Of a stretch of 64,000 nt of DNA, positions 1 to 64,000 are shown one piece after another (positions within the stretch are counted from its first letter, which is position 1; every line of letters begins with the position of its first letter). The notes under the pieces were generated by a model, which did not search any database, was not told where the DNA came from, and was given only the letters and a program-made list of their open reading frames with translations. Made by a program: the position numbers and the translations under genes. The stretch lies in sequence record NC_019526.1; one strand, written 5' to 3'.

Positions 1-222
1 GCACTTGACAGTGCTAATGGAAAATTATATAATTTCGATTCAATACAAGTAATTCAGGCTGGGATTGAAAGAGAATGTAGCAAATATAGTAGTACTGTAA
101 TGCGTTCGTATGCACTTGATGGTGATTACAACTCATTTAGTACCTTTTTACCTGGAAAAGATGTTTATTTAAAAGAACAGCTATTTGAAGATGTTCGACT
201 GTATTTGGGAGTACAAAAATGA
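1..222 (+). CDS. 3' end of a hypothetical protein running in from the left edge
   Basis: Frame 1 is open from base 1 (ALDSANGKLY...) to TGA at 220-222, overlapping the next ATG (ATGA coupling). Confidence 0.7.
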   Translation, partial: ALDSANGKLYNFDSIQVIQAGIERECSKYSSTVMRSYALDGDYNSFSTFLPGKDVYLKEQLFEDVRLYLGVQK

Positions 223-509
223 TTCTGTTTAACACCAATGCACTACATTGGGATGAAAATGAAAAAACTGGATTCAGGAAAATTTCAGTACTATATAAAT
301 CAAACAATGTATTGAATATTATTGCAAATAAAACGAATAATCAATGGATGACACAAGTGGTACCTATGGGTTATTCATATACAAAAGATGAAGTTGAATT
401 TCTTGTTGAATTGTACAAAATTATAGTACCTATTATGGATTTTTTAGAACAAGATATCGTAATGGAACATTCCGATGTTCTTGATTTTCTGGAATCCATA
501 AATGTCTAA
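219..509 (+). CDS. hypothetical protein (96 aa)
   Basis: ORF track; GGAG upstream; coupled to neighbours. Confidence 0.7.
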   Translation: MILFNTNALHWDENEKTGFRKISVLYKSNNVLNIIANKTNNQWMTQVVPMGYSYTKDEVEFLVELYKIIVPIMDFLEQDIVMEHSDVLDFLESINV

Positions 510-762
510 AATAGATATTTCATCTATATTCAATGAATCATGGCTTGAGCTTCGAGATGAACTGGCTATCATTGAATTTACTGAATTGTGGTTAATCAAG
601 AGCCAAAAAAAATTCTCAGTAGAATTAAAACATAAATTATATCACGCATATAAAAATTCTCTACCTTGTACCATTAAAACAAAAAACATTAATTACGATG
701 GTAAAATAATATACTTAGACGATGGTTGTATATTTTATCTAGTAAAAATTGAATACATTTAA
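502..762 (+). CDS. hypothetical protein, probable member of the small helix + beta-barrel family
   Basis: 86 aa; amphipathic N-half, beta-rich C-half (CTIKTKNINYDGKIIYLDDG). Confidence 0.65.
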   Translation: MSKIDISSIFNESWLELRDELAIIEFTELWLIKSQKKFSVELKHKLYHAYKNSLPCTIKTKNINYDGKIIYLDDGCIFYLVKIEYI

Positions 763-771
763 GGAATAAAA

Positions 772-1377
772 ATGAATACTAATAGTAATACTTATTTTCG
801 TTATCTACGTCTGGGTCTATCTCTTCGTCCAGTACGTGGTTATTGTGATGATCTGGAAGATTTTGAATACGCGTGGGCTGTTCATTGTGAAAATGTACAA
901 TACGTACTTAATGATTTTGGTGAATTTGAAAAAGATAATGATGCAACTTCAATGATGAATGCAATTGATAATCTTGATTGTATTGCTAATTCAGATCGTC
1001 ATGAAACAGTACTTGCAGTACAAAAATATATTGAAAGCAATCTGAGCAAGCCAGTTTGGTGCATGGTAAGCACTGAAGAACAACTTGGAATTACTTTTGG
1101 TACTGAAGATGGTTATGTTGCACAATTAATTATGGATTTTAGTACTGAAGAAAAATTCATTTCTTATCGTGATAAAATTTATCAAGCACTATTACGCAGT
1201 GGTATCAGTGAAGATCAAGTACCAGAAATTGCACCAATGAAAGATTTCTTCCTTATCCCAAGTGATGAAAAATATGATGCAATGTTTTATAAAATGAATG
1301 TGCCAGGTGTTATTGTTGAACATTTTGATGATGATAATACTGAGTGGTTGGACTTGGGTGATGACGAAGACGATTGA
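772..1377 (+). CDS. acidic hypothetical protein (201 aa)
   Basis: TAAGGA RBS; long ORF with phage-typical codons. Confidence 0.8.
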   Translation: MNTNSNTYFRYLRLGLSLRPVRGYCDDLEDFEYAWAVHCENVQYVLNDFGEFEKDNDATSMMNAIDNLDCIANSDRHETVLAVQKYIESNLSKPVWCMVSTEEQLGITFGTEDGYVAQLIMDFSTEEKFISYRDKIYQALLRSGISEDQVPEIAPMKDFFLIPSDEKYDAMFYKMNVPGVIVEHFDDDNTEWLDLGDDEDD

Positions 1378-1463
1378 TGATTTTTATTGCTTTATAGAAA
1401 ATACAACTGCACTATTAGAGTATTTTGACAATAATCCTTATCATAAAATATTAGTGCAGGTTT

Positions 1464-1787
1464 ATGATGATCTTTTTTATGAATATGGTAACTATTTTGA
1501 TTGGTTCGCACATCTTAGTACATAACTTTTTATTACTTCTTAATAACAAAATACAAATTAACTATATTTTCAGAGATGATCCTTTATATAAAAATGAAAT
1601 CTCTGATATATACAAGAATATGACAACTGAAATCTATCATTATTACATGAATAAAAAATTCAAGTGCTATTATATCAAAGCAATTGTAAAACCAGCAAGG
1701 TTATATATATGCACTAAAAATGATATGGTTAGTAAAGTTATAGATATCAAAGATTTAAAAGATGAGGTTCTTAGGGATGAATGGTAA
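1464..1787 (+). CDS. hypothetical protein (start uncertain)
   Basis: ORF track; C-half resembles the small paralogue family. Confidence 0.5.
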   Translation: MMIFFMNMVTILIGSHILVHNFLLLLNNKIQINYIFRDDPLYKNEISDIYKNMTTEIYHYYMNKKFKCYYIKAIVKPARLYICTKNDMVSKVIDIKDLKDEVLRDEW

Positions 1788-2094
1788 TGAATGTGTGAAA
1801 AAGAAAATAGAATTTATACAAATGACATGTAAGGTAATTTTCGATTTAGCACACAATACCAATATGCCAACCTTGTTCAAAGAAGAATTATTATTAAGTA
1901 CTGAGGTTATTTTTGAAGAATATTTCAGTACTAAATTATATTTAAAATATGGTAACTTTTACAAAATTCACGGCTTTACTATATGTAGTTCAAATGGAAG
2001 TGTCCATATTACAACTTCATACGGCTATTTCGAATTAACAGAAAGTACTGTAAAAAATTTATATGAATATCCATCAAAAATGAGAGTAAATTAA
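1762..2094 (+). CDS. hypothetical protein, small paralogue family
   Basis: ORF track; TAATG coupling to next gene. Confidence 0.6.
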   Translation: MRFLGMNGNECVKKKIEFIQMTCKVIFDLAHNTNMPTLFKEELLLSTEVIFEEYFSTKLYLKYGNFYKIHGFTICSSNGSVHITTSYGYFELTESTVKNLYEYPSKMRVN

Positions 2095-2294
2095 TGAAAA
2101 AATGTTCGTGTTGTGGATCTACTCAAATTGCACGTTTTCGATTAGATTCTGATTGGGCCGTTGGTTGTGGTGATTTCTACCCAGTTAATGATGATTCAGA
2201 ATATACTGAAGAACAACTGAAAGATTTTGATAATAGTTGGAGACCAGATTTTGAGTTTCTATATTGTTTGAATTGTAATTCGGTACAGGAATGA
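2094..2294 (+). CDS. small Zn-ribbon-like protein
   Basis: CSCCG near N-terminus and CLNCN near C-terminus. Confidence 0.65.
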   Translation: MKKCSCCGSTQIARFRLDSDWAVGCGDFYPVNDDSEYTEEQLKDFDNSWRPDFEFLYCLNCNSVQE

Positions 2295-2560
2295 TTAAAC
2301 CACATTATCATTGTATTCACTACTTAGGAACGACTATTTGTAATGAATTTACGAAAAATAAACATCATCAATTCAGTACTGTAATACGTGATATATTGTT
2401 ATACATTGAAAAAGAATTAACATTATTTTATAAAAATACCGTATATACTTATTGTAATAAAAAGTACAAAATACTCAATTTATCATTTGATGATAGAGGA
2501 TTTTTATATGTAATGAGTACTGAATATTATACTCATTTGGTTCTGCATACGGATTTATAA
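2291..2560 (+). CDS. hypothetical protein, small paralogue family
   Basis: FSTVIRDILLYIEKELTLFYKN aligns with YSLCIRSILDNIEDELNVLYTG of the next ORF. Confidence 0.7.
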   Translation: MIKPHYHCIHYLGTTICNEFTKNKHHQFSTVIRDILLYIEKELTLFYKNTVYTYCNKKYKILNLSFDDRGFLYVMSTEYYTHLVLHTDL

Positions 2561-2829
2561 TGAACAAACAATTATTATATTGTAAAGTGGTTTATTACTT
2601 GACTAATTCAGTACTGAATATGAATAACACACATTTTAACTATTCACTATGTATTAGAAGTATTTTAGATAACATAGAAGATGAACTAAATGTGTTATAT
2701 ACTGGAAAAACATTCACAAAAAACAATATCCGACACAAATGTAATGGTATTGTTATAACATATGGGCGTATATTTGCTTTATACGGTATACGTTACACTT
2801 GCTATTTTCATAGGGCTAAATTTAAATGA
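2560..2829 (+). CDS. hypothetical protein, small paralogue family
   Basis: Tandem paralogue of 2291-2560; same length (89 aa). Confidence 0.7.
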   Translation: MNKQLLYCKVVYYLTNSVLNMNNTHFNYSLCIRSILDNIEDELNVLYTGKTFTKNNIRHKCNGIVITYGRIFALYGIRYTCYFHRAKFK

Positions 2830-3443
2830 AAACAGATTATTCAAAACTAAGAACAAAACTTTATGGAATTATAGAGGGGCTATCTCTAATCGATCCAAAG
2901 TACTATGAATTGCGTCGTTTACTTGCATTCGCCGAACAATATCATTGTAATACACGAAAAGATGGTTCTGAAGAATTCTCTCATCAATTGCAAATGCTTG
3001 GATTGGCTCTTACGCTTCATGAATCGCTGTGTAAGCCGTTTGAAGTATACATGGCAATTGTATCTCATGATTTAATCGAAGACTATCCAGAAGCTTCTGA
3101 AACGCTTGAGATGTTATTCCCTGATGTAATCCAATATAGTCGTAAACTGGCTAAATTTAAAGATTCAAATACTGATGAAGATTCATACTATGGATACTTT
3201 AATCAGCTTTCTAATTGTCAAGTATGTTCAATTGTAAAACTAGTAGATAGAGTGCACAATTTGAGTACCGCACCTGGTGTATTCAGTACAGAAAAAATTA
3301 TAAGTTATTGTGATGAAACTGATAAGTATTTCTTTGATATGATAAAAAAATCCAAAGTTATGTTCAATCAGCGTTCAGCTTATGAAGTTCTAAAATTCAT
3401 GTTGAATACCGAAGTCAGTACTATCAGGAATTTATTAAAATGA
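2826..3443 (+). CDS. HD-domain (p)ppGpp hydrolase-like protein (SpoT/Mesh1-type small alarmone hydrolase)
   Basis: H-x3-RKDG...H...HDLIEDY...VKLVDRVHNL matches the RelA/SpoT hydrolase motif series. Confidence 0.75.
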   Translation: MKTDYSKLRTKLYGIIEGLSLIDPKYYELRRLLAFAEQYHCNTRKDGSEEFSHQLQMLGLALTLHESLCKPFEVYMAIVSHDLIEDYPEASETLEMLFPDVIQYSRKLAKFKDSNTDEDSYYGYFNQLSNCQVCSIVKLVDRVHNLSTAPGVFSTEKIISYCDETDKYFFDMIKKSKVMFNQRSAYEVLKFMLNTEVSTIRNLLK

Positions 3444-3646
3444 AAATAGTTTTAGAATTTGCATTTATTATTTTTGGTTTCATTTGGTTCACTGCTATTT
3501 CAATTTTTGCTGGATATCTCATTATTAAACCGGATATGTTGATTTTCTACTGGATTTTGACTTTAATTGCATTCATCAGTGTTGTCTGTTTGTCTTATAA
3601 ACTGGTATATCTATATGCAGATGAAATCAAAAAATATAACACTTAG
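3440..3646 (+). CDS. small two-TM membrane protein
   Basis: Two hydrophobic stretches in 68 aa; ATGA overlap. Confidence 0.7.
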   Translation: MKIVLEFAFIIFGFIWFTAISIFAGYLIIKPDMLIFYWILTLIAFISVVCLSYKLVYLYADEIKKYNT

Positions 3647-3679
3647 TTGGCTTTATGTTGAAAAGATTTAAAATCGATA

Positions 3680-3709
3680 TTGAATAAACATTTCTCCTTG
3701 TGATATAAT
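3680..3709 (+). promoter_or_regulatory. sigma70-type early promoter (extended -10)
   Basis: TTGAAT-N18-TATAAT with TG at -15/-14. Confidence 0.65.
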
Positions 3710-3753
3710 ACTATATGTAAAAGGATTTTACATAAGCACAAGGAGAGTCAAAG

Positions 3754-4482
3754 ATGATAGATAATTTAGCATTTGCATCCGAAATGGCTAATCAGTTGAA
3801 CATGAGCAATTTTCAGAGTCTTACGCCAGTGATGGCGGAATATGCTGTTGCTCATGCCACCTGTGGTGAACAAGTTGGATCAGCAAATTTATTGGCTGAT
3901 GTATTCAGTACTGTACAAAGTACCCAATACAGTGTTAAAATGTATAGGGATAAGTTTGTACAGTTGTATATGCTTGATGTAATAAAAGAAGAACCAGAAT
4001 GGACTGATTTTATTATTGAGCGTAGGATTAGTGGTGTTTCTAATCCAGATAAAGACGCAGTACAAGTATTTGATGAAATACTTCAAGATGTATATAGTAA
4101 TGAACAAAAAAGTCTAAATCAATACAATGTACGTTCTACCAAGACAGTGCTCGTGGGATTTGATGAAGATGAAGAATATTACTATTTTCGTTGTACTGAA
4201 GTAGATTTTAAATACGAAACTCCCAGTACAGTGAAAGTTAAAGAATTTACTGAAAAGAGTAAAAACTTCAAAAAACATTCTTCTAATATTAGTAATATAG
4301 TTGGTTATAATAAAGATGGTATTGATATATATCAATGGGTACATCCAAATAATTCAACTTATACCAGATGTTTAAAGAAACGTTATAATTTAAAACAAGA
4401 AGAATCATTTTATTTTAAGATAAAGAAACATTCTTATCAACGACCTGATGAATCAGTGTTACTTGGTATGATTTACTTCTGA
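3754..4482 (+). CDS. monocistronic early hypothetical protein (242 aa)
   Basis: AAGGAG RBS; own promoter and terminator. Confidence 0.8.
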   Translation: MIDNLAFASEMANQLNMSNFQSLTPVMAEYAVAHATCGEQVGSANLLADVFSTVQSTQYSVKMYRDKFVQLYMLDVIKEEPEWTDFIIERRISGVSNPDKDAVQVFDEILQDVYSNEQKSLNQYNVRSTKTVLVGFDEDEEYYYFRCTEVDFKYETPSTVKVKEFTEKSKNFKKHSSNISNIVGYNKDGIDIYQWVHPNNSTYTRCLKKRYNLKQEESFYFKIKKHSYQRPDESVLLGMIYF

Positions 4483-4488
4483 TTAGCA

Positions 4489-4522
4489 GTCCAGTACAAT
4501 ATAAGTACTGGACATTTTTTTT
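4489..4522 (+). terminator. intrinsic terminator
   Basis: GTCCAGTAC-N7-GTACTGGAC followed by ATTTTTTTT. Confidence 0.8.
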
Positions 4523-4533
4523 AAGGTAAAAAA

Positions 4534-4812
4534 TTGAATATATTACAAAAAGTCAATTTATTTGGAAAAGCGTATGTAAATGCTTTTTATGATATTGATA
4601 AACGTTATGAATATGCTAATTTTTTAAATAGAGAAATTGAATTTAGTAGAATGAATAGGTTATTGTCTGGTAAACGAGTAACTATTATTTTTAATGGTTA
4701 TCAGGGATATATTAATCAAATTCGCCATCTAGATAAGAAAATTTTTGCATTCGTTTATACTAATAATGGAAATTTATTGGTTAATGTATCTTTTTTGGAA
4801 TTGATTGAATGA
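4534..4812 (+). CDS. hypothetical protein, small paralogue family
   Basis: TTG start after AAGG; LSGKRVTIIFNGYQGYINQI beta-barrel-like half. Confidence 0.65.
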   Translation: MNILQKVNLFGKAYVNAFYDIDKRYEYANFLNREIEFSRMNRLLSGKRVTIIFNGYQGYINQIRHLDKKIFAFVYTNNGNLLVNVSFLELIE

Positions 4813-5093
4813 AATTAATAGACCAAGTTATTCTTTATAAGAAAGTATTTGATTATATGGAAGATTTTCTTGATGGTACACATTATGAATGTTGCATTTA
4901 TGTTACATGGAAAAAGAATGTAATGGAAATAGAAAAAGCTACTATTTCTAAAATAGTTCGAGTAAAAAGCCTTGATATTATCGGTACTATCATTGAACTT
5001 AATATAGGAAGATATTTTGCATTTTTTGGTGTAAAAGTACCTGAAAATGATTTTGCTCTTATAATTTCATTAGATGATATTGAGTTTCTTTGA
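4809..5093 (+). CDS. hypothetical protein, small paralogue family
   Basis: ORF track; ATGA coupling. Confidence 0.65.
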   Translation: MKLIDQVILYKKVFDYMEDFLDGTHYECCIYVTWKKNVMEIEKATISKIVRVKSLDIIGTIIELNIGRYFAFFGVKVPENDFALIISLDDIEFL

Positions 5094-5434
5094 TTTTTAT
5101 CTATTTGGTAATACAGAATATTATGGATAAATTACACAAAGCATTATTATTTTTAAAAGCATATAGCTATGAGTACTTACAAAGTCATGGAAGATGGAAT
5201 GGTAGTTATAAGGATTTGTATTCATCTGTTTTTCTCAATGAAGTAAATCTTGTGATATCAGAGGTACAAAAATTATATAAAAGAAAACTTGTGCATACGA
5301 GATTTGGTATTGGAATTATTATTGATATATTTTGCTTCACATACGGTACCCTTTTTGCTACAATCGAAACAATAATAGAGAGCAAACCACAAACAATAGT
5401 ATTAAAATTAAGTGAGATATACCTAGATGAATGA
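5090..5434 (+). CDS. hypothetical protein, small paralogue family
   Basis: VHTRFGIGIIIDIF motif, similar to 9074-9340 and 9340-9642. Confidence 0.65.
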   Translation: MIFIYLVIQNIMDKLHKALLFLKAYSYEYLQSHGRWNGSYKDLYSSVFLNEVNLVISEVQKLYKRKLVHTRFGIGIIIDIFCFTYGTLFATIETIIESKPQTIVLKLSEIYLDE

Positions 5435-5699
5435 ACATTTTAATAGAATACAATTAATCACCCAACTTCTACAAATGGTTGATGACACATTTGATGAATT
5501 AAAAAATAATCTTATGAATAAGAAAATCAAATGTAAGGTATATATGAATGATGGTGATTATTTCGATATGCGTGAAGTTGAAGTAACTGGAATTGTTACT
5601 AATATTACTTTATATGAATATGATCTAACTATTACAGTGAAAATCGACGAAGGTCGTGAATATTACGTTTGTAATCAACATATTGAGGTGGTTGAATGA
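5427..5699 (+). CDS. hypothetical protein, small paralogue family
   Basis: Helix then NKKIKCKVY...EVTGIVTNI beta-rich half. Confidence 0.65.
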   Translation: MNEHFNRIQLITQLLQMVDDTFDELKNNLMNKKIKCKVYMNDGDYFDMREVEVTGIVTNITLYEYDLTITVKIDEGREYYVCNQHIEVVE

Positions 5700-6841
5700 G
5701 TGTAGTAGAAATTTATAATGATTTAATGAATTTAGTACAAAATAATGAAGCATTTGAATATAAAGATCAGCGTTCAATTGGTGGTGGTTTGTATAGAATC
5801 TTTTCTTATCGAATGGCCTCATATACTGATTTCTGCGAACCAAATGCTAAAGAAACACGTGGTTCAATGTGGGAAATTAGTGAAGATGGTAAAATGATTC
5901 GTTGTGCAGCACGTACTATGAATAAGTTTTTTAATGCATATGAAAACCCATTCACGATGTTTGATAAAAATATGCTTAGTACTGAAATTGAAGTGGCGAT
6001 GGATAAACGCGACGGTTCTATTATCAGTACTTTCAGAGATAATGACGGAATTATTCGTTGTAAATCTCACACTTCTCTATCTTCAGAACACGCAATTAAT
6101 AGTAATGCTATCATGCTTCCTGGTTCTAGTTTATATCAATACGTAGAAGAAGCTGAACTTCAACAATATACCGTGAACCTCGAATATACTTCACCTGAAT
6201 ATCGTATTGTATTGCCATATCAGAGCGAGAAACTGACTATATTGAACGTTCGCCATCGAATCACTGGTGAACTACTGTGTGGTGAAAAACTGCGTCAGAA
6301 GTTTCCTATGCTCGCTATGCGTAGCACTAATATGATAAATGGTCAGAACATTGCAAGTAATTTTCCAATGCGTACTACAGTACTTGAAACTGTGGAAGCA
6401 GTAAAAGGAATGCGAGACATTGAAGGATTTGTAGCAGTACTGAAAGATGGCACAATGTTTAAAATTAAAACAGATTGGTACTGTGCTTTGCATTTCAATA
6501 AGGATAGTATTAATGTTGATTCTAGACTTTACGAATCAGTGCTACAAGGTGCAAGTGATGATTTAAGGCAAATGTTCTCTAATGATCAGTATTGTCTTGA
6601 TAAGATTAAAAGGATGGAAGATTTAGTATTCAGTACTTATAATTCTTTTGAAAAATTTGTTAATGATTTTTACAATGAATTTAAACATTTAGAACGCAAA
6701 GAATATGCACTAAAAGTACAGAAACTTCTACCAAAAGAATTAAATCATCAGGGTTATGCTTTCTCTTTGTATAACAATAAACCGTTTGATTTAAAGGAAA
6801 ACATGATCAAATACAGCAAAGAAGTATTAAAAGATTTCTAA
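5696..6841 (+). CDS. rnlA: RNA ligase 1 (T4 Rnl1-like)
   Basis: KRDGS motif I, EYTSPEYRIV, EGFVAV and FKIKTDWY motifs; 381 aa. Confidence 0.9.
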   Translation: MSVVEIYNDLMNLVQNNEAFEYKDQRSIGGGLYRIFSYRMASYTDFCEPNAKETRGSMWEISEDGKMIRCAARTMNKFFNAYENPFTMFDKNMLSTEIEVAMDKRDGSIISTFRDNDGIIRCKSHTSLSSEHAINSNAIMLPGSSLYQYVEEAELQQYTVNLEYTSPEYRIVLPYQSEKLTILNVRHRITGELLCGEKLRQKFPMLAMRSTNMINGQNIASNFPMRTTVLETVEAVKGMRDIEGFVAVLKDGTMFKIKTDWYCALHFNKDSINVDSRLYESVLQGASDDLRQMFSNDQYCLDKIKRMEDLVFSTYNSFEKFVNDFYNEFKHLERKEYALKVQKLLPKELNHQGYAFSLYNNKPFDLKENMIKYSKEVLKDF

Positions 6842-6853
6842 TAAGGACACCAA

Positions 6854-7027
6854 ATGAAGAAAAGGAATTCGTGGAGTACTCCTGAAGAATATAGGAAGAT
6901 TCAGTGTTATTTTGATACAATACACAAAGAAAAATCCAGTTCAGGAGTACGAAAAAACAGAAATAAAATTAATACTAAAAAGAAAGAACGTATATATTCT
7001 TTAGAACGCCATACAAGAGAAGCTTAA
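6854..7027 (+). CDS. small basic hypothetical protein (57 aa, not in track)
   Basis: TAAGGA RBS; MKKRNSWSTPEEYRKIQCYF...HTREA*. Confidence 0.6.
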   Translation: MKKRNSWSTPEEYRKIQCYFDTIHKEKSSSGVRKNRNKINTKKKERIYSLERHTREA

Positions 7028-7040
7028 ACGGGAGATTATT

Positions 7041-7253
7041 ATGAAAGTACAAATTCAGCACAGTATTGTTCAAGACATGTCAGTGGTTAGATTTAACAAT
7101 CTTCATGATTTTTTTAGATGTATTGACTTTCTCGATAATTCATGTTTAGAATATGATATGATAAAATACAGTTCAGTTCTTGATACTGCCAGTATCAGAG
7201 TGAATGAATTGGTACTACATAAATTTAGCAAACGTTTCGGGATTGGGAAATGA
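7041..7253 (+). CDS. hypothetical protein (70 aa)
   Basis: GGAG RBS; ORF track. Confidence 0.7.
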   Translation: MKVQIQHSIVQDMSVVRFNNLHDFFRCIDFLDNSCLEYDMIKYSSVLDTASIRVNELVLHKFSKRFGIGK

Positions 7254-7516
7254 TTATGTATGAAAAATTTATATCAACTAAAGAAATGCTTCATAGGTTG
7301 ATTGACGACACTGACAAAGAAATTATAAGGTATTACACTGGAAAAAAAGTACAAATTTCTTCTGAACTCCTTGAGGAACTCGAATTGGAATCAGAGGATG
7401 ATATTGTATGGACTATATATGCAGTCACTGTATTCGATGATTGCCTATTTTTTGATGTAGAGCACGGTGATGATGACTTACAAGATTTAGAAATAGATGA
7501 TCTTATATTTCTTTGA
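7250..7516 (+). CDS. hypothetical protein, small paralogue family
   Basis: YYTGKKVQI...WTIYAVTVFDDCLFFDV. Confidence 0.65.
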   Translation: MIMYEKFISTKEMLHRLIDDTDKEIIRYYTGKKVQISSELLEELELESEDDIVWTIYAVTVFDDCLFFDVEHGDDDLQDLEIDDLIFL

Positions 7517-7791
7517 GAATAAAAATGAATACAGAACAAGCTATTAGTACTATTGAAAATTTAAATAACACTTTAGTAATTCTTGAAAAAATTAAGTTAG
7601 ATGTTGAATATCAAGTACAAAATTTATTTTTGAATAAGAAAGCATTATTTAAGGATGGCACAGAAGGATATATTGTCGAGTTGTTTTCTGAAAATGTAAA
7701 CCTACCTTATGATTTTCAATTTCTTGTTCGTTCAGAAGGTGGATACTTAGATTATATATATGAGGCAAAAGATTTTGTGCAATTCATCTAA
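7513..7791 (+). CDS. hypothetical protein, small paralogue family (ATG at 7525 also possible)
   Basis: FLNKKALFKDGTEGYIVEL. Confidence 0.65.
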   Translation: MRIKMNTEQAISTIENLNNTLVILEKIKLDVEYQVQNLFLNKKALFKDGTEGYIVELFSENVNLPYDFQFLVRSEGGYLDYIYEAKDFVQFI

Positions 7792-8017
7792 AATAATTAA
7801 GCAGTACGAACAATACGTAACTATGCTTGAAACCATGAATGCGGAATTAGAAGTTTCTGCATTTAATTCTGTACATAGATACTTTATAAATCGTCCAGTA
7901 CTTTATAAAAATAATGAATATAGAATTCAAAATGTATTCAGAGATGAAGAAAGTACTATTATTTTTCTACTGTATAATAATATATATGTGGATTATACTG
8001 AAGTAACGTTTATTTAA
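7760..8017 (+). CDS. hypothetical protein, small paralogue family
   Basis: FINRPVLYKNNEYRIQNVFRDE. Confidence 0.6.
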   Translation: MRQKILCNSSKIIKQYEQYVTMLETMNAELEVSAFNSVHRYFINRPVLYKNNEYRIQNVFRDEESTIIFLLYNNIYVDYTEVTFI

Positions 8018-8028
8018 AGGACATAATA

Positions 8029-8973
8029 ATGCCAACAATCACATTAACAGTTGGACTTCCCGGATGTGGCAAGACTACATGGGCTGTTGAAGAAGTTCGA
8101 AGATCTAAAAGTAAAACAGTAAACATCAACCGCGATGATTTACGTGAAAGTATGGCTGGTTCTCATAAGAATTATAAGTTCAAAGATGAAAATGAGAAGT
8201 ATATCGACGCAATGCAAATTGCAGCGGCAGATACAGCAGCAAACAACAAATGGAATATTATTATTTCAGATACAAACCTGAAGTTGTCTATCCGAAAGAA
8301 ATGGAAAGATTGGGCCAAAGCGAATGATTATGATTATAAAGAAAAGAATTTCTTTAATGATTTTGTAGCAAAGGATACTTCGGGTGCTGATGTTCATCAG
8401 TACTTTAAAATTAAAGAATTTGTAAAACAATGCAAAGACTATAATTTACTTCGCTACAAATCAGTACCGGAATCGGTAATTGATACAATGGCTGATTCTT
8501 ATTTGTATAGTACTATGCCAGTTCCTTCTATTCAGAAAGATTCGATGTATGATTTTAATACTGAATATATCATTGTTGATATTGATGGTACTTTAGCACA
8601 TAGGGGAAATCGCAACCCATATGATGAAAGTACTGTACTGGAAGATACACCAGATCTTGAAGTTATTCGTTCAGTACTGGCTGAAGTGAACCATCATAAA
8701 CGAAAGGTTATTATCATGAGTGGTCGTCATGAAACTTGTGCAAAAGACACTCGTTTGTGGCTCCATGAAAATGGAGTTCCATTTGAATATCTTTTCATGC
8801 GTTCAGAAAATGACAATCGCCCTGATGATGTGGTAAAATATGAATTGTACATGAATCATGTTGCACCATATTATAATGTTGTTAAAGTTTATGATGACCG
8901 CCAACAAGTGTGCACGATGTGGCGTAAATTATTGAAATTGAAAGTTTTTCAAGTTGATTTTGGTAATTTTTGA
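8029..8973 (+). CDS. pseT: polynucleotide 5'-kinase / 3'-phosphatase (T4 PseT-like)
   Basis: P-loop GLPGCGKTT; HAD motif DIDGTLA; SGR and YDDR motifs. Confidence 0.92.
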   Translation: MPTITLTVGLPGCGKTTWAVEEVRRSKSKTVNINRDDLRESMAGSHKNYKFKDENEKYIDAMQIAAADTAANNKWNIIISDTNLKLSIRKKWKDWAKANDYDYKEKNFFNDFVAKDTSGADVHQYFKIKEFVKQCKDYNLLRYKSVPESVIDTMADSYLYSTMPVPSIQKDSMYDFNTEYIIVDIDGTLAHRGNRNPYDESTVLEDTPDLEVIRSVLAEVNHHKRKVIIMSGRHETCAKDTRLWLHENGVPFEYLFMRSENDNRPDDVVKYELYMNHVAPYYNVVKVYDDRQQVCTMWRKLLKLKVFQVDFGNF

Positions 8974-8981
8974 TAATTATT

Positions 8982-9022
8982 GAAGGGGAACACTTGACCC
9001 CCTTCTCTTCTTTTGATAAAAT
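8982..9022 (+). promoter_or_regulatory. sigma70-type promoter whose -35 lies in the loop of a terminator-like hairpin
   Basis: TTGACC(8994)-N17-TAAAAT(9017); stem GAAGGGG/CCCCTTC at 8982-9005. Confidence 0.65.
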
Positions 9023-9073
9023 AGAACTACAAATAGAAAAAAATAATCAAGACTCAGTACTTGGGATAAGAAA

Positions 9074-9340
9074 ATGAAACAATTTTATGAGCACTGGAAA
9101 ATGTTGTTTAATAGTACAGAGTCGTTTTACTGGAATAGATATTATTCCGGTTGTATCAATGAATTGTATAATCATTTTTTATATGAAGCTACTTCATCAT
9201 TAAAAGGACAAACAGTTCAACACAACGTACTCGGCGAATGTAGAATTACAAGAGTTTATTCTTTTTATGATGATGAATTATTTTGTACAATATATTCGAA
9301 TTTATACAGAATGGATGTAAAATTGCGAGATTTAATTTAA
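9074..9340 (+). CDS. hypothetical protein, small paralogue family
   Basis: HWKMLFNSTESFYWNRYYS aligns with HTWEMLFDLTDDFYPGNYS (10873). Confidence 0.7.
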   Translation: MKQFYEHWKMLFNSTESFYWNRYYSGCINELYNHFLYEATSSLKGQTVQHNVLGECRITRVYSFYDDELFCTIYSNLYRMDVKLRDLI

Positions 9341-9642
9341 TGAATTTATCAGAATGTGTAAAATTGACTAAATTTTTAGATTCAGTGAATGATCGTATGT
9401 TTGAGGAATTTTGTGATAATTCTGAATATTTAAATATAGTAATGGGTATTTTTCATAAACATCTAAATTTGTATATTGATGAACTGAATAAAAAACTAAA
9501 AAACAGAGAACTTTTCGTGTATGGTTTAGGTTACTGTGTAATTTATGATGTTTATCGTTCGATACGCGGTGAATTAAAATGTACAGTAACATTTGAAAAT
9601 GATTATCATAATGTCTATATGAAATACTCAAAACTCGTATGA
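9340..9642 (+). CDS. hypothetical protein, small paralogue family (start moved to the TAATG overlap)
   Basis: LKNRELFVYGLGYCVIYDVY; in frame with track ORF 9283. Confidence 0.65.
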   Translation: MNLSECVKLTKFLDSVNDRMFEEFCDNSEYLNIVMGIFHKHLNLYIDELNKKLKNRELFVYGLGYCVIYDVYRSIRGELKCTVTFENDYHNVYMKYSKLV

Positions 9643-9932
9643 ATAAAATAAAGTCACTTGATATTGCTTATACCCTATTTTATATCAAAGATCATACAGA
9701 TGACTCTTTTTATAAAGTTATAGTCGATTATACAGAGAATTTAATACAAGAACTTAATACAATACTTATTGGTAGTGACTGTATTGTTAAACCATCTGGT
9801 GTTGAATTCAAAGCTACAATTGATTCAATATTGTTTAGTTCTATTTCTGGTTTAGTATATAAAGTGACTGAGAATACCAAATCATTTTATAGTTATCGTT
9901 ATGTTAATCCATTAAAAATTGAGTTCTTATGA
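9639..9932 (+). CDS. hypothetical protein, small paralogue family
   Basis: ORF track; ATGA coupling. Confidence 0.65.
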   Translation: MNKIKSLDIAYTLFYIKDHTDDSFYKVIVDYTENLIQELNTILIGSDCIVKPSGVEFKATIDSILFSSISGLVYKVTENTKSFYSYRYVNPLKIEFL

Positions 9933-10204
9933 AATCACTCAAAGAAGATATTAATTTCAAATTATTATCAGTACTGAAAGAACATACTTTTAGTAACCCA
10001 CTTTGTCAAGATTTACTTAATTCAATATATTATAATAAAATTACCAAATATGTTGATAATAAATGTTATTTTATTCATGACAAAGAAAAAGTATGCTCAA
10101 CCATAAATGGGTTTTATGTATCCAAAAACGGTGATGTTTTATGTTATTTGTATCACAACAAAACATACAATTTTATAGAATTAAAGGATGTATATATTGA
10201 ATAG
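9929..10204 (+). CDS. hypothetical protein, small paralogue family
   Basis: ORF track; ATGA coupling. Confidence 0.65.
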   Translation: MKSLKEDINFKLLSVLKEHTFSNPLCQDLLNSIYYNKITKYVDNKCYFIHDKEKVCSTINGFYVSKNGDVLCYLYHNKTYNFIELKDVYIE

Positions 10205-10345
10205 TATTCAGGATGATATAGAAAGGAGAATATACTTCATTATAGTGTGTTATAAAAGGAAATATACTACACAGTACTATAATTTCTGGAATGCAAGATT
10301 AAATTTGGAAATTAAAAACATATTATACTACCAGAGGATATTGTA

Positions 10346-10486
10346 ATGGATTCTTATTTAGATGAATTGATTATTGATTTACTAGTTTCTTCAGTACTAT
10401 CACGTCGCGGCGAACAAAAAGAACGCAAATATAATAAAGAAAAATTTGATGATTATTTGCGTGGTTTTCTGGGAAGATTCAGATGA
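10346..10486 (+). CDS. small hypothetical protein (46 aa, not in track)
   Basis: GAGGA RBS; MDSLLDELIIDLLVSSVLSRRGEQKERKY...; ATGA overlap with 10483. Confidence 0.55.
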   Translation: MDSYLDELIIDLLVSSVLSRRGEQKERKYNKEKFDDYLRGFLGRFR

Positions 10487-10668
10487 ATCAACATCAAGAT
10501 TACAAATATCATAAGCTGCTTGATGAATTCACAGAAAACATAAAAATGTATGGGGTGCTAAAACAGATAGCAACAAAACATAAAACAGGAGACTATTTCA
10601 ATAAAAGATGTAATTCAATTATAAAGAGATTTGTTACAGAAAGTAATTTTATTATTAAAGGAAAATAA
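10483..10668 (+). CDS. hypothetical protein (61 aa)
   Basis: ORF track. Confidence 0.55.
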   Translation: MNQHQDYKYHKLLDEFTENIKMYGVLKQIATKHKTGDYFNKRCNSIIKRFVTESNFIIKGK

Positions 10669-10872
10669 TTTATGGATATTGATGATACGTATTTATATAA
10701 TCTTGAATTAGTGAGAGTTGGTGTATTATTGGTCACTTATTATACTAACTACAAATGTATTAATTCTGTTATAAATTCTATACTTGATTCATGGGTACAT
10801 TATAGTTCCAGATTACTATAATGATTAATTTAAATTTAAGTTACAAAACATATAACTTCGAAAGTATAAAAT

Positions 10873-11175
10873 TTGATGAATAAAATAAATGATGTATACC
10901 ATACTTGGGAAATGCTTTTTGACTTAACTGATGATTTTTATCCAGGTAACTATTCAAATGTTTATTCTGAAGTATATAAAAATTATTTTTCAGTACTGAA
11001 TGGTTATATCAAAGGAACTAAAGTTGAACTTATAATATCATATTCAATGAGTCCTTCAAAACTAGGAACCATTAAATCAATAAATGTGACACCATTTGGA
11101 ATAAAATTTAAAATAGAACTGGATCATAATTCAGAAATTTTTTTCAGTGAATATTATGAAATAAAAGAATATTAA
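10873..11175 (+). CDS. hypothetical protein, small paralogue family
   Basis: Paralogue of 9074-9340. Confidence 0.7.
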   Translation: MMNKINDVYHTWEMLFDLTDDFYPGNYSNVYSEVYKNYFSVLNGYIKGTKVELIISYSMSPSKLGTIKSINVTPFGIKFKIELDHNSEIFFSEYYEIKEY

Positions 11176-11189
11176 TATGTGGGGTTATC

Positions 11190-11450
11190 ATGAATTTAAA
11201 AACTGATATAGAATATTTCAATTTACTTATGTCATTAGTAAATGAACAATTGGAGCACATGAATAATACTTATAAAAACACCAATGTATTAATAGATTCA
11301 CATAAACAGAATTTATATGATGAAGAGGGAAATATTTTATTATTTGATATTTCGGATAAAGACGCTACATTAATGATAAGTGTTCAGTACAGTAACGGTT
11401 GGTTTGGTCATTTAAACTCAGAATATCATGATTTTGTGATCAAAAAATAA
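11190..11450 (+). CDS. hypothetical protein (86 aa)
   Basis: GGGG RBS-like; ORF track. Confidence 0.65.
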   Translation: MNLKTDIEYFNLLMSLVNEQLEHMNNTYKNTNVLIDSHKQNLYDEEGNILLFDISDKDATLMISVQYSNGWFGHLNSEYHDFVIKK

Positions 11451-11459
11451 CAAAAAATA

Positions 11460-11554
11460 TTGCAATAGCTTCTATTGTGTTGTATAGTCTGTGTATCAGT
11501 CTCACTGATGGATGTAAAATAAAAATTGAATATTTTTCGTATCAATGATATAGT
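11460..11554 (+). promoter_or_regulatory. two tandem sigma70-type promoters
   Basis: TTGCAA(11460)-N17-TATAGT and TTGAAT(11526)-N17-TATAGT. Confidence 0.7.
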
Positions 11555-11583
11555 GTTATAAACATATAAAAGAGGAAATAAAA

Positions 11584-12259
11584 ATGATCGCTATCTGGTT
11601 TATTATGGTTATTCTTGTCGGTGTTTGGGCTAATGCATGGGGTCGTAGTGGTATTTTATTCGGTCTGTTGTCACTAATTTTGTCACCACTGATTGGTGCA
11701 ATTGTGCTTCTTTGTGCTGGTAAAAAAGTTGTTGCAACACAACCACAAAATATGCAACCAATTCAGAACATCGTAATTCATACCAACGGTACTACTCCAT
11801 CAGAAGTACAAGTAACAACTGATACTACTGTACTGGAAAAAGAAGACGAATCTGATAAAAAAAAAAGATCAAAGTCTTGAACCCGTAGAAGCAACCGAAG
11901 TATCTGAAGTAGTAAATGAGGTTGTTGAATCTTCTCCAAAAGAAGATAATACGAATCCAGTACCAGTTACTAAACAAAAGAGAGCACAACAAGCGAAAAA
12001 AGCACGTACTGTTAAAAAGAAATCAAGTACTGTTGTTGGTGCAACTAAACAAACAAAAACAACTAAAACTGTTGTTGATGATTCCAGTACTAAAAATACA
12101 TCAAACAACAATGATAGTATTGATAGTACTTCAATCGTACCTGGTGTAGCCGGTGCTGTTATTACAACCCAAATCCTAACGGAGAGTAGTTCAGTGGATA
12201 GTAGCTCTTCATACGATTCTGGAAGTTGTGACAGTTCTTCAAGTTCTTCATGTGATTAA
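11584..12259 (+). pseudogene. membrane protein gene split by a +1 frameshift in an A10 tract (98 aa as read; 224 aa if A9)
   Basis: Two-TM N-terminus; A10 at 11857-11866; downstream +1 frame is open to TAA 12257-12259 with no ATG/GTG/TTG start. Confidence 0.7.
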
Positions 12260-12264
12260 TAAAC

Positions 12265-12293
12265 AAAAGAAGCCCAAATAAGGGCTTCTTTTT
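12265..12293 (+). terminator. intrinsic terminator
   Basis: AGAAGCCC-AAATAA-GGGCTTCT plus T run. Confidence 0.85.
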
Positions 12294-12321
12294 ATTTAAG
12301 TAAAATATATTAAGGATTAAT

Positions 12322-13068
12322 ATGAGACATTATTTACAAGTAACCGTACCGGATGAAAAGGAATTATATATTGTTGGTGATATCCATGGGAATGCAAGAC
12401 TGTGGGATTTAACTAAAAAAGAATTTGGAATCACTGATAATGATGTAGTATTCAGTCTAGGTGATATTGTGGATCGTGGTAAAAATAATTCCAAATTACT
12501 ATTTGAATTTCTTTTTCAAGACAATCGTTATATGATTAACGGTAATCACGAATCCATGCTCGTTGATGGATTGACTAATCGTGAATGGTATCATTGTCAT
12601 ATTAGTAATGGTGGAGACAAACTATACGAAGAACTTGGTCATACTGGTGTAGAATTCTTTGCTCAGTACTTAAAAGATTTACCCATGATCATAGAAATAC
12701 GTTATCGTGGTATGAAAATTGGATTAGTACACGGTTGCTGTCCTTTACGTTATACAGACTGGAACGAATTTTTAACTGATAGTTCAACGTTATCTCCAAA
12801 AATTGTTGAAGAATGCATTTGGTCCAGAAATGATTTTGACTATGCAAAACAAAACAACACTTATCATTCACCAAGAATTTCCAATATTGATTATGTCATT
12901 TCAGGACATTCCCCTGTATTTGATCCACTAATTTATGGAAACCGATGGTGGATTGATTCACAATTTAGTACTGGAGATTTGAATGTAGTACAACCAAACA
13001 GTGGAAAACTGAGATATTTTAGAAGAGAAAAGGATGCATATTCTTTTGATCGTAAACGTGGTTATTAA
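12322..13068 (+). CDS. Ser/Thr protein phosphatase (lambda-phosphatase/PrpA-type metallophosphoesterase)
   Basis: GDIHG, GDIVDRG, GNHE, HG and GHS motifs. Confidence 0.88.
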   Translation: MRHYLQVTVPDEKELYIVGDIHGNARLWDLTKKEFGITDNDVVFSLGDIVDRGKNNSKLLFEFLFQDNRYMINGNHESMLVDGLTNREWYHCHISNGGDKLYEELGHTGVEFFAQYLKDLPMIIEIRYRGMKIGLVHGCCPLRYTDWNEFLTDSSTLSPKIVEECIWSRNDFDYAKQNNTYHSPRISNIDYVISGHSPVFDPLIYGNRWWIDSQFSTGDLNVVQPNSGKLRYFRREKDAYSFDRKRGY

Positions 13069-13080
13069 TAAGGATAAAAT

Positions 13081-13518
13081 ATGAAACTATATCTATTAGT
13101 TAACAGTTATTGTACTGGTAAACAAGCATATATTCAGGCAATGCACGCTGGTTTTGATCTACTCATGAAATACCATGATGATTCAACCTATGGTACCAAA
13201 TGTGTTGATATGATCACCGATTGGTACAATAATCATAAAACAGTAGTAGTACTGAATGCTGGTAATTCAGATATGCTTCATTATTATGAGACCATTCTTG
13301 ACGCACAACAAACAGTTCCATACGATGTTTTCTGTGAACCCGGACTGGATGGTACCATGACTGCAATTGCAGTACTCGCCAGTACTGAAATGGTGGAAGA
13401 TATGAAACACATGCGTGATGGTTTATATGATGATGTTCCTGGATTTTTTGGTGTAAAATATGGTTGTGAATTAGAAGAAATCCTAACTGACATGAGTACC
13501 ATGAGAACTGCGGATTAA
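13081..13518 (+). CDS. peptidyl-tRNA hydrolase 2 (PTH2)-like protein
   Basis: GKQAYIQAMHA, W...KTVVVLN and EPGLDGTMTAIAV resemble PTH2 motifs. Confidence 0.6.
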   Translation: MKLYLLVNSYCTGKQAYIQAMHAGFDLLMKYHDDSTYGTKCVDMITDWYNNHKTVVVLNAGNSDMLHYYETILDAQQTVPYDVFCEPGLDGTMTAIAVLASTEMVEDMKHMRDGLYDDVPGFFGVKYGCELEEILTDMSTMRTAD

Positions 13519-14189
13519 TGAAAATTTATAATAAAGAAACTAAACTTTATAATAATGTTATAAAATTGTATAATTCTGAAATTAATTACTTAAAAAGTAA
13601 AGTTAAGAAACTCAAAAACAATCCAGTACTTAGAAATGAAATAAAACGAACCAACGAATTATACATCAAAAAGGCAAAAACTGAATTATCAAAAGAACAT
13701 TACACCGCTTACAGTAACTGGATGGAAGCATCCTTAAATGTAAACAAAATAAAGCACAATTTGGGAATAAAAAGTTATTTACAACTAATAACCGATTTAG
13801 AAACACAAAAGGAATTTGTATTAAAAGAAATAGAAAACCAGTTAGGTTCAGTTTTATTTCATTTGTGTGAATTAGATGGTAATTCCTCAACGCATTATTC
13901 TTTCTTTAGTATGAATGGTGTATATATTTGGATTACCAACATCGCAACATCATATATTTTATATGATAATTTTGATTATTACAGTACTGAATTATTTGAG
14001 GAACTTATAAAGTACCTTCCCAAGAAAAATTCTGAACTGAAATTCATTTTGCATGGTAAAAATAAGCATATAATTGTAAAAGATGATATTTTTATTCTTT
14101 TTGATGAAGTAAATTTTAACCATTTTAGTACAGGATCACTACAGGAACTATTTGAAGAAATTATAAGGATTAATAATGAGTATACCTAG
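13518..14189 (+). CDS. hypothetical protein (223 aa)
   Basis: ORF track; TAATG coupling. Confidence 0.75.
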   Translation: MKIYNKETKLYNNVIKLYNSEINYLKSKVKKLKNNPVLRNEIKRTNELYIKKAKTELSKEHYTAYSNWMEASLNVNKIKHNLGIKSYLQLITDLETQKEFVLKEIENQLGSVLFHLCELDGNSSTHYSFFSMNGVYIWITNIATSYILYDNFDYYSTELFEELIKYLPKKNSELKFILHGKNKHIIVKDDIFILFDEVNFNHFSTGSLQELFEEIIRINNEYT

Positions 14190-15390
14190 TAAATTATACG
14201 TAGCACGTTCATATGCTGGAACAGATAAAATAAATGGAAGTATAATCGATGCAACAAAAGATCATACTAAAGCATATCAGGATAAAAAATCCAGAGTAGA
14301 TCAACGCCACCGACATAATACACTGGCTTCACTTGAACTGGATAATGTCCCAACAAAGGGGTTCAGCGTAGTCAAACAATATAGTTATGTCAGCCGTGAA
14401 TGTTTTTTTTCTATTCATCACCCAAGAGGTTTTGAATTTAGTATTTCAGTACAAAATATGATTGATTTGATTGCTAACAATAATATCATCAATGGTTCAT
14501 TTGTTGATGAAATGTACTTCGATGATAAATTACAACTAATCAACAGTAATACTGAAGCGTTTGAAAAAATGAAAAAACGCGAAGAAATCAAAGAGAAGAA
14601 CAAAAATACAAAAGAAAATCTTAAATGTGGTAGTGGTTTTGTTTATCTGAAAAATGAATTCTATTACTGTGGTAAAGTTCATGCAATTAGTGTTCATGCA
14701 AACAAAGATTATACATTAACTGATAAAAGTCGTTCATATGATTTAGTATATGATATTGGCAAGAAACTCTATTCTTTGTGTAATGATTTGAGTAAGTACC
14801 AAATTGAACAAAGAGCACTTCTTAATACAAAAACTGATTTAGAAACAGAAGTACAGAAAGCAAATACATATTTTCAAAGTACAGTCAAAAAAGAATATGC
14901 ACCTCTTTCCGACCAAAGAGAACCAGTACTAATTCATACCAAATCATTCAAGAAATCCGACTTACGTATTCAGTACAATGATATTTCTTATTCAGAAATG
15001 TCAAACGGTGTAAATTATTTTTGTTCTAATTTATTATACTTAGCAGAATATAATAATAACACATATAGAGTGTTCTTTGGTCTTAATAAAAACTATAAGC
15101 CAGGTGTATACCGACATTATAGTAATGATTATGATATAATCAATTCTGGTAATTTTGAGATTTACTGTGCATACCCATGTACTGTGTCAGAAAATACATT
15201 AGAAATGGATGTTGACATTAATAGTCATTATTCTTTTGCTATGTGGGGTGCATATAAATCACCATTCTATCCACCATCCAAGCGTTATGACGCATATAGT
15301 ACCAGTTATAAAAACAAAAAGGAACTAATTCATCTTGATCCATCTAATACAGTACTAAAAGTTGGTCGTTATTATCTACAAGGAAAGTAA
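14176..15390 (+). CDS. hypothetical protein (404 aa)
   Basis: Long ORF; N-terminal LDNVPTKGF...HPRGFEFSISVQN block typical of conserved large-phage hypotheticals. Confidence 0.8.
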   Translation: MSIPSKLYVARSYAGTDKINGSIIDATKDHTKAYQDKKSRVDQRHRHNTLASLELDNVPTKGFSVVKQYSYVSRECFFSIHHPRGFEFSISVQNMIDLIANNNIINGSFVDEMYFDDKLQLINSNTEAFEKMKKREEIKEKNKNTKENLKCGSGFVYLKNEFYYCGKVHAISVHANKDYTLTDKSRSYDLVYDIGKKLYSLCNDLSKYQIEQRALLNTKTDLETEVQKANTYFQSTVKKEYAPLSDQREPVLIHTKSFKKSDLRIQYNDISYSEMSNGVNYFCSNLLYLAEYNNNTYRVFFGLNKNYKPGVYRHYSNDYDIINSGNFEIYCAYPCTVSENTLEMDVDINSHYSFAMWGAYKSPFYPPSKRYDAYSTSYKNKKELIHLDPSNTVLKVGRYYLQGK

Positions 15391-15392
15391 AA

Positions 15393-16796
15393 ATGAGCAT
15401 TCTGTCCATTCTAAATGAAATTAAAAATACCAGCAGTACTAATGCAAAAAAAGATATCCTAAGAGAAAATAAAAATAATATTTTACTACAAAAGGTAATC
15501 AAATACGCATTGGATCCTCTTAAAGTTTATGGATATAAAAAGCTTCCAGAACCAGTCTCAGACGGTTTCAAAATGAGCCTTAATGATGCACTGGACGCAC
15601 TTGACCGTATTGCTAGTCGTGAATTTACTGGTCATGCTGGCCGTGATTTTATTGCATCAGTCCTTGGTTCAGTTAATAAAGATGATGCTGAAGTACTACG
15701 TAAAGTATTGGTTAAAAATCTAGATAATGGTATTCAAGCAAAAATGGCAAATGCTGTTTTTGGTAATATCGTTCTCGATGAAAGTTATATGCGTTGTGAT
15801 CTACTTACTGCAAAAACGGCAAAAAAAATTAATTTTAAAAAGTTTGGTTATGCAGTTAGTGAATTAAAACATGATGGTCAATATCTTTCGCATATTATCA
15901 AAGATGGAAAAGTCACGAGTACCAGTCGCAACTCCAAAATATATGACTTTTATGGAACTAAAGATGATGATATGCTAAAACTTGCTGAACTTATTCAAAG
16001 TTCCGACTCTCGTTTTAGTTCCGGTGTTGTTGTGATGGGTGAAGCATTAGTATACAGTACTGACATGATTAACCCAGAACCAAGAACTACTGGTAATGGT
16101 ATTATTCAGAAATTTGGTAAAAATGGCGGTACTATTGACGAAGCCCACAGAGTATTCTTTAAACTATGGGATGTTGTTCCATATGATGCGTTCATTGAAG
16201 GTGAGTGGGATGTTATTAGAAAGGAACGCCGAGAACTATTAGAAAATACATTAAATGAATTAAATTCTAACTTTGTTAAAATGACTGAGTACAGAATAGT
16301 TCATTCATTCAAAGAAGCATTTGATTATAATACAGAAGTGATGACACAAGGTTCCGAAGGTACTATCATCAAGTCTGAAGACAATATTTTCAAATCACAT
16401 ACATCACCAACACAACTTAAAGTCAAACTCAAGATGGAAGTTGATTTGAAAATTGTTGGATTTGAAAAAGGTGTAGGAAAACGTAAAGGAACACTTGGTT
16501 CTATTATTCTACAAAGTGATGATGGTCAATTAGTGACCAACTGTGGGACTGGTTTCACTGATAAAATGCTTGACGAAATCTGGAAAAACAGAGATAATCT
16601 TCTTTACAAAATCGTAGCAGTTGAAGCAAATGATATAGTACTGGATAAGCGTACAAAAGTTCCTAGTTTATTCTTACCAGTATTTGTTGAAATTCGTGAA
16701 GATAAAAATACTGCTGATACATATAGTAGAATTCAAGAAATCAAAGAAAGTAGTATTGAAGTATTCAGTACTAAACTATTAGAATCAATCAAATAA
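15393..16796 (+). CDS. lig: ATP-dependent DNA ligase (T4 gp30-like)
   Basis: ELKHDG (KxDG), EGTIIK, LKVK and OB-fold CGTGF motifs. Confidence 0.92.
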   Translation: MSILSILNEIKNTSSTNAKKDILRENKNNILLQKVIKYALDPLKVYGYKKLPEPVSDGFKMSLNDALDALDRIASREFTGHAGRDFIASVLGSVNKDDAEVLRKVLVKNLDNGIQAKMANAVFGNIVLDESYMRCDLLTAKTAKKINFKKFGYAVSELKHDGQYLSHIIKDGKVTSTSRNSKIYDFYGTKDDDMLKLAELIQSSDSRFSSGVVVMGEALVYSTDMINPEPRTTGNGIIQKFGKNGGTIDEAHRVFFKLWDVVPYDAFIEGEWDVIRKERRELLENTLNELNSNFVKMTEYRIVHSFKEAFDYNTEVMTQGSEGTIIKSEDNIFKSHTSPTQLKVKLKMEVDLKIVGFEKGVGKRKGTLGSIILQSDDGQLVTNCGTGFTDKMLDEIWKNRDNLLYKIVAVEANDIVLDKRTKVPSLFLPVFVEIREDKNTADTYSRIQEIKESSIEVFSTKLLESIK

Positions 16797-16806
16797 TGAA
16801 CAGGAA

Positions 16807-16829
16807 TAGAGAGTACTAAGTACTCTCTA
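16807..16829. promoter_or_regulatory. perfect 10-bp hairpin between an AGGA RBS and the ATG of 16837 (or terminator)
   Basis: TAGAGAGTAC-TAA-GTACTCTCTA. Confidence 0.55.
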
Positions 16830-16836
16830 ACTTTTT

Positions 16837-17232
16837 ATGTACATAAAAATGCTAAATTTTAGTAATAATGATTTTATATTTACATCAACTGAATCACCAC
16901 AGTCGTATTTGAATATGAATAATCTACCTTCTGGTATTATGTATCATTGTGATGTATCTACAATTTTTGATTCAAATAATCCTGAATTTCATTTCGTTGA
17001 AAAATCAAGATATAATAACAATGTTGGTATTATCAATGGTGGATTATATGAGTATGCATTTGATTACGATAAAAATTATTATGTAGCAATACCAAATAGT
17101 AGTTTAGTGTATTCATATATGCTGACTGATATAATTGGATTACCATTCAGTACTAAATTATTGAAATTTGATTTGAGGGTGATTGAACCAGTACTATTAT
17201 GGGATTTTATTTTTGCAATGAAATCGCTTTAA
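16837..17232 (+). CDS. hypothetical protein (131 aa)
   Basis: ORF track. Confidence 0.7.
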   Translation: MYIKMLNFSNNDFIFTSTESPQSYLNMNNLPSGIMYHCDVSTIFDSNNPEFHFVEKSRYNNNVGIINGGLYEYAFDYDKNYYVAIPNSSLVYSYMLTDIIGLPFSTKLLKFDLRVIEPVLLWDFIFAMKSL

Positions 17233-17235
17233 TTC

Positions 17236-17264
17236 TTGACAAATGTAAAAATTTGTGATATAGT
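17236..17264 (+). promoter_or_regulatory. sigma70-type promoter
   Basis: TTGACA-N17-TATAGT. Confidence 0.8.
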
Positions 17265-17372
17265 GATTGTAATGATTGCAGTATTAAAATACGTATATGT
17301 AAAATGGAGAATATACTATGATTAATTTGACATAAGAAGAAACTGCTGTTATTATAAAAAAATAATCAATAA

Positions 17373-17395
17373 GCTCACCATAAGGTGAGCATTTT
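17373..17395 (+). terminator. intrinsic terminator
   Basis: GCTCACC-ATAA-GGTGAGC-ATTTT. Confidence 0.65.
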
Positions 17396-17444
17396 GTCTC
17401 AAAATACTTACAATTTAATAGATTAAAATATACAAAGGATTTGT

Positions 17445-18269
17445 ATGAAAGTAACAGGAAAGGGAAATCAGAAGGATGACCTATTTCATATAGATAAGTT
17501 TTTAAATACTGGTAAATTTTTACCAGGAACAATATTTTCTCGTTCAACTACTAGACAAAAGAACAATAAAGGTGTAATATCATATCCATATTGGAATTAT
17601 AAATGCCCCAAATGTTCACATGATGAATTTGTTGAACATGGTTTATGTTCTGGTGTATTCGAAGGTGAATGTCAAAAACTAAAATTAGGAAAACGTAATT
17701 GTAGATGTGCTCCGACATATAGGTGGACACAAGAACAACGAGAATATCAAATACAAAAAGAAATCGATGAACGTGGTCTAGAAAATTATTTTATTGGATG
17801 GGTTGATCCTGAAGGATATAAAAATAATGGAAGTAAAATTATAATTGGATGTATAAATTCAGATGATGATGGTACCCAACATAAAAGTTATACTATAGCA
17901 ATAAATGATTTTCTCCATGGTCATAAAGGTTGTGCTAAATGTGCTGGTCAAACACAAAAACATGCATATATAAATGTTGTATATAATGAAAATAAACCAG
18001 TAGCTATAAAATTTGGAATTGCAAATGCACCACACATAAGGATTGAATTTCAAAATAGTAAAAATTTATATAAGATGGTTCAACCGCACATTTACAAATT
18101 TTTCAGTACTGAACAATGTAAAGATGCTGAACGATATTGTAAATCAATTTATAAAAATGTTTTAACAAAAGAACAACTATTTGATGGTTATACTGAAACC
18201 ACACTATTGGAAAATATAGAAAATATTATTCAAATCTATGAAAAATATGGTGGAATCAGAACAAAATAA
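17445..18269 (+). mobile_element. putative free-standing homing endonuclease (Zn-finger N-terminus; C-terminal GIY-YIG/T5orf172-like domain)
   Basis: CPKC, CRC and GCAKC cysteine clusters; KFGIANAPHIRIEFQN...GYTET C-terminus; sits between unrelated genes. Confidence 0.6.
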
Positions 18270-18272
18270 TGA

Positions 18273-18300
18273 TTGACATTTTATTTGTTTATGTTACAAT
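18273..18300 (+). promoter_or_regulatory. sigma70-type promoter for clpP
   Basis: TTGACA-N16-TACAAT with TG extended -10; the TTG taken as start by the track is this -35 box. Confidence 0.7.
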
Positions 18301-18338
18301 GTCTCTATAAATTGATTAATAAACACGAGGAAATACAA

Positions 18339-19040
18339 ATGCTAGATCAATTCACATTCGGTGGTTACTCATCCGGTACACAAATTACTAACTACAGTGT
18401 TCCAATTGTGGTAGAAAAAGAAAATGGGCAAGAGCGTTCTTATGACTTGTCTTCTCGTATGATGAAAGAACGTATTATTTTCATCGATTCTGATTTCAAT
18501 CCACAAATGGCACACATTCTAAAAATGCAACTACTTTGGCTTGACTCACAGGATGATGCACCAATTGTATTGTATGTATCATCACCTGGTGGTTCTGTTC
18601 ATGATGGTCTAGGTATTGCTGACGTTGCGAAATACTGTCGCTCTCCAATTCGTACTATTGTAATGGGATATGCCGCCAGTATGGGTGCGTTTACACAAAG
18701 TACAGTAGGTACTCCAGGTCATCGTTTTGCTGGCGAATCTGCTATGATTATGTGTCACCAAGTATCTTCAGGCACTAAAGGTCTAATTACTGATCAGAAG
18801 ATTGCTCTAAAGCATACTGAACGCCTTAATGAACTACTGATGAAACGCATTGCTGAAAGTGTTGGTGTTTCATATGAACAACTACTTGAAGATGCTGACC
18901 GTGACTTGTGGCTAAATGCTGAAGAGTCACTAAATTATGGTACTAAGGGTTTCATTGATGGTATTATTCTTAGTGCTAAAAATGAAAAAGGTGAATTCCT
19001 AGTTCGTCGTCGCGGTGGCGTAGAAGAGTGGGTCAAATAA
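18339..19040 (+). CDS. clpP: ClpP-like protease proteolytic subunit
   Basis: RIIF, SSPGGSV, AASMG (Ser), MCHQ (His), DRD (Asp); GAGGA RBS supports ATG 18339. Confidence 0.9.
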   Translation: MLDQFTFGGYSSGTQITNYSVPIVVEKENGQERSYDLSSRMMKERIIFIDSDFNPQMAHILKMQLLWLDSQDDAPIVLYVSSPGGSVHDGLGIADVAKYCRSPIRTIVMGYAASMGAFTQSTVGTPGHRFAGESAMIMCHQVSSGTKGLITDQKIALKHTERLNELLMKRIAESVGVSYEQLLEDADRDLWLNAEESLNYGTKGFIDGIILSAKNEKGEFLVRRRGGVEEWVK

Positions 19041-19060
19041 TTTAGTACTGAATAATTAAA

Positions 19061-19083
19061 ACCCTCCAATTGGAGGGTATTTT
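19061..19083 (+). terminator. intrinsic terminator
   Basis: ACCCTCC-AATT-GGAGGGT-ATTTT. Confidence 0.8.
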
Positions 19084-19097
19084 GTATAGAGAGTAAT

Positions 19098-19379
19098 ATG
19101 AAACAATTAATTCGAAACAATACAAATGAAGAATCCGAAATTCTAGATGATACTGAATTTCTCAGTACTGCATTAGAACAGATCAGTACTACTGCATTAA
19201 ATCTCAAAGAAGTTGATGCAACTGATAAATTACTTGATGGTTTTTCAGATATTCTTGAACTTCTTAGTGAAGTACTTCTTAAAAATAATATCAATCCAAA
19301 AAATGCTTTTATTCATGCAGAAAATCTACGTCAAGAAAAGGGAACTTTTCATGACAAGAAAGCAATTAATAAAGACTAA
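19098..19379 (+). CDS. degenerate MazG/PRA-PH-fold protein
   Basis: MKQLIRN...SDILELL...RQEKGTF follows the KLVRD...ADILEV...RGGF pattern, but the catalytic Glu residues are missing. Confidence 0.5.
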   Translation: MKQLIRNNTNEESEILDDTEFLSTALEQISTTALNLKEVDATDKLLDGFSDILELLSEVLLKNNINPKNAFIHAENLRQEKGTFHDKKAINKD

Positions 19380-19402
19380 CATCAATTAAAAGGAATTAGA
19401 AT

Positions 19403-19867
19403 ATGTCACAACAAGAACAATATGAACTAGGTAAAGTATCTTTCAACAACGGTATTGTATATACTCAGGAAGAACTTAAACAATGTAATCCACTATTTCG
19501 TACTGGATATAAGGCTGCACAACAAGCAGCGATGCTACGAAATAACAACATTTTCCCCACTGTACTCTTCGATGTTCCAAAACGTCCAGAAATTTTCAAA
19601 CCAACATGGGTTGATATCATGAGTGCAATGAAACGCCCACGATACCATCGCTTACATAGTAATGAAGGCCGTTGGTTGATGTTTGGTATTGCTAAGCACA
19701 TTGAAACGCGTACAAGTGAAATCAAGCGTTATAAAGACGTGCTCACTATGGTGGATGAAGCATTTGACTATGTTCTCCAATATGGTTATGATGAAGGTGT
19801 ATTAACGGCACAGGATTGTGAGCAATATAATTACACACCAAAGCCAGTAATTGCAAATAAAGAGTAA
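19403..19867 (+). CDS. hypothetical protein (154 aa)
   Basis: AAGGA RBS; ORF track. Confidence 0.8.
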   Translation: MSQQEQYELGKVSFNNGIVYTQEELKQCNPLFRTGYKAAQQAAMLRNNNIFPTVLFDVPKRPEIFKPTWVDIMSAMKRPRYHRLHSNEGRWLMFGIAKHIETRTSEIKRYKDVLTMVDEAFDYVLQYGYDEGVLTAQDCEQYNYTPKPVIANKE

Positions 19868-19916
19868 AATAGATCCAGTACTACACTCTATGTGGTATTT
19901 TTGAGGTAATTGTAAT

Positions 19917-20276
19917 ATGCGTAAAATTATTTGTGTTGATATGGATTATTCCGCTGATCCTCTGTGGTTAGGAATTGAAGATGTAGATGAACCAGAAAGT
20001 ATTTCATTCATCAATGAATGTTTGACTGATTACGAGGATGTTTTGAGTAATGAAGTACTACACAGTTTAACTCTATTCCAATCCACATGGGAAAGTTTTC
20101 ATAGTTCAAAATACAAATCTGTATTTTCTGCATATTCTTTTCCTGGATCATTCAGTACCAAAGAATACCTGAGTACTTTAGCTTTTTTGTGTGCTTCACA
20201 AATTAAAAAAGAACACCCAGAATGGCGTGTATTTTATACCTCAATGTATGATTATGAAAGGACTGAATTAAAATGA
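19917..20276 (+). CDS. hypothetical protein (119 aa)
   Basis: GAGGT RBS. Confidence 0.75.
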   Translation: MRKIICVDMDYSADPLWLGIEDVDEPESISFINECLTDYEDVLSNEVLHSLTLFQSTWESFHSSKYKSVFSAYSFPGSFSTKEYLSTLAFLCASQIKKEHPEWRVFYTSMYDYERTELK

Positions 20277-20821
20277 AATTAAAAAATGCAGATGTAAAAA
20301 ACATTAGTACTAAAATTGAATACTTGCATAAGCGTAGAATTGAACTTGCATATGAAATTAGTACTAAAGCATATAATTTAGTTAAAGGGTTATATGCCGA
20401 ATATGAAAAAAATTTCAAATATAGTATTTTAAATACACTTCAATTCAAACCACAATCTTTTGATAGTTTTGAGAAAGATTTGTTTGGTGGTGGAGGATTC
20501 TATAGTACCAAAAAGAAAATTGTACTTGATGTAGTTAATCAGACCAATCCAGGTGTTACTAGGGTGATATTTGTTGATGCTTTGTGGTTTAAAGTCAAAT
20601 ATACTATAACCAACGAAAAGGATGATGATTTTATTCATCGTGCTGATACAGTAGGTCAAATTTTTGTAGATCATAATAAAGACTTTGATTTTTATAAAAA
20701 ATTCCGTATTATTTCTGAATTGGGTGATATAGTATATGAAGATTCAGATTTATCCCGAATTACACGCTGGGAAAGAGAGATTGACAATATGGAATCAATT
20801 TTAGCGGATTACAATAAATGA
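20273..20821 (+). CDS. hypothetical protein (182 aa)
   Basis: ORF track; ATGA coupling. Confidence 0.75.
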   Translation: MKLKNADVKNISTKIEYLHKRRIELAYEISTKAYNLVKGLYAEYEKNFKYSILNTLQFKPQSFDSFEKDLFGGGGFYSTKKKIVLDVVNQTNPGVTRVIFVDALWFKVKYTITNEKDDDFIHRADTVGQIFVDHNKDFDFYKKFRIISELGDIVYEDSDLSRITRWEREIDNMESILADYNK

Positions 20822-21345
20822 TATATCATTTAACTGAAGAACAAAGTACTGAATACTTTAACAATTTAGAAGCGGTTCTGGACTATCATAAAAAAATTCA
20901 TACAGATGCATGTAATATTTTAAATTCTTGGTATACTTTTTATAAACTGAATTTTAATAACCTACCATGGTATATGAAATTTGGTGTTTTATCATATAAA
21001 AAGTTTTTAGCATCTATTGCTAACGATACTGGGTTAGAAATAAGAAATAAAATGTATCAATATGTAACACCACGCAATATGTCTGGATGGGTTTATAAAT
21101 TAAAAATTAATAAAATCCAAAAATTAACTGGTATTGATTTAAGTACCGAAAGTATAAATTTGGTAATTCATGCAATGCATTTTGGTTTACAATATGATAG
21201 TATGTATGATTTGTATAGAACATTAGAAAAAATAAAAAAATATGGTTCAATTCCATATACTATTGATGAATATGATTTGAAAATTTTTGAACATGTATCA
21301 TTTTTAGTACAACATTATAATATAGAGAAATATAATGAAGCATAA
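20818..21345 (+). CDS. hypothetical protein (175 aa)
   Basis: ORF track; ATGA coupling. Confidence 0.75.
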   Translation: MIYHLTEEQSTEYFNNLEAVLDYHKKIHTDACNILNSWYTFYKLNFNNLPWYMKFGVLSYKKFLASIANDTGLEIRNKMYQYVTPRNMSGWVYKLKINKIQKLTGIDLSTESINLVIHAMHFGLQYDSMYDLYRTLEKIKKYGSIPYTIDEYDLKIFEHVSFLVQHYNIEKYNEA

Positions 21346-21805
21346 AACATGGTTAAATATTGCTAAAGCGGTTGCAGAGGAAAGTAAATGTATTTCACAC
21401 AAAGTTGGTGCAGTAATTGTAAAGAATAACAGGATTCTCAGTACTGGGTATAATGGTACAAGTTCTGGGGCAGTTAATTGTTGTGATGCGAATAGTCATT
21501 TAATTCATAATAATGAATTTCAAAATTGGGTATCAGATGAAGCTAAACATGAACATCATGAGTGGAGTAATATTCATGAAATTCACGCAGAAATGAATGC
21601 TTTATTGTATAGCTCTCCACAAGAACGACAGGGTGCAACTCTTTATAGTACAATGCAACCCTGCTATACCTGTTCTAAATTAATTGCAGGAAGTGGTATT
21701 ACTAATGTAATTTATGAAAAAGAATACCCACGTACACCACCCGAAGCAATTGAAGTTTTAAAAGATGCTGGTATTACAGTTAATAAATTATCAGATTTGG
21801 AATAA
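21335..21805 (+). CDS. cd: dCMP deaminase
   Basis: S-C-x-x-x-KVGAV, TGYNG, HAEMNA and PCYTC motifs. Confidence 0.9.
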   Translation: MKHKTWLNIAKAVAEESKCISHKVGAVIVKNNRILSTGYNGTSSGAVNCCDANSHLIHNNEFQNWVSDEAKHEHHEWSNIHEIHAEMNALLYSSPQERQGATLYSTMQPCYTCSKLIAGSGITNVIYEKEYPRTPPEAIEVLKDAGITVNKLSDLE

Positions 21806-21872
21806 TTATTTTAACATAATAAATGTACTTTTGGATTATATACAATTAGTATCTTTTGAGTTAAAATAATAC

Positions 21873-21908
21873 AAAAAAAGGAGAACTATAAAGTTCTCCT
21901 TAATTTTT
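21873..21908. terminator. bidirectional terminator between convergent genes
   Basis: A7 run, AGGAGAACT-ATAA-AGTTCTCCT stem, T-rich tail. Confidence 0.8.
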
Positions 21909-21911
21909 AAA

Positions 21912-22550
21912 TTATTCTACTGTGACTTCAACAGTATCAGTTTTGTTTCCATCATTGGTGGTTACAGTTATAGTTGCAGTACCAGTAGCTACATATGAAA
22001 CTAGTCCAGTACTATCTACAGTACAAACACCCTCTGCACTGGAAGACCATGTAACAGATTTATCGGTTGCATCCAATGGTAGTACTGAGATACTCAATTG
22101 TTCAGTACCACCTACAGCACCAGTAAGCGTTTTTGGTGAAACGGTAACGCTTTCTACATGAACGACTGGTGGTTTTACGTTAGTGCGTCTAAAAATAAAT
22201 CCACCATTGTCCAACTTGACTTTGTTGAGTTGGTAGAGTATACTGAATCCCTCGACACCGGTTTTTGGGTCAGATTCTTTGATACAAAAGGTATTTACTG
22301 CTAGTGAATCAGCAATATCTTCGTCAGCATCGGAATATTTTAGTGCTACCAGATTTGAATCGCGGTGAACTAGTCTAATAAATGTATAAACAGTTCCATC
22401 TGTGGAAATCAAATCATACACATCAAAAGTTCTTTGTTTGTATACAAATAGGTCGCCAACATGAACTGTACCATTAACATTTGCCGCAGTGACTTTCAAT
22501 CCATCAACAACAAACGGATAATGGTTTTGTTTTGCGATAACACGTGCCAT
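21912..22550 (-). CDS. Ig-like (Big_2) domain protein, probable virion decoration/tail accessory
   Basis: Reads on the minus strand (CAT at 22548-22550; track label + is wrong); VESVTVSP...DATDKSVTWSSS...VDSTGLV...TATITVTT. Confidence 0.85.
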   Translation of the reverse strand: MARVIAKQNHYPFVVDGLKVTAANVNGTVHVGDLFVYKQRTFDVYDLISTDGTVYTFIRLVHRDSNLVALKYSDADEDIADSLAVNTFCIKESDPKTGVEGFSILYQLNKVKLDNGGFIFRRTNVKPPVVHVESVTVSPKTLTGAVGGTEQLSISVLPLDATDKSVTWSSSAEGVCTVDSTGLVSYVATGTATITVTTNDGNKTDTVEVTVE

Positions 22551-22649
22551 TATTTTCTCCCTTTTATAAAAACTTGTAAACGTTATTAAATTTATGTTTA
22601 TTATAAAATTTTATATAACCTTACTATTATTTACCAATTTAGAGGAAAT

Positions 22650-23246
22650 ATGTTTATTGTACTAAAAGAATTTTTATATAATACATTAATTGCTTTTTCA
22701 CTTATTTTCCCATCACATGATATTCAACAGAATGTAACTGTAAACGATAGTAACGTATTAATTTTTAATACGAAAATAAACGACGAATCAGTACAAAGAG
22801 CGGAAACATTATATAAGAAATATAAGTACAAAACCATTTCTATTACCTCACCGGGAGGTGATGTGAATTCTAGTTTCGAATTAGCAGTCTTTGCTTCTGA
22901 CCATAATATTAAAGTTCATGTACCACAGTACTGTGCAAGTGCATGTACAGTTATATTTTTTGCTGCTGATAAACAAAACAGAGTTATGGATAAAGATGCT
23001 ATTATTGCTATTCATAATGTTTCGGTTGTGGCTAATGATGATATTTCTGGTAATGAAACCATATCTATCAATACTGCCATGGATTTAATGAAAGATACAT
23101 CAGAAATCGTAGCAGCTATGTATAGTTTATATGCATATGTTGGTATTCCAGGTGAAATCCTGATGAGAACAAGCACTATGCACGGAGCTGATTCTTATCA
23201 AATAACAAAAAAACAACTCCAAATGTGGGGCATTTTAGAAAAATAA
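22650..23246 (+). CDS. second ClpP/crotonase-like protein with N-terminal hydrophobic segment
   Basis: ITSPGGDV, YCASAC (Ser) and IAIHN (His); GAGGA RBS. Confidence 0.65.
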   Translation: MFIVLKEFLYNTLIAFSLIFPSHDIQQNVTVNDSNVLIFNTKINDESVQRAETLYKKYKYKTISITSPGGDVNSSFELAVFASDHNIKVHVPQYCASACTVIFFAADKQNRVMDKDAIIAIHNVSVVANDDISGNETISINTAMDLMKDTSEIVAAMYSLYAYVGIPGEILMRTSTMHGADSYQITKKQLQMWGILEK

Positions 23247-23248
23247 AT

Positions 23249-23277
23249 CTGTACAAGAATATCATTTGTGATATAAT
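23249..23277 (+). promoter_or_regulatory. extended -10 sigma70-type promoter
   Basis: TG-A-TATAAT at 23269-23277; weak -35. Confidence 0.6.
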
Positions 23278-23284
23278 AATTAAA

Positions 23285-23333
23285 CAGAGAGTGATGTAGC
23301 TCTCTTTTATATAGCTTAGGGAGTACTAAGACA
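23285..23333 (+). promoter_or_regulatory. two-hairpin 5' leader with SD in loop (copy 1)
   Basis: AGAGAG-N8-CTCTCT then CTTAG-GGAGTA-CTAAG. Confidence 0.6.
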
Positions 23334-24398
23334 ATGAAAGAAAAAGTTTATGTATATATTGGACGTTTCCAAATTCCACATATTGGTCATGAAGAAGTCC
23401 TCAAACATGCGATCAAAATTGCAGATCGTGTTATCATTCAGGTCGGTTCAAGTGAACTGGCTCGTGATCCAAAAAACCCATTCACGTTTGAAGAACGTAA
23501 GTCAGTACTAGAAGAAATTACAAAACGTGTAGCTCAAGATGAATGGAATAAAGGTCGAACTGTTAAAATCGATATTATGCCATTACATGATTATGTATAT
23601 GATAATAATGCATGGCTAAAAGAAGTACAGGATAATGTTAAAACATGTACTTCAAGTAATGATATTACTATTACTGGTTGTCGTAAAAATGGTGATAACA
23701 GTACTGAATATCTTAACTATTTTCCTCAATGGAAAAATGACTTCATTAACGAAGTACAAAGTAATGCAAAGGGTACTATTAGTAGTACTGAACTACGCGA
23801 AGCTTTCTTTGTCTCTGGTAAAGTTCCAACTGAATTTGTTTCAAAAGAAACAACAGAATTTCTAGAAAATTTTGTCAGTACTAAACCAGATGTATTCGAT
23901 AATCTTATTAAAGAATATGAATTCATTAATCGTTATATTGAACAAATGAAAGAAGCACTACCTTATGATATTCCATTTTTGACGGGTGATGCTATCGTTG
24001 TGGCTGCGGGACATGTACTCTTGGGACGTCGAAGAACTCAACCAGGCTTGAATAACCTCTGTATCCCTGGGGGATTCATACAGGCATTTTCTGATAAAGA
24101 TCAAATTGATACGGCTATTCGTGAACTTAAAGAAGAAACAAAAATTGATGTACCAGAAAAAGTACTTCGTGGTAATATAGTAAACGTAATGGATTTTTCT
24201 GATATGAATCGTTCCTTGCGTTGGCGTATTCTCACTAAAGCAGTACTGATCCAGTTACCAGACACTACATTACCAAAAGTAAAAGGGAGTGATGATCTAA
24301 AACATGCTCAATGGATCCCACTGAGTGATGTTGAAAAATATCGTGATCAATTTTTTGAAGATCACTATAGTATCTTACAAATTATGCTAAAATTATAA
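23334..24398 (+). CDS. nadM: bifunctional NMN adenylyltransferase / ADP-ribose pyrophosphatase (NadM-Nudix, KVP40 NatV-like)
   Basis: GRFQIPHIGH (HxGH), ISSTELR and Nudix box GG...AIRELKEET. Confidence 0.9.
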   Translation: MKEKVYVYIGRFQIPHIGHEEVLKHAIKIADRVIIQVGSSELARDPKNPFTFEERKSVLEEITKRVAQDEWNKGRTVKIDIMPLHDYVYDNNAWLKEVQDNVKTCTSSNDITITGCRKNGDNSTEYLNYFPQWKNDFINEVQSNAKGTISSTELREAFFVSGKVPTEFVSKETTEFLENFVSTKPDVFDNLIKEYEFINRYIEQMKEALPYDIPFLTGDAIVVAAGHVLLGRRRTQPGLNNLCIPGGFIQAFSDKDQIDTAIRELKEETKIDVPEKVLRGNIVNVMDFSDMNRSLRWRILTKAVLIQLPDTTLPKVKGSDDLKHAQWIPLSDVEKYRDQFFEDHYSILQIMLKL

Positions 24399-24416
24399 TA
24401 AAAAAATAGAACATGG

Positions 24417-25442
24417 ATGTTCATAATGTATAGAATAATAAAAACTGATTATAATTATGATTTTTATTATATGTTACCACAAGATATAATCAATTATAAT
24501 TCTAGATATCAAGAACCACAAAAATTGATAGATAATATTAATAATATAAAAATACAAAATTTAACTGTTATTGGTTTTTTTATAAAACATGAAAATGAAT
24601 ATAAAGCAACCAAAACAAAAATTTTAGTTGCATATCATAATATATATTACATCATATTATATAATAATTTAATTAGTACTGGTAAGTTTACTGGAAGAGT
24701 AGAATGTAATAATGAAAATATATATTATTACTTATATTCAAAAAGACCACTAAGTACTAACCATTTAGAAATTATTGATATACCAAATAAAAAGAAAATA
24801 CGAGCTAAAGATTATATTAAAGTTAGATGTACTAAAGATGGACATGAATATTATATAACATTAAATAAATTCTTTCAAAATAAAAAATGTCCAAAATGCA
24901 CTAATCAAATAGCTTATGATATGTATAATTTAACAAAATTTGTTTATCAAAAAAGACCACCCGAATATACTGGTATATACATAACATATATACCATTTAA
25001 TATTAATGGCAAAGATGATTATTTATATTTGAAATGTTCTTATTGTGAAACTGAATGGAATACAACAAATATTCATTCTTATGTGAACGGAGGAACTGGT
25101 TGTCCTCATTGTAAAATATCCAAAGGTGAACGAAAAATAAAGGAACTATTATTACATAATAATATAAAATTTGAATTTCAAAAAAAATTTAAAAATTGTA
25201 GAAACAAAAAACAATTACCATTTGATTTTTTTATTAATGATGTAAATGTTCTAATAGAATATGATGGTATACAACATTTTCAACCTGTTGAAATATTCGG
25301 TGGAAATAAAAATTATGAACAAACATTGAAAAATGATCAAATTAAAAATCAGTACTGTAAAGATAACAACATCAGACTGATAAGAATTCGTTATGATGAA
25401 GACCCAAAAGAAATATTGACGCGAGAGGGTATCATCAAGTAA
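24417..25442 (+). mobile_element. putative free-standing endonuclease (Zn-finger repeats plus C-terminal DUF559/Vsr-like PD-(D/E)xK domain)
   Basis: CPKC, CSYC and GCPHC clusters; LPFDFFINDVNVLIEYDGIQHF; very AT-rich; inserted between the two NAD genes. Confidence 0.75.
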
Positions 25443-25472
25443 AAAGAATTATTACACAGAGTAATAATAAAT

Positions 25473-25519
25473 CAGAGAACGTAGTAGTTCTCTAACTTAA
25501 ACTAAGGGAGTCTTAGAAA
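25473..25519 (+). promoter_or_regulatory. two-hairpin 5' leader with SD in loop (copy 2)
   Basis: AGAGAAC-N6-GTTCTCT then CTAAG-GGAGT-CTTAG. Confidence 0.6.
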
Positions 25520-26992
25520 ATGAAAAACGTAAATCCAAATGTAAACTTTATTTTAAACTGCGACAGCTATAAGATTCAACATAGAAAAATGCTCAAAAAG
25601 CATGTTGATGGTTATTACAGTACTATTGTACCTCGTAAAAGCTCTCCACATAGCAACCATGTAGTTGTGGCTGGTTTGCAATACACAATTAATACCTATA
25701 TCAATATTCAGATTACCAAAGAAGATGTTGATGAAGCTGAAATTGAAATTCGTGAACAAGGTTCACGTTTTGATAGAACTATTTGGGATAAAATCGTCAA
25801 TGAGTTTGGTGGTAAAGTTCCAGTAAAAATTAGTGCTATTAAAGAAGGTACAGTTGTTCCAGTTCAATCAGTAGTTTGTGTTGTTGAAGCTAAAGATGAG
25901 TTTGCATTTTTGGCTAGTTATATTGAAACTTGTATTCAACGTGGTGTATGGTATAGCAGTACTGTAGCATCTGAATGTCGTGCAATGAAAAAAATTCTTG
26001 CTGATGTAATGCAACGTCATGCTGGTCATAAGAATGTAGATTATCATTTCCACAACTTTGGAGATCGTAGTGCAACTTGTTTTGAACATGCATATGTAGC
26101 TGGTATGGCACATGCAATTATGTTCAATGGTTCGGATAGTTTAACTTCAAATCGTTATATTAAAGCTCACTATAATACTACCAAAGCGTATCTGAGTTCA
26201 GTTGACGCTACTGAACATAGCGTTATGTGCAGTAATAGTGATGCTGAACATCGCAATGATTATGGTGCAGCAGTAATGGCGGTAGATCATTGGGAAGAAC
26301 AAGTTACAATGTGGGAAGAAGATGGATTAGGTGTACCAGTAACTTCATGTGTTATTGATACTTATAATGATTATCGCTTTGTCCGTGACTTTATCGGTAC
26401 TAAATTAAAAGACCGTATTGTTGAAATTGGCAAACGAGGTGGTCGCTTTGTTCTTCGTCCTGATTCACGAATTCCTAAAGAAATTTGTATTGATGTAATC
26501 GAAATTCTAATGGAAAAGTTTGGTTATACTATTAACGAACATGGTTACAAAGTACTACCACCATATATTGGAGTAATTCAAGGTGATGGTGTTAATTTCG
26601 ATAGTATTCATGAAATTCTAGATATTCTTGATGAAAAGAAATTATCCCTTGAAAACATTGTATTTGGTTGTGGTACCAAATTGGTTAACCCTGAACGTGG
26701 TCGTGATCTTTATAGTTGGTCAATGAAAGGTACTGCACAACACATCGAAGATGAACGTGAATGGCAAGACCTATTCAAAGATCCAGCAGGTGAACCAGGC
26801 AAACGTTCACATAAAGGGCGTGTAGTAACCTGGAAATGTAAAGTATCTGGTAAGATTTTTGTTGATCGTGATGATCTTGATAAAGTTAATCATTTCATTG
26901 AAAATCTACTTGTACCAATGTATGACTGCGGTAAAATTATGAATTTCAGTACTTTTGATGAAGTTCGTGAGCGTGCTAACGTAGGTATCTAA
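25520..26992 (+). CDS. nadV: nicotinamide phosphoribosyltransferase (Nampt)
   Basis: DSYK, HNFGDRS, ATEHS, VIDTY, LRPDS, IQGDG and VFGCG motifs. Confidence 0.92.
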   Translation: MKNVNPNVNFILNCDSYKIQHRKMLKKHVDGYYSTIVPRKSSPHSNHVVVAGLQYTINTYINIQITKEDVDEAEIEIREQGSRFDRTIWDKIVNEFGGKVPVKISAIKEGTVVPVQSVVCVVEAKDEFAFLASYIETCIQRGVWYSSTVASECRAMKKILADVMQRHAGHKNVDYHFHNFGDRSATCFEHAYVAGMAHAIMFNGSDSLTSNRYIKAHYNTTKAYLSSVDATEHSVMCSNSDAEHRNDYGAAVMAVDHWEEQVTMWEEDGLGVPVTSCVIDTYNDYRFVRDFIGTKLKDRIVEIGKRGGRFVLRPDSRIPKEICIDVIEILMEKFGYTINEHGYKVLPPYIGVIQGDGVNFDSIHEILDILDEKKLSLENIVFGCGTKLVNPERGRDLYSWSMKGTAQHIEDEREWQDLFKDPAGEPGKRSHKGRVVTWKCKVSGKIFVDRDDLDKVNHFIENLLVPMYDCGKIMNFSTFDEVRERANVGI

Positions 26993-26998
26993 TATATT

Positions 26999-27232
26999 TT
27001 GGAGAGTCATTATGGCTCTCCAATCTTTTTAATTAAAGTAATAAAGGTATATAATGTGTTTATTGGTTTTAAAATAGTTATTATCTTCTTTATATGGTTT
27101 ATTACATATCAAATAATTGAAGAAATCAGTACTAAATTCTCTTCAGATAATTTCTTAGTAGACGTTTGTTTATTATCGATTGCAGTACTTGGTTTTTTGA
27201 TCATACCAGTTATATTTTCATATTTTATATGA
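26999..27232 (+). CDS. small membrane protein (start uncertain)
   Basis: Two hydrophobic segments. Confidence 0.5.
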   Translation: MESHYGSPIFLIKVIKVYNVFIGFKIVIIFFIWFITYQIIEEISTKFSSDNFLVDVCLLSIAVLGFLIIPVIFSYFI

Positions 27233-27238
27233 AAAATG

Positions 27239-27267
27239 TTGACATTTTTTTCTTCATAAGATATAGT
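27239..27267 (+). promoter_or_regulatory. sigma70-type promoter
   Basis: TTGACA-N17-TATAGT. Confidence 0.8.
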
Positions 27268-27301
27268 ATAGATATCAACAATTAACAACGGATATCAAAA
27301 A

Positions 27302-27568
27302 ATGTTCCAACATCTTTTGGATTTTTTCTGTACTGTAAACATTGAAAAACAAGCTAAGTTCATTATTGCAGAACTGGTCTTGTTTTACTTAGGTGGCTTG
27401 GTAATTACAATGTGTGCATTTTTACATAGTGATATTAATCTTGGTATTTCCTATGCCAAAAGTGAGAATAAACCATCATTACTACTCAAGTTTATTAGAT
27501 GTTTATTGTACTTAGTGTATATCTTATATATTGTTGGATTTTTTGGTGTATATTATGTAATTCATTAG
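27302..27568 (+). CDS. two-TM membrane protein
   Basis: Hydrophobic segments; first gene after the promoter. Confidence 0.7.
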   Translation: MFQHLLDFFCTVNIEKQAKFIIAELVLFYLGGLVITMCAFLHSDINLGISYAKSENKPSLLLKFIRCLLYLVYILYIVGFFGVYYVIH

Positions 27569-27575
27569 GAATTGA

Positions 27576-28316
27576 TTGATGATTAGTACTAAATTCATTA
27601 AAAAAGCTGGTGATAAAAGATTACTAATCATTTCTGGAAATGGATTGTCAATGGATAGTGGTTTTGACTTATATGACATTCCTGATAATTTTCAGATAAA
27701 TGATGTGTGTAATATTGCCAGTTTAGGTACAAAATATCACGTAGTTCATTCTTATTATAATACTCTTAGAGTTAAATTAAAAGATATTGAACCAAACGAA
27801 ATGCATTACTATATTAAATCATTACAAGATGAGTATGGTGATAACTTTTTACACATGACCAGTAATGTAGATGATTTATATACAAGAATTGGTGGTACCG
27901 AATTAAAATTGCATGGTAATATTAAAGAGGTTATAGAAAACTATACCGCTGATGGTTCTGAAATAGAAATAAAAGAATTAGGTTATGAACCATATATTCC
28001 ATGTAGTGGTATTTTTTCTAAACCAGGTGTTACATTAATTGGTGAGTTCCATAGTTATTTTTATGGATATAAAATCCCAATTTATGAAGAACGAAATGAA
28101 ATACTAAAATCATTAAATGAAAATGATACTGTAGTAGTAATTGGAAGTTCTGATTCAGTACTGAAATGGAGCCATTTAATAAATGAGAAATGTTACACAG
28201 TACTAATCAATATAAGAAAAAATGAAAACGATCATCGTTTCAATGAACGAATTTATAAATCTTGTTCCAAATCTGTATTAGATTTATCTGGAATAATTTC
28301 AAAAAGGATGGTATAG
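27576..28316 (+). CDS. divergent Sir2/sirtuin-family protein
   Basis: SGNGLSMDSG (GAGxS), TSNVDDL (TQNVD), LHGN, KPGVTLIGE, VIGSS and INI motifs. Confidence 0.75.
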   Translation: MMISTKFIKKAGDKRLLIISGNGLSMDSGFDLYDIPDNFQINDVCNIASLGTKYHVVHSYYNTLRVKLKDIEPNEMHYYIKSLQDEYGDNFLHMTSNVDDLYTRIGGTELKLHGNIKEVIENYTADGSEIEIKELGYEPYIPCSGIFSKPGVTLIGEFHSYFYGYKIPIYEERNEILKSLNENDTVVVIGSSDSVLKWSHLINEKCYTVLINIRKNENDHRFNERIYKSCSKSVLDLSGIISKRMV

Positions 28317-28870
28317 TGGAAAAAATTGATTTCGGTACAAGAAGTACCAGAGCCGATTTTGCTTTTTGTTGGATTTTTGCCCGAGATTGTACTCCATACT
28401 CTGGATATGATGATCAACTTGGAATTGATAAAGTAAATTTAGTACTAGCACAATTACGTTTTGATGGTTGCATTGGGGCGTGTGGTGGTATGGTGGAAAG
28501 TGATGATAATTCATTAGAAGAAGCTGTACAGCGTGAAGTACTGGAAGAAATTGGTTATACTGTTGATTTAACACATTTAAAACCACTTCTAAGCTTGCGT
28601 TTACCATCAGGCAGCCATTGCCATAGCTATAGTTATGAAGTTGATTACAATGAATTACAAAGCATTAGAGATGGTGCTTATAGAGGAATACATTTCAATC
28701 CAGAATGTGCTGGTGTGAATCTTTTACATATTTCAAGATACACAAAAGGTTATGGAAACGAATGTGGATATAATGTATTATTAGAACAACACTGGAGTGG
28801 TACATCAAAAGAAGAATTTATGTACCTTGTAGAGACAGAAAATCTATTAATTAGTTATTTGAAGGAATGA
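28316..28870 (+). CDS. NUDT16-like Nudix hydrolase
   Basis: QLRFDGCIGACGGMVESDDNSLEEAVQREVLEEIG closely follows the NUDT16 MRFDG...GG...RELxEElG pattern; GTG start overlapping the sirtuin TAG, after AAGGA. Confidence 0.75.
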   Translation: MEKIDFGTRSTRADFAFCWIFARDCTPYSGYDDQLGIDKVNLVLAQLRFDGCIGACGGMVESDDNSLEEAVQREVLEEIGYTVDLTHLKPLLSLRLPSGSHCHSYSYEVDYNELQSIRDGAYRGIHFNPECAGVNLLHISRYTKGYGNECGYNVLLEQHWSGTSKEEFMYLVETENLLISYLKE

Positions 28871-29202
28871 TAATGGGATACCAGTTATTTTTAGATGATA
28901 TTCGTTACCCATCAAAATATTATAGTACTGAAATGGTACTATGTAGATCTTATGATGAAGCTGTCAAATATGTAGAAGAACATGGAATTCCAGAATTTAT
29001 CAGTTTTGACCATGACCTTGGAGATACTTCTGATAATGAAAAAACTGGTTATTCATTTGCTAAATTTTTGATTGATTATATGATTGATAATGGCATCAGT
29101 ACTGAATTCAAATATAATATTCATAGCTCAAATCCAGTAGGTGCAGATAATATCGATTCTTATCTAAAAGCTGGTTTTAAATATCTAAGAGAAAATATGT
29201 AA
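28867..29202 (+). CDS. receiver-fold phosphatase-like protein (cyclic-phosphate-processing REC family)
   Basis: LFLDDIR, ISFDHDLG, TGY and IHSSNPVG motifs. Confidence 0.7.
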   Translation: MIMGYQLFLDDIRYPSKYYSTEMVLCRSYDEAVKYVEEHGIPEFISFDHDLGDTSDNEKTGYSFAKFLIDYMIDNGISTEFKYNIHSSNPVGADNIDSYLKAGFKYLRENM

Positions 29203-29519
29203 TGAAGATTGGTAATCATATTTTTGCATGTTTTATTAGTATATGTATCTGTTCGGTTGTTGCTGGATTGTGGTATAATTCAATGAGGTACGAAAAACAC
29301 AATATTAGATATAATTCAGTTAAAGTTGTTGGTATTGGTCAATGTTCTAATAAAAGTTCGAGTACCGAGTGTTCTTTTTGGTACGAAGATGGAAATTCTA
29401 CCCAATTTGCAATTTCAGATAATCCAGTTTCAATTGGTCAAATTGTTTATCAAATGTGCTGGACAGAAAAGGCTCGTGGTGATAGATGTTATGTAAATTA
29501 CCAAACGAGTAAGCAGTAA
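29202..29519 (+). CDS. membrane-anchored hypothetical protein
   Basis: N-terminal TM; Cys pairs in the soluble part. Confidence 0.7.
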   Translation: MKIGNHIFACFISICICSVVAGLWYNSMRYEKHNIRYNSVKVVGIGQCSNKSSSTECSFWYEDGNSTQFAISDNPVSIGQIVYQMCWTEKARGDRCYVNYQTSKQ

Positions 29520-29539
29520 AAAAGTTGTATTTTAGCAGT

Positions 29540-29547
29540 TCTAAATA
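29540..29547 (+). promoter_or_regulatory. candidate T4-type late promoter
   Basis: CTAAATACAT, identical 10-mer to those upstream of 56981 and 59475. Confidence 0.55.
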
Positions 29548-29596
29548 CATATGAGAACAACATAATATTCTCCCCAACTAAGATAAGGAATATCTT

Positions 29597-31036
29597 ATGA
29601 AAAAATATACTATTGACACTAACGTAGTACTTTCTGATCCAAATGCAATCACTGCGTTTGATGGTACATCTGTTATTCTTCCATTTAAAGTACTAGAAGA
29701 ACTAGATTCTATTAAAAGTCGCAATGTTGACGTATCTCGTGATGCACGTTTTGCAATCCGAAATATTGATGCAATTCTAGCTGATGCAACTTATGAAGAG
29801 ATTAGAAATACTGGTGTTGATATTTCAAAAGTACATACGAATATGAGTGTTTCCAGTAAATTATTTGTAATTACCGATGAAGAAGCAGAAGCTTTAATTC
29901 GTACACAAGATAAAGAAGAAAAATTAGTAACTCTTCTAAAAAGTACAGTTCCTGATGATAAAATCATTTTAGTAGCACTAGCAACTGATTCAGTACTAGT
30001 TACAAAAGATATCAATATGCGTCTAAAAGCACTATCTTATGGTGTTGAGGTTCAAGATTATCGTCATGATGTAGTACTAGAAGATAGTGATCTTATTCAT
30101 GTCGGTCAACATCATCTTGACATTGATTTTTGGGAAATGTTTAAAGATATTCCTGATGCAGAAATTAAATCCAATCAAATTGGTAGAAAATTGTATCACT
30201 ATATCAGTACTGAACTATTAAAAGATTCGTTACCAACAAATATGTATATTGGTGATTATTTGTATGATAATTCTGATGTATTGTTTGTATATGATGGTAT
30301 TGTTGAGCTTGATGATTCAGAAGGTAATGCAATTGAAGGTGAGTTTTTTGTATTTCAAGATGTAGGACAATCGGTTGCTTTACGTGCTAAAGTTTGGGAT
30401 ATTAAATCAAAAAATATCCAACAATCATTAGCAATTAATAGTATTCTCGATCCTGACGTACATCTTACTGTACTTCTTGGTTCTGCTGGTACTGGTAAAA
30501 CACTAATTACAATTGCAAGTGCACTTGAATTAGTACTAGAGAAGAAAAAATATTCTCGTATTATTTTCTCAAAAACTCAAGATTCACAGTTTGAAGATAT
30601 TGGTTTCCTACCAGGATCAGAAAGTGAAAAAGTAATTCCTTTCTGTGGTGCAGCAATTGATGCATTAGAGTTTTTACATCGTGATGACCGTGATCCACAA
30701 GGTAGTATTGAAGAAATTATGAAACGTAATGTTATTCAATTTAAAGCATTGAACTTCGTTCGTGGTCGTAGTTTCACTGATACAATTCTTGTTATCGACG
30801 AATTCCAAAATATTTCACCCGCACAAGCGAAGACAATCTTGACACGTGCTGGACAAAACTGTAAAGTAATCATTATGGGAAACCTATCACAAATTGATAA
30901 TAAATTTATTAGTGCAGTGAATAGTGGTTTAACATATGTTACTGAAAAATTTAAAGATTGGTCCGGTTGTCGTATCATCGAGTTAGAAGGTGTTGTGCGT
31001 TCACCATTAGCCGAATTTGCTGAGAAAAATATGTAA
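29597..31036 (+). CDS. phoH: PIN-PhoH protein (PhoH2-like ATPase with N-terminal PIN RNase domain)
   Basis: IDTNVVL, PDDKII and VTKDINMR PIN motifs; GSAGTGKT, RGRSF, DEFQN and GNLSQID PhoH motifs. Confidence 0.9.
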   Translation: MKKYTIDTNVVLSDPNAITAFDGTSVILPFKVLEELDSIKSRNVDVSRDARFAIRNIDAILADATYEEIRNTGVDISKVHTNMSVSSKLFVITDEEAEALIRTQDKEEKLVTLLKSTVPDDKIILVALATDSVLVTKDINMRLKALSYGVEVQDYRHDVVLEDSDLIHVGQHHLDIDFWEMFKDIPDAEIKSNQIGRKLYHYISTELLKDSLPTNMYIGDYLYDNSDVLFVYDGIVELDDSEGNAIEGEFFVFQDVGQSVALRAKVWDIKSKNIQQSLAINSILDPDVHLTVLLGSAGTGKTLITIASALELVLEKKKYSRIIFSKTQDSQFEDIGFLPGSESEKVIPFCGAAIDALEFLHRDDRDPQGSIEEIMKRNVIQFKALNFVRGRSFTDTILVIDEFQNISPAQAKTILTRAGQNCKVIIMGNLSQIDNKFISAVNSGLTYVTEKFKDWSGCRIIELEGVVRSPLAEFAEKNM

Positions 31037-31042
31037 TAATAT

Positions 31043-31076
31043 TTTCGGTACTGAACAACACTCAGTACCGAAATTT
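31043..31076 (+). terminator. 12-bp hairpin terminator after phoH
   Basis: TTTCGGTACTGA-N7-TCAGTACCGAAA. Confidence 0.7.
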
Positions 31077-31095
31077 AAAATAATTAAAAAAACAT

Positions 31096-31124
31096 TTGAC
31101 ATATCAATCGTTGTATCCTATAAT
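31096..31124 (+). promoter_or_regulatory. consensus sigma70 promoter
   Basis: TTGACA-N17-TATAAT with upstream A-tract. Confidence 0.88.
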
Positions 31125-31171
31125 AATCTCATCAACACGAAACACAGAAACAATAAAAGAGGAAATAAAAA

Positions 31172-31468
31172 ATGGCTAAACAAGCAAAGAAAAAAGTTCA
31201 AGAAGCTCCAGTTAAAGTTAAAAAAGCAAAAACTGAAAAACTGTCCAAAGAAGAACGCGTAAGTGCACTATACAAAGCCGAAGCACAAACAACTCTCCAA
31301 ACCCTACGTAAGAAAGGTGTGCTGACCCGCCGCCAACAACGCATGATTGCGTACACAAAAGGTCTTGGTGGTGTCAAAGGTGTACCACTGGTAAATACCT
31401 ATGAAGTGGAGAAAAAAGGCGACAAAAAAGTTGTAGTTCACAAACTCCAACAATGGCATCGTATCTAA
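31172..31468 (+). CDS. small Lys-rich basic protein, monocistronic
   Basis: GAGGA RBS; MAKQAKKKVQEAPVKVKKAK N-terminus. Confidence 0.8.
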   Translation: MAKQAKKKVQEAPVKVKKAKTEKLSKEERVSALYKAEAQTTLQTLRKKGVLTRRQQRMIAYTKGLGGVKGVPLVNTYEVEKKGDKKVVVHKLQQWHRI

Positions 31469-31479
31469 TATAATTTTAT

Positions 31480-31504
31480 AGTACTGTAATTATATTACAG
31501 TACT
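31480..31504. repeat. 11-bp inverted repeat containing two AGTACT sites
   Basis: AGTACTGTAAT-TAT-ATTACAGTACT. Confidence 0.8.
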
Positions 31505-31511
31505 TCACATT

Positions 31512-31536
31512 AAATCCCCACAAAAGTGGGGATTTT
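31512..31536 (+). terminator. intrinsic terminator
   Basis: AAATCCCCAC-AAAA-GTGGGGATTT-T. Confidence 0.8.
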
Positions 31537-31551
31537 CCTTATATAAGGACA

Positions 31552-31683
31552 ATGAGTATGCACCATTTATTTGAAGCTTTTTTGGATATTGTTACCTGTG
31601 TTATTCCATCTACTAAGAAAAGTACTATCATTTTTCTTGGTATTATCTTGTTATTGACAATTGGATATTTCCTCACTGCATAA
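31552..31683 (+). CDS. small membrane protein (43 aa, not in track)
   Basis: TAAGGA RBS; C-terminal TM IIFLGIILLLTIGYFLTA. Confidence 0.6.
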   Translation: MSMHHLFEAFLDIVTCVIPSTKKSTIIFLGIILLLTIGYFLTA

Positions 31684-31759
31684 GGAGTATAATGAAAAAA
31701 TTAATCAGAGGTAGAATGACATTTCATTAAGTTAAACTAACTTAATGGAGATCATATAC

Positions 31760-32308
31760 ATGTTTTTCAACCAAACTTTCGTTTTGTATCATGACAACGG
31801 TAATGTAGAAATTACTGATGATTTATTAAAAACAGTAAAGAAATATGGTGGTTCAGAAAAATTTCATAGTCTAATGAAATTTAATTTAGGTTCTTTTGAA
31901 GAACGAAAAAGAAAGTATTATCGTCCTAACGGATATTTTGATTATGAATTCACAAATCATATAGGCTTTTTTCTTTGTAATGAAAAAGGATTACTTATTT
32001 CTCCTGATTTATTTTATGGCGAATATGAAGTAATCTGGAATAAGTACTGGGAACAGAGAAATCATACTCGTACTATGCATTTCAAACATAATAGATCATG
32101 GGTTCATAAACACAATAACACTCGTTATAAACACCCGCAAACAATGAATGCTCGTAGAGCATCATGTGCAGTATTAAAAGAAGAAGGTGAACCTGAATTT
32201 CGAGGTAAACGTAAGGTACGTTCTATTCCAACGTTGTGGGATGATAAAAAAACTCGTCACGGTACTGGATGGAAGTATAGTACAAAACGCAAACATCAAT
32301 ACAAATAA
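31760..32308 (+). CDS. basic hypothetical protein
   Basis: GGAG RBS favours ATG 31760; C-terminal HPQTMNARR...PTLWDD...WKYSTKRKHQYK block. Confidence 0.75.
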   Translation: MFFNQTFVLYHDNGNVEITDDLLKTVKKYGGSEKFHSLMKFNLGSFEERKRKYYRPNGYFDYEFTNHIGFFLCNEKGLLISPDLFYGEYEVIWNKYWEQRNHTRTMHFKHNRSWVHKHNNTRYKHPQTMNARRASCAVLKEEGEPEFRGKRKVRSIPTLWDDKKTRHGTGWKYSTKRKHQYK

Positions 32309-32311
32309 TTC

Positions 32312-32340
32312 AAAAGGAGAACATTCACGTTCTCCTTTTT
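32312..32340 (+). terminator. intrinsic terminator
   Basis: AAAAGGAGAAC-N6-GTTCTCCTTTT. Confidence 0.85.
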
Positions 32341-32356
32341 CTATTGGACAATATCA

Positions 32357-32710
32357 ATGTCAAAATATAAAAAGAAAATTTTATCAAAAATAATCCATAC
32401 TGAATCACTTGAAGATGATAATTTGGATGATATTATTTCAGTACTATTACACTGGAAAGAACAATACCCAAATGAAGAATTACGTGTTGAATATGGTTCT
32501 TGTGGTTTAGATCCTTATGGTGGATATGATGAATATTATATTATCCGTGATTGTTTAGAAACTGATGAAGAATTTAATACAAGAGTTCAGTACGAAGAAG
32601 ATAAATTAAGAACTAAAGAGCAAAAAGAAATGGAACGTTTATTAAGATGTAAAACTTTAAACGAATCCAACAAAGAAAAGTTAATCAAATATATCGAGAA
32701 ATATAAATGA
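32357..32710 (+). CDS. hypothetical protein (117 aa)
   Basis: ORF track. Confidence 0.75.
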   Translation: MSKYKKKILSKIIHTESLEDDNLDDIISVLLHWKEQYPNEELRVEYGSCGLDPYGGYDEYYIIRDCLETDEEFNTRVQYEEDKLRTKEQKEMERLLRCKTLNESNKEKLIKYIEKYK

Positions 32711-33567
32711 ATCATATTACTGAAGAAAAAATTCTATATCACGCATTACATAATGGATCATTTACTTTACAAAGTTGTGATTATATTGGTCATACTCAGA
32801 CATGTATTGATAACCTTTTGAAGTGTAAATTTCTTACATGGGAAACTAATAGTTTGTGGAGTGATTATAAACATAATGATAGTTCTGAATATTATGACAT
32901 AGCATTTCATCAGTATAAAATCACCGAAACAGGTGAAGTTCGTTTAGCCATTTATCGTTTAGCTTATGCACATAAGAATCACAGAGATACTTCTAAACAT
33001 GTGAAAAGGATGGAACAATTAACAAAAGTATTGAAACAGTATTCTCTGGATATTGATAACTTCAAAAAGAATTGTACTAAAAATGAAGTGAAAGCAATTA
33101 ATTATTATAAAGAAAACTATAATAAAACGGTTTATATTGAAGAAGCGAAAGCTGTCGGTGATACATTAAAACAAGCTATTCATCCAGTATTCAGTACTGA
33201 AAAAATTCAATCCAAAAATTCTCATCTAAATGATATTGATTTCGGTGATGTAGTACTTAATAATATGTTCCAAATGAGTTCTATGCTTGGTGAAAAAGGT
33301 TATGATAAATCCAGAACATGGGATTATGTTCTTCGTAAAATTAATGAAGAATTGGGTGAAATGACACTTGAAATGAATGTAGCAGATGGGTTATCATATA
33401 AAGAAGCAGGGAAAGATGGTGTAAAAGGTGAAGCCGTTGATTTAGCAATTTGTGCTATGGATATGTTTGCATTGGAATGTCCAGGTATGAGTGCTGATGA
33501 AATTGAGCGTGAATTTTTAACATACATGAACATCAAACTAGCTAAATGGAGAAAGTCAATACAATGA
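32707..33567 (+). CDS. unknown N-terminal domain fused to MazG-like NTP pyrophosphohydrolase
   Basis: C-terminal KINEELGE...KGEAVDL (EExxE...ExxD). Confidence 0.7.
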   Translation: MNHITEEKILYHALHNGSFTLQSCDYIGHTQTCIDNLLKCKFLTWETNSLWSDYKHNDSSEYYDIAFHQYKITETGEVRLAIYRLAYAHKNHRDTSKHVKRMEQLTKVLKQYSLDIDNFKKNCTKNEVKAINYYKENYNKTVYIEEAKAVGDTLKQAIHPVFSTEKIQSKNSHLNDIDFGDVVLNNMFQMSSMLGEKGYDKSRTWDYVLRKINEELGEMTLEMNVADGLSYKEAGKDGVKGEAVDLAICAMDMFALECPGMSADEIEREFLTYMNIKLAKWRKSIQ

Positions 33568-33764
33568 ATAAATTTATTTTTGGCATAGTCTTGATTGGTA
33601 CATTACTGTTAAGTGGATGTGTTAGTGATTTCAGATGCGATACTTATACACAATACTTACCATTTAGTGCTAATGCACCAGTAAATTGTTATCTTGCGAA
33701 TAGCGATATTATTGTTATTAATGGTATTCCTTCATTTGAATATATTTGCAATAAAGTAAAATAA
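33564..33764 (+). CDS. small lipoprotein
   Basis: Signal peptide MNKFIFGIVLIGTLLLSG|C with lipobox; ATGA overlap. Confidence 0.7.
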   Translation: MNKFIFGIVLIGTLLLSGCVSDFRCDTYTQYLPFSANAPVNCYLANSDIIVINGIPSFEYICNKVK

Positions 33765-33799
33765 TTTAGGTTTAATTTGTATTAAAAAAATTAAACAAA

Positions 33800-34036
33800 G
33801 TGGATATTAATATGAAAGCCAAAGAATTAGCAAAACTTCTTTTAGAAAATCCAGAATCTGAAGTTGTAATAATGAATGACTATGGAGAAGTTATTGATTG
33901 TACTTATATTACAATATGCAATAAAGGAGAAGAATTACAAGAAGGTTCATCTCGTTCTCAATATTTAACTGGTTCTACCCCATATAAATGGCCTGTAAGT
34001 ACTAAAGATATTATATTCATAGGTGGTGAAGAATAA
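33800..34036 (+). CDS. hypothetical protein
   Basis: MKAKELAKLLLENPESEVVI is a common phage small-protein start; true ATG may be 33812. Confidence 0.7.
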   Translation: MDINMKAKELAKLLLENPESEVVIMNDYGEVIDCTYITICNKGEELQEGSSRSQYLTGSTPYKWPVSTKDIIFIGGEE

Positions 34037-34410
34037 TGCGTAAAATTGATTATGTAGCATTTTTATTAAAGGATGGTACTGTAATTGAAAAGCACATTAT
34101 TCGTATGCCAGCGTATAATGAGAAGGGATGGTATAATAGTGTAGTTAGTATTGATGCATTCAACAATCGTGAGTCCGAAAGATATTATCAAATTAGATGT
34201 GTTAAAAAGAAACCACTTGTTGGTTTATTGTGTCATTTATATCGATTAACTGAATGGGAACGTGATACACAGTTATCAACTAATCGTATGAAAAAATATG
34301 ATCCTTCATATGAACATCCTTACAATTTAGTACCATGTATTGAGCATCAAAATGTGTTTGACTTTTATAAACACATCGGGTATGATTATAAAAAGAAGCG
34401 ATACATTTAA
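34036..34410 (+). CDS. hypothetical protein (124 aa)
   Basis: ORF track; TAATG coupling. Confidence 0.75.
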   Translation: MRKIDYVAFLLKDGTVIEKHIIRMPAYNEKGWYNSVVSIDAFNNRESERYYQIRCVKKKPLVGLLCHLYRLTEWERDTQLSTNRMKKYDPSYEHPYNLVPCIEHQNVFDFYKHIGYDYKKKRYI

Positions 34411-34421
34411 AGGTAAATTTA

Positions 34422-35624
34422 ATGAAACTTTGTAAGCATTGCCAGAAACCAAAATTCAAACATCAACGTGAAACACTGAATTGTCCAAGTCCAACTCGTT
34501 CATTGGCTGCGAATTTTAATAGTACAACTGTATATGATGAATATGAATCCGATCCAGTACATTATGCTATTGCACAAGTACAATTGAAAGCTGATATTGC
34601 TGAAATTACTGCTGGTCTTGATGAACTTCTTGCTAAAGGTGATATTAACGAGCAATCATATAAAATGAATTTAGCAAATGCAACTGCCAATCTTACTCGT
34701 ATTGCTGAAAATAGCAAGCGACCAGAAATTACAGAATCTAATTCAGTACTGTATGTTTCTTTTAACGATGTGGTGTATTTTTATGATGCACAATGGGAAG
34801 GAAATGCAGTACTAGAAGGTGAAAAAGCAGTAGAAGATTTATATTTTTCTGATAAATTCAAAGAATATTATGATGCTGGTATTGTACCAGTATTAGAAGT
34901 GCTAGATAATGAAAGCACTGAAATGATTAAAGTAATTTATAATGCAGAACGTGTTGAATTTATTTCTGATATTAGTCGTGATGAACATTTGAAAGAAAAA
35001 GATACAAAACAAGAAGAAGTATCTTTATCTGATTTGAATAATGATGATTTTGTACTTCCATTGCATGATAAACAATGGGTACTAAATACTATTCGAAAAA
35101 ATTCTGACGATGATTGTGATGTTGAAGAACTTGAATGTGCATTGAAAAGCTGTGATGGATCTATTGTTCTTGGTAAACCAGATACAGAAAACGATGGAAC
35201 TTATCTAATGCTTGGTATGAAAACCAACGATGGTTTCCTTGAAAATGATTACTGTCTTCTTAATAACATTTTGCTTAAAGATTGGAGTGTACTTGAAAAT
35301 TCAGGGTTGATTGAAATTGGTACTTTTGAAAGCCACATTGACATTGATGAAAGCAAAAATAAAGGCATTACTACTTTTATGTCTGAAGTAATTGCACGTT
35401 CATTATTCAGTACTGAAGCATTGGATATCAAAAGTACGGATGATTGTAAAGCATTCTTGAAATCAGAATACAATGTACAAAAAGCAAAACGCATCAAGAA
35501 AGAAAAATGGGGTAAAATTGAGTACCGAATCTTTGAAGATGATAATGGTGAACAGTATACTATTGTCACTTACTGTGATAAGTTGATTTCACATTATCCA
35601 TTTGCTTACAATGAGGATTATTAA
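34422..35624 (+). CDS. acidic hypothetical protein (400 aa) with N-terminal Cys/His motif
   Basis: CKHC-x6-H-x6-C N-terminus; long ORF. Confidence 0.8.
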   Translation: MKLCKHCQKPKFKHQRETLNCPSPTRSLAANFNSTTVYDEYESDPVHYAIAQVQLKADIAEITAGLDELLAKGDINEQSYKMNLANATANLTRIAENSKRPEITESNSVLYVSFNDVVYFYDAQWEGNAVLEGEKAVEDLYFSDKFKEYYDAGIVPVLEVLDNESTEMIKVIYNAERVEFISDISRDEHLKEKDTKQEEVSLSDLNNDDFVLPLHDKQWVLNTIRKNSDDDCDVEELECALKSCDGSIVLGKPDTENDGTYLMLGMKTNDGFLENDYCLLNNILLKDWSVLENSGLIEIGTFESHIDIDESKNKGITTFMSEVIARSLFSTEALDIKSTDDCKAFLKSEYNVQKAKRIKKEKWGKIEYRIFEDDNGEQYTIVTYCDKLISHYPFAYNEDY

Positions 35625-35842
35625 TGATCATCTATGCTGTTCAGGAAATTGATTTTTATACTGAAGAATACGACAATCAAAAAATTCGTAAATTATTTTT
35701 AAATTTAGACGATGCACTTAATTATGTAAAAACTACATATGATATTAAAATTACTAACGTTAATACATGTAAAACATATATCGAAAATGATGAAGAACGT
35801 GGAGAAGTTTCCGTTGGTATTTATGAAATGAGTGTGTTATAA
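35624..35842 (+). CDS. hypothetical protein (72 aa)
   Basis: GAGGA RBS; TAATG coupling. Confidence 0.7.
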   Translation: MIIYAVQEIDFYTEEYDNQKIRKLFLNLDDALNYVKTTYDIKITNVNTCKTYIENDEERGEVSVGIYEMSVL

Positions 35843-35864
35843 TTAAATAGTTTTTAACAAACAA

Positions 35865-35983
35865 GAAAGTACTGTCACCGTGCATCTGGGTAAAATCAGT
35901 ATAAGTCCGTAAAGCACAATGTCAATACTCAACAATCTCCCTACTCCTTGAGATCTACCAAAGTTGAGGGTGGTAGTACTTTC
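35865..35983 (+). ncRNA. candidate structured RNA (three-way junction), class unknown
   Basis: 15-bp closing stem with two G-U pairs, plus nested stems GTGC/GCAC, CTCAAC/GTTGAG and ATCTC/GAGAT in a 150-nt ORF-free gap. Confidence 0.45.
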
Positions 35984-35993
35984 ACCTTTTTAG

Positions 35994-36239
35994 TTGAGAA
36001 ATATTATGATTTTATTAATTATTACAGTACTGTTGGGGTTTTTTAATTGTTTGATTTATTTAAGAATTGAAAAGAAAGAAGGATATTGCTTTCATAGTAC
36101 AAAAGATGGTAAATTAGTTTCAATGTTTAGTATAGAATCTCCATCAATTTGTAAATTCTTTATTCTTTTACAATTCATCCCGTTTGTTAATATTGTTTTC
36201 GCACTTTTATATTTCGTAGATATTCTTAATGGACATTAA
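35994..36239 (+). CDS. two-TM membrane protein (ATG 36006 also possible)
   Basis: Hydrophobic ends; FILLQFIPFVNIVFALLY. Confidence 0.7.
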   Translation: MRNIMILLIITVLLGFFNCLIYLRIEKKEGYCFHSTKDGKLVSMFSIESPSICKFFILLQFIPFVNIVFALLYFVDILNGH

Positions 36240-36241
36240 TA

Positions 36242-36898
36242 ATGAATATTAAAACAACAGCAGATAAGTACTGGTTCATTATGAACCATCCAAAATTTGT
36301 AAATAAAAATTACATTGTACCAAAAATCGAAATTGAACCACATAATGTATGTCCACAAACCAACAGAATTGAATCGTATGAATATTTGAATACAAAAGTC
36401 CAGTACTGGATTGAATTTTATATCCCAGTGCAAGAAGATGGGAAATGGGAAATTGCACATGATTACAAACTCGATTGTGGTGGCGACACCATAGATGAAG
36501 CAATTGACTGCTTATATAATTCAGTACTAAATGAATATGGAAATTATACACAAGAAGAACTTGACAAAAAGGAGGATGAAGTATATAATTACAACAAATC
36601 CAAGTTTGGTAGTGCAACAATGTCATATATTTTATCTAAAATTCATGAAGACATGTTTGAATACGTAAATGATAAAATTTTGCCAGATGAAGAAGCGGAA
36701 TGCTATAATCATAACACGGTTGGTTATTATGAAAAAAAAATTAAAGAATTAAAAGGAACTTTAAATTCATTGATCGAATTCAAAAGAAATTCACCAAAAG
36801 AAATGCACAAAGTAATTGACAAAGATATAAAAAACGTAGAACATGACATTTTTGCGAATGAAATGAGTATTAAATTTATGGTGGATTTGGATCTATGA
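36242..36898 (+). CDS. hypothetical protein (218 aa)
   Basis: ORF track. Confidence 0.75.
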   Translation: MNIKTTADKYWFIMNHPKFVNKNYIVPKIEIEPHNVCPQTNRIESYEYLNTKVQYWIEFYIPVQEDGKWEIAHDYKLDCGGDTIDEAIDCLYNSVLNEYGNYTQEELDKKEDEVYNYNKSKFGSATMSYILSKIHEDMFEYVNDKILPDEEAECYNHNTVGYYEKKIKELKGTLNSLIEFKRNSPKEMHKVIDKDIKNVEHDIFANEMSIKFMVDLDL

Positions 36899-37263
36899 AT
36901 AAAGATCTTTCAAAATTAGTTGAAGACCTACGGAATATGCCGAAAATTGAACAAGTTGGTTCGTTTAAACGTTTCTTAGTTATTGCACGTGCATTAGATA
37001 AAAAGGGACGTGTACTCAGTACCAAAACCAATTCATACACACAAACACATCCAGTACAGAAGAAGTTTGCAGTTAGGGCTGGACGGTGTGAAGCTGTATG
37101 GCTCCATGCAGAAATTCGTTGTTTGTTAGCTGCAAGAAAAGATGTTCATACATTACTAATTGCCAGAATTAACAAAGAAGGTCTTCCTGTTCCAGCAAAG
37201 CCATGTTCTGTTTGTGAACTGGCTATAAAAGAATATGGTGTAAAAAGGGTGATTTATACATGA
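36895..37263 (+). CDS. small cytidine-deaminase-fold Zn protein
   Basis: WLHAEIRCL and KPCSVC (HxE...PCxxC). Confidence 0.75.
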   Translation: MNKDLSKLVEDLRNMPKIEQVGSFKRFLVIARALDKKGRVLSTKTNSYTQTHPVQKKFAVRAGRCEAVWLHAEIRCLLAARKDVHTLLIARINKEGLPVPAKPCSVCELAIKEYGVKRVIYT

Positions 37264-37433
37264 AAAATATTTTTAAAAAAGAATATGATGGTGAAAGCCT
37301 TTGCGATGTTCAACGAGATGTTGTTGAAGCATTCAGTACAGTATTCAATCCAGAAATGATTGATATCCCAGTCGATGAATACGGATTTCAGGAAGGTACA
37401 TTTGTTGTAAGTATTAAATGGAAGCCAGAATAA
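37260..37433 (+). CDS. hypothetical protein (57 aa, not in track)
   Basis: ATGA overlap; MKNIFKKEYDGESLCDVQRDV...WKPE*. Confidence 0.6.
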   Translation: MKNIFKKEYDGESLCDVQRDVVEAFSTVFNPEMIDIPVDEYGFQEGTFVVSIKWKPE

Positions 37434-37561
37434 TGCGTGATCTTATTATGTTCTTTTCTGCAATCATAGGATTATGTACTTATTATTTTTCCAATCATTA
37501 TATTATAGCTATGGTATTTGCAATTATATATATTGCACTTTACAGTACTGACGACGAATAA
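37433..37561 (+). CDS. small membrane protein (42 aa, not in track)
   Basis: TAATG overlap; MRDLIMFFSAIIGLC...ALYSTDDE*. Confidence 0.55.
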   Translation: MRDLIMFFSAIIGLCTYYFSNHYIIAMVFAIIYIALYSTDDE

Positions 37562-37584
37562 AAGCACCCTAGTGGTGCTTTTTT
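37561..37584 (+). terminator. intrinsic terminator
   Basis: AAAGCACC-CTAGT-GGTGCTTT-TTT. Confidence 0.8.
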
Positions 37585-37718
37585 CCATTTGTACAAAATA
37601 TAATCTAAGTGACTTTTTATTGATTTAAATCAAGAATAAAATCACCTTTTAGTGATATAATATGTTACGTAGCATTTAAATAAATCTACCACATAATAAA
37701 AAAAATCAAGGAAGAAAA

Positions 37719-39524
37719 ATGAATTCAAATAAATTATATGAAGATATTGAAAATTTTATTAATAATACAAATAAAGATATTACTACTGAAAATGCTAATA
37801 AAGATGCCAAAGTAGTTAATACACATAGAGATTTATTTGCTGGTATCCTTTCTAAACATTACGCCCAAGATACTATCCCAGAAGAATTTATTAAATGGCA
37901 CAATGATGGTTATGGACACTGCCACGATTTAGATTACTGGATCTCACCATTAACAAATTGCTGCCTTATTAATTATCCAGATATGCTTAGAAATGGTTTT
38001 AAAATTGGTAGTGCTAACATTGAAGAACCAAAAAGTTTTTCTGTGGCTTGTACGGTACTAACACAGATTGTGCAAGCGGTTGCAAGTTCACAATATGGTG
38101 GACAATCATTAGCTCACATTGACAAATATTTAGAACCATATGTTCAAATGTCATGGAATAAACTATTAGAAAAACAAAAGAAATATAATTTAAGTACCGA
38201 ATTCATTGAAGACGAATTAAAAAAAGAAGTTTATGATGGGTGTCAAACATTTTTATATCAATTAAACAGTACTGTGTCCGTGTCAGGTCAAACCCCTTTC
38301 ATATCTATTAGTTTAGGTTTAAGTACTACTAAATTTGGACGTTTAATTACTGAACAATATTTAAAAGTTCATGAAAAAGGTTTAGGTAAAGATGGCATTA
38401 CTCCAGTATTTCCGAAAGTTATTTTCTTTTTAGAAGATGGTATTAATACTAATAGTACTGATCCAAATTATGATTTAAAACAACAAGCATTACATTGTAG
38501 TTCTAAAAGAATTTATCCTGATTTCGTTAGTGTTACATTGAATAAAGAAACCACAGGTAGTACTTCTGAAGCTGTTACTCCAATGGGTTGTCGTTCATTC
38601 CTTTCCAAATGGATAAATGAAGATGGTGAAGAGCAATATAATGGCCGCTGCAATTTAGGGGTGGCATCAATCAACCTACCGTTAATCGCTCTTGAAAGTA
38701 CGTCAGACGACGTTTTCTTTGACAAGTTACACCATCACATGGACATGGCATATCGCTTCTTATCGCTTCGTGTCGAGCGTTTAAAAGGCACAAAAGCCCG
38801 ACAGAATCCAGTACTGTACATGTACGGAGCCTTAGCTCGTTTAGATCCAGATGAGACTATTGAGCAACTATTTTACAATGGCAGAAGTTCCATTAGTATT
38901 GGGTATGTTGGTTTATCTGAATGTTCTGAAATTCTTAAAGGAAAAATAGACAAAGATTTTGGATTAAAAGTACTAAAATATATGCAAATGAAATGCAATC
39001 AATATAAAGAAGAAACTAATATCGCATATAGTTTATATGGAACACCAGCCGAAAGTTTGTGTTATAAATTTGCAAAAATTATTAATGAGAAATACCCCTC
39101 TGTATTGAATAGAGATTACATTAGTAATTCATTTCATTATCCAGTTCATTATGATATTTCAATTTTCGATAAATTTCAATATGAAAGTTTATTTGGAAAT
39201 ATCAGTTCAGGTGGTAATATTAGTTATGTTGAAACTCCAAATCTTTCTAATAATTTAAAAGCATTAGAAACTATAGTTGATTATGCCAGTATGAAAGTAC
39301 AATATTTCGGTATCAATCAACCAGTTGACCACTGCTATAAATGTGGATATGATGGTCAGTTCAACGTAGATAAAAATGGATATAATTGCCCACACTGTGG
39401 TAATAATGATGAAAGTACTATATCAGTTATTAGACGTGTTTCAGGTTATCTTGGTGCACCAAATAGTCGCCCATTCAATAAGGGGAAACAAGCCGAAGTG
39501 ATCGAAAGAATTCGTCATATGTAA
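37719..39524 (+). CDS. nrdD: anaerobic (class III) ribonucleotide reductase
   Basis: HCHDLDY, NCCL, QYGGQS, PMGCRS, GRCNLG, Zn site CYKC...CPHC and glycyl-radical RRVSGY. Confidence 0.95.
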   Translation: MNSNKLYEDIENFINNTNKDITTENANKDAKVVNTHRDLFAGILSKHYAQDTIPEEFIKWHNDGYGHCHDLDYWISPLTNCCLINYPDMLRNGFKIGSANIEEPKSFSVACTVLTQIVQAVASSQYGGQSLAHIDKYLEPYVQMSWNKLLEKQKKYNLSTEFIEDELKKEVYDGCQTFLYQLNSTVSVSGQTPFISISLGLSTTKFGRLITEQYLKVHEKGLGKDGITPVFPKVIFFLEDGINTNSTDPNYDLKQQALHCSSKRIYPDFVSVTLNKETTGSTSEAVTPMGCRSFLSKWINEDGEEQYNGRCNLGVASINLPLIALESTSDDVFFDKLHHHMDMAYRFLSLRVERLKGTKARQNPVLYMYGALARLDPDETIEQLFYNGRSSISIGYVGLSECSEILKGKIDKDFGLKVLKYMQMKCNQYKEETNIAYSLYGTPAESLCYKFAKIINEKYPSVLNRDYISNSFHYPVHYDISIFDKFQYESLFGNISSGGNISYVETPNLSNNLKALETIVDYASMKVQYFGINQPVDHCYKCGYDGQFNVDKNGYNCPHCGNNDESTISVIRRVSGYLGAPNSRPFNKGKQAEVIERIRHM

Positions 39525-39599
39525 TCTATATAAAAACGACTAAATGAATAAGTGATAATGTAGAATATAAATGTAATTATCAAAAATAAGGAGTCAATT

Positions 39600-39962
39600 A
39601 TGACAATTAAAGCAAAACAAATTTTATCAGGCGAACATACTGGAACAATCTTTTTACACGATGATGAATATGCACGTATTTTAGTATCAAAAACATTTTC
39701 AGAAGATGATGAAGTATTATTCAGTACTTTTGAAAATGAAGAAATGCGTGAAGTTGATATTCAAGAACAACCAAAAATTGAAGGTGGTCAACATTTAAAT
39801 GTAAATGTATTATCACGTTCTCAATTAGAAGAAGCACAGAAATTTCCTGAAAAATATCCTCAACTTACTATTCGTGTTTCTGGATATGCAGTTCGTTTTA
39901 ATTCTCTTACGAAAGAACAACAAAATGATGTAATTTCACGAACTTTCACTACTAAGTTCTAA
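39600..39962 (+). CDS. grcA: autonomous glycyl radical cofactor
   Basis: [10 protein letters not shown]...[34 protein letters not shown]. Confidence 0.92.
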
Positions 39963-39966
39963 TGTA

Positions 39967-40314
39967 ATGTTTTTTGAATATAATGATGAAAATATATATC
40001 CAATCGTGGTTAATAAGTATAAAGAACCATATGATGTATATATTGGAAGAGGTTCAAAATGGGGTAATCCGTTTACTCACATAAAAAATCGTGATACGAA
40101 AGCTGAGTTTATTGTCAATACCAGAGAAGAATCTATTTCAAAATATAGAGAATGGATATTTAATAAAATTGAAAATGGTGAAATTACCATTGATGAGTTA
40201 CTAGAATTATCTGGTAAAAAATTAGGATGTTTTTGTAAGCCTAAATCATGTCATGGTGATGTTCTTGTGGAAATAGTGAGTGCATTATTAGATGAATTAT
40301 CAAACAATAATTAA
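39967..40314 (+). CDS. DUF4326-family protein
   Basis: DVYIGRGSKWGNPF...GKKLGCFCKP...CHGDVL. Confidence 0.85.
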   Translation: MFFEYNDENIYPIVVNKYKEPYDVYIGRGSKWGNPFTHIKNRDTKAEFIVNTREESISKYREWIFNKIENGEITIDELLELSGKKLGCFCKPKSCHGDVLVEIVSALLDELSNNN

Positions 40315-40762
40315 AGATGACTTAATAAATGGGGAGGGAGTTAGATGCTCCCTTTTTGTTTCGGGATGTTCAATGGGTTGTAAAAATTGCTACAATGAAA
40401 AAGCATGGGATTATAGAAGCGGTACTGAATTCGGTACTGAACAAGTCAAACTGATACTAAATGAATTATCTAAATCATATGTATCTGGTTTATCATTACT
40501 TGGTGGCGATCCACTTGCTCTTAAAAATTGCAGTACTGTAATCGAACTATGTAAAGTTGTTAAAGAAAAATACCCAGACAAAACCATTTGGTGTTGGAGT
40601 GGTTTCACACTTGATGAAATTATAAATAATCATGCAGCCTCTATATTAGAATATATTGATGTTCTTGTCGATGGTAAATTTGAAGAAGAACTAAAAGACT
40701 TATCACTTCCATATAGAGGTTCTAGCAATCAACGTATTTTATATAAAGGGAAAGATTTCTAA
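40292..40762 (+). CDS. nrdG: NrdD-activating radical SAM enzyme
   Basis: NGEGVRCSLFVSGC; CxxxCxxC (CSMGCKNC); LLGGDP; RGSSNQ. Confidence 0.93.
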   Translation: MNYQTIIKDDLINGEGVRCSLFVSGCSMGCKNCYNEKAWDYRSGTEFGTEQVKLILNELSKSYVSGLSLLGGDPLALKNCSTVIELCKVVKEKYPDKTIWCWSGFTLDEIINNHAASILEYIDVLVDGKFEEELKDLSLPYRGSSNQRILYKGKDF

Positions 40763-40923
40763 TGAAATATAGTGATTTGATTACTGAAAAAATTCGTAAA
40801 CGTGGTGATAAGTGGGAAGTTACTGACAGTACTGGTAAAAAGGTATTGGGTACACATCCAACACATGAAGAAGCACTTAAACAACTTCGTGCAGTAGAAT
40901 GGTCTAAGCACGGTGGTAAATAA
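40762..40923 (+). CDS. small conserved-type phage protein (53 aa, not in track)
   Basis: TAATG overlap with nrdG; IRKRGDKWEV...KVLGTHPTHEEALKQLRAVEWSK. Confidence 0.7.
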   Translation: MKYSDLITEKIRKRGDKWEVTDSTGKKVLGTHPTHEEALKQLRAVEWSKHGGK

Positions 40924-40924
40924 T

Positions 40925-40951
40925 AAAAGCCTCCATATATGGAGGCTTTTT
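40925..40951. terminator. bidirectional terminator between convergent units
   Basis: AAAAGCCTCCA-TATA-TGGAGGCTTTT. Confidence 0.88.
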
Positions 40952-40954
40952 ATT

Positions 40955-42634
40955 TTATTGGTACCAACCGATATTATTACCAGTATTACCATATATATCT
41001 TTATTATTATTCTGAGTACCTGAATCTAACGCAACTGAATTATTGCTTAATTTTAAGAGTTCTTTAACTTCTTTCATCCCAGAAGGTGGTACCGTCGGTA
41101 TATCATATTTAAATAATGGATTTTGATAAATTATATTAGTTAATGAAACATTAGGTATTTCTGGATTAATACCATTCCATTTTTCTGAATACATTATAGA
41201 ATTTGAAAATTTAAATTTTGATAATAAATTACCAAAATTACTAACATCAATGTCTGAAATTAAATTGGAAGAATCCCTATTTTTCCAATAAAATATACAA
41301 CTATCAACTGTCATTGATGTGGAATTGCTATTGTCATCTGTTTGTGGATTACATGCTAAAATATAATCATTTGATGTGGATACTGTATCAATAAAAACAA
41401 TATTTCTTGCAATATTATTATAACAATATCTGTATGCCGCTGCTTTTTTCCAAAATATATCAGATTTTCTATGAGTCCTGCCAATACCATCATTATATGA
41501 AACTATATATTCATATACATTATCATAACATCCAGCACCATAAGTATAATATAATGTATATGGATCATTACTTAATGGGGTATATCCATGTGATGAATAC
41601 CAACTATTTGAAAATGGACCTTGGATAAACATAAAGGATTTAGCATTATTTGTTGTATACCCCCATCTCATCAAACAATTATTACAATGCCAATCAAAAT
41701 CTAATGCATATCTATCTGGTTTTCCTGGTCCAGAACCATGAACTTCAAAATTTTGCCCGGTTACATAAGCACACATCGTCATCCACAATGGTACATCATA
41801 TCTAGCAGTAGTATACGCATATGGATCAGAGTATGGATTATATACGTTGGTTTTATACGATGAATAATACACCCCATCAAATCCAGATTCCATATCATCA
41901 TTTCTTACGTCTCTATTTTTATTTTTGCTGGCACAACCAGCTAAAAGTATTCCGTAATTAATAATATTGGTGAATGAAACATCTATTACACGAACCCCAT
42001 AACTTTTCTTTTGATCACCCTTATATGTGGTAGGATCTGATAAGTGTGGGTTTCCTCTAACAAAAATACCACAATTAACATGATCACCAATAATATCATG
42101 TATATAAATTTTATGTGCAACATTAGAAGAACCACCATTATCAACTAATAATAAAATCATAGAAATTTCTTTACTTCCAGCAGATCCCCCTATTGATTCA
42201 GGTGTTCCTATAAAGTCCAAATTATAAAATTCCAAATTACATTCATTATTGTTAGAAGGATCACCATATGGTACACCATATAGATATCCTCCCGTAAATA
42301 CGCCCCCAGGAGGTGGTGAAATTTGTAAATCATGAATTGCAACATTCATCATTTTAGCATATAAATGTCTTTTATCAATACCAGTTGAAATCCATATTGG
42401 TTTTTTACCTTCACCATATGAGGTAAAGTGGCATTGTTGATTTGATGTATTATAAAATATAGAACTATTAGTCAAATCTTGATATGACCATTCAATAACA
42501 GTACCTTTTTTAATACTAATAGTATATGGAAATTGAACTCCTGCATTAATTAAATTGCTCATACTATTAAATGGATTAGTTATAGAACCATCACCATTAA
42601 TATTCCTAGATGTGTCAACATAATAAAAATTCAT
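40955..42634 (-). CDS. putative parallel beta-helix polysaccharide depolymerase lacking a virion-anchor domain (559 aa)
   Basis: Minus strand; TAAGGA RBS supports ATG 42634; starts YYVDTSRNINGDGSITNPFNS; G-x-x/N-ladder beta-helix-like texture. Confidence 0.7.
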   Translation of the reverse strand: MNFYYVDTSRNINGDGSITNPFNSMSNLINAGVQFPYTISIKKGTVIEWSYQDLTNSSIFYNTSNQQCHFTSYGEGKKPIWISTGIDKRHLYAKMMNVAIHDLQISPPPGGVFTGGYLYGVPYGDPSNNNECNLEFYNLDFIGTPESIGGSAGSKEISMILLLVDNGGSSNVAHKIYIHDIIGDHVNCGIFVRGNPHLSDPTTYKGDQKKSYGVRVIDVSFTNIINYGILLAGCASKNKNRDVRNDDMESGFDGVYYSSYKTNVYNPYSDPYAYTTARYDVPLWMTMCAYVTGQNFEVHGSGPGKPDRYALDFDWHCNNCLMRWGYTTNNAKSFMFIQGPFSNSWYSSHGYTPLSNDPYTLYYTYGAGCYDNVYEYIVSYNDGIGRTHRKSDIFWKKAAAYRYCYNNIARNIVFIDTVSTSNDYILACNPQTDDNSNSTSMTVDSCIFYWKNRDSSNLISDIDVSNFGNLLSKFKFSNSIMYSEKWNGINPEIPNVSLTNIIYQNPLFKYDIPTVPPSGMKEVKELLKLSNNSVALDSGTQNNNKDIYGNTGNNIGWYQ

Positions 42635-42644
42635 ATATATTTCC

Positions 42645-44387
42645 TTATAATAATGTAGTATGAACATCAAGCCAACTGCTAGATGGTATATCAACTAGAT
42701 TTCCTAATGTTTGTGAAACGGTTGAACCAGTGACGGTATAAATTATATTCCTAACTTCAATTGTTATTAAATTATTTGTATCAGAAATAATAGTAGCAAC
42801 CAATTGTTGTAATCCACCATTGGTGGTTTGTAACGGGTTTTTAATCTTCCACAAATTACTAGCAGTACCAGTAGTTGCACCAGATATAGTATAAGTACCA
42901 GTTGCTGTTTTATTTACGGTTATCAACCCCAATCCAGCATAACCCCTATTAATTGCTGAATATTGATCATTTTGAATAAAACCATCCCTAACTGGACTTT
43001 TAGTTGATGATGATATTCCATTACAAATTCTCACAACCGCCCCAGTAGTTTTTACAACCTCACCTGAATTTGTAGGAACATATGTATTTGATGTTAATGA
43101 TTTAGCAGTATTAACATAAACAATCCCAGTTGGTTCAGTGGATGAATATGAATTTTCATTTTTGTTTATTATTACTTTATCTTTACCATCAGACGATTTT
43201 TTCGATATTCTTATAGGTATCAACGTGGCACCTTCATTTCTAGTTGCCAATTTTGCATATACTATAAGTTTTCCATTAATATTATCATAGACATACCCAA
43301 ATGATGGTAAATTTGTAGTAGTATACCTATAATCACTATCATCTCTTAAATTTGTTACTCGCAATACATGTTTGTTAGTTGCAGTTGTTAGTGATGAAAC
43401 AAAAACATCATTACACTCAATCAAGTACGTGTAAATAGATTCTGATAACGGGCCGCCCACGGTGTATAATCCTGTAAAATTCGGACCAGAATTACTAATA
43501 CCAGTATTAACTGTAAATAATTCTACCCACATCGTTGATGAATTTTGATCAGTTGGATTTATCATTCCTTGTAACATTGGTTCAATTATATCTTGGGTGG
43601 TGACAACTCTTGGAGATACAATTTTGGAATCTTCATATGGTGATGAAAAATTAGTATATTGGCCCGGTCCAGCAATATACATATCAGATGAACCAGACTG
43701 TGTTGGTATGAAAATTAAGCTAGAATGCAGTGAATCATCTTCTGCACCTGCAAATGGTATTCTTAATATATTACCATTTAAACCATTTTCTCCTTGACCA
43801 TATAATTCACTATATGGTAAAGATAATCTAGATCCGGTGGTGATGTTATCTTTAACTGCATATGTTTGAATTCTTCCTCTTTCATCAATAATAATAGTAC
43901 CTTTATTCGAATCTCCACCAAATGTTATTCCCGCTATTCCTTTTGGATCTGCAAATCCAGATAAAATATCATATTGCCCACGCTGTTTAATTCGATCATA
44001 CACAGAACCATAGGAACTTCCAACTAATGATAATCCTTCAGCATTAAAAAATCCACCAATCTTGGTATAACCATCTGGATCGGTTATAATTTTGGTTTCT
44101 AAAAATAATCCCAAATAAATTTGTTTAATATAATAAGTATTAATATTTGTTTGTATTGTCATCGTTTCATCTTGTATAAACCAGTCATCAATCAAACCAG
44201 TTTCATCACCATTTAGTTTCCAAACAGTTTCAGTACTGGAATCATATAGATATTTTAGACCAGTAACATCAAGACCATCTTCTAAATATTTTACTTCTGA
44301 AATCTTAACTCCATTAATTCTAGCTATACTTTGTATATTAGTTTCTTTTGAAACTGAACCTTTGGGTTGGATTAAATTATTTGACAT
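42645..44387 (-). CDS. tail fibre/spike protein (580 aa), QPKGSVSKE-type anchor
   Basis: Minus strand; N-terminus MSNNLIQPKGSVSKETN shared with three other spike genes. Confidence 0.85.
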   Translation of the reverse strand: MSNNLIQPKGSVSKETNIQSIARINGVKISEVKYLEDGLDVTGLKYLYDSSTETVWKLNGDETGLIDDWFIQDETMTIQTNINTYYIKQIYLGLFLETKIITDPDGYTKIGGFFNAEGLSLVGSSYGSVYDRIKQRGQYDILSGFADPKGIAGITFGGDSNKGTIIIDERGRIQTYAVKDNITTGSRLSLPYSELYGQGENGLNGNILRIPFAGAEDDSLHSSLIFIPTQSGSSDMYIAGPGQYTNFSSPYEDSKIVSPRVVTTQDIIEPMLQGMINPTDQNSSTMWVELFTVNTGISNSGPNFTGLYTVGGPLSESIYTYLIECNDVFVSSLTTATNKHVLRVTNLRDDSDYRYTTTNLPSFGYVYDNINGKLIVYAKLATRNEGATLIPIRISKKSSDGKDKVIINKNENSYSSTEPTGIVYVNTAKSLTSNTYVPTNSGEVVKTTGAVVRICNGISSSTKSPVRDGFIQNDQYSAINRGYAGLGLITVNKTATGTYTISGATTGTASNLWKIKNPLQTTNGGLQQLVATIISDTNNLITIEVRNIIYTVTGSTVSQTLGNLVDIPSSSWLDVHTTLL

Positions 44388-44399
44388 ATTGTCCTCGTT

Positions 44400-46547
44400 T
44401 TAATTAGTTGGCGAATAAAATAAATTATAATCAGTAATATAATATACCGAACCTGTTGTTCCATTTGTACATTCAATAACTCCACGTGCGTATGCAGCAC
44501 CCTGTGGTGCAGTCATTATTGATGTTCTACAAGCAACGCGTTTATTAGTTCTGGATGTATATATAGGAATACTAGAAATAGCAGTATTGACTATAGTTTT
44601 CATATCACTATAATAGATTTCAGTTTTTGATATTAATGTATCATTTTCATCATACCATGCAATTGCAGGAGAAATATTCATAGTACTAGTTAAGTTAGGC
44701 ATTACAATTGTAGCTTTAAAACTATAATCAAAACCAGGAATGACTCGTACTTTTTCAACAGTTTCTATATAAGCATATCCTCCGGTATTCCATGTTAATG
44801 ATAAAACATTGGTTGAACCAGCACCTAAAGCAGTATCAATTAAGCTATTATCGATAGATGATATAACCGCAGTGACGTTTGAAAAACTGGTTCCATATTT
44901 TCTAACGGTTGTTGTATTTGTTGTACCAGATAAAGTATTACCCACTGTTTCAGATGAAAAATTATAAATTTTATTTAATCTATTTTTATTAGAAAATGGA
45001 TGCAATCCTAATGATAAATCTTTATGATTTTTAGTTCTAATTATAACATTAGAAGTATCTGTTGTAATACTATCGTATGAGTCATATGGATATACTGTCC
45101 ATGAAATAAAACAATCATCAAATAATATAGTACATGCTTGACCATTTATTAATTTTCGAGATAATGATTGTGAAAAACCCAATGAACCTGTTGGTAAAAT
45201 ATTTGTTGATCTAAATGTAATATATCTTGCTATGTTTGATGTATTAACTGAATTCACTAAATAACCATTCCAACTTTCTATATGTGAATCTTCTATACAT
45301 ATAGTACACCATTTAGCAGTATCTGATAGATATATAACATCTCCTCCTGTAAAATCAATACTACACGATAATAGATGTAAATTTATCCCTGAGCTTTCTA
45401 GATATATAGTTTTAGTATTTACATCACCATAACCACCTGACATAACACAATTGCTATATGTTATTCTTTCACCACTATCGGTGTTTGTTCCTAAATACGA
45501 AATTGCATAAAATCCATTAAAAATACAATTTTCAAATCTCATTAACCAGGTGCGGGTGGCAGTATTGGAATGACCTGAAGAAAATGCACCTTGAACTTCC
45601 AAATCACTTATTCTCATATTAATTGCATGAGAAGTCGATGAAGCACCTTTTGTATACAACCCTTTTGGATTAGTTAACGAACGAGTACCATTACGAATTA
45701 ATTTAGTTTTGCCACTTGTATTAGATATACATTTTGGGAATGAAGCACTTCTATTATTATCATATAAATTTATTGAATCATTACTATATATTGTTATTGC
45801 GGCTTCGTCCGTATTGTCTAAAATATTATCACATACAATTTTAGTGTCTTTTGTGAAAACAGTTGAAATATAAGGAGCAATTGTTACATTTTTCGACAGC
45901 GTATAATTTCCTCCATTAATTTTTATATAAGGTAAATTATATATAGAATTTGCAGAAATTGCCATATTATGAATTATATCTATAGCATTTTGCCAAATTA
46001 AAGAAAGTTCCCCATCAAATTTTAACCCAAACCAATTTAAATCAATATAATCATTACTATTTTTTCTTTTCCATCTTTTTCCTGAATTTGTAACAACACA
46101 AAAATATCCATTATCTGGTGTATTAACATCTAATGGATCATAATACCAAAAATCCAACCCATTAATGTCACAGAAAATATATTCATTATCATATGTAGGT
46201 TCATAATTTTTCAATTCTAATGAGGTTTTTCCTCTTCCTATTTTAGTCAACCCATCTACCGAATTAATATTAACAGCAACATCTAATATAGGAAAATAAT
46301 AAGTCTGAATAGTGGTAATTACCATAATACTGTTTTCACTAACAGTATATGATAAAACAAGACCAGAACCATTAGATATACATATCTTTTCAGATATAGG
46401 ATCATACAAATATTTTATATTAAAAATATCCAGTTGATTATATATATAAGAAACTTCATTTTCATTACAACCACATATTCTAGAAATGGTTTGTATATTT
46501 AACTGTTTTGATACTGAGCCTTTTGGCTGAGTTAATTTATTTGTCAT
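44400..46547 (-). CDS. tail spike, putative capsule depolymerase (715 aa)
   Basis: Minus strand; QPKGSVSK anchor; WKRK...WFG neck; beta-helix-like centre; CBM-like C-terminus. Confidence 0.85.
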   Translation of the reverse strand: MTNKLTQPKGSVSKQLNIQTISRICGCNENEVSYIYNQLDIFNIKYLYDPISEKICISNGSGLVLSYTVSENSIMVITTIQTYYFPILDVAVNINSVDGLTKIGRGKTSLELKNYEPTYDNEYIFCDINGLDFWYYDPLDVNTPDNGYFCVVTNSGKRWKRKNSNDYIDLNWFGLKFDGELSLIWQNAIDIIHNMAISANSIYNLPYIKINGGNYTLSKNVTIAPYISTVFTKDTKIVCDNILDNTDEAAITIYSNDSINLYDNNRSASFPKCISNTSGKTKLIRNGTRSLTNPKGLYTKGASSTSHAINMRISDLEVQGAFSSGHSNTATRTWLMRFENCIFNGFYAISYLGTNTDSGERITYSNCVMSGGYGDVNTKTIYLESSGINLHLLSCSIDFTGGDVIYLSDTAKWCTICIEDSHIESWNGYLVNSVNTSNIARYITFRSTNILPTGSLGFSQSLSRKLINGQACTILFDDCFISWTVYPYDSYDSITTDTSNVIIRTKNHKDLSLGLHPFSNKNRLNKIYNFSSETVGNTLSGTTNTTTVRKYGTSFSNVTAVISSIDNSLIDTALGAGSTNVLSLTWNTGGYAYIETVEKVRVIPGFDYSFKATIVMPNLTSTMNISPAIAWYDENDTLISKTEIYYSDMKTIVNTAISSIPIYTSRTNKRVACRTSIMTAPQGAAYARGVIECTNGTTGSVYYITDYNLFYSPTN

Positions 46548-46575
46548 TATAATTCTCCAAATATAATTATAATAA

Positions 46576-46583
46576 TATTTATA
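46576..46583 (-). promoter_or_regulatory. T4-type late promoter
   Basis: TATAAATA on the minus strand, directly downstream of the terminator. Confidence 0.75.
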
Positions 46584-46585
46584 AT

Positions 46586-46616
46586 AAAAAAAGCCTCCAT
46601 TTGGAGGCTTTTTTTT
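46586..46616. terminator. bidirectional terminator
   Basis: A7-GCCTCCA-TT-TGGAGGC-T8. Confidence 0.88.
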
Positions 46617-46617
46617 A

Positions 46618-49600
46618 TTATGGTATATAATCTAAATAACCACTAAATGAGATTAACAATGTCCAAGAAGAGCCAGTAGTACCAGCAGCACGACTATTGG
46701 CAACATATACATATTGTGTACCTGAATTATACAAGGTTAGTTGTCTTGAACTATCAATATAAGATTCTGAAATTAATGTAAATGTTGAATTCGTTGATGA
46801 TGTTCTTGTATATCTAAACTCTGCAAATCCACCACCGTCTGAATATGACAATCTAATAGTACCACCACTTATTGTTGTTTTTGAACCATCTAATGCAGAA
46901 ATATTACCAAAGTTTCTACTGGTAGTTGATAGTGTACTAAGCATATCAGTAACCATACAAGATGTTGCTGTAGCACTAGCCATGCTAACAGAGGAAATTG
47001 TTGGTGTGTTATATTTACATAATGAACCAGTAAAAATACGGGTAATTGGAGTATTATTTAACTGATTCAATAATACTTTATCACAAATTAGTGTATTAAC
47101 CCACCCCATAGTTGATGGATCATACGATGAAAGTTCAGCAATACCACCAGTAATTTTAATAGTAGTATTTCCATAAACTGAAAGCATAGTACCGGATGCC
47201 AATACTGCTGGATTAGAACTATTATATGAGCTTATTCTTGTGTTTAGCAGTTCAAGTTGACCACAGTTAAAATACCCAGTACCTAATCCCCTAAACACAG
47301 AACCACCATCTGTTGGTTCAACCAATCCACCCATTACAGTGAAACCCTGTATATTTCCACCTAAAACAAAACATGAATTATAATACGTATCTTTGAAGAA
47401 ATGACACCCTATCGCCGCAAATGTGTTCCAACCACTACCACCAGTTTTTATTTCAACTCCCCTGAATACACAATATGAAGCACTAATATGTTGTGCAGTT
47501 ACTTGTATTCTACCTCCTTGAAAACTACAACCTTCAAATGAAATGGGACCGCCAGCACTATGATTATAATAAGATACTGCATCAGATGAAACATCTGCTC
47601 CTGGTTCTAATATAGTAATGTTTTTATTCCAAACATCATTATTATTATTAGCTCTCCAGCCTATTTTTTTCCACCCTTGTATTTGAATTTTTTCCCATAC
47701 CATCATCAAAGATGGGCCGCCAGTCAAATCCCAAGTGGTATCAAATGCTACATCATATAAATTATTGGCATCAATCAAAAACCCACCAGTTTTTCGTCTA
47801 TCTACATTTTTCATCGTAATGAAAACTTCAGCATTTGTATTGTTTGCTAATGCTTTTAATACAACTTTATTATTCCTGGACATGTCACAAACAATACCAT
47901 ATCCAAACATAGACATATTAAGAGCAGATAAAAATGTGTAGTCACGAGGTAATAGTGTTACTGGTAATTTTAATTGCATTGAAACTGCTGCCGCCTTAGT
48001 AAATGCAGGTAGCCAATCCACGTCGTTAACACTATCAAAAAACATATCAGGTGTTATTACTGTATTTTTAATCCATTTTCCAACGGAGATATCAATTTCA
48101 GTGTTTATTAGATTTGCACCCAAATTTTGATTATTTGATTCCAAATTTTTATTAAAATCAGAAACTTCATTTAAATTAATTTGAACATTTCTTCCATCAG
48201 ACGTGCCTATTTTTTCAGCACCATCGGTATTATAAATATCAGATTTAGTTATAAATTTCGAGGCCGACTCTATTGTTAAATACGGATTGGTGTTTAAAAT
48301 CAATTTACCCAAAATAGCAATTAAGTTGTCACCAGTTTGTAATGCACCATTTAAATTTATATATTGACCAGTGTATGTATAATGTCCAAGTTCAACGCTT
48401 TGAAATACACCATTTATAAAAATATTGATACTTCCAAAATTATATGGAACGAAAATTCTGTTAATATTATCACTAGTTGCCGTATATGTCCAAGTTATAA
48501 CATCTTTATTAGAATCCAATTTATAAAAAGGAACATCTGGTACAGTTCCAAGGATACCAACACCAGCCCAAACGGTACCATCCACTGGATATAACCAGTA
48601 CTGGTTAGCCGTTGATGTATTACCAGCTTTCCAAATTTTCAACGATCTTCGTGGCAACCCAAATGCTACTTCAATACTAGGTAAATGTGGTTGCCATTTT
48701 AAATTAATACCCTCAGTTTTCAACGAATCTTTTAATAAGTTTAATTCATTAATGGATGCATAAGAACTTAAATCAGCTTTAGTAACTATATTGTCATCTT
48801 GTATAGGAGAATTATATACAATAACATGTATATCATCACCTTCCTGTAGTGGTGAGCTTAATGTAACTTCTGTTCCATTTAAATCATAAGCCCCATTATC
48901 TGGATTTTGTAGAATACCATTAATAAAAACCTGTAATTCACTAAAATGAAAATAAGGAATATTTATTTTATTACTATTATTAGTATCATCAATGATATTG
49001 GTATATTCAGTATTAACATCATCTATTAATTGTGGATTGTCCAAAAATACTAATACTTGGTCTCCTTCAAATAATTTACCAACAAATGATAATGTGTTAC
49101 CGGATATGTTATAATAATCATCATATTGTAATACTCCATTTACATATACTGTTGGTTCAACTATAGTACCAGATATAGTGAAATCAGTCTGATCTTGCAC
49201 AGCAACTGACGTATAATTAGAGACAGATTTATCATTACTTAATACAAATATGTTATCACCTTCTTGCATTGATGAGTTCAATGTGATAATATCATTTGAA
49301 ATAGTAAAAGTACTAGGATACTGCAAAATACCATTAATATACACATAATTACTACTTCTACTATATGGAAGTGTGATTGTATTTTGTTCGGTAGTAGCAG
49401 TACTAATATATTGTATGTTAGTTGTATTATCTGAATCTTTACCAACAACAATATAAACATTATCACCAGATTGTAGATAATTTGAGAATGTTACTGTACC
49501 ACCAAATGTTTGATATGATATACCGGGATATTGTAAAATTCCATTAATATAAATTATTGCCTTTTTGAAATCTAAATTAGGAACTGTAAAAACTGATTGT

Positions 49601-49959
49601 CCAGCCGAAGCAACAGAACTCCATGTAACTGTAGTCTTTGATGAATCAAATATAGTAACCCAATCAGAATCATTATTATTATTAACTACTCGCATCATAA
49701 GTTTAACTGGTGCTGAATTATTATTTTCCCAATCACCAGTATTAAAAGAGAGCATACCAGCAACATTGTCAGGTTTTCCAAAATTTGTCACCAATGTGTT
49801 ACTGGCAATATCAGTAGTACTTGAATTATCAATTTCATTAATTGTGAATTTACCTTCAGGCATATTTTTAGAATCTGGTAATTTTTCATTATCAAATTTC
49901 ACACCACCTTTAAGTGTAGCATCAACAGCCGATAGTGAGCCTTTAAATTTAAATGCCAT
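46618..49959 (-). CDS. large branching tail spike, putative depolymerase (1113 aa)
   Basis: Minus strand; five xxNG(I/V)LQ...GD modules; HLPSIEV...DGTVW domain; beta-helix-like C-half. Confidence 0.88.
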
Positions 49960-49993
49960 GTCATAATTCCTTTTAAATTAAAAATCTATAAAG

Positions 49994-50035
49994 TATTTAA
50001 TAAAAAATAAAGCCCAAGCTGGGCTTTATTTTTTT
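49994..50035 (-). promoter_or_regulatory. terminator plus late-promoter junction
   Basis: Long inverted repeat AAAAAATAAAGCCCA/TGGGCTTTATTTTTT (50002-50035), then ATTAAATA on the minus strand. Confidence 0.7.
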
Positions 50036-50041
50036 AATCTA

Positions 50042-51796
50042 TTATGCACCTCTAATATAAGCTTGTATTTGTCTATTTCTTGTATCCATAGATACTAAGT
50101 TGATAGTAATAGTAGAACCATCAGATGTTGTACTAACAGATACTTGAACCCCAGTAGGTGTATTTGTACTTGGACCCCATACATTGTCTGGATATGTATC
50201 TAATTTCGATGATATCATATTAATTACGGGTACGGTGCTTTCCCATGAACACAATAGAGGAACTGTGAAATATTCAGCTCTTCCACCTATAGTATCTCTT
50301 GCTGATATTTCAAGAACTATTTTTTGTGGAATCATATATTGTGTCATTGCTGGTCTGCTTAATGATAATGTTAATGTTCCATTTGATGCTGCTGGGGGTA
50401 ATGTTCCGGTAGATGTATTCCCCATTTTAACCAAGCCAGATGATTTTTGATATGTCCCTGTATTAATTATATCAGGTAAACCATAGTTTCCGGTTATTAC
50501 TTTATTAGCTATAGTCACTTCTTTCATATACCCTAAGTTTCCACCAGAAAACGAATTTCCCGAAGCAATAAGGATTTTTCCAGTACCACCAGCACATATA
50601 ATATCATAATCTGGTGTTAATACACCAGTACCACCATCATCTACACCAGAAGTAAATCTATTACCATTTAATAAAATTATTCCAGAATCATTAATTAATA
50701 TATTAGCCCCATTATTTGTATTAGAGGATATTCTACCGTTTCGTTGTATTGAGCAGGTTGTAACTGATACACTTGCACCATCGGCAACAGTAATTCCTGC
50801 ATATCCGTTACGGTCAATCAATTCCCCAGTAATTACATTACCTACTGATTGATAAAAATAAAAACCATCGGTTCCATTCCATTCTACTCGGCACCCAACC
50901 CATGCATTATTATTAGCTCCGGTTCGCATCGCAATACCACGAGAGACTTGTGCATTTATTGTACAATCAACTGCACGCGAGTCAATCCAGTCTTGCATTG
51001 CTGTATTATTACCACTAAAATTACAACCACGAGCATAAACGGTTGCTACATACCCACTAGTTCTTCCTAAACCAATACCCCATCGATAAAATCCACATTT
51101 TTCGAATCTACACCCAGAAACTTGTGATGTAGCATTCATAGAACCTACTGTGTTGTTTCTACCATCAAATACAATATTGTCGAAAGTATGTCTCCCTGAA
51201 AGAACAAAAATACCAGGCGAACCAGATGCTAATCTAATAACAGTCCCGCAATTATTAAATGATGCATCATTAGAAACAGTGTATGGTTTTCTACTTTGAC
51301 CATACATATTGAATCCTGATGGTAATGTACATACATTACTATGTACATATATACCTTTAGATGGTGGATAATAAATTGACATTAATCCAGAATTTATTGC
51401 TTTTTGTAAAGCATAATCGACATTAATTTCAATCCCAACTACATTTTTTATGTTGTAAATATCATCAGATGTCATAAAATTATATATAGAATTTGCGGTT
51501 GTTGTTGAAGTAGAAACAGAAATTTTTCTTAATGTTAACGTGCCATTAGTAGTTAATACAGTCATAATTTCACCAGTACTATCTATACTCCATGATGAAA
51601 TTGTTCCAGTTTCTGAACTTGAAATAGTCCCCCATATATATTGAGTATTTGGATCAATAAGAAGTTTTAAACCAGTAACTGAAAGATTTTGTTTTATAAA
51701 ATCTATTTCAGAATAATTTATTGAATAAGTTTTAGATAAAATTTCTCTGGCGATTTCAGTAGAAGTTGAACCTTTAGGTTGTATAAAATTTCCCAT
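50042..51796 (-). CDS. tail spike, putative capsule depolymerase (584 aa)
   Basis: Minus strand; QPKGSTS anchor; YALQKAIN...YYPP; pectate-lyase-like beta-helix repeats. Confidence 0.88.
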   Translation of the reverse strand: MGNFIQPKGSTSTEIAREILSKTYSINYSEIDFIKQNLSVTGLKLLIDPNTQYIWGTISSSETGTISSWSIDSTGEIMTVLTTNGTLTLRKISVSTSTTTANSIYNFMTSDDIYNIKNVVGIEINVDYALQKAINSGLMSIYYPPSKGIYVHSNVCTLPSGFNMYGQSRKPYTVSNDASFNNCGTVIRLASGSPGIFVLSGRHTFDNIVFDGRNNTVGSMNATSQVSGCRFEKCGFYRWGIGLGRTSGYVATVYARGCNFSGNNTAMQDWIDSRAVDCTINAQVSRGIAMRTGANNNAWVGCRVEWNGTDGFYFYQSVGNVITGELIDRNGYAGITVADGASVSVTTCSIQRNGRISSNTNNGANILINDSGIILLNGNRFTSGVDDGGTGVLTPDYDIICAGGTGKILIASGNSFSGGNLGYMKEVTIANKVITGNYGLPDIINTGTYQKSSGLVKMGNTSTGTLPPAASNGTLTLSLSRPAMTQYMIPQKIVLEISARDTIGGRAEYFTVPLLCSWESTVPVINMISSKLDTYPDNVWGPSTNTPTGVQVSVSTTSDGSTITINLVSMDTRNRQIQAYIRGA

Positions 51797-51805
51797 ATTT
51801 TAATC

Positions 51806-54145
51806 CTATTTTTGTAATTGTTTTTCAATTCTATCAAGTTTTCTACGTTGATAGGCCATTTCCACGGCTAAACACTCTTCCATTCTGAGCATATATATTT
51901 CTCCCTCGGCTTTATATGGAGATAATACATTACCATTTTGATCATATGTTTCTTCTGATTCTATCCATGATTCATAAGTTATTAAGCCATAATCTTGCCA
52001 ATTTAATCCTGCATTTTCTAACGCTGATTTAATTTTTTGTGCTATATACCCCACATGCCATCTTGCATCGGTTGCCCCTTTTACATTGATTGCGGCTTTC
52101 ATTTTCCACATATTAAATTCAACATTTTCCCATGCATCAAGAAGTTCATCTGGTATTTTTTGTATATTGGATTTGTAATTTTCATCTGAAACAACAGTTA
52201 CTGGATTTTGAACATATAAATTGTTAACAGTCAATGATGGTGAACCTATTGAATAAACAGCCGTTGTTGTTGGTGTTATTGCATTACTACCAAAGACCCA
52301 TTCTTGTGAACCATTAAATGAACGTATATATAATCTTCCTGAGCTATCAACCAAAATCCTAGCCATTGATGTTGTTTTGTCACCATTAGAATAAAAATCA
52401 ATACTTTTTGAACCAGCGGTTCCGTTATAAATTCCAAGCTGAATGTTACCATTGGTTTTTATTTGTCCGGTATTAGTAAAAGACAAAATATCTGTAGGTG
52501 TAACACTATAATCAGTTGATGTAGTGTAACTGACAACCAATTCACCATTATCATTCACAGTTAATATATGATTTTTATTGCATATATTTTTATTCGAAAT
52601 TGAAATCTTTGAAGTTATATTTCTATTTGTATATGTATTAAATGTGCAATTAATTACCAAATAAGAATCATCCAGCACAGTTGCGGTGTCTGAATCGATA
52701 TTATACGATGGACCTTTATTATATGTGTTAAGACTGTAATACGGGTTAATAAAATGGTTATTATCAAAAATGATGTTTTTACTGTTTCCTGTTATTTTAA
52801 TTGATTTAACATCAGTACTTGAATAAGCAGTTAAACGATTCGTTGTTACTTGTCGGCAATTTTTGAAATTTATATTATAACAAGCTTCAATATAACCTAA
52901 TCGATAATTGGTATCAACTGCCGAACCATTTTGTGAAAATATAGTTCCATAAAAATTAACATTAAAACAGTTTTTTAAATTATAGCATTTAGCTTTTAAA
53001 TTATGAGTTTCAATATGTCCACCAAACACGTTAATCGCATGATGTGGATAAGAACTATTAATTGATGAAGCATTGAATAAAATTGCATTATCAGCATTTG
53101 AGGTTTCAATTGTTGGTCTAATAAACGTTATTTGGTTTGAATCATCTCCACTACCGTCACCAGTTGTACCACCATTTGCTGGGCCAGTATAAACTTCAAA
53201 AGTAAATCCATAAGAAACATCAGATGTTGATTGCATATTTGAAATATTTTGTATAAAGATATCTTCAAAAGTACTATCAAATAATAAATTAGCTACTACA
53301 CCTCGTGCAAATCCAGAAAAACCGACACAACGCCAATTACTATGTACCACTGGCAGCCATGCAGTTGAACTTCCTAGTACTGCACCAGTTTGATATGAAG
53401 CACCAGATCTAAATCCAATATTAATTAAATTTATTTTACATTGTGTTGCAGTAAAAGCATTTTGACCTTGTGTAATTGGTTGTAGAACAGTAGAAGTCAT
53501 ACCAGAACCAATTAAAGTATAACACGTACTTAAAGATCCAGTACTGTTTAAATATTTTGTGAATTTCATTTCAGTACTGTACTGAAAAACCCCAGGAGGA
53601 AAAACGATTGGCATTACACCGTACATTTGTGAATTCACCGCTGTTTGTGGAATATAGGATTGTACATAAGAAATAGCAGCGTCCAGTGCTGGAGACCAAT
53701 CCCAAGTTTCCATATCATTTAAATTGGGTTTACTTGTAATTAAATGTTGGAATTCCATAATAGATACAAAATTACTATTCATATAACCAGCAACTGATGC
53801 AATTGATGATAAAGAATCATTAATTTTTTTTCGTTTGTATCCTATTTTAAGGGAAGCATCTGGATTACTTAATCCTATTTTTAATAAAGTATAAGTACCA
53901 ACATCAGTGACCACTGATAAATTTCCATCACCATTAATATTCCATGTTATTGGATTACCAACTGCTGTACCTACATAAAATGTCATTTCTGATACAGGAT
54001 CATAAACTGCTACAAATGAATCAATTAATATTTCAGTACTTAAATATTCAACTTCGGAAAATTTTAATCCCAAACTTAATGCTATGCTATTTTTATTTGT
54101 TTCTTTAGAAACAGAGCCTTTTGGTTGAATTAATCCGTTTATCAT
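51806..54145 (-). CDS. tail spike with C-terminal intramolecular chaperone (peptidase S74-like), putative depolymerase (779 aa)
   Basis: Minus strand; QPKGSVSKE anchor; VVSDENYKSNI...WHVGYIAQ...LRMEECL chaperone motifs. Confidence 0.9.
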   Translation of the reverse strand: MINGLIQPKGSVSKETNKNSIALSLGLKFSEVEYLSTEILIDSFVAVYDPVSEMTFYVGTAVGNPITWNINGDGNLSVVTDVGTYTLLKIGLSNPDASLKIGYKRKKINDSLSSIASVAGYMNSNFVSIMEFQHLITSKPNLNDMETWDWSPALDAAISYVQSYIPQTAVNSQMYGVMPIVFPPGVFQYSTEMKFTKYLNSTGSLSTCYTLIGSGMTSTVLQPITQGQNAFTATQCKINLINIGFRSGASYQTGAVLGSSTAWLPVVHSNWRCVGFSGFARGVVANLLFDSTFEDIFIQNISNMQSTSDVSYGFTFEVYTGPANGGTTGDGSGDDSNQITFIRPTIETSNADNAILFNASSINSSYPHHAINVFGGHIETHNLKAKCYNLKNCFNVNFYGTIFSQNGSAVDTNYRLGYIEACYNINFKNCRQVTTNRLTAYSSTDVKSIKITGNSKNIIFDNNHFINPYYSLNTYNKGPSYNIDSDTATVLDDSYLVINCTFNTYTNRNITSKISISNKNICNKNHILTVNDNGELVVSYTTSTDYSVTPTDILSFTNTGQIKTNGNIQLGIYNGTAGSKSIDFYSNGDKTTSMARILVDSSGRLYIRSFNGSQEWVFGSNAITPTTTAVYSIGSPSLTVNNLYVQNPVTVVSDENYKSNIQKIPDELLDAWENVEFNMWKMKAAINVKGATDARWHVGYIAQKIKSALENAGLNWQDYGLITYESWIESEETYDQNGNVLSPYKAEGEIYMLRMEECLAVEMAYQRRKLDRIEKQLQK

Positions 54146-54174
54146 TATATTAACCTCAATTTACAATATACTAA

Positions 54175-54212
54175 TATTTATAATAAAAAAGCCCCACTAA
54201 GGGGGCTTTTTT
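54175..54212 (-). promoter_or_regulatory. terminator plus T4-type late promoter
   Basis: A6-GCCCC-N6-GGGGC-T6 at 54185-54212; TATAAATA on the minus strand at 54175-54182. Confidence 0.75.
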
Positions 54213-56886
54213 ATACTGAAGTTCCTGAAGAATCCACCCATCCAGTATTGTCAGCATTTCTCCAAATAGGTTTGTTTATAGTAGTGTCAAAATATTGCAT
54301 CCCAGTTGTTGCAGCCGTTGAAGGTCTCTCAGCGGTAGTACCAGAATAAACACGCACTACATCTCCAACTTCTCTCCATATAGTAGCGGATGTTTTTATA
54401 AATTTATAAACTCTACCAACCACCATTGTTTTATTTGAATTTTTTGCAAAATTATTAATTAAGAATGTTGAACTATTAACCAACGTCACGGATGCAGTAG
54501 CATTTAAATATACATCAACTTCCTGACCTATCATACCACCAACAAATCCTGTTATTTGTGATAACGATGTTGTTGAAATAGAAATAACACTAACACCATC
54601 TACATTTGGTGTTGTGGTAGCATTCGATGAAATTGTTAATAATCCATTAGTTGGTGTATATTCAACACCATATGTCAATGGAGAATTTATCCATCCATTT
54701 TTATCACCATAAGAAAAGCATTGATTTATCCAAGGTTTTAATCTAAGTGATAGATAATCAACATTAGAAAAATCAAATCCATAACTATGCAAACGTTGTG
54801 TACCAGTTCCATCAACTGGTGCATTGTCAGTCCATGCTAAACAATTACTTAATAATAATCTTGATGCAGAATCCAATGCTCCAAAAGCTGGATATAGGCC
54901 ATCACCAGTTCTAGAATTATTATATGAATGACAATTAACCATTTGTACACCATTTAAAAGATAACCAGGACCAACATTATTATCTGCACGTGAATCAGAA
55001 ATTTTATGATGAACGGAACTAGCAGATATATATATACCAGTTTCTGATATTTCACCCATTAATCCTGAAATATAATGATTATTTCCTGATATTTTAATTC
55101 CACATATATAAGGAGACGAATTGGTAATTGAGTTAAGTCCTTTTACTTGGGCATTTCCCTCAATTCTGTGTATTTGACAATCTGATGCACCTGATATTTC
55201 AATAGTTCCGACATAATCAGTTCTGATTCTATTTTTTAAACATTCGTTGGCGATAACATCCTCTATTAATCCAATATTACCACTAACTTCTAAACCTTGA
55301 TCTTGAAAACCATAAAAACTACAAGATTTAACGCAAAATTCAGGACCACGTAATCTTACCCCACCGGTACTATTAATAGCATCAGTAGCATCAAAATCTA
55401 TTCCAATAATACCAAAACTTCTGGATGATACATCATTTTGGCTATTAGTTTCTGATTTTATAATCCAATCATTGGAAAAATTCCTGAATCTCGTTCCATA
55501 TGGTCTAGATGGGTTTCCCGGCGTGCCATAAGTCCAAGGTAAGGAACGACGAACTGAACCATTTCTACTACCAATAAGCACCACATATTGTTTAGTAACT
55601 ACATTACAATAATATTGTCCAGGTGGACATTCAATTACCGCTCCACCTAATAAATTTGCTTGATCGATGGCATTTTGTATATATACAGACAAATCACCTT
55701 TATATGTATAATTTCTAATACCATCATGTAATTCTGGTGGTATGAATTCAAATAATGACAGCTTATTTTGATATAAATCATATAGAGTAGATTTATAATT
55801 ATTAGAAAACAAAGAACTTTTATAATTTATATTACTCAATCCATTATCATTGGAAAATAAATTATTAAAGTTAGAAAAATTATCAATATTTTGCTGTACA
55901 GAAGTCCCGTCATTTGTATTAATGTTATCAGAAGCATCAGGTGATAATAAATCATTTTTCAAAACATATTCATCACTTTGTACAACAACATCACCAAGCA
56001 TTATAATAATTTCATCATTTTGATAAAGTTCTTCAGAAAATGTAATTATTTTATCTGCACCTATACTATATGCAGTACTGGGATTCTGTAAAACACCATT
56101 AATATAAACAATTGCAGTACTGAAATCATATGGTACCTGAATTGTTGTTTGGCCTTGCATTGCATTAGCTGTATAAATTCTATTAAGTTTATCATTAGTA
56201 CTGATATTCGGATTGCCAATAAAAACATACAACAAATCACCAGCTTCTAATTCAGTAGTGAATGTTAATGTGCTACCAGATACAGTGTAATTCAATCCGG
56301 GTAACTGAATTGAACCATTAACAAATACAGTTATAGTACTGAATGTGAATGGAATATTAAAATCAGTTTGACCATCGGTTGCTGATGCAGAATATGTTTT
56401 AATACTTGCATTAAAATTTGGAGTAATTTTTTCAAAACCAGTACTGGTTTCAGGGGTACTACCAAGAACACCAACCCCATTCCACACTGTACCATCAGTG
56501 TATAACCAATAATCATCTGATGTTGCAGTAGTACCAGATTTCCACATTTTTAATGAATTTTTAGTTAGTCCATAAGCAACTTCAACAGTAGGGAGATGTG
56601 CGTTCCAGTCCAGAGTTAAACCCTCTGTTTCCATTTTTTCTTTTAATTTGCTGTATATAACCGGAACCCAAGCGGTATCTGAAATACCACCATCTGTATT
56701 TGGATTATTAGTACTGGTAATATGAGGTAATGTACCTTTCCATACATATCCAGTTTTAATTGAAGTTACTGGATCTGTATAATATAAAATTTGGTTGTTT
56801 GATACTAATCGTTTGTTAATAACAAAGTCACCAGCATCAATTAGTGCACCTGAAATATTTGTTGCACTTAAATTGTTCAATGACAT
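54211..56886 (-). CDS. tail spike, putative capsule depolymerase (891 aa; 895 aa from upstream ATG 56898)
   Basis: Minus strand; GAGG RBS favours ATG 56886; LPH...DGGISDTAW and HLPTVEV domains; two NGxxQ modules; beta-helix; C-terminal RP...G..YFDTTINKPIW. Confidence 0.88.
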   Translation of the reverse strand: MSLNNLSATNISGALIDAGDFVINKRLVSNNQILYYTDPVTSIKTGYVWKGTLPHITSTNNPNTDGGISDTAWVPVIYSKLKEKMETEGLTLDWNAHLPTVEVAYGLTKNSLKMWKSGTTATSDDYWLYTDGTVWNGVGVLGSTPETSTGFEKITPNFNASIKTYSASATDGQTDFNIPFTFSTITVFVNGSIQLPGLNYTVSGSTLTFTTELEAGDLLYVFIGNPNISTNDKLNRIYTANAMQGQTTIQVPYDFSTAIVYINGVLQNPSTAYSIGADKIITFSEELYQNDEIIIMLGDVVVQSDEYVLKNDLLSPDASDNINTNDGTSVQQNIDNFSNFNNLFSNDNGLSNINYKSSLFSNNYKSTLYDLYQNKLSLFEFIPPELHDGIRNYTYKGDLSVYIQNAIDQANLLGGAVIECPPGQYYCNVVTKQYVVLIGSRNGSVRRSLPWTYGTPGNPSRPYGTRFRNFSNDWIIKSETNSQNDVSSRSFGIIGIDFDATDAINSTGGVRLRGPEFCVKSCSFYGFQDQGLEVSGNIGLIEDVIANECLKNRIRTDYVGTIEISGASDCQIHRIEGNAQVKGLNSITNSSPYICGIKISGNNHYISGLMGEISETGIYISASSVHHKISDSRADNNVGPGYLLNGVQMVNCHSYNNSRTGDGLYPAFGALDSASRLLLSNCLAWTDNAPVDGTGTQRLHSYGFDFSNVDYLSLRLKPWINQCFSYGDKNGWINSPLTYGVEYTPTNGLLTISSNATTTPNVDGVSVISISTTSLSQITGFVGGMIGQEVDVYLNATASVTLVNSSTFLINNFAKNSNKTMVVGRVYKFIKTSATIWREVGDVVRVYSGTTAERPSTAATTGMQYFDTTINKPIWRNADNTGWVDSSGTSV

Positions 56887-56919
56887 ATTAAACCTCATCT
56901 AAAAGTTTATGTATAGTAT

Positions 56920-56947
56920 TATTTATGATGCTCATTAGAACTAAATA
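56920..56947. promoter_or_regulatory. divergent late promoters
   Basis: CATAAATA on the minus strand (56920-56927) and ACTAAATA on the plus strand (56940-56947). Confidence 0.65.
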
Positions 56948-56980
56948 CATGAAAGCAAATGCAAACTAAGAGGTTTTGAC

Positions 56981-59401
56981 ATGTCTTTAAGTAATTTAAG
57001 CTCAAGCAATAGTAATGGGGCATTTCTTGATTATGGGGAATTCAGAAGTGGTGTTTATATCCAAACATCAAATCAGATTTTGTACTTCACTGATGAAAAT
57101 GGAAATAAAGTAGGTTATCAGTGGAAGGGACTTTTGCCTCACACAACAACAACAAATGATCCAAATACAGATGGTGGTATTTCAGATACTGCTTGGTGTA
57201 GTATTGTTGGTAGTGGTTTTATTGAAAAATTATCAAAAGAGGGAATTGATTTAAGTTGGAAAGCACACTTACCAACAGTTGAAGTTTCTTACAATTTACC
57301 ACATAAATCACTAAAAATATGGGAAGAAGGTACGATTAGTACTGATAATGATTATTGGTTATACCCTGGGGATGGTACCGTATGGAATGGGGTTGGTGTT
57401 CTTGGTAGTATCCCAGATGTACCTTTTAAGCAAATTGTACCACAAAATAATGTAATAGAGTGGAGTACAATTGCAACAGAAGGACAAAACCAATTTACTG
57501 TACCGTATGAATTCACAAATATATCAGTTTTCATTAATGGATTATTACAGAATAAAAGTACCGGTGGTTATGTAGTTAATGGCAGTACTGTTACTTTAAA
57601 TGGTTCATTAAAAGCTGGTGATGTTATTCATGTTGTTATTAGTAATGTTCATACTACAAATATTATATATGCATTACAATCAGATTTAAATAACTATTAC
57701 ACCAAAACCAATTTAAATTCAACCAGTGGTTCCAGTTATATTGGTTTAACACAAGGTGGAACATTGGATGAAGCTATCACCTACATTACACCTCAAATGG
57801 TGAATGATACCCCATATCAAACATTTGGCACTGCACTAACAAGTGCTTGTAATAAAGCAATGGCAAATGGTATTGGTGAAGTTCGTATTCCTGCTGGTCG
57901 ATATATTTTAGATAAAACTGTTGATATTTCAATGACAAAAGGGTTGCGATTAGTTTTTTCACCAGATGCATGGATTTTGGTGAAAACGCCAATGACTGCA
58001 TTGAAATTTTTTATCAATAAACAACATTTAAATATTGAAGCTAATGGTGCTCGTATTATGGCTGATTGGGGAACCACAGCAGATGGTTCCCAATATGCAG
58101 CACTGGATATAAGTGATGACACTTTAGATAAATCATGTTCAGTAACAGACTTAAAAGTTGGTTTTACAGGTAATAAATTCGGTTATGGTGTCTATGCATC
58201 ATGTATTAACCTTTCAACATTCCACCGCTGCTTACTACAAGCAAATATCGGTTTTTATTTGGAAAGTTCGCTTACTAACGGAGCGACCGCACATGCGATG
58301 GGTGTACAAATTGTTAATTGTGAGATATACACTACCTCTGATGTTATCAAAATCGTCAATCAGGGACAGCTTGGCTGTGAAGGTTTACTAATTGAAGGTG
58401 GTGAGTTTATGGGGGCTGGAACTGGTGTTAGAATTGTCAACGAAGGTCTTACCAGCAGTTCATATCTACCACCATTATTCCGAATTATTAATAACCATTT
58501 CAACTGTTATCAAGCACTTTATGTAAAAGATGTTTGTAGATTGGTATTTTCCAATAACGATGTTCAAAGTAGACATAGTAGTTCAAAAGCTGTTAATGGT
58601 GTATTGGAATTAGGAGGAGTTCAAGGCTTTCAACACAATAATAATACGTATACATCTGTGTTGGTTGGAACTGGTACAAATTCAGATAAAACAACACCAG
58701 TGTATCAATTCAACAGTTCTTTATCTAATGCATATTTTAGTTCAACTGGTAACATATATTGGTTAGATGGTATGACTCAACCAGCTTATGGATTTAATGG
58801 GACTACAAATGTTACTATCATTGAAAGTTCCAATGAAATATTACAATCCGCTGCTTCATGGACAACGAGTTCATATTTTCAATATTTTAGACCAGATAAT
58901 AAAACATCAATCGGAAATAATGGTGCTAGTGTTGGATTGGGTAGAATATCTTCCGCAACATTATCATCTGGTGTATTAACATTAAGTCGAGCACCAGCGG
59001 TTGGGAATACATTTACATTACCAACATCTGTTGTAGCTAATACATCATCTATTTCTCAGATAACTTGCCCATCTATTTTAGTAGGTAAAACGATAAGTAT
59101 TCAATTCAGTGCGTCTGAAATATCATTTACTCATAATACAAATTTAATATGTCCAGATGGAAAATCATTTAAAATGTGGCTACCCAACGTAATTCAAGTG
59201 TATTTTTTAAATACAACACAAGCCATAATTATGGGTGTAACTGGTTTCAATACCATATCAAGAAATGATATATCATCAGCACCAACATCAAAAACATCAT
59301 ATGGATATGCAGGTGCTGAATATTTTGATAGTACTACTAAACGCTTATATAAATACATAGTTGGTTATGGCTGGGTTTATACAACAATGAATGATCTTTA
59401 A
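56981..59401 (+). CDS. tail spike, putative depolymerase (806 aa)
   Basis: GAGGT RBS; same two N-terminal domains as the 891-aa spike; beta-helix-like centre. Confidence 0.88.
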   Translation: MSLSNLSSSNSNGAFLDYGEFRSGVYIQTSNQILYFTDENGNKVGYQWKGLLPHTTTTNDPNTDGGISDTAWCSIVGSGFIEKLSKEGIDLSWKAHLPTVEVSYNLPHKSLKIWEEGTISTDNDYWLYPGDGTVWNGVGVLGSIPDVPFKQIVPQNNVIEWSTIATEGQNQFTVPYEFTNISVFINGLLQNKSTGGYVVNGSTVTLNGSLKAGDVIHVVISNVHTTNIIYALQSDLNNYYTKTNLNSTSGSSYIGLTQGGTLDEAITYITPQMVNDTPYQTFGTALTSACNKAMANGIGEVRIPAGRYILDKTVDISMTKGLRLVFSPDAWILVKTPMTALKFFINKQHLNIEANGARIMADWGTTADGSQYAALDISDDTLDKSCSVTDLKVGFTGNKFGYGVYASCINLSTFHRCLLQANIGFYLESSLTNGATAHAMGVQIVNCEIYTTSDVIKIVNQGQLGCEGLLIEGGEFMGAGTGVRIVNEGLTSSSYLPPLFRIINNHFNCYQALYVKDVCRLVFSNNDVQSRHSSSKAVNGVLELGGVQGFQHNNNTYTSVLVGTGTNSDKTTPVYQFNSSLSNAYFSSTGNIYWLDGMTQPAYGFNGTTNVTIIESSNEILQSAASWTTSSYFQYFRPDNKTSIGNNGASVGLGRISSATLSSGVLTLSRAPAVGNTFTLPTSVVANTSSISQITCPSILVGKTISIQFSASEISFTHNTNLICPDGKSFKMWLPNVIQVYFLNTTQAIIMGVTGFNTISRNDISSAPTSKTSYGYAGAEYFDSTTKRLYKYIVGYGWVYTTMNDL

Positions 59402-59442
59402 AAAATAAAAGCACCTTCGGGTGCTTTTATTTTTACTAAATA
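59401..59442 (+). terminator. cUUCGg terminator followed by late promoter
   Basis: AAAAATAAAAGCACC-TTCG-GGTGCTTTTATTTTT then ACTAAATA (59435-59442). Confidence 0.85.
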
Positions 59443-59474
59443 CATAATAAAAACGTTATAAAGAGGTTTATTAA

Positions 59475-61778
59475 ATGTCATTAATTCAACTTTCACCTAG
59501 TAATGGTGATTCATTATTAATAAATTCTGGTCCATTTAGTACGGGTAAAATTATCAGAACACGAAATGAACTTGTATTTTATACAGACCAGTACGGTAAT
59601 AGTACTGGATATCGTTGGTTGGGTAATTTACCTCATACAATTAATGGTAATTCACCACAAACCGATGGTGGTATTTCAAGTACATCATGGGAATCTTACA
59701 TTACTTCAAATTTATATGATAAATTAAAATCAGAAAATATCACATTATCAGGTACAGCACATTTACCAACTGTTGAAGTTGCATATGGATTACCAAAAGG
59801 TTCATTGAAAGTTTGGACGACAGGTTCTACCAGTTCATCTTCCCAGTACTGGTTATATACTGACGGTACTGTATGGGGTGGTGTTGGAACATTAGGAACT
59901 ATACCAGATGTACCATTCACACAATTACATCTCCAACGTGATATAATAAAATATAATTATATTGTTCAAACAGATGGTGAAAAAAATATTAATATTCCAT
60001 ATGACTTTACAAGTGTTGATATTTTTATTAATGGTGTTTTACAAAATTTAAGTACTGGTTCTTATAAGATTGTGGAAAATATAATTCAATTTAGTGAAGT
60101 TTTGAATAAAGGAGATAATATTCAATTTTATCTATCTAATGTTCCAATTTCTAGTATTAATTTTGCGTTATCTAGTGATTTATCTAATTATGTATTAAAA
60201 TCAGAACTATTAGATACATCTGGAGCAGATAATGTTGGATTTTATCCGGGTGGAAATATTCAAGATGCAATTGTATATGTAACACCAGAAATGTTTGGGG
60301 CCATAGGGGATGGTATTACAGACGATACAAATTCATTACAAAATGCAATTAATTTTTCCAAAAATAAAACATTAATTTTTAGCAATGGTAAAAAATATAG
60401 AACAAAAAATTTAGTAGTTCCTCATGCTATGACATTTAAAGGGTTAGGTAGAAGACAAGATGGTGCTATTGTTCCATATGGTAATGTTCCAGCAGAATCA
60501 TTCATTCATACAGGAACATTAATATTATTAACTACATCTAGTACAGTTACATTTTACGATCTTACGGTTGATGCAAGAGGAATAACATTATCATTTGTAG
60601 ATGGACAAAGACTAACTGGTGTTGGTGCTAATGATAATAATAGCGGAGTATATCAATCAGGTCTTCAAATGTATAATTGTAATGTTTCTGGATTTAGTGG
60701 GAATAATTTGTATGGTGGTGGTTCTAAATCATTTGGTATTCTAAAAGATTGCCAATTTGAAAGTTCTGGTAAATCTTGTGTTAGAATAGATGGTGTTGAT
60801 TGGAGAATATCACATTGTGCAATTGGTAGATCATTAGAATCATATGGTTTGGAAATATTAAATGAAAATAATTATATTTCTAATTGCGACTCATATTTTA
60901 ATAAATTATCTGGTATTTTTTATCAACAACCAACTGGAATGTCATTTATCAAAATAATTGGTAATACTATCAATAGTAATGGTCAACATGGAATATCATG
61001 TTCTTTACCTTATGCCCAACCAGCCGGTACTATAATTACTAATAATATTTTTTGGAATAATAGCACTGAAAGCACAGGGACATATCATAATATAGATTTG
61101 AATTATGGAAGAGGACATATTGTTTCTAATAATGTTCATAAAGCATATCAAGCAACATCAGGCTCAACATCAGCAAGATGTGGATATTGTATAAACTTAA
61201 GAAATGGGGCTACTATTTCAGGATTTATAAATGATGCAATTGATCCTTTATATTCTTACGTATTAGGAGAAATTAATGTAATTACTCAAAATTTTGCGAA
61301 TCAAAATGAAGTTCAAGTTGGTACAGGTTTACCATTAACTAAAACAGTATCAGCAGATACATCTATCGGGATAAAACTTAATATAAGTTCTGAGAGCTAT
61401 GATAGAGTTCAAATAAATCCAGGAAAAATTTTATTAGGGAATGGTTCAGCAGATCCAACACATGGCATACAACAATTAGCCGCATATCCGGGAATAACAA
61501 TGGGAGTATTAGGATTAGGAGTTGTTGGTAATTATTCTTCATCAGTTTTTCGTGTAGGCACGCATCGTATATGGTCAGGTGGTGATAATACATTGAGAAA
61601 CAAATATGGTTCAGACCCAACCTCGGCAACAGATGGAAATATATTATCAGTGAAAGTATCGGTACCATCAACAAGTACAAGTGCTGGTATAATAGGCCAA
61701 TGGGCATCGGATGATGCATATCTATATATATGTACATCAGCTAATACTTGGAAGAGGACACCTATAAATACTTGGTAA
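59475..61778 (+). CDS. tail spike, putative capsule depolymerase (767 aa)
   Basis: GAGGT RBS; shared N-terminal domains; VTPEMFGAIGDGITDDT pectate-lyase-3-type start; N-ladder beta-helix. Confidence 0.9.
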   Translation: MSLIQLSPSNGDSLLINSGPFSTGKIIRTRNELVFYTDQYGNSTGYRWLGNLPHTINGNSPQTDGGISSTSWESYITSNLYDKLKSENITLSGTAHLPTVEVAYGLPKGSLKVWTTGSTSSSSQYWLYTDGTVWGGVGTLGTIPDVPFTQLHLQRDIIKYNYIVQTDGEKNINIPYDFTSVDIFINGVLQNLSTGSYKIVENIIQFSEVLNKGDNIQFYLSNVPISSINFALSSDLSNYVLKSELLDTSGADNVGFYPGGNIQDAIVYVTPEMFGAIGDGITDDTNSLQNAINFSKNKTLIFSNGKKYRTKNLVVPHAMTFKGLGRRQDGAIVPYGNVPAESFIHTGTLILLTTSSTVTFYDLTVDARGITLSFVDGQRLTGVGANDNNSGVYQSGLQMYNCNVSGFSGNNLYGGGSKSFGILKDCQFESSGKSCVRIDGVDWRISHCAIGRSLESYGLEILNENNYISNCDSYFNKLSGIFYQQPTGMSFIKIIGNTINSNGQHGISCSLPYAQPAGTIITNNIFWNNSTESTGTYHNIDLNYGRGHIVSNNVHKAYQATSGSTSARCGYCINLRNGATISGFINDAIDPLYSYVLGEINVITQNFANQNEVQVGTGLPLTKTVSADTSIGIKLNISSESYDRVQINPGKILLGNGSADPTHGIQQLAAYPGITMGVLGLGVVGNYSSSVFRVGTHRIWSGGDNTLRNKYGSDPTSATDGNILSVKVSVPSTSTSAGIIGQWASDDAYLYICTSANTWKRTPINTW
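61763..61770 (+). promoter_or_regulatory. T4-type late promoter inside the 3' end of the previous gene
   Basis: TATAAATA 37 nt upstream of ATG 61807. Confidence 0.6.
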
Positions 61779-61806
61779 TTAATAAAATAAATAGGATTTA
61801 TCGATT

Positions 61807-63873
61807 ATGTCATTATCTAACTTAAACTCAACAAACTCAAAAAGTATGTTGATTAATTCAGGAACTTTTAGGAGTGGGGTGTATATCACTTCACCTAATC
61901 AACTTCTATCATACACAGATACTAATGGTATGAATGCTGCATATTATTATACTGGTGTTTTACCATATACAACTATATCAAATACCCCAACATCGGATAG
62001 TCCACTATGGAAAGTACTATATATTGCAGATAAGTATTCTTATTTAAAAACTGATATTGTTCCAATAACTAGTGGTGGTACTGGAGCTAATACTGTCGCC
62101 GCAGCAAACACTGCATTTGGATTGGGTACTGGTGATAGTCCTACGTTTCAGGGATTAAATATACTATATAGTGGTAATGAACCACGCATTAATTTAAATA
62201 ATTCAGTTTTAAGATCTAATGCAGGAAATTCGTTAGTTATTAGTGCTCAGCAAGGAATATATTTAAGACCAGCTGGGGATAACGTTTCTACCTCTCAAAT
62301 ATTATATTCTCCGGCTGGAACATTGACGATGACTGGGACAAGTGTTAACATAAGTGGAAGTTTAACATTAGGATCTGCATTAGCATTAGCTAGTGGTGGG
62401 ACTGGTGCAACTGATGCACCGACTGCAAGAACTAATCTGGGATTAGGAACCTCAGCGGTCGTTAACACTGGTACATCTGGTGCAACGGTTCCGTTATTAA
62501 GCACGGCGAATACGTGGTCATCTACTCAAACTATACAAGGAAACTTAGTTGTTGGTGTATCAGGTACGAGTACTATTAATTTGGGTGCTTCTGCTTTTAT
62601 GCGAGATAATGGATCAAAATCATTAATCATCACGTCCAATTCAGCATCTGATGCATCCCCTGCTGGTCTGTATCTACGACCGATGGGTGATACTGTAAGT
62701 AATGTGCAAATTTATGGTAATAGTACTGGGTGGTCAGTCAATGGTAATACTCAAATTTCTGGAACATTTTCTAATACAGGAAATGCTTCATTTTTGAATA
62801 GTGCGTATACAGTTGATAGTACTGGGATGTACGCATCAAGTACTGGAAAAGTGTTAGGTGCTGTTGGTACACCGTGGAGTACTACTTATACTAATACATT
62901 AACATCTGGTACATCAGCACAGCTTTATTTAAATTCAACATCAGGTACTATAAATTTACAAAATTCTGGTGTAACCACATATACATACACATCTAGTGCA
63001 TTTAGTCCAGCAACAACGGGTAAAAACTCGGCGGCGGTTGGAACTCCGTGGAGTATAACATATAGCAATTCTATTACATCAGGAACCAGTACTGCATTAA
63101 CTCTAAATGGTACTTCATCCAACATAAATATGCAAATAGCTGGAACTACGATATTGCAATTGGGGTCATCTAACTTAATTATCAACAATAACATAGGAAT
63201 ACAATCTAAAAATACTTCAAATACAGCATTAGATTTGATAAAAATTGATAGTTCTAATATTTCACAAATTGGTAATACATCAATTCCAACAAATATTAAT
63301 TCTTCAGTTAATCCTACGGTCAAGGTTGGTGCAAATACTTATACATTGTATAGTACTGGAAACAAACCTACGGTAAGTGCATTTAGAGCAAGCTATTTAA
63401 CCACCGCTGGTTCTGATTCTAAACAAACATTAACTACATCTAATACACCCCAGACTTTATTGGTCAATACTATAACTGCTGCGGCGAGTATTATAACTGC
63501 TAACACCAGTACTGGAACATTCTTATCAAATGTCACACAAGGAATGATGTTATGCATAAGTGCTCAAATCATTAGAGAAGTAACTGGTGGTGGTGATGTT
63601 TATTGGATGATGTTTTTGGAAACAAGTCCTGATGGAACGACATGGACACCAGTTACAGGTTCAAATAGAATAGTTACATTAAGTTCTAGTACTACAAATG
63701 AAATGAAACAAGTAGATTTTTCAGTAGCAATACAATCTACAGCGGGAACATATCTTAGAATTCGACATGCATGTACAGATAGTACTAAAACCGTTTCTGT
63801 AATTTCTAAAGATTCGTTATTTGCCGGTGTTCCAATTTCATCTGGTTTGATAGTAAGTTTCTTAACTATATAA
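61807..63873 (+). CDS. tail fibre (688 aa), no obvious depolymerase beta-helix
   Basis: Shared MSLSNL...F.SG..I anchor; SGGTGA...LGLGT, LRP.GD and VGTPWS repeats typical of fibres. Confidence 0.85.
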   Translation: MSLSNLNSTNSKSMLINSGTFRSGVYITSPNQLLSYTDTNGMNAAYYYTGVLPYTTISNTPTSDSPLWKVLYIADKYSYLKTDIVPITSGGTGANTVAAANTAFGLGTGDSPTFQGLNILYSGNEPRINLNNSVLRSNAGNSLVISAQQGIYLRPAGDNVSTSQILYSPAGTLTMTGTSVNISGSLTLGSALALASGGTGATDAPTARTNLGLGTSAVVNTGTSGATVPLLSTANTWSSTQTIQGNLVVGVSGTSTINLGASAFMRDNGSKSLIITSNSASDASPAGLYLRPMGDTVSNVQIYGNSTGWSVNGNTQISGTFSNTGNASFLNSAYTVDSTGMYASSTGKVLGAVGTPWSTTYTNTLTSGTSAQLYLNSTSGTINLQNSGVTTYTYTSSAFSPATTGKNSAAVGTPWSITYSNSITSGTSTALTLNGTSSNINMQIAGTTILQLGSSNLIINNNIGIQSKNTSNTALDLIKIDSSNISQIGNTSIPTNINSSVNPTVKVGANTYTLYSTGNKPTVSAFRASYLTTAGSDSKQTLTTSNTPQTLLVNTITAAASIITANTSTGTFLSNVTQGMMLCISAQIIREVTGGGDVYWMMFLETSPDGTTWTPVTGSNRIVTLSSSTTNEMKQVDFSVAIQSTAGTYLRIRHACTDSTKTVSVISKDSLFAGVPISSGLIVSFLTI

Positions 63874-63874
63874 T

Positions 63875-63910
63875 AAAAAAAAGCCGCAATTTATGTTGCG
63901 GCTTTTTTTT
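63875..63910. terminator. bidirectional terminator
   Basis: A8-GCCGCAA-N6-TTGCGGC-T8. Confidence 0.88.
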
Positions 63911-63956
63911 ATTATGATATGATTACATCATTCTAAATCCATTTAAAAATCTTTTA

Positions 63957-63985
63957 TTGACAAAAGATCGATTTTAAGTTAAAAT
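63957..63985 (+). promoter_or_regulatory. sigma70-type promoter for a gene beyond the window
   Basis: TTGACA-N17-TAAAAT. Confidence 0.75.
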
Positions 63986-64000
63986 GCAAAAATAACTATC

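Follow-up and report, generated by a model that had tools for sequence, protein, structure and literature searches.

AGTACT, with CAGTACTG as its optimal form, is read here as a double-stranded-DNA recognition word specific to the RaK2/121Q/GAP32 clade of jumbo phages; most likely a putative phage protein binds it and thereby marks the DNA of the phage as its own. The stretch of 64,000 nucleotides analysed here (the window) is the final 64 kb of the genome of Klebsiella phage vB_KleM_RaK2. Within the window AGTACT was found 162 times against 14–22 expected, whilst the complete genome (346 kb) holds 937 sites, one per ~400 bases. Ranked by over-representation, it comes first among the 4096 hexamers in the window (an order-1 Markov model expects 14, z = 39; an order-3 model expects 67, z = 11.6), and its genome-wide enrichment over the order-1 model is 11.9-fold (~12-fold), rising to 82-fold for the CAGTACTG octamer. 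The 180 hexamers of the same composition have a median of 18 copies in the window, the runner-up (81 copies) overlapping AGTACT, and the 23 further palindromes of this composition occur 1–36 times each. A preliminary description of this DNA had proposed a HIP1-like, highly iterated palindrome saturating the resident (‘core’) phage DNA, and the proposal is supported: the counts given then (about 30, 30, 35 and 28 per 10 kb over 1–40 kb, about 160 in total) became 30, 30, 35, 29 and 162 when recounted, and the mononucleotide expectation of 3–4 per 10 kb became 3.4. The word is ~45 times denser in the phage than in sampled host-type DNA. No report of iterated AGTACT in RaK2-type phages was found in the literature.

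Codon or amino-acid bias is insufficient to account for the excess, as had been argued before. When synonymous codons were shuffled within each gene of the window, 42.8 ± 5.3 coding sites were obtained as opposed to the 145 observed (z = 19.4); the excess was 3.1-, 5.5- and 3.6-fold in frames 0, 1 and 2, respectively (87, 12 and 46 sites versus 28, 2.2 and 12.7), and intergenic density (4.1/kb) is higher than coding density (2.4/kb). The order-of-magnitude excess of a short perfect palindrome thus persists after both Markov and codon correction, as in HIP1-type iteration, and the word lies inside and between open reading frames without restriction to a single frame. Two checks proposed beforehand, the codon-preserving shuffle and the comparison with matched hexamers, returned a z-score far from zero and no equal enrichment, and therefore neither refutes the AGTACT signal: the iteration is confirmed as real and is stronger than first stated. 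It comes at a cost, in that dipeptide usage is skewed and protein sequences are altered. AGTACT encodes 87 of the 191 Ser-Thr dipeptides, and the FSTE peptide, whose recurrence had already been pointed out, occurs 5 times versus 0.27 expected. This use of Ser-Thr, together with the 60% of coding sites that lie in frame 0 (AGT ACT) and the tRNA-Ser(GCU) and tRNA-Thr(UGU) carried by RaK2, would suit a cause at the level of translation or RNA, namely an AGU-ACU codon pair favoured by phage tRNAs, or an RNA motif. Such a cause is highly improbable: the other two frames are themselves 3.6–5.5-fold enriched after the shuffle, intergenic DNA is denser in sites than coding DNA, the AGTACT flanking the -35 box (see below) sits upstream of the transcription start, and codon usage offers no rationale for a flank preference that is itself palindromic (C at -1, G at +1). 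The enrichment of all frames after synonymous shuffling largely refutes it.

The preferred word is about 8 bp long. CAGTACTG occurs 247 times genome-wide versus 3.0 expected, and 41 times in the window versus 3.0 in the codon-shuffle analysis. Information content ends at ±1, where C is favoured and G avoided at -1, the reverse holding at +1, and the logo is symmetric and of the dimer type, with half-site effects. At least six perfect 12-mers, against about 0.01 expected, had been reported for the window; there are indeed six copies of TTCAGTACTGAA (0.007 expected), which translate as F-S-T-E in frame 0. The 12-mer does not hold as the unit, however, since specificity spans about 8 bp and the TTC/GAA flanks are a weak extension of it (TTC being the commonest flank, at 154 of 937 sites). 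Genome-wide, none of the one-mismatch neighbours of AGTACT is depleted: outer-position neighbours, GGTACT, AGTACC and AGTACA among them, are enriched 2.8–4.3-fold, inner-position neighbours stand at ~1.1–2.2-fold, and for the deamination products AGTATT and AATACT the observed counts are 1.0–1.7 times the expectation.

The features of the window that bear on the distribution of the word are as follows.

1..40950, dense AGTACT array of 126 sites (~3.1/kb) across ~77 plus-strand genes and their spacers
2607-2618, 10989-11000, 18102-18113, 28154-28165, 33190-33201 and 35406-35417, the perfect 12-mers TTCAGTACTGAA
4489..4513, plus strand, terminator-like hairpin GTCCAGTAC-AATATAA-GTACTGGAC with a stem of AGTACT motif halves, then a T-run
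16807..16829, 23-bp palindrome TAGAGAGTACTAAGTACTCTCTA of two adjacent AGTACT copies, directly 3' of the DNA ligase gene and terminator-like on either strand
17445..18269, plus strand, ORF488, homing-endonuclease-like with a CapR homology domain (AGTACT 1.2/kb, GTAC 2.4/kb, GC 28.6%)
24417-25442, ORF499, with treble-clef and CapR domains (GC 22%, GTAC low at 3.9/kb; AGTACT ordinary at 2.9/kb, 3 sites)
31480..31504, inverted pair AGTACTGTAAT-TAT-ATTACAGTACT with 11-bp arms, in the spacer 3' of ORF507
40955..56898, minus strand, seven tail-fibre/depolymerase genes, motif-poor (19 AGTACT, 1.2/kb)
48592..48607 and 56435-56450, 16-bp palindromes TAACCAGTACTGGTTA and AAACCAGTACTGGTTT, respectively, in N-terminal portions of tail-fibre genes
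56981..63873, plus strand, three tail-fibre genes, the first two with AGTACT mostly in the N-terminal quarter

The genes of the dense array serve nucleotide metabolism, ligation and NAD salvage and include many small open reading frames; AGTACT density is alike (2.9/kb) whether or not a gene has an Asteriusvirus orthologue. The low motif content of ORF488 would fit a mobile gene of recent arrival. The limit at 40950 drawn in the preliminary description does not stand, as AGTACT is again present at 56–64 kb and where the tail-fibre genes encode N-terminal regions. Between 40955 and 56898 it is almost confined to the N-terminal, virion-anchoring thirds, and across nine tail-fibre genes its density is 2.80/kb in the N-terminal 35% versus 0.38/kb in the C-terminal 65% (p = 5e-11); the last tail-fibre gene (61807-63873) carries 11 sites throughout (5.3/kb). 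The C-terminal parts are unlike among RaK2, K64-1 and Muenster, and AGTACT is nearly absent from these horizontally swapped depolymerase modules.

A fixed position for the word has been found at early promoters. Seventeen predicted early sigma-70-type promoters of RaK2 (consensus matches at 216–244 kb of the genome, outside the window) carry two AGTACT copies exactly 20 bp apart that adjoin the -35 and -10 boxes, in the form AGTACTTGACA-N9-yCAGTACTGTATAAT, so that the copies stand in fixed register with the promoter hexamers, as phage operators do. The same two-site layout is present in 121Q, in a Serratia-BF-like relative and in metagenomic contigs of 354–371 kb. AGTACT is absent from the sigma-70-like promoters outside the early region, and in early-region coding DNA its density is doubled. 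Of the candidates listed in the preliminary description, the site of a DNA-binding protein is therefore the one favoured by the new evidence, because the word stands in fixed register at this subclass of early promoters.

Along the 346-kb genome the sites are spaced more evenly than those of any other of the 144 abundant hexamers, with a dispersion index of 0.71 in 2-kb bins (median 1.22), and under-dispersion was seen across bins of 1–5 kb; there is no AGTACT-free 2-kb bin in 286 kb, and gaps between sites never exceed 2.3 kb. Even spacing and palindromy are equally compatible with a replication or recombination signal. As an alternative, AGTACT might be a priming, nicking, loading or Chi-like site for T4-type machinery, needed once per kilobase or so, with the palindrome serving forks and exonucleases in both directions. 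The even sub-kilobase spacing fits this, as does selection on density and not on individual positions; RaK2 encodes a gp61/gp41 primase-helicase, UvsX/UvsW, gp46/47 and a RecB-like exonuclease, and a clade-specific word could co-evolve with a clade-specific replication enzyme. We nevertheless regard this alternative as unlikely, as it leaves unexplained both the fixed register at -35 and -10 and the doubled coding density of the early region; moreover, known primase sites span 3–5 nt and can do without enrichment, and sites of the Chi kind lack symmetry.

Conservation of the word is detectable and weak. Among close relatives, 53 of 892 sites were changed as opposed to 91.5 expected from controls in the same gene and phase (z = -4.5, ratio 0.58), and intergenic sites gave a similar ratio (10 versus 16.3, 0.61). 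Mismatches per position numbered 9–15 inside sites and 12–33 in the flanks. Conservation above matched control sequence, a mark of HIP1-type words, is thus present in a weak form. The synonymous third positions of AGT|ACT showed no measurable conservation (20 changes versus 23.2 expected), so per-site selection is weak at best. Positions turn over between genera whilst density stays constant: in 31 orthologue pairs with 54 and 52 sites, 16 (30%) are shared in position. Gains and losses among close relatives are roughly balanced (937 versus 945 sites). This balance, the unconserved third positions and the lack of the signature in recently imported DNA would all be expected if the phage polymerase or repair system mutated DNA with a neutral, context-dependent bias that left a functionless, lineage-specific genome signature. 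We consider that very unlikely, given that sites change 0.58 times as often as matched controls (intergenic sites included), that such a bias predicts Poisson or over-dispersed spacing, that no one-mismatch neighbour is depleted and that the exact promoter placement is kept across genera. The earlier suggestion that a sequence-specific process maintains the motif is borne out by the reduced rate of change (~0.6-fold), the even spacing, the absence from recent modules and the presence in the whole clade.

Iterated AGTACT is common to the RaK2/121Q/GAP32 clade, always with zero GCGC (0 in the 346 kb of RaK2), and is absent from PA5oct, a Vibrio relative and Atu_ph07. As had been anticipated from the depletion of palindromes by phages, PA5oct and a phi92-like coliphage each have 0 AGTACT where ~11 are expected, which suggests restriction on the word, from which the ~940 sites of RaK2 would need protection. 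AGTACT is identical to the target of ScaI (and isoschizomers), and GTAC to that of RsaI and CviQI. Complete avoidance in PA5oct and the phi92-like coliphage is as expected of a restriction target, whereas the RaK2 clade accumulates the word instead; a type II target should be avoided or protected by a cognate methylase, yet in RaK2 AGTACT is enriched 12-fold, no gene for a cognate methylase or nuclease was found and no ScaI-type N4-cytosine methylase is annotated. A methyltransferase acting on GTAC/AGTACT, coupled to mismatch-specific repair that turns near-sites into sites (a drive of the HIP1/VSP type), would let the word accumulate without any usefulness of its own. In its favour are the zero counts in other phages, the DNA-modifying enzymes of RaK2 (C5-methyltransferase ORF194, PF00145; Dam-family ORF447, PF05869, just upstream of the window; Mom-family ORF149) and the report that RaK2 DNA is cut by methylation-insensitive restriction enzymes only (PMC3622015). 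This drive, the first of the candidates named previously, is not supported and now seems improbable. None of the near-sites, deamination products among them, is depleted. ORF194 aligns along its entire length with the DNMT3A/3B catalytic domain (E = 1e-22), which is of the CpG type and in keeping with the CpG methylation reported for RaK2 (PMC3622015), whilst AGTACT contains no CpG, and a 45% homologue of it is found in phi92-like phages with zero AGTACT. Repair also leaves unexplained the under-dispersed spacing, the 20-bp promoter register and the bias against G at -1 and C at +1, and known VSP-type effects (Dcm/Vsr) are far below 12–82-fold.

The abundance of AGTACT despite its protein cost, together with its bracketing of early promoters, makes it probable that the word is bound by a phage protein. 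The explanation that we tentatively put forward, at a little less than even confidence, is a genome-wide, weakly selected array of sites for a putative dimeric phage DNA-binding protein. A homodimeric, sequence-specific protein would recognise AGTACT, and optimally CAGTACTG. Bound as at an operator, it would regulate the early promoters, most simply as a shut-off repressor occluding both hexamers. The ~900 remaining copies would be retained because their density and spacing are under selection that is weak at each site, and would load the same putative protein on all resident phage DNA every few hundred bp; the loading may serve a process of ~0.5–2 kb range, be it coating/compaction, nuclease protection or titration-based timing. 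Pfam scans of 33 RaK2 proteins (among them the larger hypothetical open reading frames of the window and proteins encoded next to the phage sigma factor; ~500 proteins lay outside the scan) gave no helix-turn-helix regulator or repressor domain. A binding array of this kind would also place some 1000 operator-like sites inside genes, where they could be roadblocks to transcription; this speaks against it.

Several known systems resemble this array in part. HIP1 (GCGATCGC) is 15–300-fold over-represented in cyanobacterial chromosomes, and no role for it in gene regulation was found (PMC5861425); it contains GATC and CGATCG methylase sites (PMC4390886). Like HIP1, the RaK2 word is a hyper-abundant perfect palindrome of ~8 bp (12-fold as a hexamer, 82-fold as an octamer) that lies inside and between open reading frames in all frames, is conserved above matched controls and is distributed non-randomly along the genome. 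HIP1-type words are periodic on a scale of 10–90 kb; the spacing of AGTACT was analysed at 1–5 kb. The two differ in sequence ((C)AGTACT(G) in RaK2, where GCGC is absent) and in carrier, HIP1 being borne by cellular chromosomes and AGTACT by a lytic phage genome. Parts of HIP1-type words are read by orphan methyltransferases, whereas the RaK2 methylases (PF00145, PF05869) and the Mom-family protein have no assignment to GTAC/AGTACT, and AGTACT, unlike HIP1, keeps a set position in one class of promoters.

The E. coli SlmA site GTGAGTACTCAC is a 12-bp palindrome that occurs at scattered places in the chromosome and is the target of a dimeric TetR-family protein; its six-base core is identical to AGTACT (PMC3020112). 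Because the core is shared, phage DNA might be thought to hijack this host nucleoid-occlusion factor and so block host cell division, and the motif-bearing phages do infect mostly Enterobacterales, which possess SlmA. There is, however, scant likelihood of this. SlmA needs G1, T2 and a purine at 3, and its essential flanks (GTR-AGTACT-YAC) are disfavoured in RaK2: no base stands at -1 less often than G (66/937), GTR and YAC are 2.5–3-fold depleted (11 and 9 versus 27.7 expected) and a single full SlmA site is present. SlmA sites number tens per 4.6 Mb, as opposed to ~940 copies of the RaK2 word per 0.35 Mb, and the Vibrio relative lacks iterated AGTACT.

The stoperators of mycobacteriophage L5, one example of dispersed phage repressor sites, are a single protein-binding word placed as an operator at an early promoter and in many copies scattered through the genome, and the RaK2 word likewise combines early promoters with scattered copies. 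Stoperators are asymmetric, orientation-dependent, mostly intergenic, a few dozen in number and borne by temperate phages, whereas the RaK2 word is palindromic, mostly intragenic and present in ~940 copies in a virulent phage. Chi and DNA-uptake words share with it the character of an over-represented 8–12-mer that distinguishes ‘own’ DNA and is kept as a density, not at fixed positions; they are asymmetric, strand- or orientation-biased and read by RecBCD or the uptake machinery, whilst AGTACT is a perfect palindrome, so that no orientation is possible. If the binding reading is true, the AGTACT array would mark the phage's own DNA by way of a putative phage protein.

The window is 100% identical to positions 281,810-345,809 of Klebsiella phage vB_KleM_RaK2, a jumbo myovirus (genus Alcyoneusvirus; 345,809 bp) related to T4, and its genes lie in three blocks:

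Window 1-40,950, + strand: about 77 genes, including RNA and DNA ligases, polynucleotide kinase, NAD-salvage enzymes, PhoH, NrdD/G and many small ORFs
Window 40,955-56,898, - strand: seven tail-fibre/depolymerase genes
Window 56,981-63,873, + strand: three further tail-fibre genes

Within the first block, ORF518 (window 36895-37263) carries a cytidine/deoxycytidylate deaminase zinc-binding domain and is a second deaminase beside the annotated dCMP deaminase (21335-21805). A perfect sigma-70 consensus (TTGACA-17 nt-TATAAT) is found at window 5-33, within ORF448 and without flanking AGTACT, and no Rfam families were found in the window.

The palindrome AGTACT occurs 162 times in the window, with 30, 30, 35 and 29 copies per 10 kb across the first 40 kb, which bears out the counts of the preliminary description, as does a computed mononucleotide expectation of 3.4 per 10 kb. 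Its optimal form of about 8 bp is CAGTACTG; TTCAGTACTGAA would be an alternative duplex that carries the word, and GAGTACTC a control for it. Amongst all 4096 hexamers it is the most deviant (162 copies versus an order-1 expectation of 14.1 and an order-3 expectation of 66.9). The 180 hexamers of the same composition have a median of 18 copies, and the 23 palindromes among them besides AGTACT range from 1 to 36, which rules out an equal enrichment of matched words. Synonymous shuffling within each gene alters neither the proteins nor the codon usage (which the motif itself inflates), and reduced the 145 coding sites to 42.8±5.3 (z=19.4); all reading frames are enriched, with 87, 12 and 46 sites in frames 0, 1 and 2 versus 28.2, 2.2 and 12.7 in shuffled genes. 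In the coding DNA of the window CAGTACTG has 41 copies, versus 3.0 after shuffling. Nor is the word inflated by paralogous repeats: the commonest 12-mer context recurs just six times, and the sites thus have unique surroundings.

The pressure for AGTACT extends to protein sequences. Ser-Thr, Val-Leu, Gln-Tyr and Gly-Thr dipeptides are over-represented 1.5-1.8x in the window proteins, and AGTACT encodes 87 of the 191 Ser-Thr pairs, against a share of about 13% predicted from codon usage. Codon, amino-acid or codon-pair bias is nevertheless ruled out as the cause by the synonymous and codon-permutation shuffles and by the higher density of intergenic (4.1 per kb) versus coding DNA (2.4 per kb), as had been claimed earlier for codon and amino-acid bias. 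Any explanation at the level of codons, translation or RNA fails on the same shuffles and intergenic enrichment, and on the presence of sites upstream of promoters. The tRNA set of RaK2 (178.3-182.1 kb, outside the window; 28303-32119 of L007, a piece of the whole record) includes tRNA-Ser(GCU), which reads AGY and together with tRNA-Thr(UGU) serves both codon families of frame-0 AGT-ACT, and these tRNAs may be a consequence of the motif and not its cause. ARAGORN also places in this set a tRNA-Met(CAT) that is missing from the RefSeq annotation.

The fall in density past 40,950 is no strand effect, since AGTACT is a palindrome. In the conserved virion anchors, which make up the N-terminal 35% of nine tail-fibre genes, AGTACT stands at 2.80/kb, whereas the receptor-binding/depolymerase modules of the C-terminal 65% have 0.38/kb, near the compositional expectation (p=5e-11), and those same C-terminal parts are the regions that differ among RaK2, K64-1 and Muenster. 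The tail-fibre/depolymerase genes at window 40955-61778 are mosaics, in which the anchors bear the AGTACT signature and the enzymatic modules lack it. ORF488 (window 17445-18269; CapR homology domain, GC 28.6%) is homing-endonuclease-like and AGTACT-poor; ORF499 (window 24417-25442; treble-clef zinc finger and CapR domain, GC 22%), likewise homing-endonuclease-like, is low in GTAC yet has an ordinary AGTACT density of 2.9/kb. Both look like DNA-binding proteins of homing-endonuclease descent. Small ORFan and conserved genes are equal in density (2.9/kb each), so that ‘young’ ORFans are not the poorer, and the motif-poor set consists only of the depolymerase modules and ORF488. The contrast between anchors and modules, the poverty of ORF488 and the equality of the ORFans together indicate that AGTACT is a signature gained by DNA during residence in the lineage. 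Its density is thus a sensitive marker of module residence time in phages that are used for capsule-depolymerase mining and therapy research, and could locate the junctions of tail-fibre modules.

The remaining RaK2 record was also analysed, giving figures for the whole genome: 937 AGTACT (2.7/kb) versus an order-1 expectation of 79, 247 CAGTACTG versus 3.0, and 2520 GTAC versus about 900-1000. Outside the early region the word is spaced more evenly than any of 143 other abundant hexamers, with an index of dispersion of 0.71 in 2-kb bins (lower-tail p=0.004; control median 1.22) and not one empty 2-kb bin in 286 kb. Density is flat along genes, dips at ribosome-binding sites and shows a slight excess right after stop codons.

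Turnover of individual sites is considerable. In 31 orthologue pairs of RaK2 and slurp01 (60% amino-acid identity), there are 54 and 52 AGTACT, of which 16 share a position, and the lineage-specific sites are mostly found where the amino acids differ too. In the 316-kb alignment of RaK2 with OU509535 (1.9% divergence), 53 of 892 sites have changed, where hexamers matched for gene and codon phase predict 91.5 (z=-4.5); because just two isolates are compared, this test reflects polymorphism as much as fixed divergence. The ratio of change is about 0.6 in intergenic DNA (10 versus 16.3 expected) and in frames 0 and 2, and mismatches per position number 9-15 within the sites versus 12-33 in the flanks. 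The synonymous third positions of AGT-ACT show no significant conservation between these two genomes (20 changes versus 23.2 expected); this, and the 70% of positions that are unshared with Asteriusvirus, rule out strong purifying selection per site. Taken together, conservation and turnover indicate a moderate constraint on AGTACT as a class, weak at each site, with turnover at constant density, and selection, if any, would be weak per site and would act on density. Even, dense and weakly selected copies across the genome point to a function that depends on coverage.

The logo of the 162 window sites is short and symmetric, with C at -1 in 84 and G at +1 in 77, an avoidance of G at -1 and C at +1, and little information beyond. 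The perfect 12-mers reported in the preliminary description are present, six in the window and 34 in the genome, and are accounted for by a TTC/GAA flank preference that is weak genome-wide. Palindromic extension past ±3 bp occurs in just 16 of the 937 sites, and an extended hairpin or cruciform is thereby rejected as the usual form. Being self-complementary, each copy can pair with any other, so AGTACT yields ready-made hairpin stems; some RaK2 5'-UTR hairpins and several terminator-like hairpins are composed of the palindrome or of pairs of it. In the window, the stems of three terminator-like hairpins are formed by two copies or halves of AGTACT:

Window 4489-4513: terminator-like hairpin
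Window 16807-16829: terminator-like hairpin
Window 31480-31504: terminator-like hairpin

Genome-wide, the one-mismatch neighbours that differ at outer positions (GGTACT, AGTACC, AGTACA and TGTACT) are enriched 2.3-4.3x and those that differ at inner positions about 1.1-2.2x, a pattern that, judged from word counts, would be expected from half-site recognition by a dimer. No one-mismatch neighbour is depleted in the RaK2 genome, which excludes VSP-like T-to-C conversion and argues against a modification-linked drive, in which a methylase with biased repair would build up the word. That candidate of the preliminary description also finds no support in ORF194 (outside the window; L007 16708-17601), a 297-aa C5-cytosine methyltransferase whose full-length alignment to mammalian DNMT3A/3B catalytic domains (E about 1e-22) greatly surpasses those to M.HaeIII or M.HhaI. 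The alignment fits the CpG methylation that has been reported for RaK2 (PMC3622015). Homologues of ORF194 are 62-66% identical across the RaK2/121Q/GAP32 clade and 45% identical in phi92-like phages with zero AGTACT, and this distribution, with its CpG type, excludes it as an AGTACT methylase. ORF447 (phage Dam family, PF05869) and ORF149 (Mom family) have specificities that are unreadable from sequence, so modification of AGTACT in RaK2 is possible; as one of the two main rivals, a modification-linked drive is nonetheless unlikely.

Relatives were sampled as stretches of 19-50 kb, OU509535 excepted. Enrichment is found in this second Alcyoneusvirus (945 sites), in Escherichia phage slurp01 (Asteriusvirus; 138 sites in 50 kb), in Cronobacter phage GAP32 and Xanthomonas phage XbC2 (Mimasvirus), and in the early regions of 121Q, a BF-like contig and several metagenomic contigs of 354-371 kb. 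GCGC is missing altogether: zero copies in the window (about 19 expected), zero in the 345,809 bp of RaK2 (120-215 expected), and zero in OU509535, slurp01, GAP32, XbC2 and all 15 clade IMG/VR loci. CGCG is ordinary in RaK2 (115 versus 104 expected), and CTAG, AGCT and GGCC are likewise depleted. Distant relatives, with capsid proteins 56-72% identical, show neither the AGTACT enrichment nor the GCGC absence: PA5oct (71,850-101,010) has 0 AGTACT in 29 kb versus 10.7 expected, Vibrio phage 2.275.O has 4 versus 8.7 and Atu_ph07 has 3 versus 3.5, and GCGC is present in all three and in the phi92-like phage C3, which has zero AGTACT versus about 11 expected. The zero counts in PA5oct and C3 suggest that other phages are under real pressure from ScaI-type restriction, and against such complete avoidance the build-up in the RaK2 clade stands out all the more. 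In a 50-kb sample of E. coli K-12 there are 0.06 AGTACT/kb and 6.8 GCGC/kb; the word is thus about 45x rarer in host-type DNA than in phage DNA, where it occurs once per about 400 bp. The absence of GCGC suggests a GCGC-specific nuclease, either encoded by the phage against host DNA or belonging to a pervasive host restriction system, and this nuclease or restriction pressure is worth identifying. Outside the window, RaK2 ORF290 (L008 11210-11890) is a Serratia-type non-specific DNA/RNA endonuclease (PF01223, E=8e-37), and a phage that makes such a nuclease needs to shield its own DNA in some way.

The word has a second, positional use. Its density peaks at 6-8/kb at RaK2 215-245 kb, where small early ORFs lie (coding 4.3, intergenic 11.3/kb). 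There and nearby (216,000-244,000) lie 17 promoters of sigma-70 type, aaAGTACTTGACa-N9-yCAGTACTGTATAATgt, which are consensus matches with unmapped starts. Two AGTACT stand exactly 20 bp apart, one abutting or overlapping the -35 hexamer and the other abutting the -10; no other distance between sites comes near 20 bp in frequency (19 pairs). One such dual-site promoter is at RaK2 227479-227511. Downstream of these promoters lie a 5'-UTR hairpin, G-rich/C-rich and conserved, and an AAGGA ribosome-binding site. Scanning IMG/VR for the exact pattern brought up 15 clade loci with this architecture, and it is kept in 121Q, BF-like and metagenomic relatives. The sigma-70-like promoters elsewhere in RaK2 are without AGTACT, so those with two copies form a distinct subclass. 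For the relative CBB, 18 RpoD-like early promoters have been described; neither the CBB paper nor the RaK2 paper mentions the palindrome or the absence of GCGC, and no paper linking AGTACT to RaK2-like or jumbo phages was found in literature outside subscription journals. At RaK2 225,500-226,200, repeated Fur-box-like sequences, GAGAATGATAATGATTCTCATT, adjoin AGTACT-bearing promoter-like elements; no genes are annotated over the surrounding 1.5 kb, which may represent an iron-responsive promoter or a small RNA.

The register at the promoters suggests a transcription regulator, and Pfam scans of 33 RaK2 proteins gave no candidate for one. Of the mechanisms weighed, AGTACT is best regarded as a double-stranded DNA word read by a symmetric protein. 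That a single putative dimeric DNA-binding protein serves both the promoter and the genome-wide roles is plausible, and we favour it tentatively; the other main rival, a replication or recombination signal, is as unlikely as a modification-linked drive. In kind the closest system is HIP1 of cyanobacteria, a hyper-abundant palindrome of about 8 bp in all frames that is conserved by selection (PMC5861425, PMC4390886). The likeness to HIP1 drawn earlier holds in kind, with four differences: the RaK2 word is unlike HIP1 in sequence, is carried by a lytic phage, has no cognate methylase identified and occupies a set position in one class of promoters. The E. coli SlmA site shares the AGTACT core and requires GTR/YAC flanks (PMC3020112); these sequence-defining flanks are disfavoured in RaK2, which excludes a SlmA-site array. 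Restriction targets differ in sign, as RaK2 accumulates its word, and Chi, uptake sequences and mycobacteriophage stoperators are asymmetric. On these grounds AGTACT is filed amongst iterated genomic words and outside any named family.

A broader and rather unlikely proposal is that the RaK2/121Q/GAP32 clade uses a two-word self/non-self code on unmodified bases, GCGC versus CAGTACTG. GCGC would mark DNA for destruction by a phage nuclease, and CAGTACTG would nucleate a phage protein to coat, organise or protect all resident phage DNA; binding would also shut the double-operator early promoters as the protein accumulates or as replicating genomes titrate it. If true, this would be a phage counterpart of chromosome marking (HIP1, Chi, SlmA/Noc sites) and a new mode of timing early transcription.

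Phages are textbook avoiders of palindromes, and here an entire clade of 350-kb lytic phages accumulates one, to the extent of biasing Ser-Thr, Val-Leu and Gln-Tyr dipeptides. To our knowledge, the function of HIP1 is unsettled after three decades of work. The question is tractable in the phage, with imported depolymerase modules as a negative control, well-defined limits of the clade, a further, positional role at early promoters, coliphages of the clade that grow on laboratory E. coli, and a small genome that lends itself to pull-down, methylome and reporter assays. A positive result would reveal that jumbo phages possess a new global DNA-binding factor or a new system for marking DNA, and might shed light on HIP1.

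Follow-up and report, generated by a model that had tools for sequence, protein, structure and literature searches.

A two-hairpin RNA leader shared by the nadM and nadV genes of Klebsiella phage RaK2, a probable control element of phage NAD+ rebuilding

The Klebsiella jumbo phage vB_KleM_RaK2 (genome 345,809 bp; record NC_019526.1) carries two NAD+ salvage genes, nadM and nadV, and a first-pass annotation of a 64,000-nucleotide stretch of this genome (hereafter the window) proposed that both are preceded by one shared, covarying two-hairpin leader acting as a cis-regulatory RNA. This raises the question of whether the two leaders represent a single conserved element and, if so, of what kind of control they could exert. 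The analysis supports that proposal at the level of sequence: the leader very probably controls the NAD+ rebuilding pathway that phages use against bacterial immunity, as an element not described before.

The nadM–nadV locus and the architecture of its leaders

All features of the locus lie on the plus strand. The nadM gene (23334–24398) encodes a bifunctional NMN adenylyltransferase/Nudix hydrolase of 354 residues (Pfam CTP_transf_like and NUDIX, record annotations) and nadV (25520–26992) a nicotinamide phosphoribosyltransferase of 490 residues (Pfam NAMPT_N and NAPRTase, tblastn), Pfam thus confirming both assigned identities. Together they form the NARP2 pathway, which overproduces NAD+ and uses up PRPP (bioRxiv 10.1101/2024.02.11.579819), and each cistron has its own leader copy on the sense RNA. 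The homing-endonuclease-like ORF of 341 residues located at 24417–25442 (annotated HNH/EDxHD, with treble-clef zinc-finger matches) is an optional insert between nadM and the nadV leader, outside the leader element. An intrinsic terminator with an 11-bp stem, including five G-C pairs, and a T-rich tail (26999–27033) closes the nadM–nadV unit. Upstream of nadM, a candidate sigma-70-like promoter (23250–23277; TGTACA, 16 nt, TATAAT) shows a 10/12 match and an extended −10, with TG upstream of the −10 box; such matches are not enriched in the surrounding AT-rich region. Transcription would start from it at approximately 23284–23285, 1–2 nt 5' of the first hairpin. All Rak2-like relatives contain a TTGAAA/TTGGGA-N17-TATAAT promoter 8–9 nt before hairpin 1 of nadM, and this promoter corresponds to the class described as 'divergent RpoD-like' for CBB (PMC5259590).

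The same two-hairpin unit is found at 23286–23333 before nadM and at 25474–25519 before nadV. Hairpin 1 of nadM (23286–23305) pairs AGAGAGU (23286–23292) with GCUCUCU (23299–23305) around the loop GAUGUA (23293–23298), and that of nadV (25474–25493) pairs AGAGAAC (25474–25480) with GUUCUCU (25487–25493) around GUAGUA (25481–25486); both are identified from sequence, minimum free energy (MFE) fold, covariance-model match and covariation among relatives. Hairpin 1 is thus present as first described, its extent being better read as 7 bp with a 6-nt loop of the form G-N-N-G-U-A, closed by a U·G pair in nadM and a C-G pair in nadV. An A/U-rich linker of 9 nt (23306–23314) or 8 nt (25494–25501), defined from sequence, leads to hairpin 2. 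In nadM this hairpin (23315–23330; sequence, genome pattern scan, MFE fold, covariation) consists of CUUAG (23315–23319), the loop GGAGUA (23320–23325) and CUAAG (23326–23330), followed by ACA and the ATG at 23334; in nadV (25502–25516; sequence, genome pattern scan, distant-phage identity, covariation) it consists of CUAAG (25502–25506), the loop GGAGU (25507–25511) and CUUAG (25512–25516), followed by AAA and the ATG at 25520. The Shine-Dalgarno (SD) sequence GGAG lies, as proposed, within the loop of hairpin 2 in both leaders, and the 5-bp stem ends 3 nt 5' of the ATG. The compensatory differences between the two copies, G-C versus A-U in hairpin 1 and U-A versus A-U in hairpin 2, are real. 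RNA folding returns exactly the two hairpins as the MFE structure, at −14.0 kcal/mol for nadM and −12.6 kcal/mol for nadV (z −2.3 and −2.0), with no evident alternative, mutually exclusive fold. In a loose terminator scan hairpin 1 of nadM passes because of UUUUAUAU 3' of its stem; a role of hairpin 1 as intrinsic terminator or attenuator was rejected, since no U-tract follows it in the nadV copy or in any other genus.

Specificity, covariation and distribution of the leader

The leader unit is specific to nadM and nadV, and its sharing by the two genes goes beyond chance. With 0.19 occurrences expected in the window, the hairpin-1 pattern is found there twice and nowhere else in the whole genome; the hairpin-2 pattern is likewise found solely at nadM and nadV. 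Of the 181 GGAG..ATG sites of RaK2, three have the SD enclosed by a stem of at least 5 bp; G-C pairs are present in two of these stems, those of nadM and nadV. Scored with a covariance model derived from relatives, the RaK2 leaders reach 61.9 and 45.4 bits and the next-best site of the genome 12 bits, and two sites only per genome are found in RaK2, CBB, Munch, Vibrio phage 2.275.O and a T4-like 172-kb phage. Over the loci compared, an SD-in-loop hairpin is present at 68 of 94 nadM/nadV starts versus 5 of 199 neighbouring gene starts.

The orthologue comparison called for in the first-pass annotation bears out the covariation of both stems. In hairpin 1, all seven pairs covary with double changes among Rak2-like phages, none of 500 shuffles reaching the observed score, and RNAalifold recovers this hairpin on an unfitted MAFFT alignment. 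In hairpin 2, analyzed on a gap-free, SD-anchored alignment of 79 distinct distant leaders, all six pairs covary; 74% of cells are paired versus 41% in shuffles, and the covariation score is 0.726 versus 0.186 after shuffling, controls slid along the alignment giving 0.13–0.23. An SD-anchored Python test on 163 distinct nadM/nadV leaders found the four inner pairs of hairpin 2 complementary in 86–90% of cases, against about 42% for 226 further genes from these loci, and at each position of the arms all four types of pair occur. U·G closing pairs are present in 6 of 27 distinct leaders, as would suit the sense RNA but neither DNA nor the antisense strand. Across carriers the stems vary in length (5–10 bp for hairpin 1, 4–8 bp for hairpin 2) and the 3' arm of hairpin 2 ends 0–3 nt 5' of the start codon; among relatives the linker is unconserved in sequence and 3–15 nt long.

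In all Rak2-like jumbo phages examined, nadM and nadV have this leader before them. It also precedes nadM/nadV of T4-like and many uncultured phages, whose proteins are 30–40% identical, and an identical copy of the 15-mer forming hairpin 2 of nadV stands before nadM/nadV of distant phages. The element presented as a phage one is indeed found in phages and is nadM/nadV-specific, but it is not restricted to them: chromosomal nadM–nadV operons of Caulobacter and Comamonadaceae (Alpha- and Betaproteobacteria) carry it too, and the enzymes of the phages and bacteria that have kept the unit are only 30–40% identical. Leader variation within the genus of RaK2 is zero, so that support rests on other genera; phiKp_21 shows an allele swap at the leader. 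The leader is absent from the NARP2 phages RHph_I1_18 (Rhizobium), CcrRogue and phiAS4, hairpin 2 is absent from the nadV leaders of Munch, Hallingskeid and EJP2, and KVP40 has only a version of 3 bp. The only RNA-labelled sequencing runs consist of low-depth wastewater contigs and are probably DNA. Taken together, the covariation, the constant placement with respect to the start codon and the recurrence at the same genes in distant genomes assign the leader, as far as sequence can tell, to the generic class of conserved structured cis-regulatory mRNA leaders.

Loop conservation and relation to known elements

Analysis of the hairpin-1 loops reveals 26 occurrences of AUAGA, 18 of GNNGUA and 15 of AGAGA, and 82% of the pentaloops have G as their fourth nucleotide; hairpins of control genes contain no repeated loops. 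Outside the relatives of RaK2, this loop is a pentaloop A-U/G-A-G-A or a related R-N-N-G-A/U, with a further GGNGU lineage. The pentaloop of hairpin 2 is GGAGN across carriers, and both loops conform to R-N-N-G-N, the G at position 4 being near-invariant. The nucleotide after GGAG is T in 97, C in 31, A in 20 and G in 15 leaders, G being avoided although GGAGG would be a stronger SD. Within one genome, the nadM and nadV leaders have the same loop type on differing stems, which favours a co-evolving macromolecular partner over a fixed small-molecule pocket; such concerted loop types are seen in few independent lineages only, and shared ancestry could partly explain them. A consistent complement to loop 1 was looked for and none was found, nor was a conserved junction, bulge or pseudoknot partner.

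The element appears to be undescribed, as had been suggested: the 4227 Rfam models, including NAD+-I (nadA), NAD+-II (pnuC) and mini-ykkC, gave no match in positions 22500–26000 at E-values up to 10, nor at the leaders of seven representative loci at E-values up to 1, and a literature search found no paper describing a nadM/nadV two-hairpin leader. Guanidine-II (mini-ykkC) RNAs resemble it in their tandem short hairpins, covarying stems, loop-confined conservation and variable linker, and in having the ribosome-binding region at the second hairpin, guanidine-II controlling translation. However, their loops are mutually pairing ACGR tetraloops in a context of guanidine export, whereas the leader has purine-rich penta- and hexaloops between which no Watson-Crick kiss is possible, a lineage-variable first loop and an NAD salvage context. 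Membership in this class was rejected because ACGR tetraloops are absent, the loops being GAUGUA/GUAGUA and GGAGU(A) in RaK2 and AUAGA, AGAGA and others elsewhere. The NAD+-I and NAD+-II riboswitches are likewise cis-regulatory leaders of NAD metabolism genes, and NAD+-I, too, has two similar stem domains in tandem, of which the second lies at the ribosome-binding site. Their nucleotide conservation falls in internal bulges or in a pseudoknot, features that the leader lacks, and their genes and taxa differ.

Lambdoid boxB shares with hairpin 1 a short stem and a purine-rich R-N-A-G-A pentaloop (N-protein sites GAAGA/GAAAA), the GAAGA of lambda nutL fitting the hairpin-1 consensus, but the leader has no boxA or antitermination context and sits with its SD hairpin at the start codons of two metabolic genes. 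PeSL cassettes of T4-type phages place a stem-loop upstream of an early promoter, in many copies per genome at variable genes; the leader was not assigned to them since it has only two copies per genome, its hairpins lie downstream of the −10 and it always precedes nadM or nadV. The MS2 coat-protein/replicase, T4 gp43 and RegA operators are also small hairpins, placed at the start codon or SD of particular phage genes, where a protein, dimeric in some cases, represses initiation; some of them are autogenous. They have no sequence or loop similarity to the leader, which, unlike them, is bipartite and also occurs in bacterial chromosomes. RegA was rejected as the shared factor: PF01818 is absent from RaK2, CBB, EJP2 and Vibrio 2.275.O and was detected in the positive controls KVP40 and G001.

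Candidate modes of control

Action at the DNA level is scarcely credible, whether the repeats are taken as operators of a dimeric, NrtR-like transcription factor or as a neutral duplication by the endonuclease insertion, and both readings can be regarded as refuted for practical purposes. Hairpin 2 forms a palindrome of 15 bp whose half-sites are centred 10 bp apart, and NrtR regulates nadV–nadM operons in many bacteria (PMC2330246); nevertheless, the arms vary freely while staying complementary, which leaves no fixed half-site, the hairpin-2 spacer ranges from 4 to 6 nt among Rak2-like leaders, G·U pairs occur on the sense strand only, and the position is fixed to the SD and ATG, not to the promoter. 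Membership among NrtR-type operators was rejected for want of a conserved half-site with a fixed spacer. The neutral duplication, which the first-pass annotation had itself set against its reading, is excluded by K64-1 and phiKp_21, where the endonuclease ORF is absent and both leaders are kept; the leaders are therefore not a by-product of that insertion, and they recur in distant genomes. Binding of host CsrA/RsmA as a dimer to GGA in the two hairpin loops, one overlapping the SD, is highly improbable. It would follow the glgC leader, in which a protein dimer bridges an upstream hairpin loop and an SD-overlapping site and blocks 30S; A-N-GGA is present in or at the hairpin-2 loop, some hairpin-1 loops (AGGGA, ACGGA, AUGGA, GUGGA) are classical Rsm-type pentaloops, and the two-site spacing suits a dimer. 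But GGA is lacking in the hairpin-1 loop of RaK2, of most Rak2-like phages (GNNGUA) and of the commonest types AUAGA and AGAGA, the leader is tied to one pathway only, and CsrA was rejected as the shared factor, PF02599 being absent from RaK2 and from five leader-carrying bacterial genomes whereas the E. coli, B. subtilis and T. maritima controls match; the enterobacterial hosts of RaK2 do have CsrA. Cleavage by a RegB-like RNase at the SD, or by host RNase E in the linker, with the two hairpins as recognition signal and the decay of both mRNAs timed in this way, also seems improbable. T4 RegB cuts GGAG in the SD regions of early genes, the hairpin-2 loop displays GGAG, a single-stranded A/U-rich linker separates the hairpins and several carriers are T4-like phages; against this, the targets of RegB and RNase E span many genes while the leader is restricted to two per genome, it is also found in bacterial chromosomes, and the RegB profile (PF10715) matched nothing in six phage genomes (RaK2, CBB, EJP2, Vibrio 2.275.O, KVP40 and G001), in a search that had no positive control.

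Two further readings deserve more weight. The leader could be a constitutive, self-contained expression cassette, free of ligand and factor, in which hairpin 1 protects the mRNA, as a 5' or intercistronic stabilizer, and insulates it against what lies upstream, and hairpin 2 presents the SD in a loop for efficient initiation whatever the genomic context and host, the unit being retained because the nadM–nadV module moves horizontally. The start of hairpin 1 of nadM 8–9 nt past the −10, i.e. at the predicted 5' end, the SD unpaired in the loop of short, A/U-rich stems and the clear mobility of the module (bacteria, many phage groups, the allele swap in phiKp_21) are in line with this reading, which we consider doubtful, as it leaves unexplained the restricted hairpin-1 loops, the avoidance of G after GGAG and the absence of the leader from other genes of the same phages (5/199). 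A very small riboswitch, both hairpins sensing NAD+, NMN, ADP-ribose, nicotinamide or PRPP and thereby changing access to the SD or AUG in an architecture akin to the tandem hairpins of guanidine-II, is on balance unlikely but has a fair amount in its favour: the association with NAD salvage is strict, both for phages infecting several host groups and for Alpha- and Betaproteobacterial chromosomal operons, each cistron has its own copy, the stems covary around conserved loop positions, no shared protein factor was found, and feedback control would be sensible for a pathway as costly as NARP2. NAD+ riboswitches also exist for other NAD genes. On the other hand, variation of the hairpin-1 loop by lineage (AUAGA, AGAGA, GNNGUA, GGNGU) is unusual for a ligand pocket, and the lack of a conserved junction, bulge, pseudoknot partner or loop-1 complement, of an evident alternative structure and of any matching Rfam riboswitch model speaks against it. 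That the tandem pentaloop hairpins form a new minimal class of NAD-pathway riboswitches, with NAD+ or else ADP-ribose, nicotinamide, NMN or PRPP as ligand, is to our mind rather unlikely; if true, NARP2 and bacterial nadM–nadV salvage would be inducible when Thoeris, DSR or SIR2-HerA deplete NAD+.

Regulatory activity of the leader, and a ligand or factor acting on it, are what we infer from these sequence comparisons, and the reading that we tentatively prefer, while holding it to be somewhat less than an even prospect, is a translational operator with two sites for a dimeric factor, which may be NadV or NadM itself. This trans-acting factor would read the two similar R-N-N-G-N loops and, when seated on hairpin 2, would keep the SD and start codon in a closed hairpin; the operator would in this way gate 30S loading on both cistrons and couple the output of NadM and NadV. 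Since nadM and nadV are the sole constant companions of the leader, autogenous control by either enzyme is the simplest candidate, with substrate or product occupancy possibly modulating RNA binding. NadV, like NAMPT enzymes in general, is an obligate homodimer, and both enzymes bind purine nucleotides. Against the operator it can be said that a strict tie to a single metabolic pathway, in bacteria and phages alike, is also what classically marks a riboswitch, that some NARP2 phages have a degenerate leader or none, and that an SD left in a hairpin loop may simply aid translation. Autogenous control of this kind would limit the drain of PRPP and ATP by NARP2, and in the nadM copy, where the transcript is predicted to begin at hairpin 1, this hairpin may also stabilize the mRNA.

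The leaders in RaK2 and their transcription context

The genome of the Klebsiella jumbo phage vB_KleM_RaK2 (RaK2) comprises 345,809 bp, of which the window covers bases 281810–345809, and direct reading of the window confirms the sequences given for both leaders in the first-pass annotation. Upstream of nadM, which encodes the NMN adenylyltransferase/Nudix hydrolase, hairpin 1 (AGAGAGU-GAUGUA-GCUCUCU; 23286–23305, + strand) is separated by a linker of 9 nt from hairpin 2 (CUUAG-GGAGUA-CUAAG; 23315–23330, +), which is followed by ACA and the ATG at 23334. Upstream of nadV, encoding the nicotinamide phosphoribosyltransferase, hairpin 1 (AGAGAAC-GUAGUA-GUUCUCU; 25474–25493, +), a linker of 8 nt and hairpin 2 (CUAAG-GGAGU-CUUAG; 25502–25516, +) precede AAA and the ATG at 25520. 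The minimum-energy fold of each leader consists of exactly these two hairpins, and Pfam assigns nucleotidyltransferase and Nudix domains to NadM, and NAMPT_N and NAPRTase domains to NadV. A stem of at least 5 bp around the Shine-Dalgarno (SD) sequence occurs at only 3 of the 181 GGAG..ATG sites of RaK2. No further copies of the hairpin-1 or hairpin-2 pattern were found elsewhere in the genome, and a generic repeated promoter or hairpin cassette was rejected on the grounds that just two copies exist in 346 kb.

A candidate sigma-70-like promoter with an extended -10 element (23250–23277, +) ends 8 nt upstream of nadM hairpin 1, and its position suggests where the nadM transcript would begin. 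Sequencing runs labelled as RNA comprised low-depth wastewater contigs, probably of DNA origin, and yielded no transcript ends. A promoter at the equivalent place upstream of nadM is conserved in other genera and agrees with the "divergent RpoD-like" class known from CBB (PMC5259590). No convincing candidate for a separate promoter was found upstream of RaK2 nadV, which is probably co-transcribed with nadM, and a strong intrinsic terminator (26999–27033, +; 11-bp stem and T-rich tail), located 7 nt after the nadV stop codon, marks the end of the nadM-(endonuclease)-nadV unit. The nadM promoter is immediately preceded by a gene for a ClpP/SDH-type serine-protease-like protein (22650–23246, +), which likewise precedes nadM in Hallingskeid, and not in CBB or GAP32.

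Covariation and loop sequences in related and distant phages

Since the leaders are identical in all members of the RaK2 genus, covariation was sought in more distant phages. The Rak2-like relatives compared (CBB, GAP32, Munch, Hallingskeid, BF, pEa_SNUABM_19, fHe-Yen9-04, fENko-Kae01, XbC2, Kaldavass, XaC1, EJP2 and Vibrio phage 2.275.O) have NadV and NadM proteins of about 55–60% identity and share with RaK2 the layout of the nadM and nadV leaders. At least eight different hairpin-1 stems are found among them (AGAGAG/CUCUCU, CAAGG/CCUUG, GAAAG/CUUUC, CAAAG/CUUUG, GCCGA/UCGGU, GUAGC/GCUAC, CCAAC/GUUGG and AAGAAC/GUUCUU), with a closing pair that is C-G or U.G and a loop of the form G-N-N-G-U-A, or GNGGA/GCGAA in the EJP2 and Hallingskeid lineage. 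The U.G closing pairs, present in 6 of 27 distinct leaders, indicate that the sense RNA is the structured species. Hairpin 2 is nearly always one identical 15-mer, CUAAGGGAGUCUUAG; in Munch, fENko-Kae01, Hallingskeid and EJP2, hairpin 2 is missing from the nadV leader and hairpin 1 is retained.

A covariance model built from 17 Rak2-like leaders recovers no RaK2 sites other than the two leaders (61.9 and 45.4 bits, against 12 bits for the runner-up), and only nadM/nadV leaders in CBB, Munch, Vibrio 2.275.O and a T4-like phage of 172 kb, apart from a third, weak match in CBB (267747–267799, 23.8 bits) that is located inside the CBB_371 coding sequence and is considered spurious. Weak matches within nadV itself and at its terminator were likewise attributed to chance. 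In the model-derived alignment all seven hairpin-1 pairs show double changes, and none of 500 shuffles matches the observed score; hairpin 1 also emerges when RNAalifold is given an unfitted MAFFT alignment. In other Rak2-like genera, nadV is followed at a distance of a few kb by genes for a Sir2-like deacetylase and a second Nudix hydrolase (residing at 7612–9318, 7559–9261 and 7708–9410 of the comparison sequences L007, L008 and L009, respectively); the covariance model has no match at these genes, which are thus without the leader.

An exact scan of IMG/VR located the 15-mer upstream of nadM or nadV in many jumbo contigs and before the 36%-identical nadM of a T4-like phage; 13 single matches with neither an ATG nor a NAD gene following look like chance. 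In the distant phages (30–40% identity) collected by NadM and NadV profile searches, both hairpins are found upstream of both genes. Hairpin-2 stems are here very diverse (UUCUG/CAGAA, UAUAG/CUAUA, GCAAA/UUUGC, UUGCA/UGCAA, ACAC/GUGU, CGAG/CUCG, AAUAGA/UCUAUU and others), and the loop is GGAGN in every case. In a structure-independent test, each nadM or nadV start was anchored on its GGAG and the flanks were scored for complementarity: complementarity at the four inner flanking positions reaches 86–90% across 163 distinct leaders, compared with about 42% across 226 other genes in these loci. Gap-free pair counting over 79 leaders with distinct stems gave 74% pairing for hairpin 2 versus 41% after shuffling, with a covariation score of 0.726 versus 0.186 (0 of 500 shuffles; slid controls 0.13–0.23), and a hairpin with the SD in its loop occurs at 68 of 94 nadM/nadV starts versus 5 of 199 other starts. 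These analyses establish that an RNA structure under selection is present where translation of nadM and of nadV begins. The first-pass annotation had proposed a covarying cis-regulatory leader shared by the two genes; covariation among orthologues is borne out for both hairpins, hairpin 1 in Rak2-like and hairpin 2 in distant leaders, and together with the nadM/nadV specificity and the distant recurrence it lends computational support to that reading. About 350 nt upstream of a leader-bearing nadM, one uncultured phage contig (L089, 2036–2151, +) contains a weak Rfam match to YrlA, a Y RNA-like family (38.9 bits, E 3.6e-5, below the gathering score).

The hairpin-1 loops are far from random. 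AUAGA (26 leaders), AGAGA (15) and GAUGUA/GUUGUA/GUAGUA/GAAGUA (18) recur in the wider set, accompanied by AGUGA, GUGGA, AGGGA, ACGGA, GGAGU and GGGGU, and no recurring loop was found in hairpins upstream of control genes. Of the pentaloops, 82% have G at position 4, 90% begin with a purine and 69% end with A, a composition by which the loops of both hairpins fit R-N-N-G-N. The nadM and nadV leaders of one genome share the loop type and differ in their stems. A search for a downstream pseudoknot or loop-1 complement gave partial UCUA matches in some AUAGA leaders, without consistency, and the idea that the 3' arm of hairpin 1, which is rich in pyrimidines (CUCUCU in RaK2), acts as an anti-SD was discarded as this feature is not conserved in other lineages.

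Distribution and possible modes of control

NARP2, consisting of NadV and NadM, is one phage pathway that rebuilds NAD+ after NAD+-depleting bacterial immunity, and it is costly in that NAD+ is overproduced and PRPP drained (bioRxiv 10.1101/2024.02.11.579819). The leader offers a concrete 50-nt handle on its control. Searching with the NadM profile also identified nadM-nadV operons in Caulobacter, Erythrobacter, Xenophilus, Comamonadaceae and alphaproteobacterial MAG contigs, where each gene is preceded by both hairpins; the operon has ordinary metabolic genes as neighbours in Caulobacter zeae and Xenophilus. The leader therefore belongs to nadM-nadV in general, and phages carry it along with the module. 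In KVP40, the phage with experimentally characterised NARP2 enzymes, nadV and natV (nadM) are 44 kb apart (L178 and L179 of our comparison set; genome positions 138214 and 94507) and have in common the core AAAAUGGG(G)AGCC(C)A directly ahead of the start codon. Only a short hairpin 2 is present (AUG-GGAGC-CAU and UGG-GGAGC-CCA, each after AAAA), and this core amounts to hairpin 2 reduced to a minimum. A canonical hairpin 2 precedes nadV in KP27. The motif is absent from the NARP2 phages RHph_I1_18 of Rhizobium, CcrRogue and phiAS4, and from the NARP1 operon (adps-namat) of Staphylococcus phage P108; the leader is therefore widespread, not universal. A compact, covariation-supported leader thus occurs at both start codons from jumbo Klebsiella phages to T4-like phages and the chromosomes of Caulobacter and Comamonadaceae. 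It matches no Rfam family, including the NAD+ class I, NAD+ class II and guanidine-II models, and no leader or riboswitch of nadV or nadM is described in the literature searched, which covered NARP2, phage NAD+ systems, NrtR and the phages themselves. It represents a new family of RNA leaders that is widespread and is linked to NAD+ reconstitution in phages and to NAD+ salvage in bacteria, and whichever partner it has, it is an easy metagenome marker for NARP2 modules and a ready-made part for reporter assays.

The reading we tentatively prefer, and to which we give somewhat less than an even chance, is that of a translational operator with two sites, at which a dimeric factor would recognise the two similar loops of hairpins 1 and 2. 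As the hairpin-2 loop is the SD, binding would hold the SD and the AUG closed, and this closure would co-ordinate the synthesis of the two enzymes. The simplest candidate is autogenous control by NadV or NadM, because only nadM and nadV always accompany the leader and because the loop types change in concert in the two leaders of a lineage; it would constitute a new case of an enzyme controlling its own mRNA and that of its partner. RegA was rejected as the common factor, being missing from the carriers RaK2, CBB, EJP2 and Vibrio 2.275.O in a search that detects it in KVP40 and genome G001, and RegB gave no match in any genome searched, in a search that had no positive control. CsrA, for which the leader might be a target, is absent from RaK2 and from five leader-bearing bacterial genomes while control genomes score positive; it was rejected as the common factor on this account, and a CsrA target is a minor alternative.

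If the partner were instead a metabolite, the leader would represent a new, unusually small riboswitch class. Such a minimal riboswitch would agree with a pathway-specific distribution across bacteria and phages; we consider it unlikely, however, given that the first loop is variable and no switch structure is evident. A constitutive cassette combining a stabiliser with SD presentation seems a little less probable again, as it explains neither the restricted loops nor the avoidance of G after GGAG. A processing site is a minor alternative, as is a DNA operator, which is excluded by the freely varying arms, the strand-specific G.U pairs and the hairpin-2 loops of 4–6 nt among Rak2-like leaders.

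The insertion point between nadM and the nadV leader

A homing-endonuclease-like ORF (24417–25442, +; 341 aa), which has treble-clef zinc-finger/CapR hits and is recorded as HNH or EDxHD, sits exactly between the nadM stop codon and the nadV leader. Neutral duplication of the leaders through this insertion, the scenario named in the first-pass annotation as contrary to a regulatory role, is excluded by K64-1 and phiKp_21, which possess both leaders and no such ORF. RCIP0023 also lacks the ORF, and in K64-1, phiKp_21 and others without it the nadV leader is unchanged and immediately follows nadM. In Muenster and KP13-7 this position is occupied by other insertions, again with the leader intact, the ORF of KP13-7 being different from that of RaK2 and longer. 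The junction is a polymorphic insertion hotspot that spares the leader.

Compared with RaK2, Klebsiella phage phiKp_21 (comparison sequence L006, 2853–5464) has a NadM that is 93% identical and a NadV that is only 60% identical; its nadV leader hairpins are those of RaK2, with a spacer to the ATG shorter by 1 nt. This looks like an allele replacement with a breakpoint at or beside the conserved leader. Wastewater contigs of a close relative show a TC insertion after base 25488, which lies in the 3' arm of nadV hairpin 1, together with numerous substitutions immediately upstream of the insertion.
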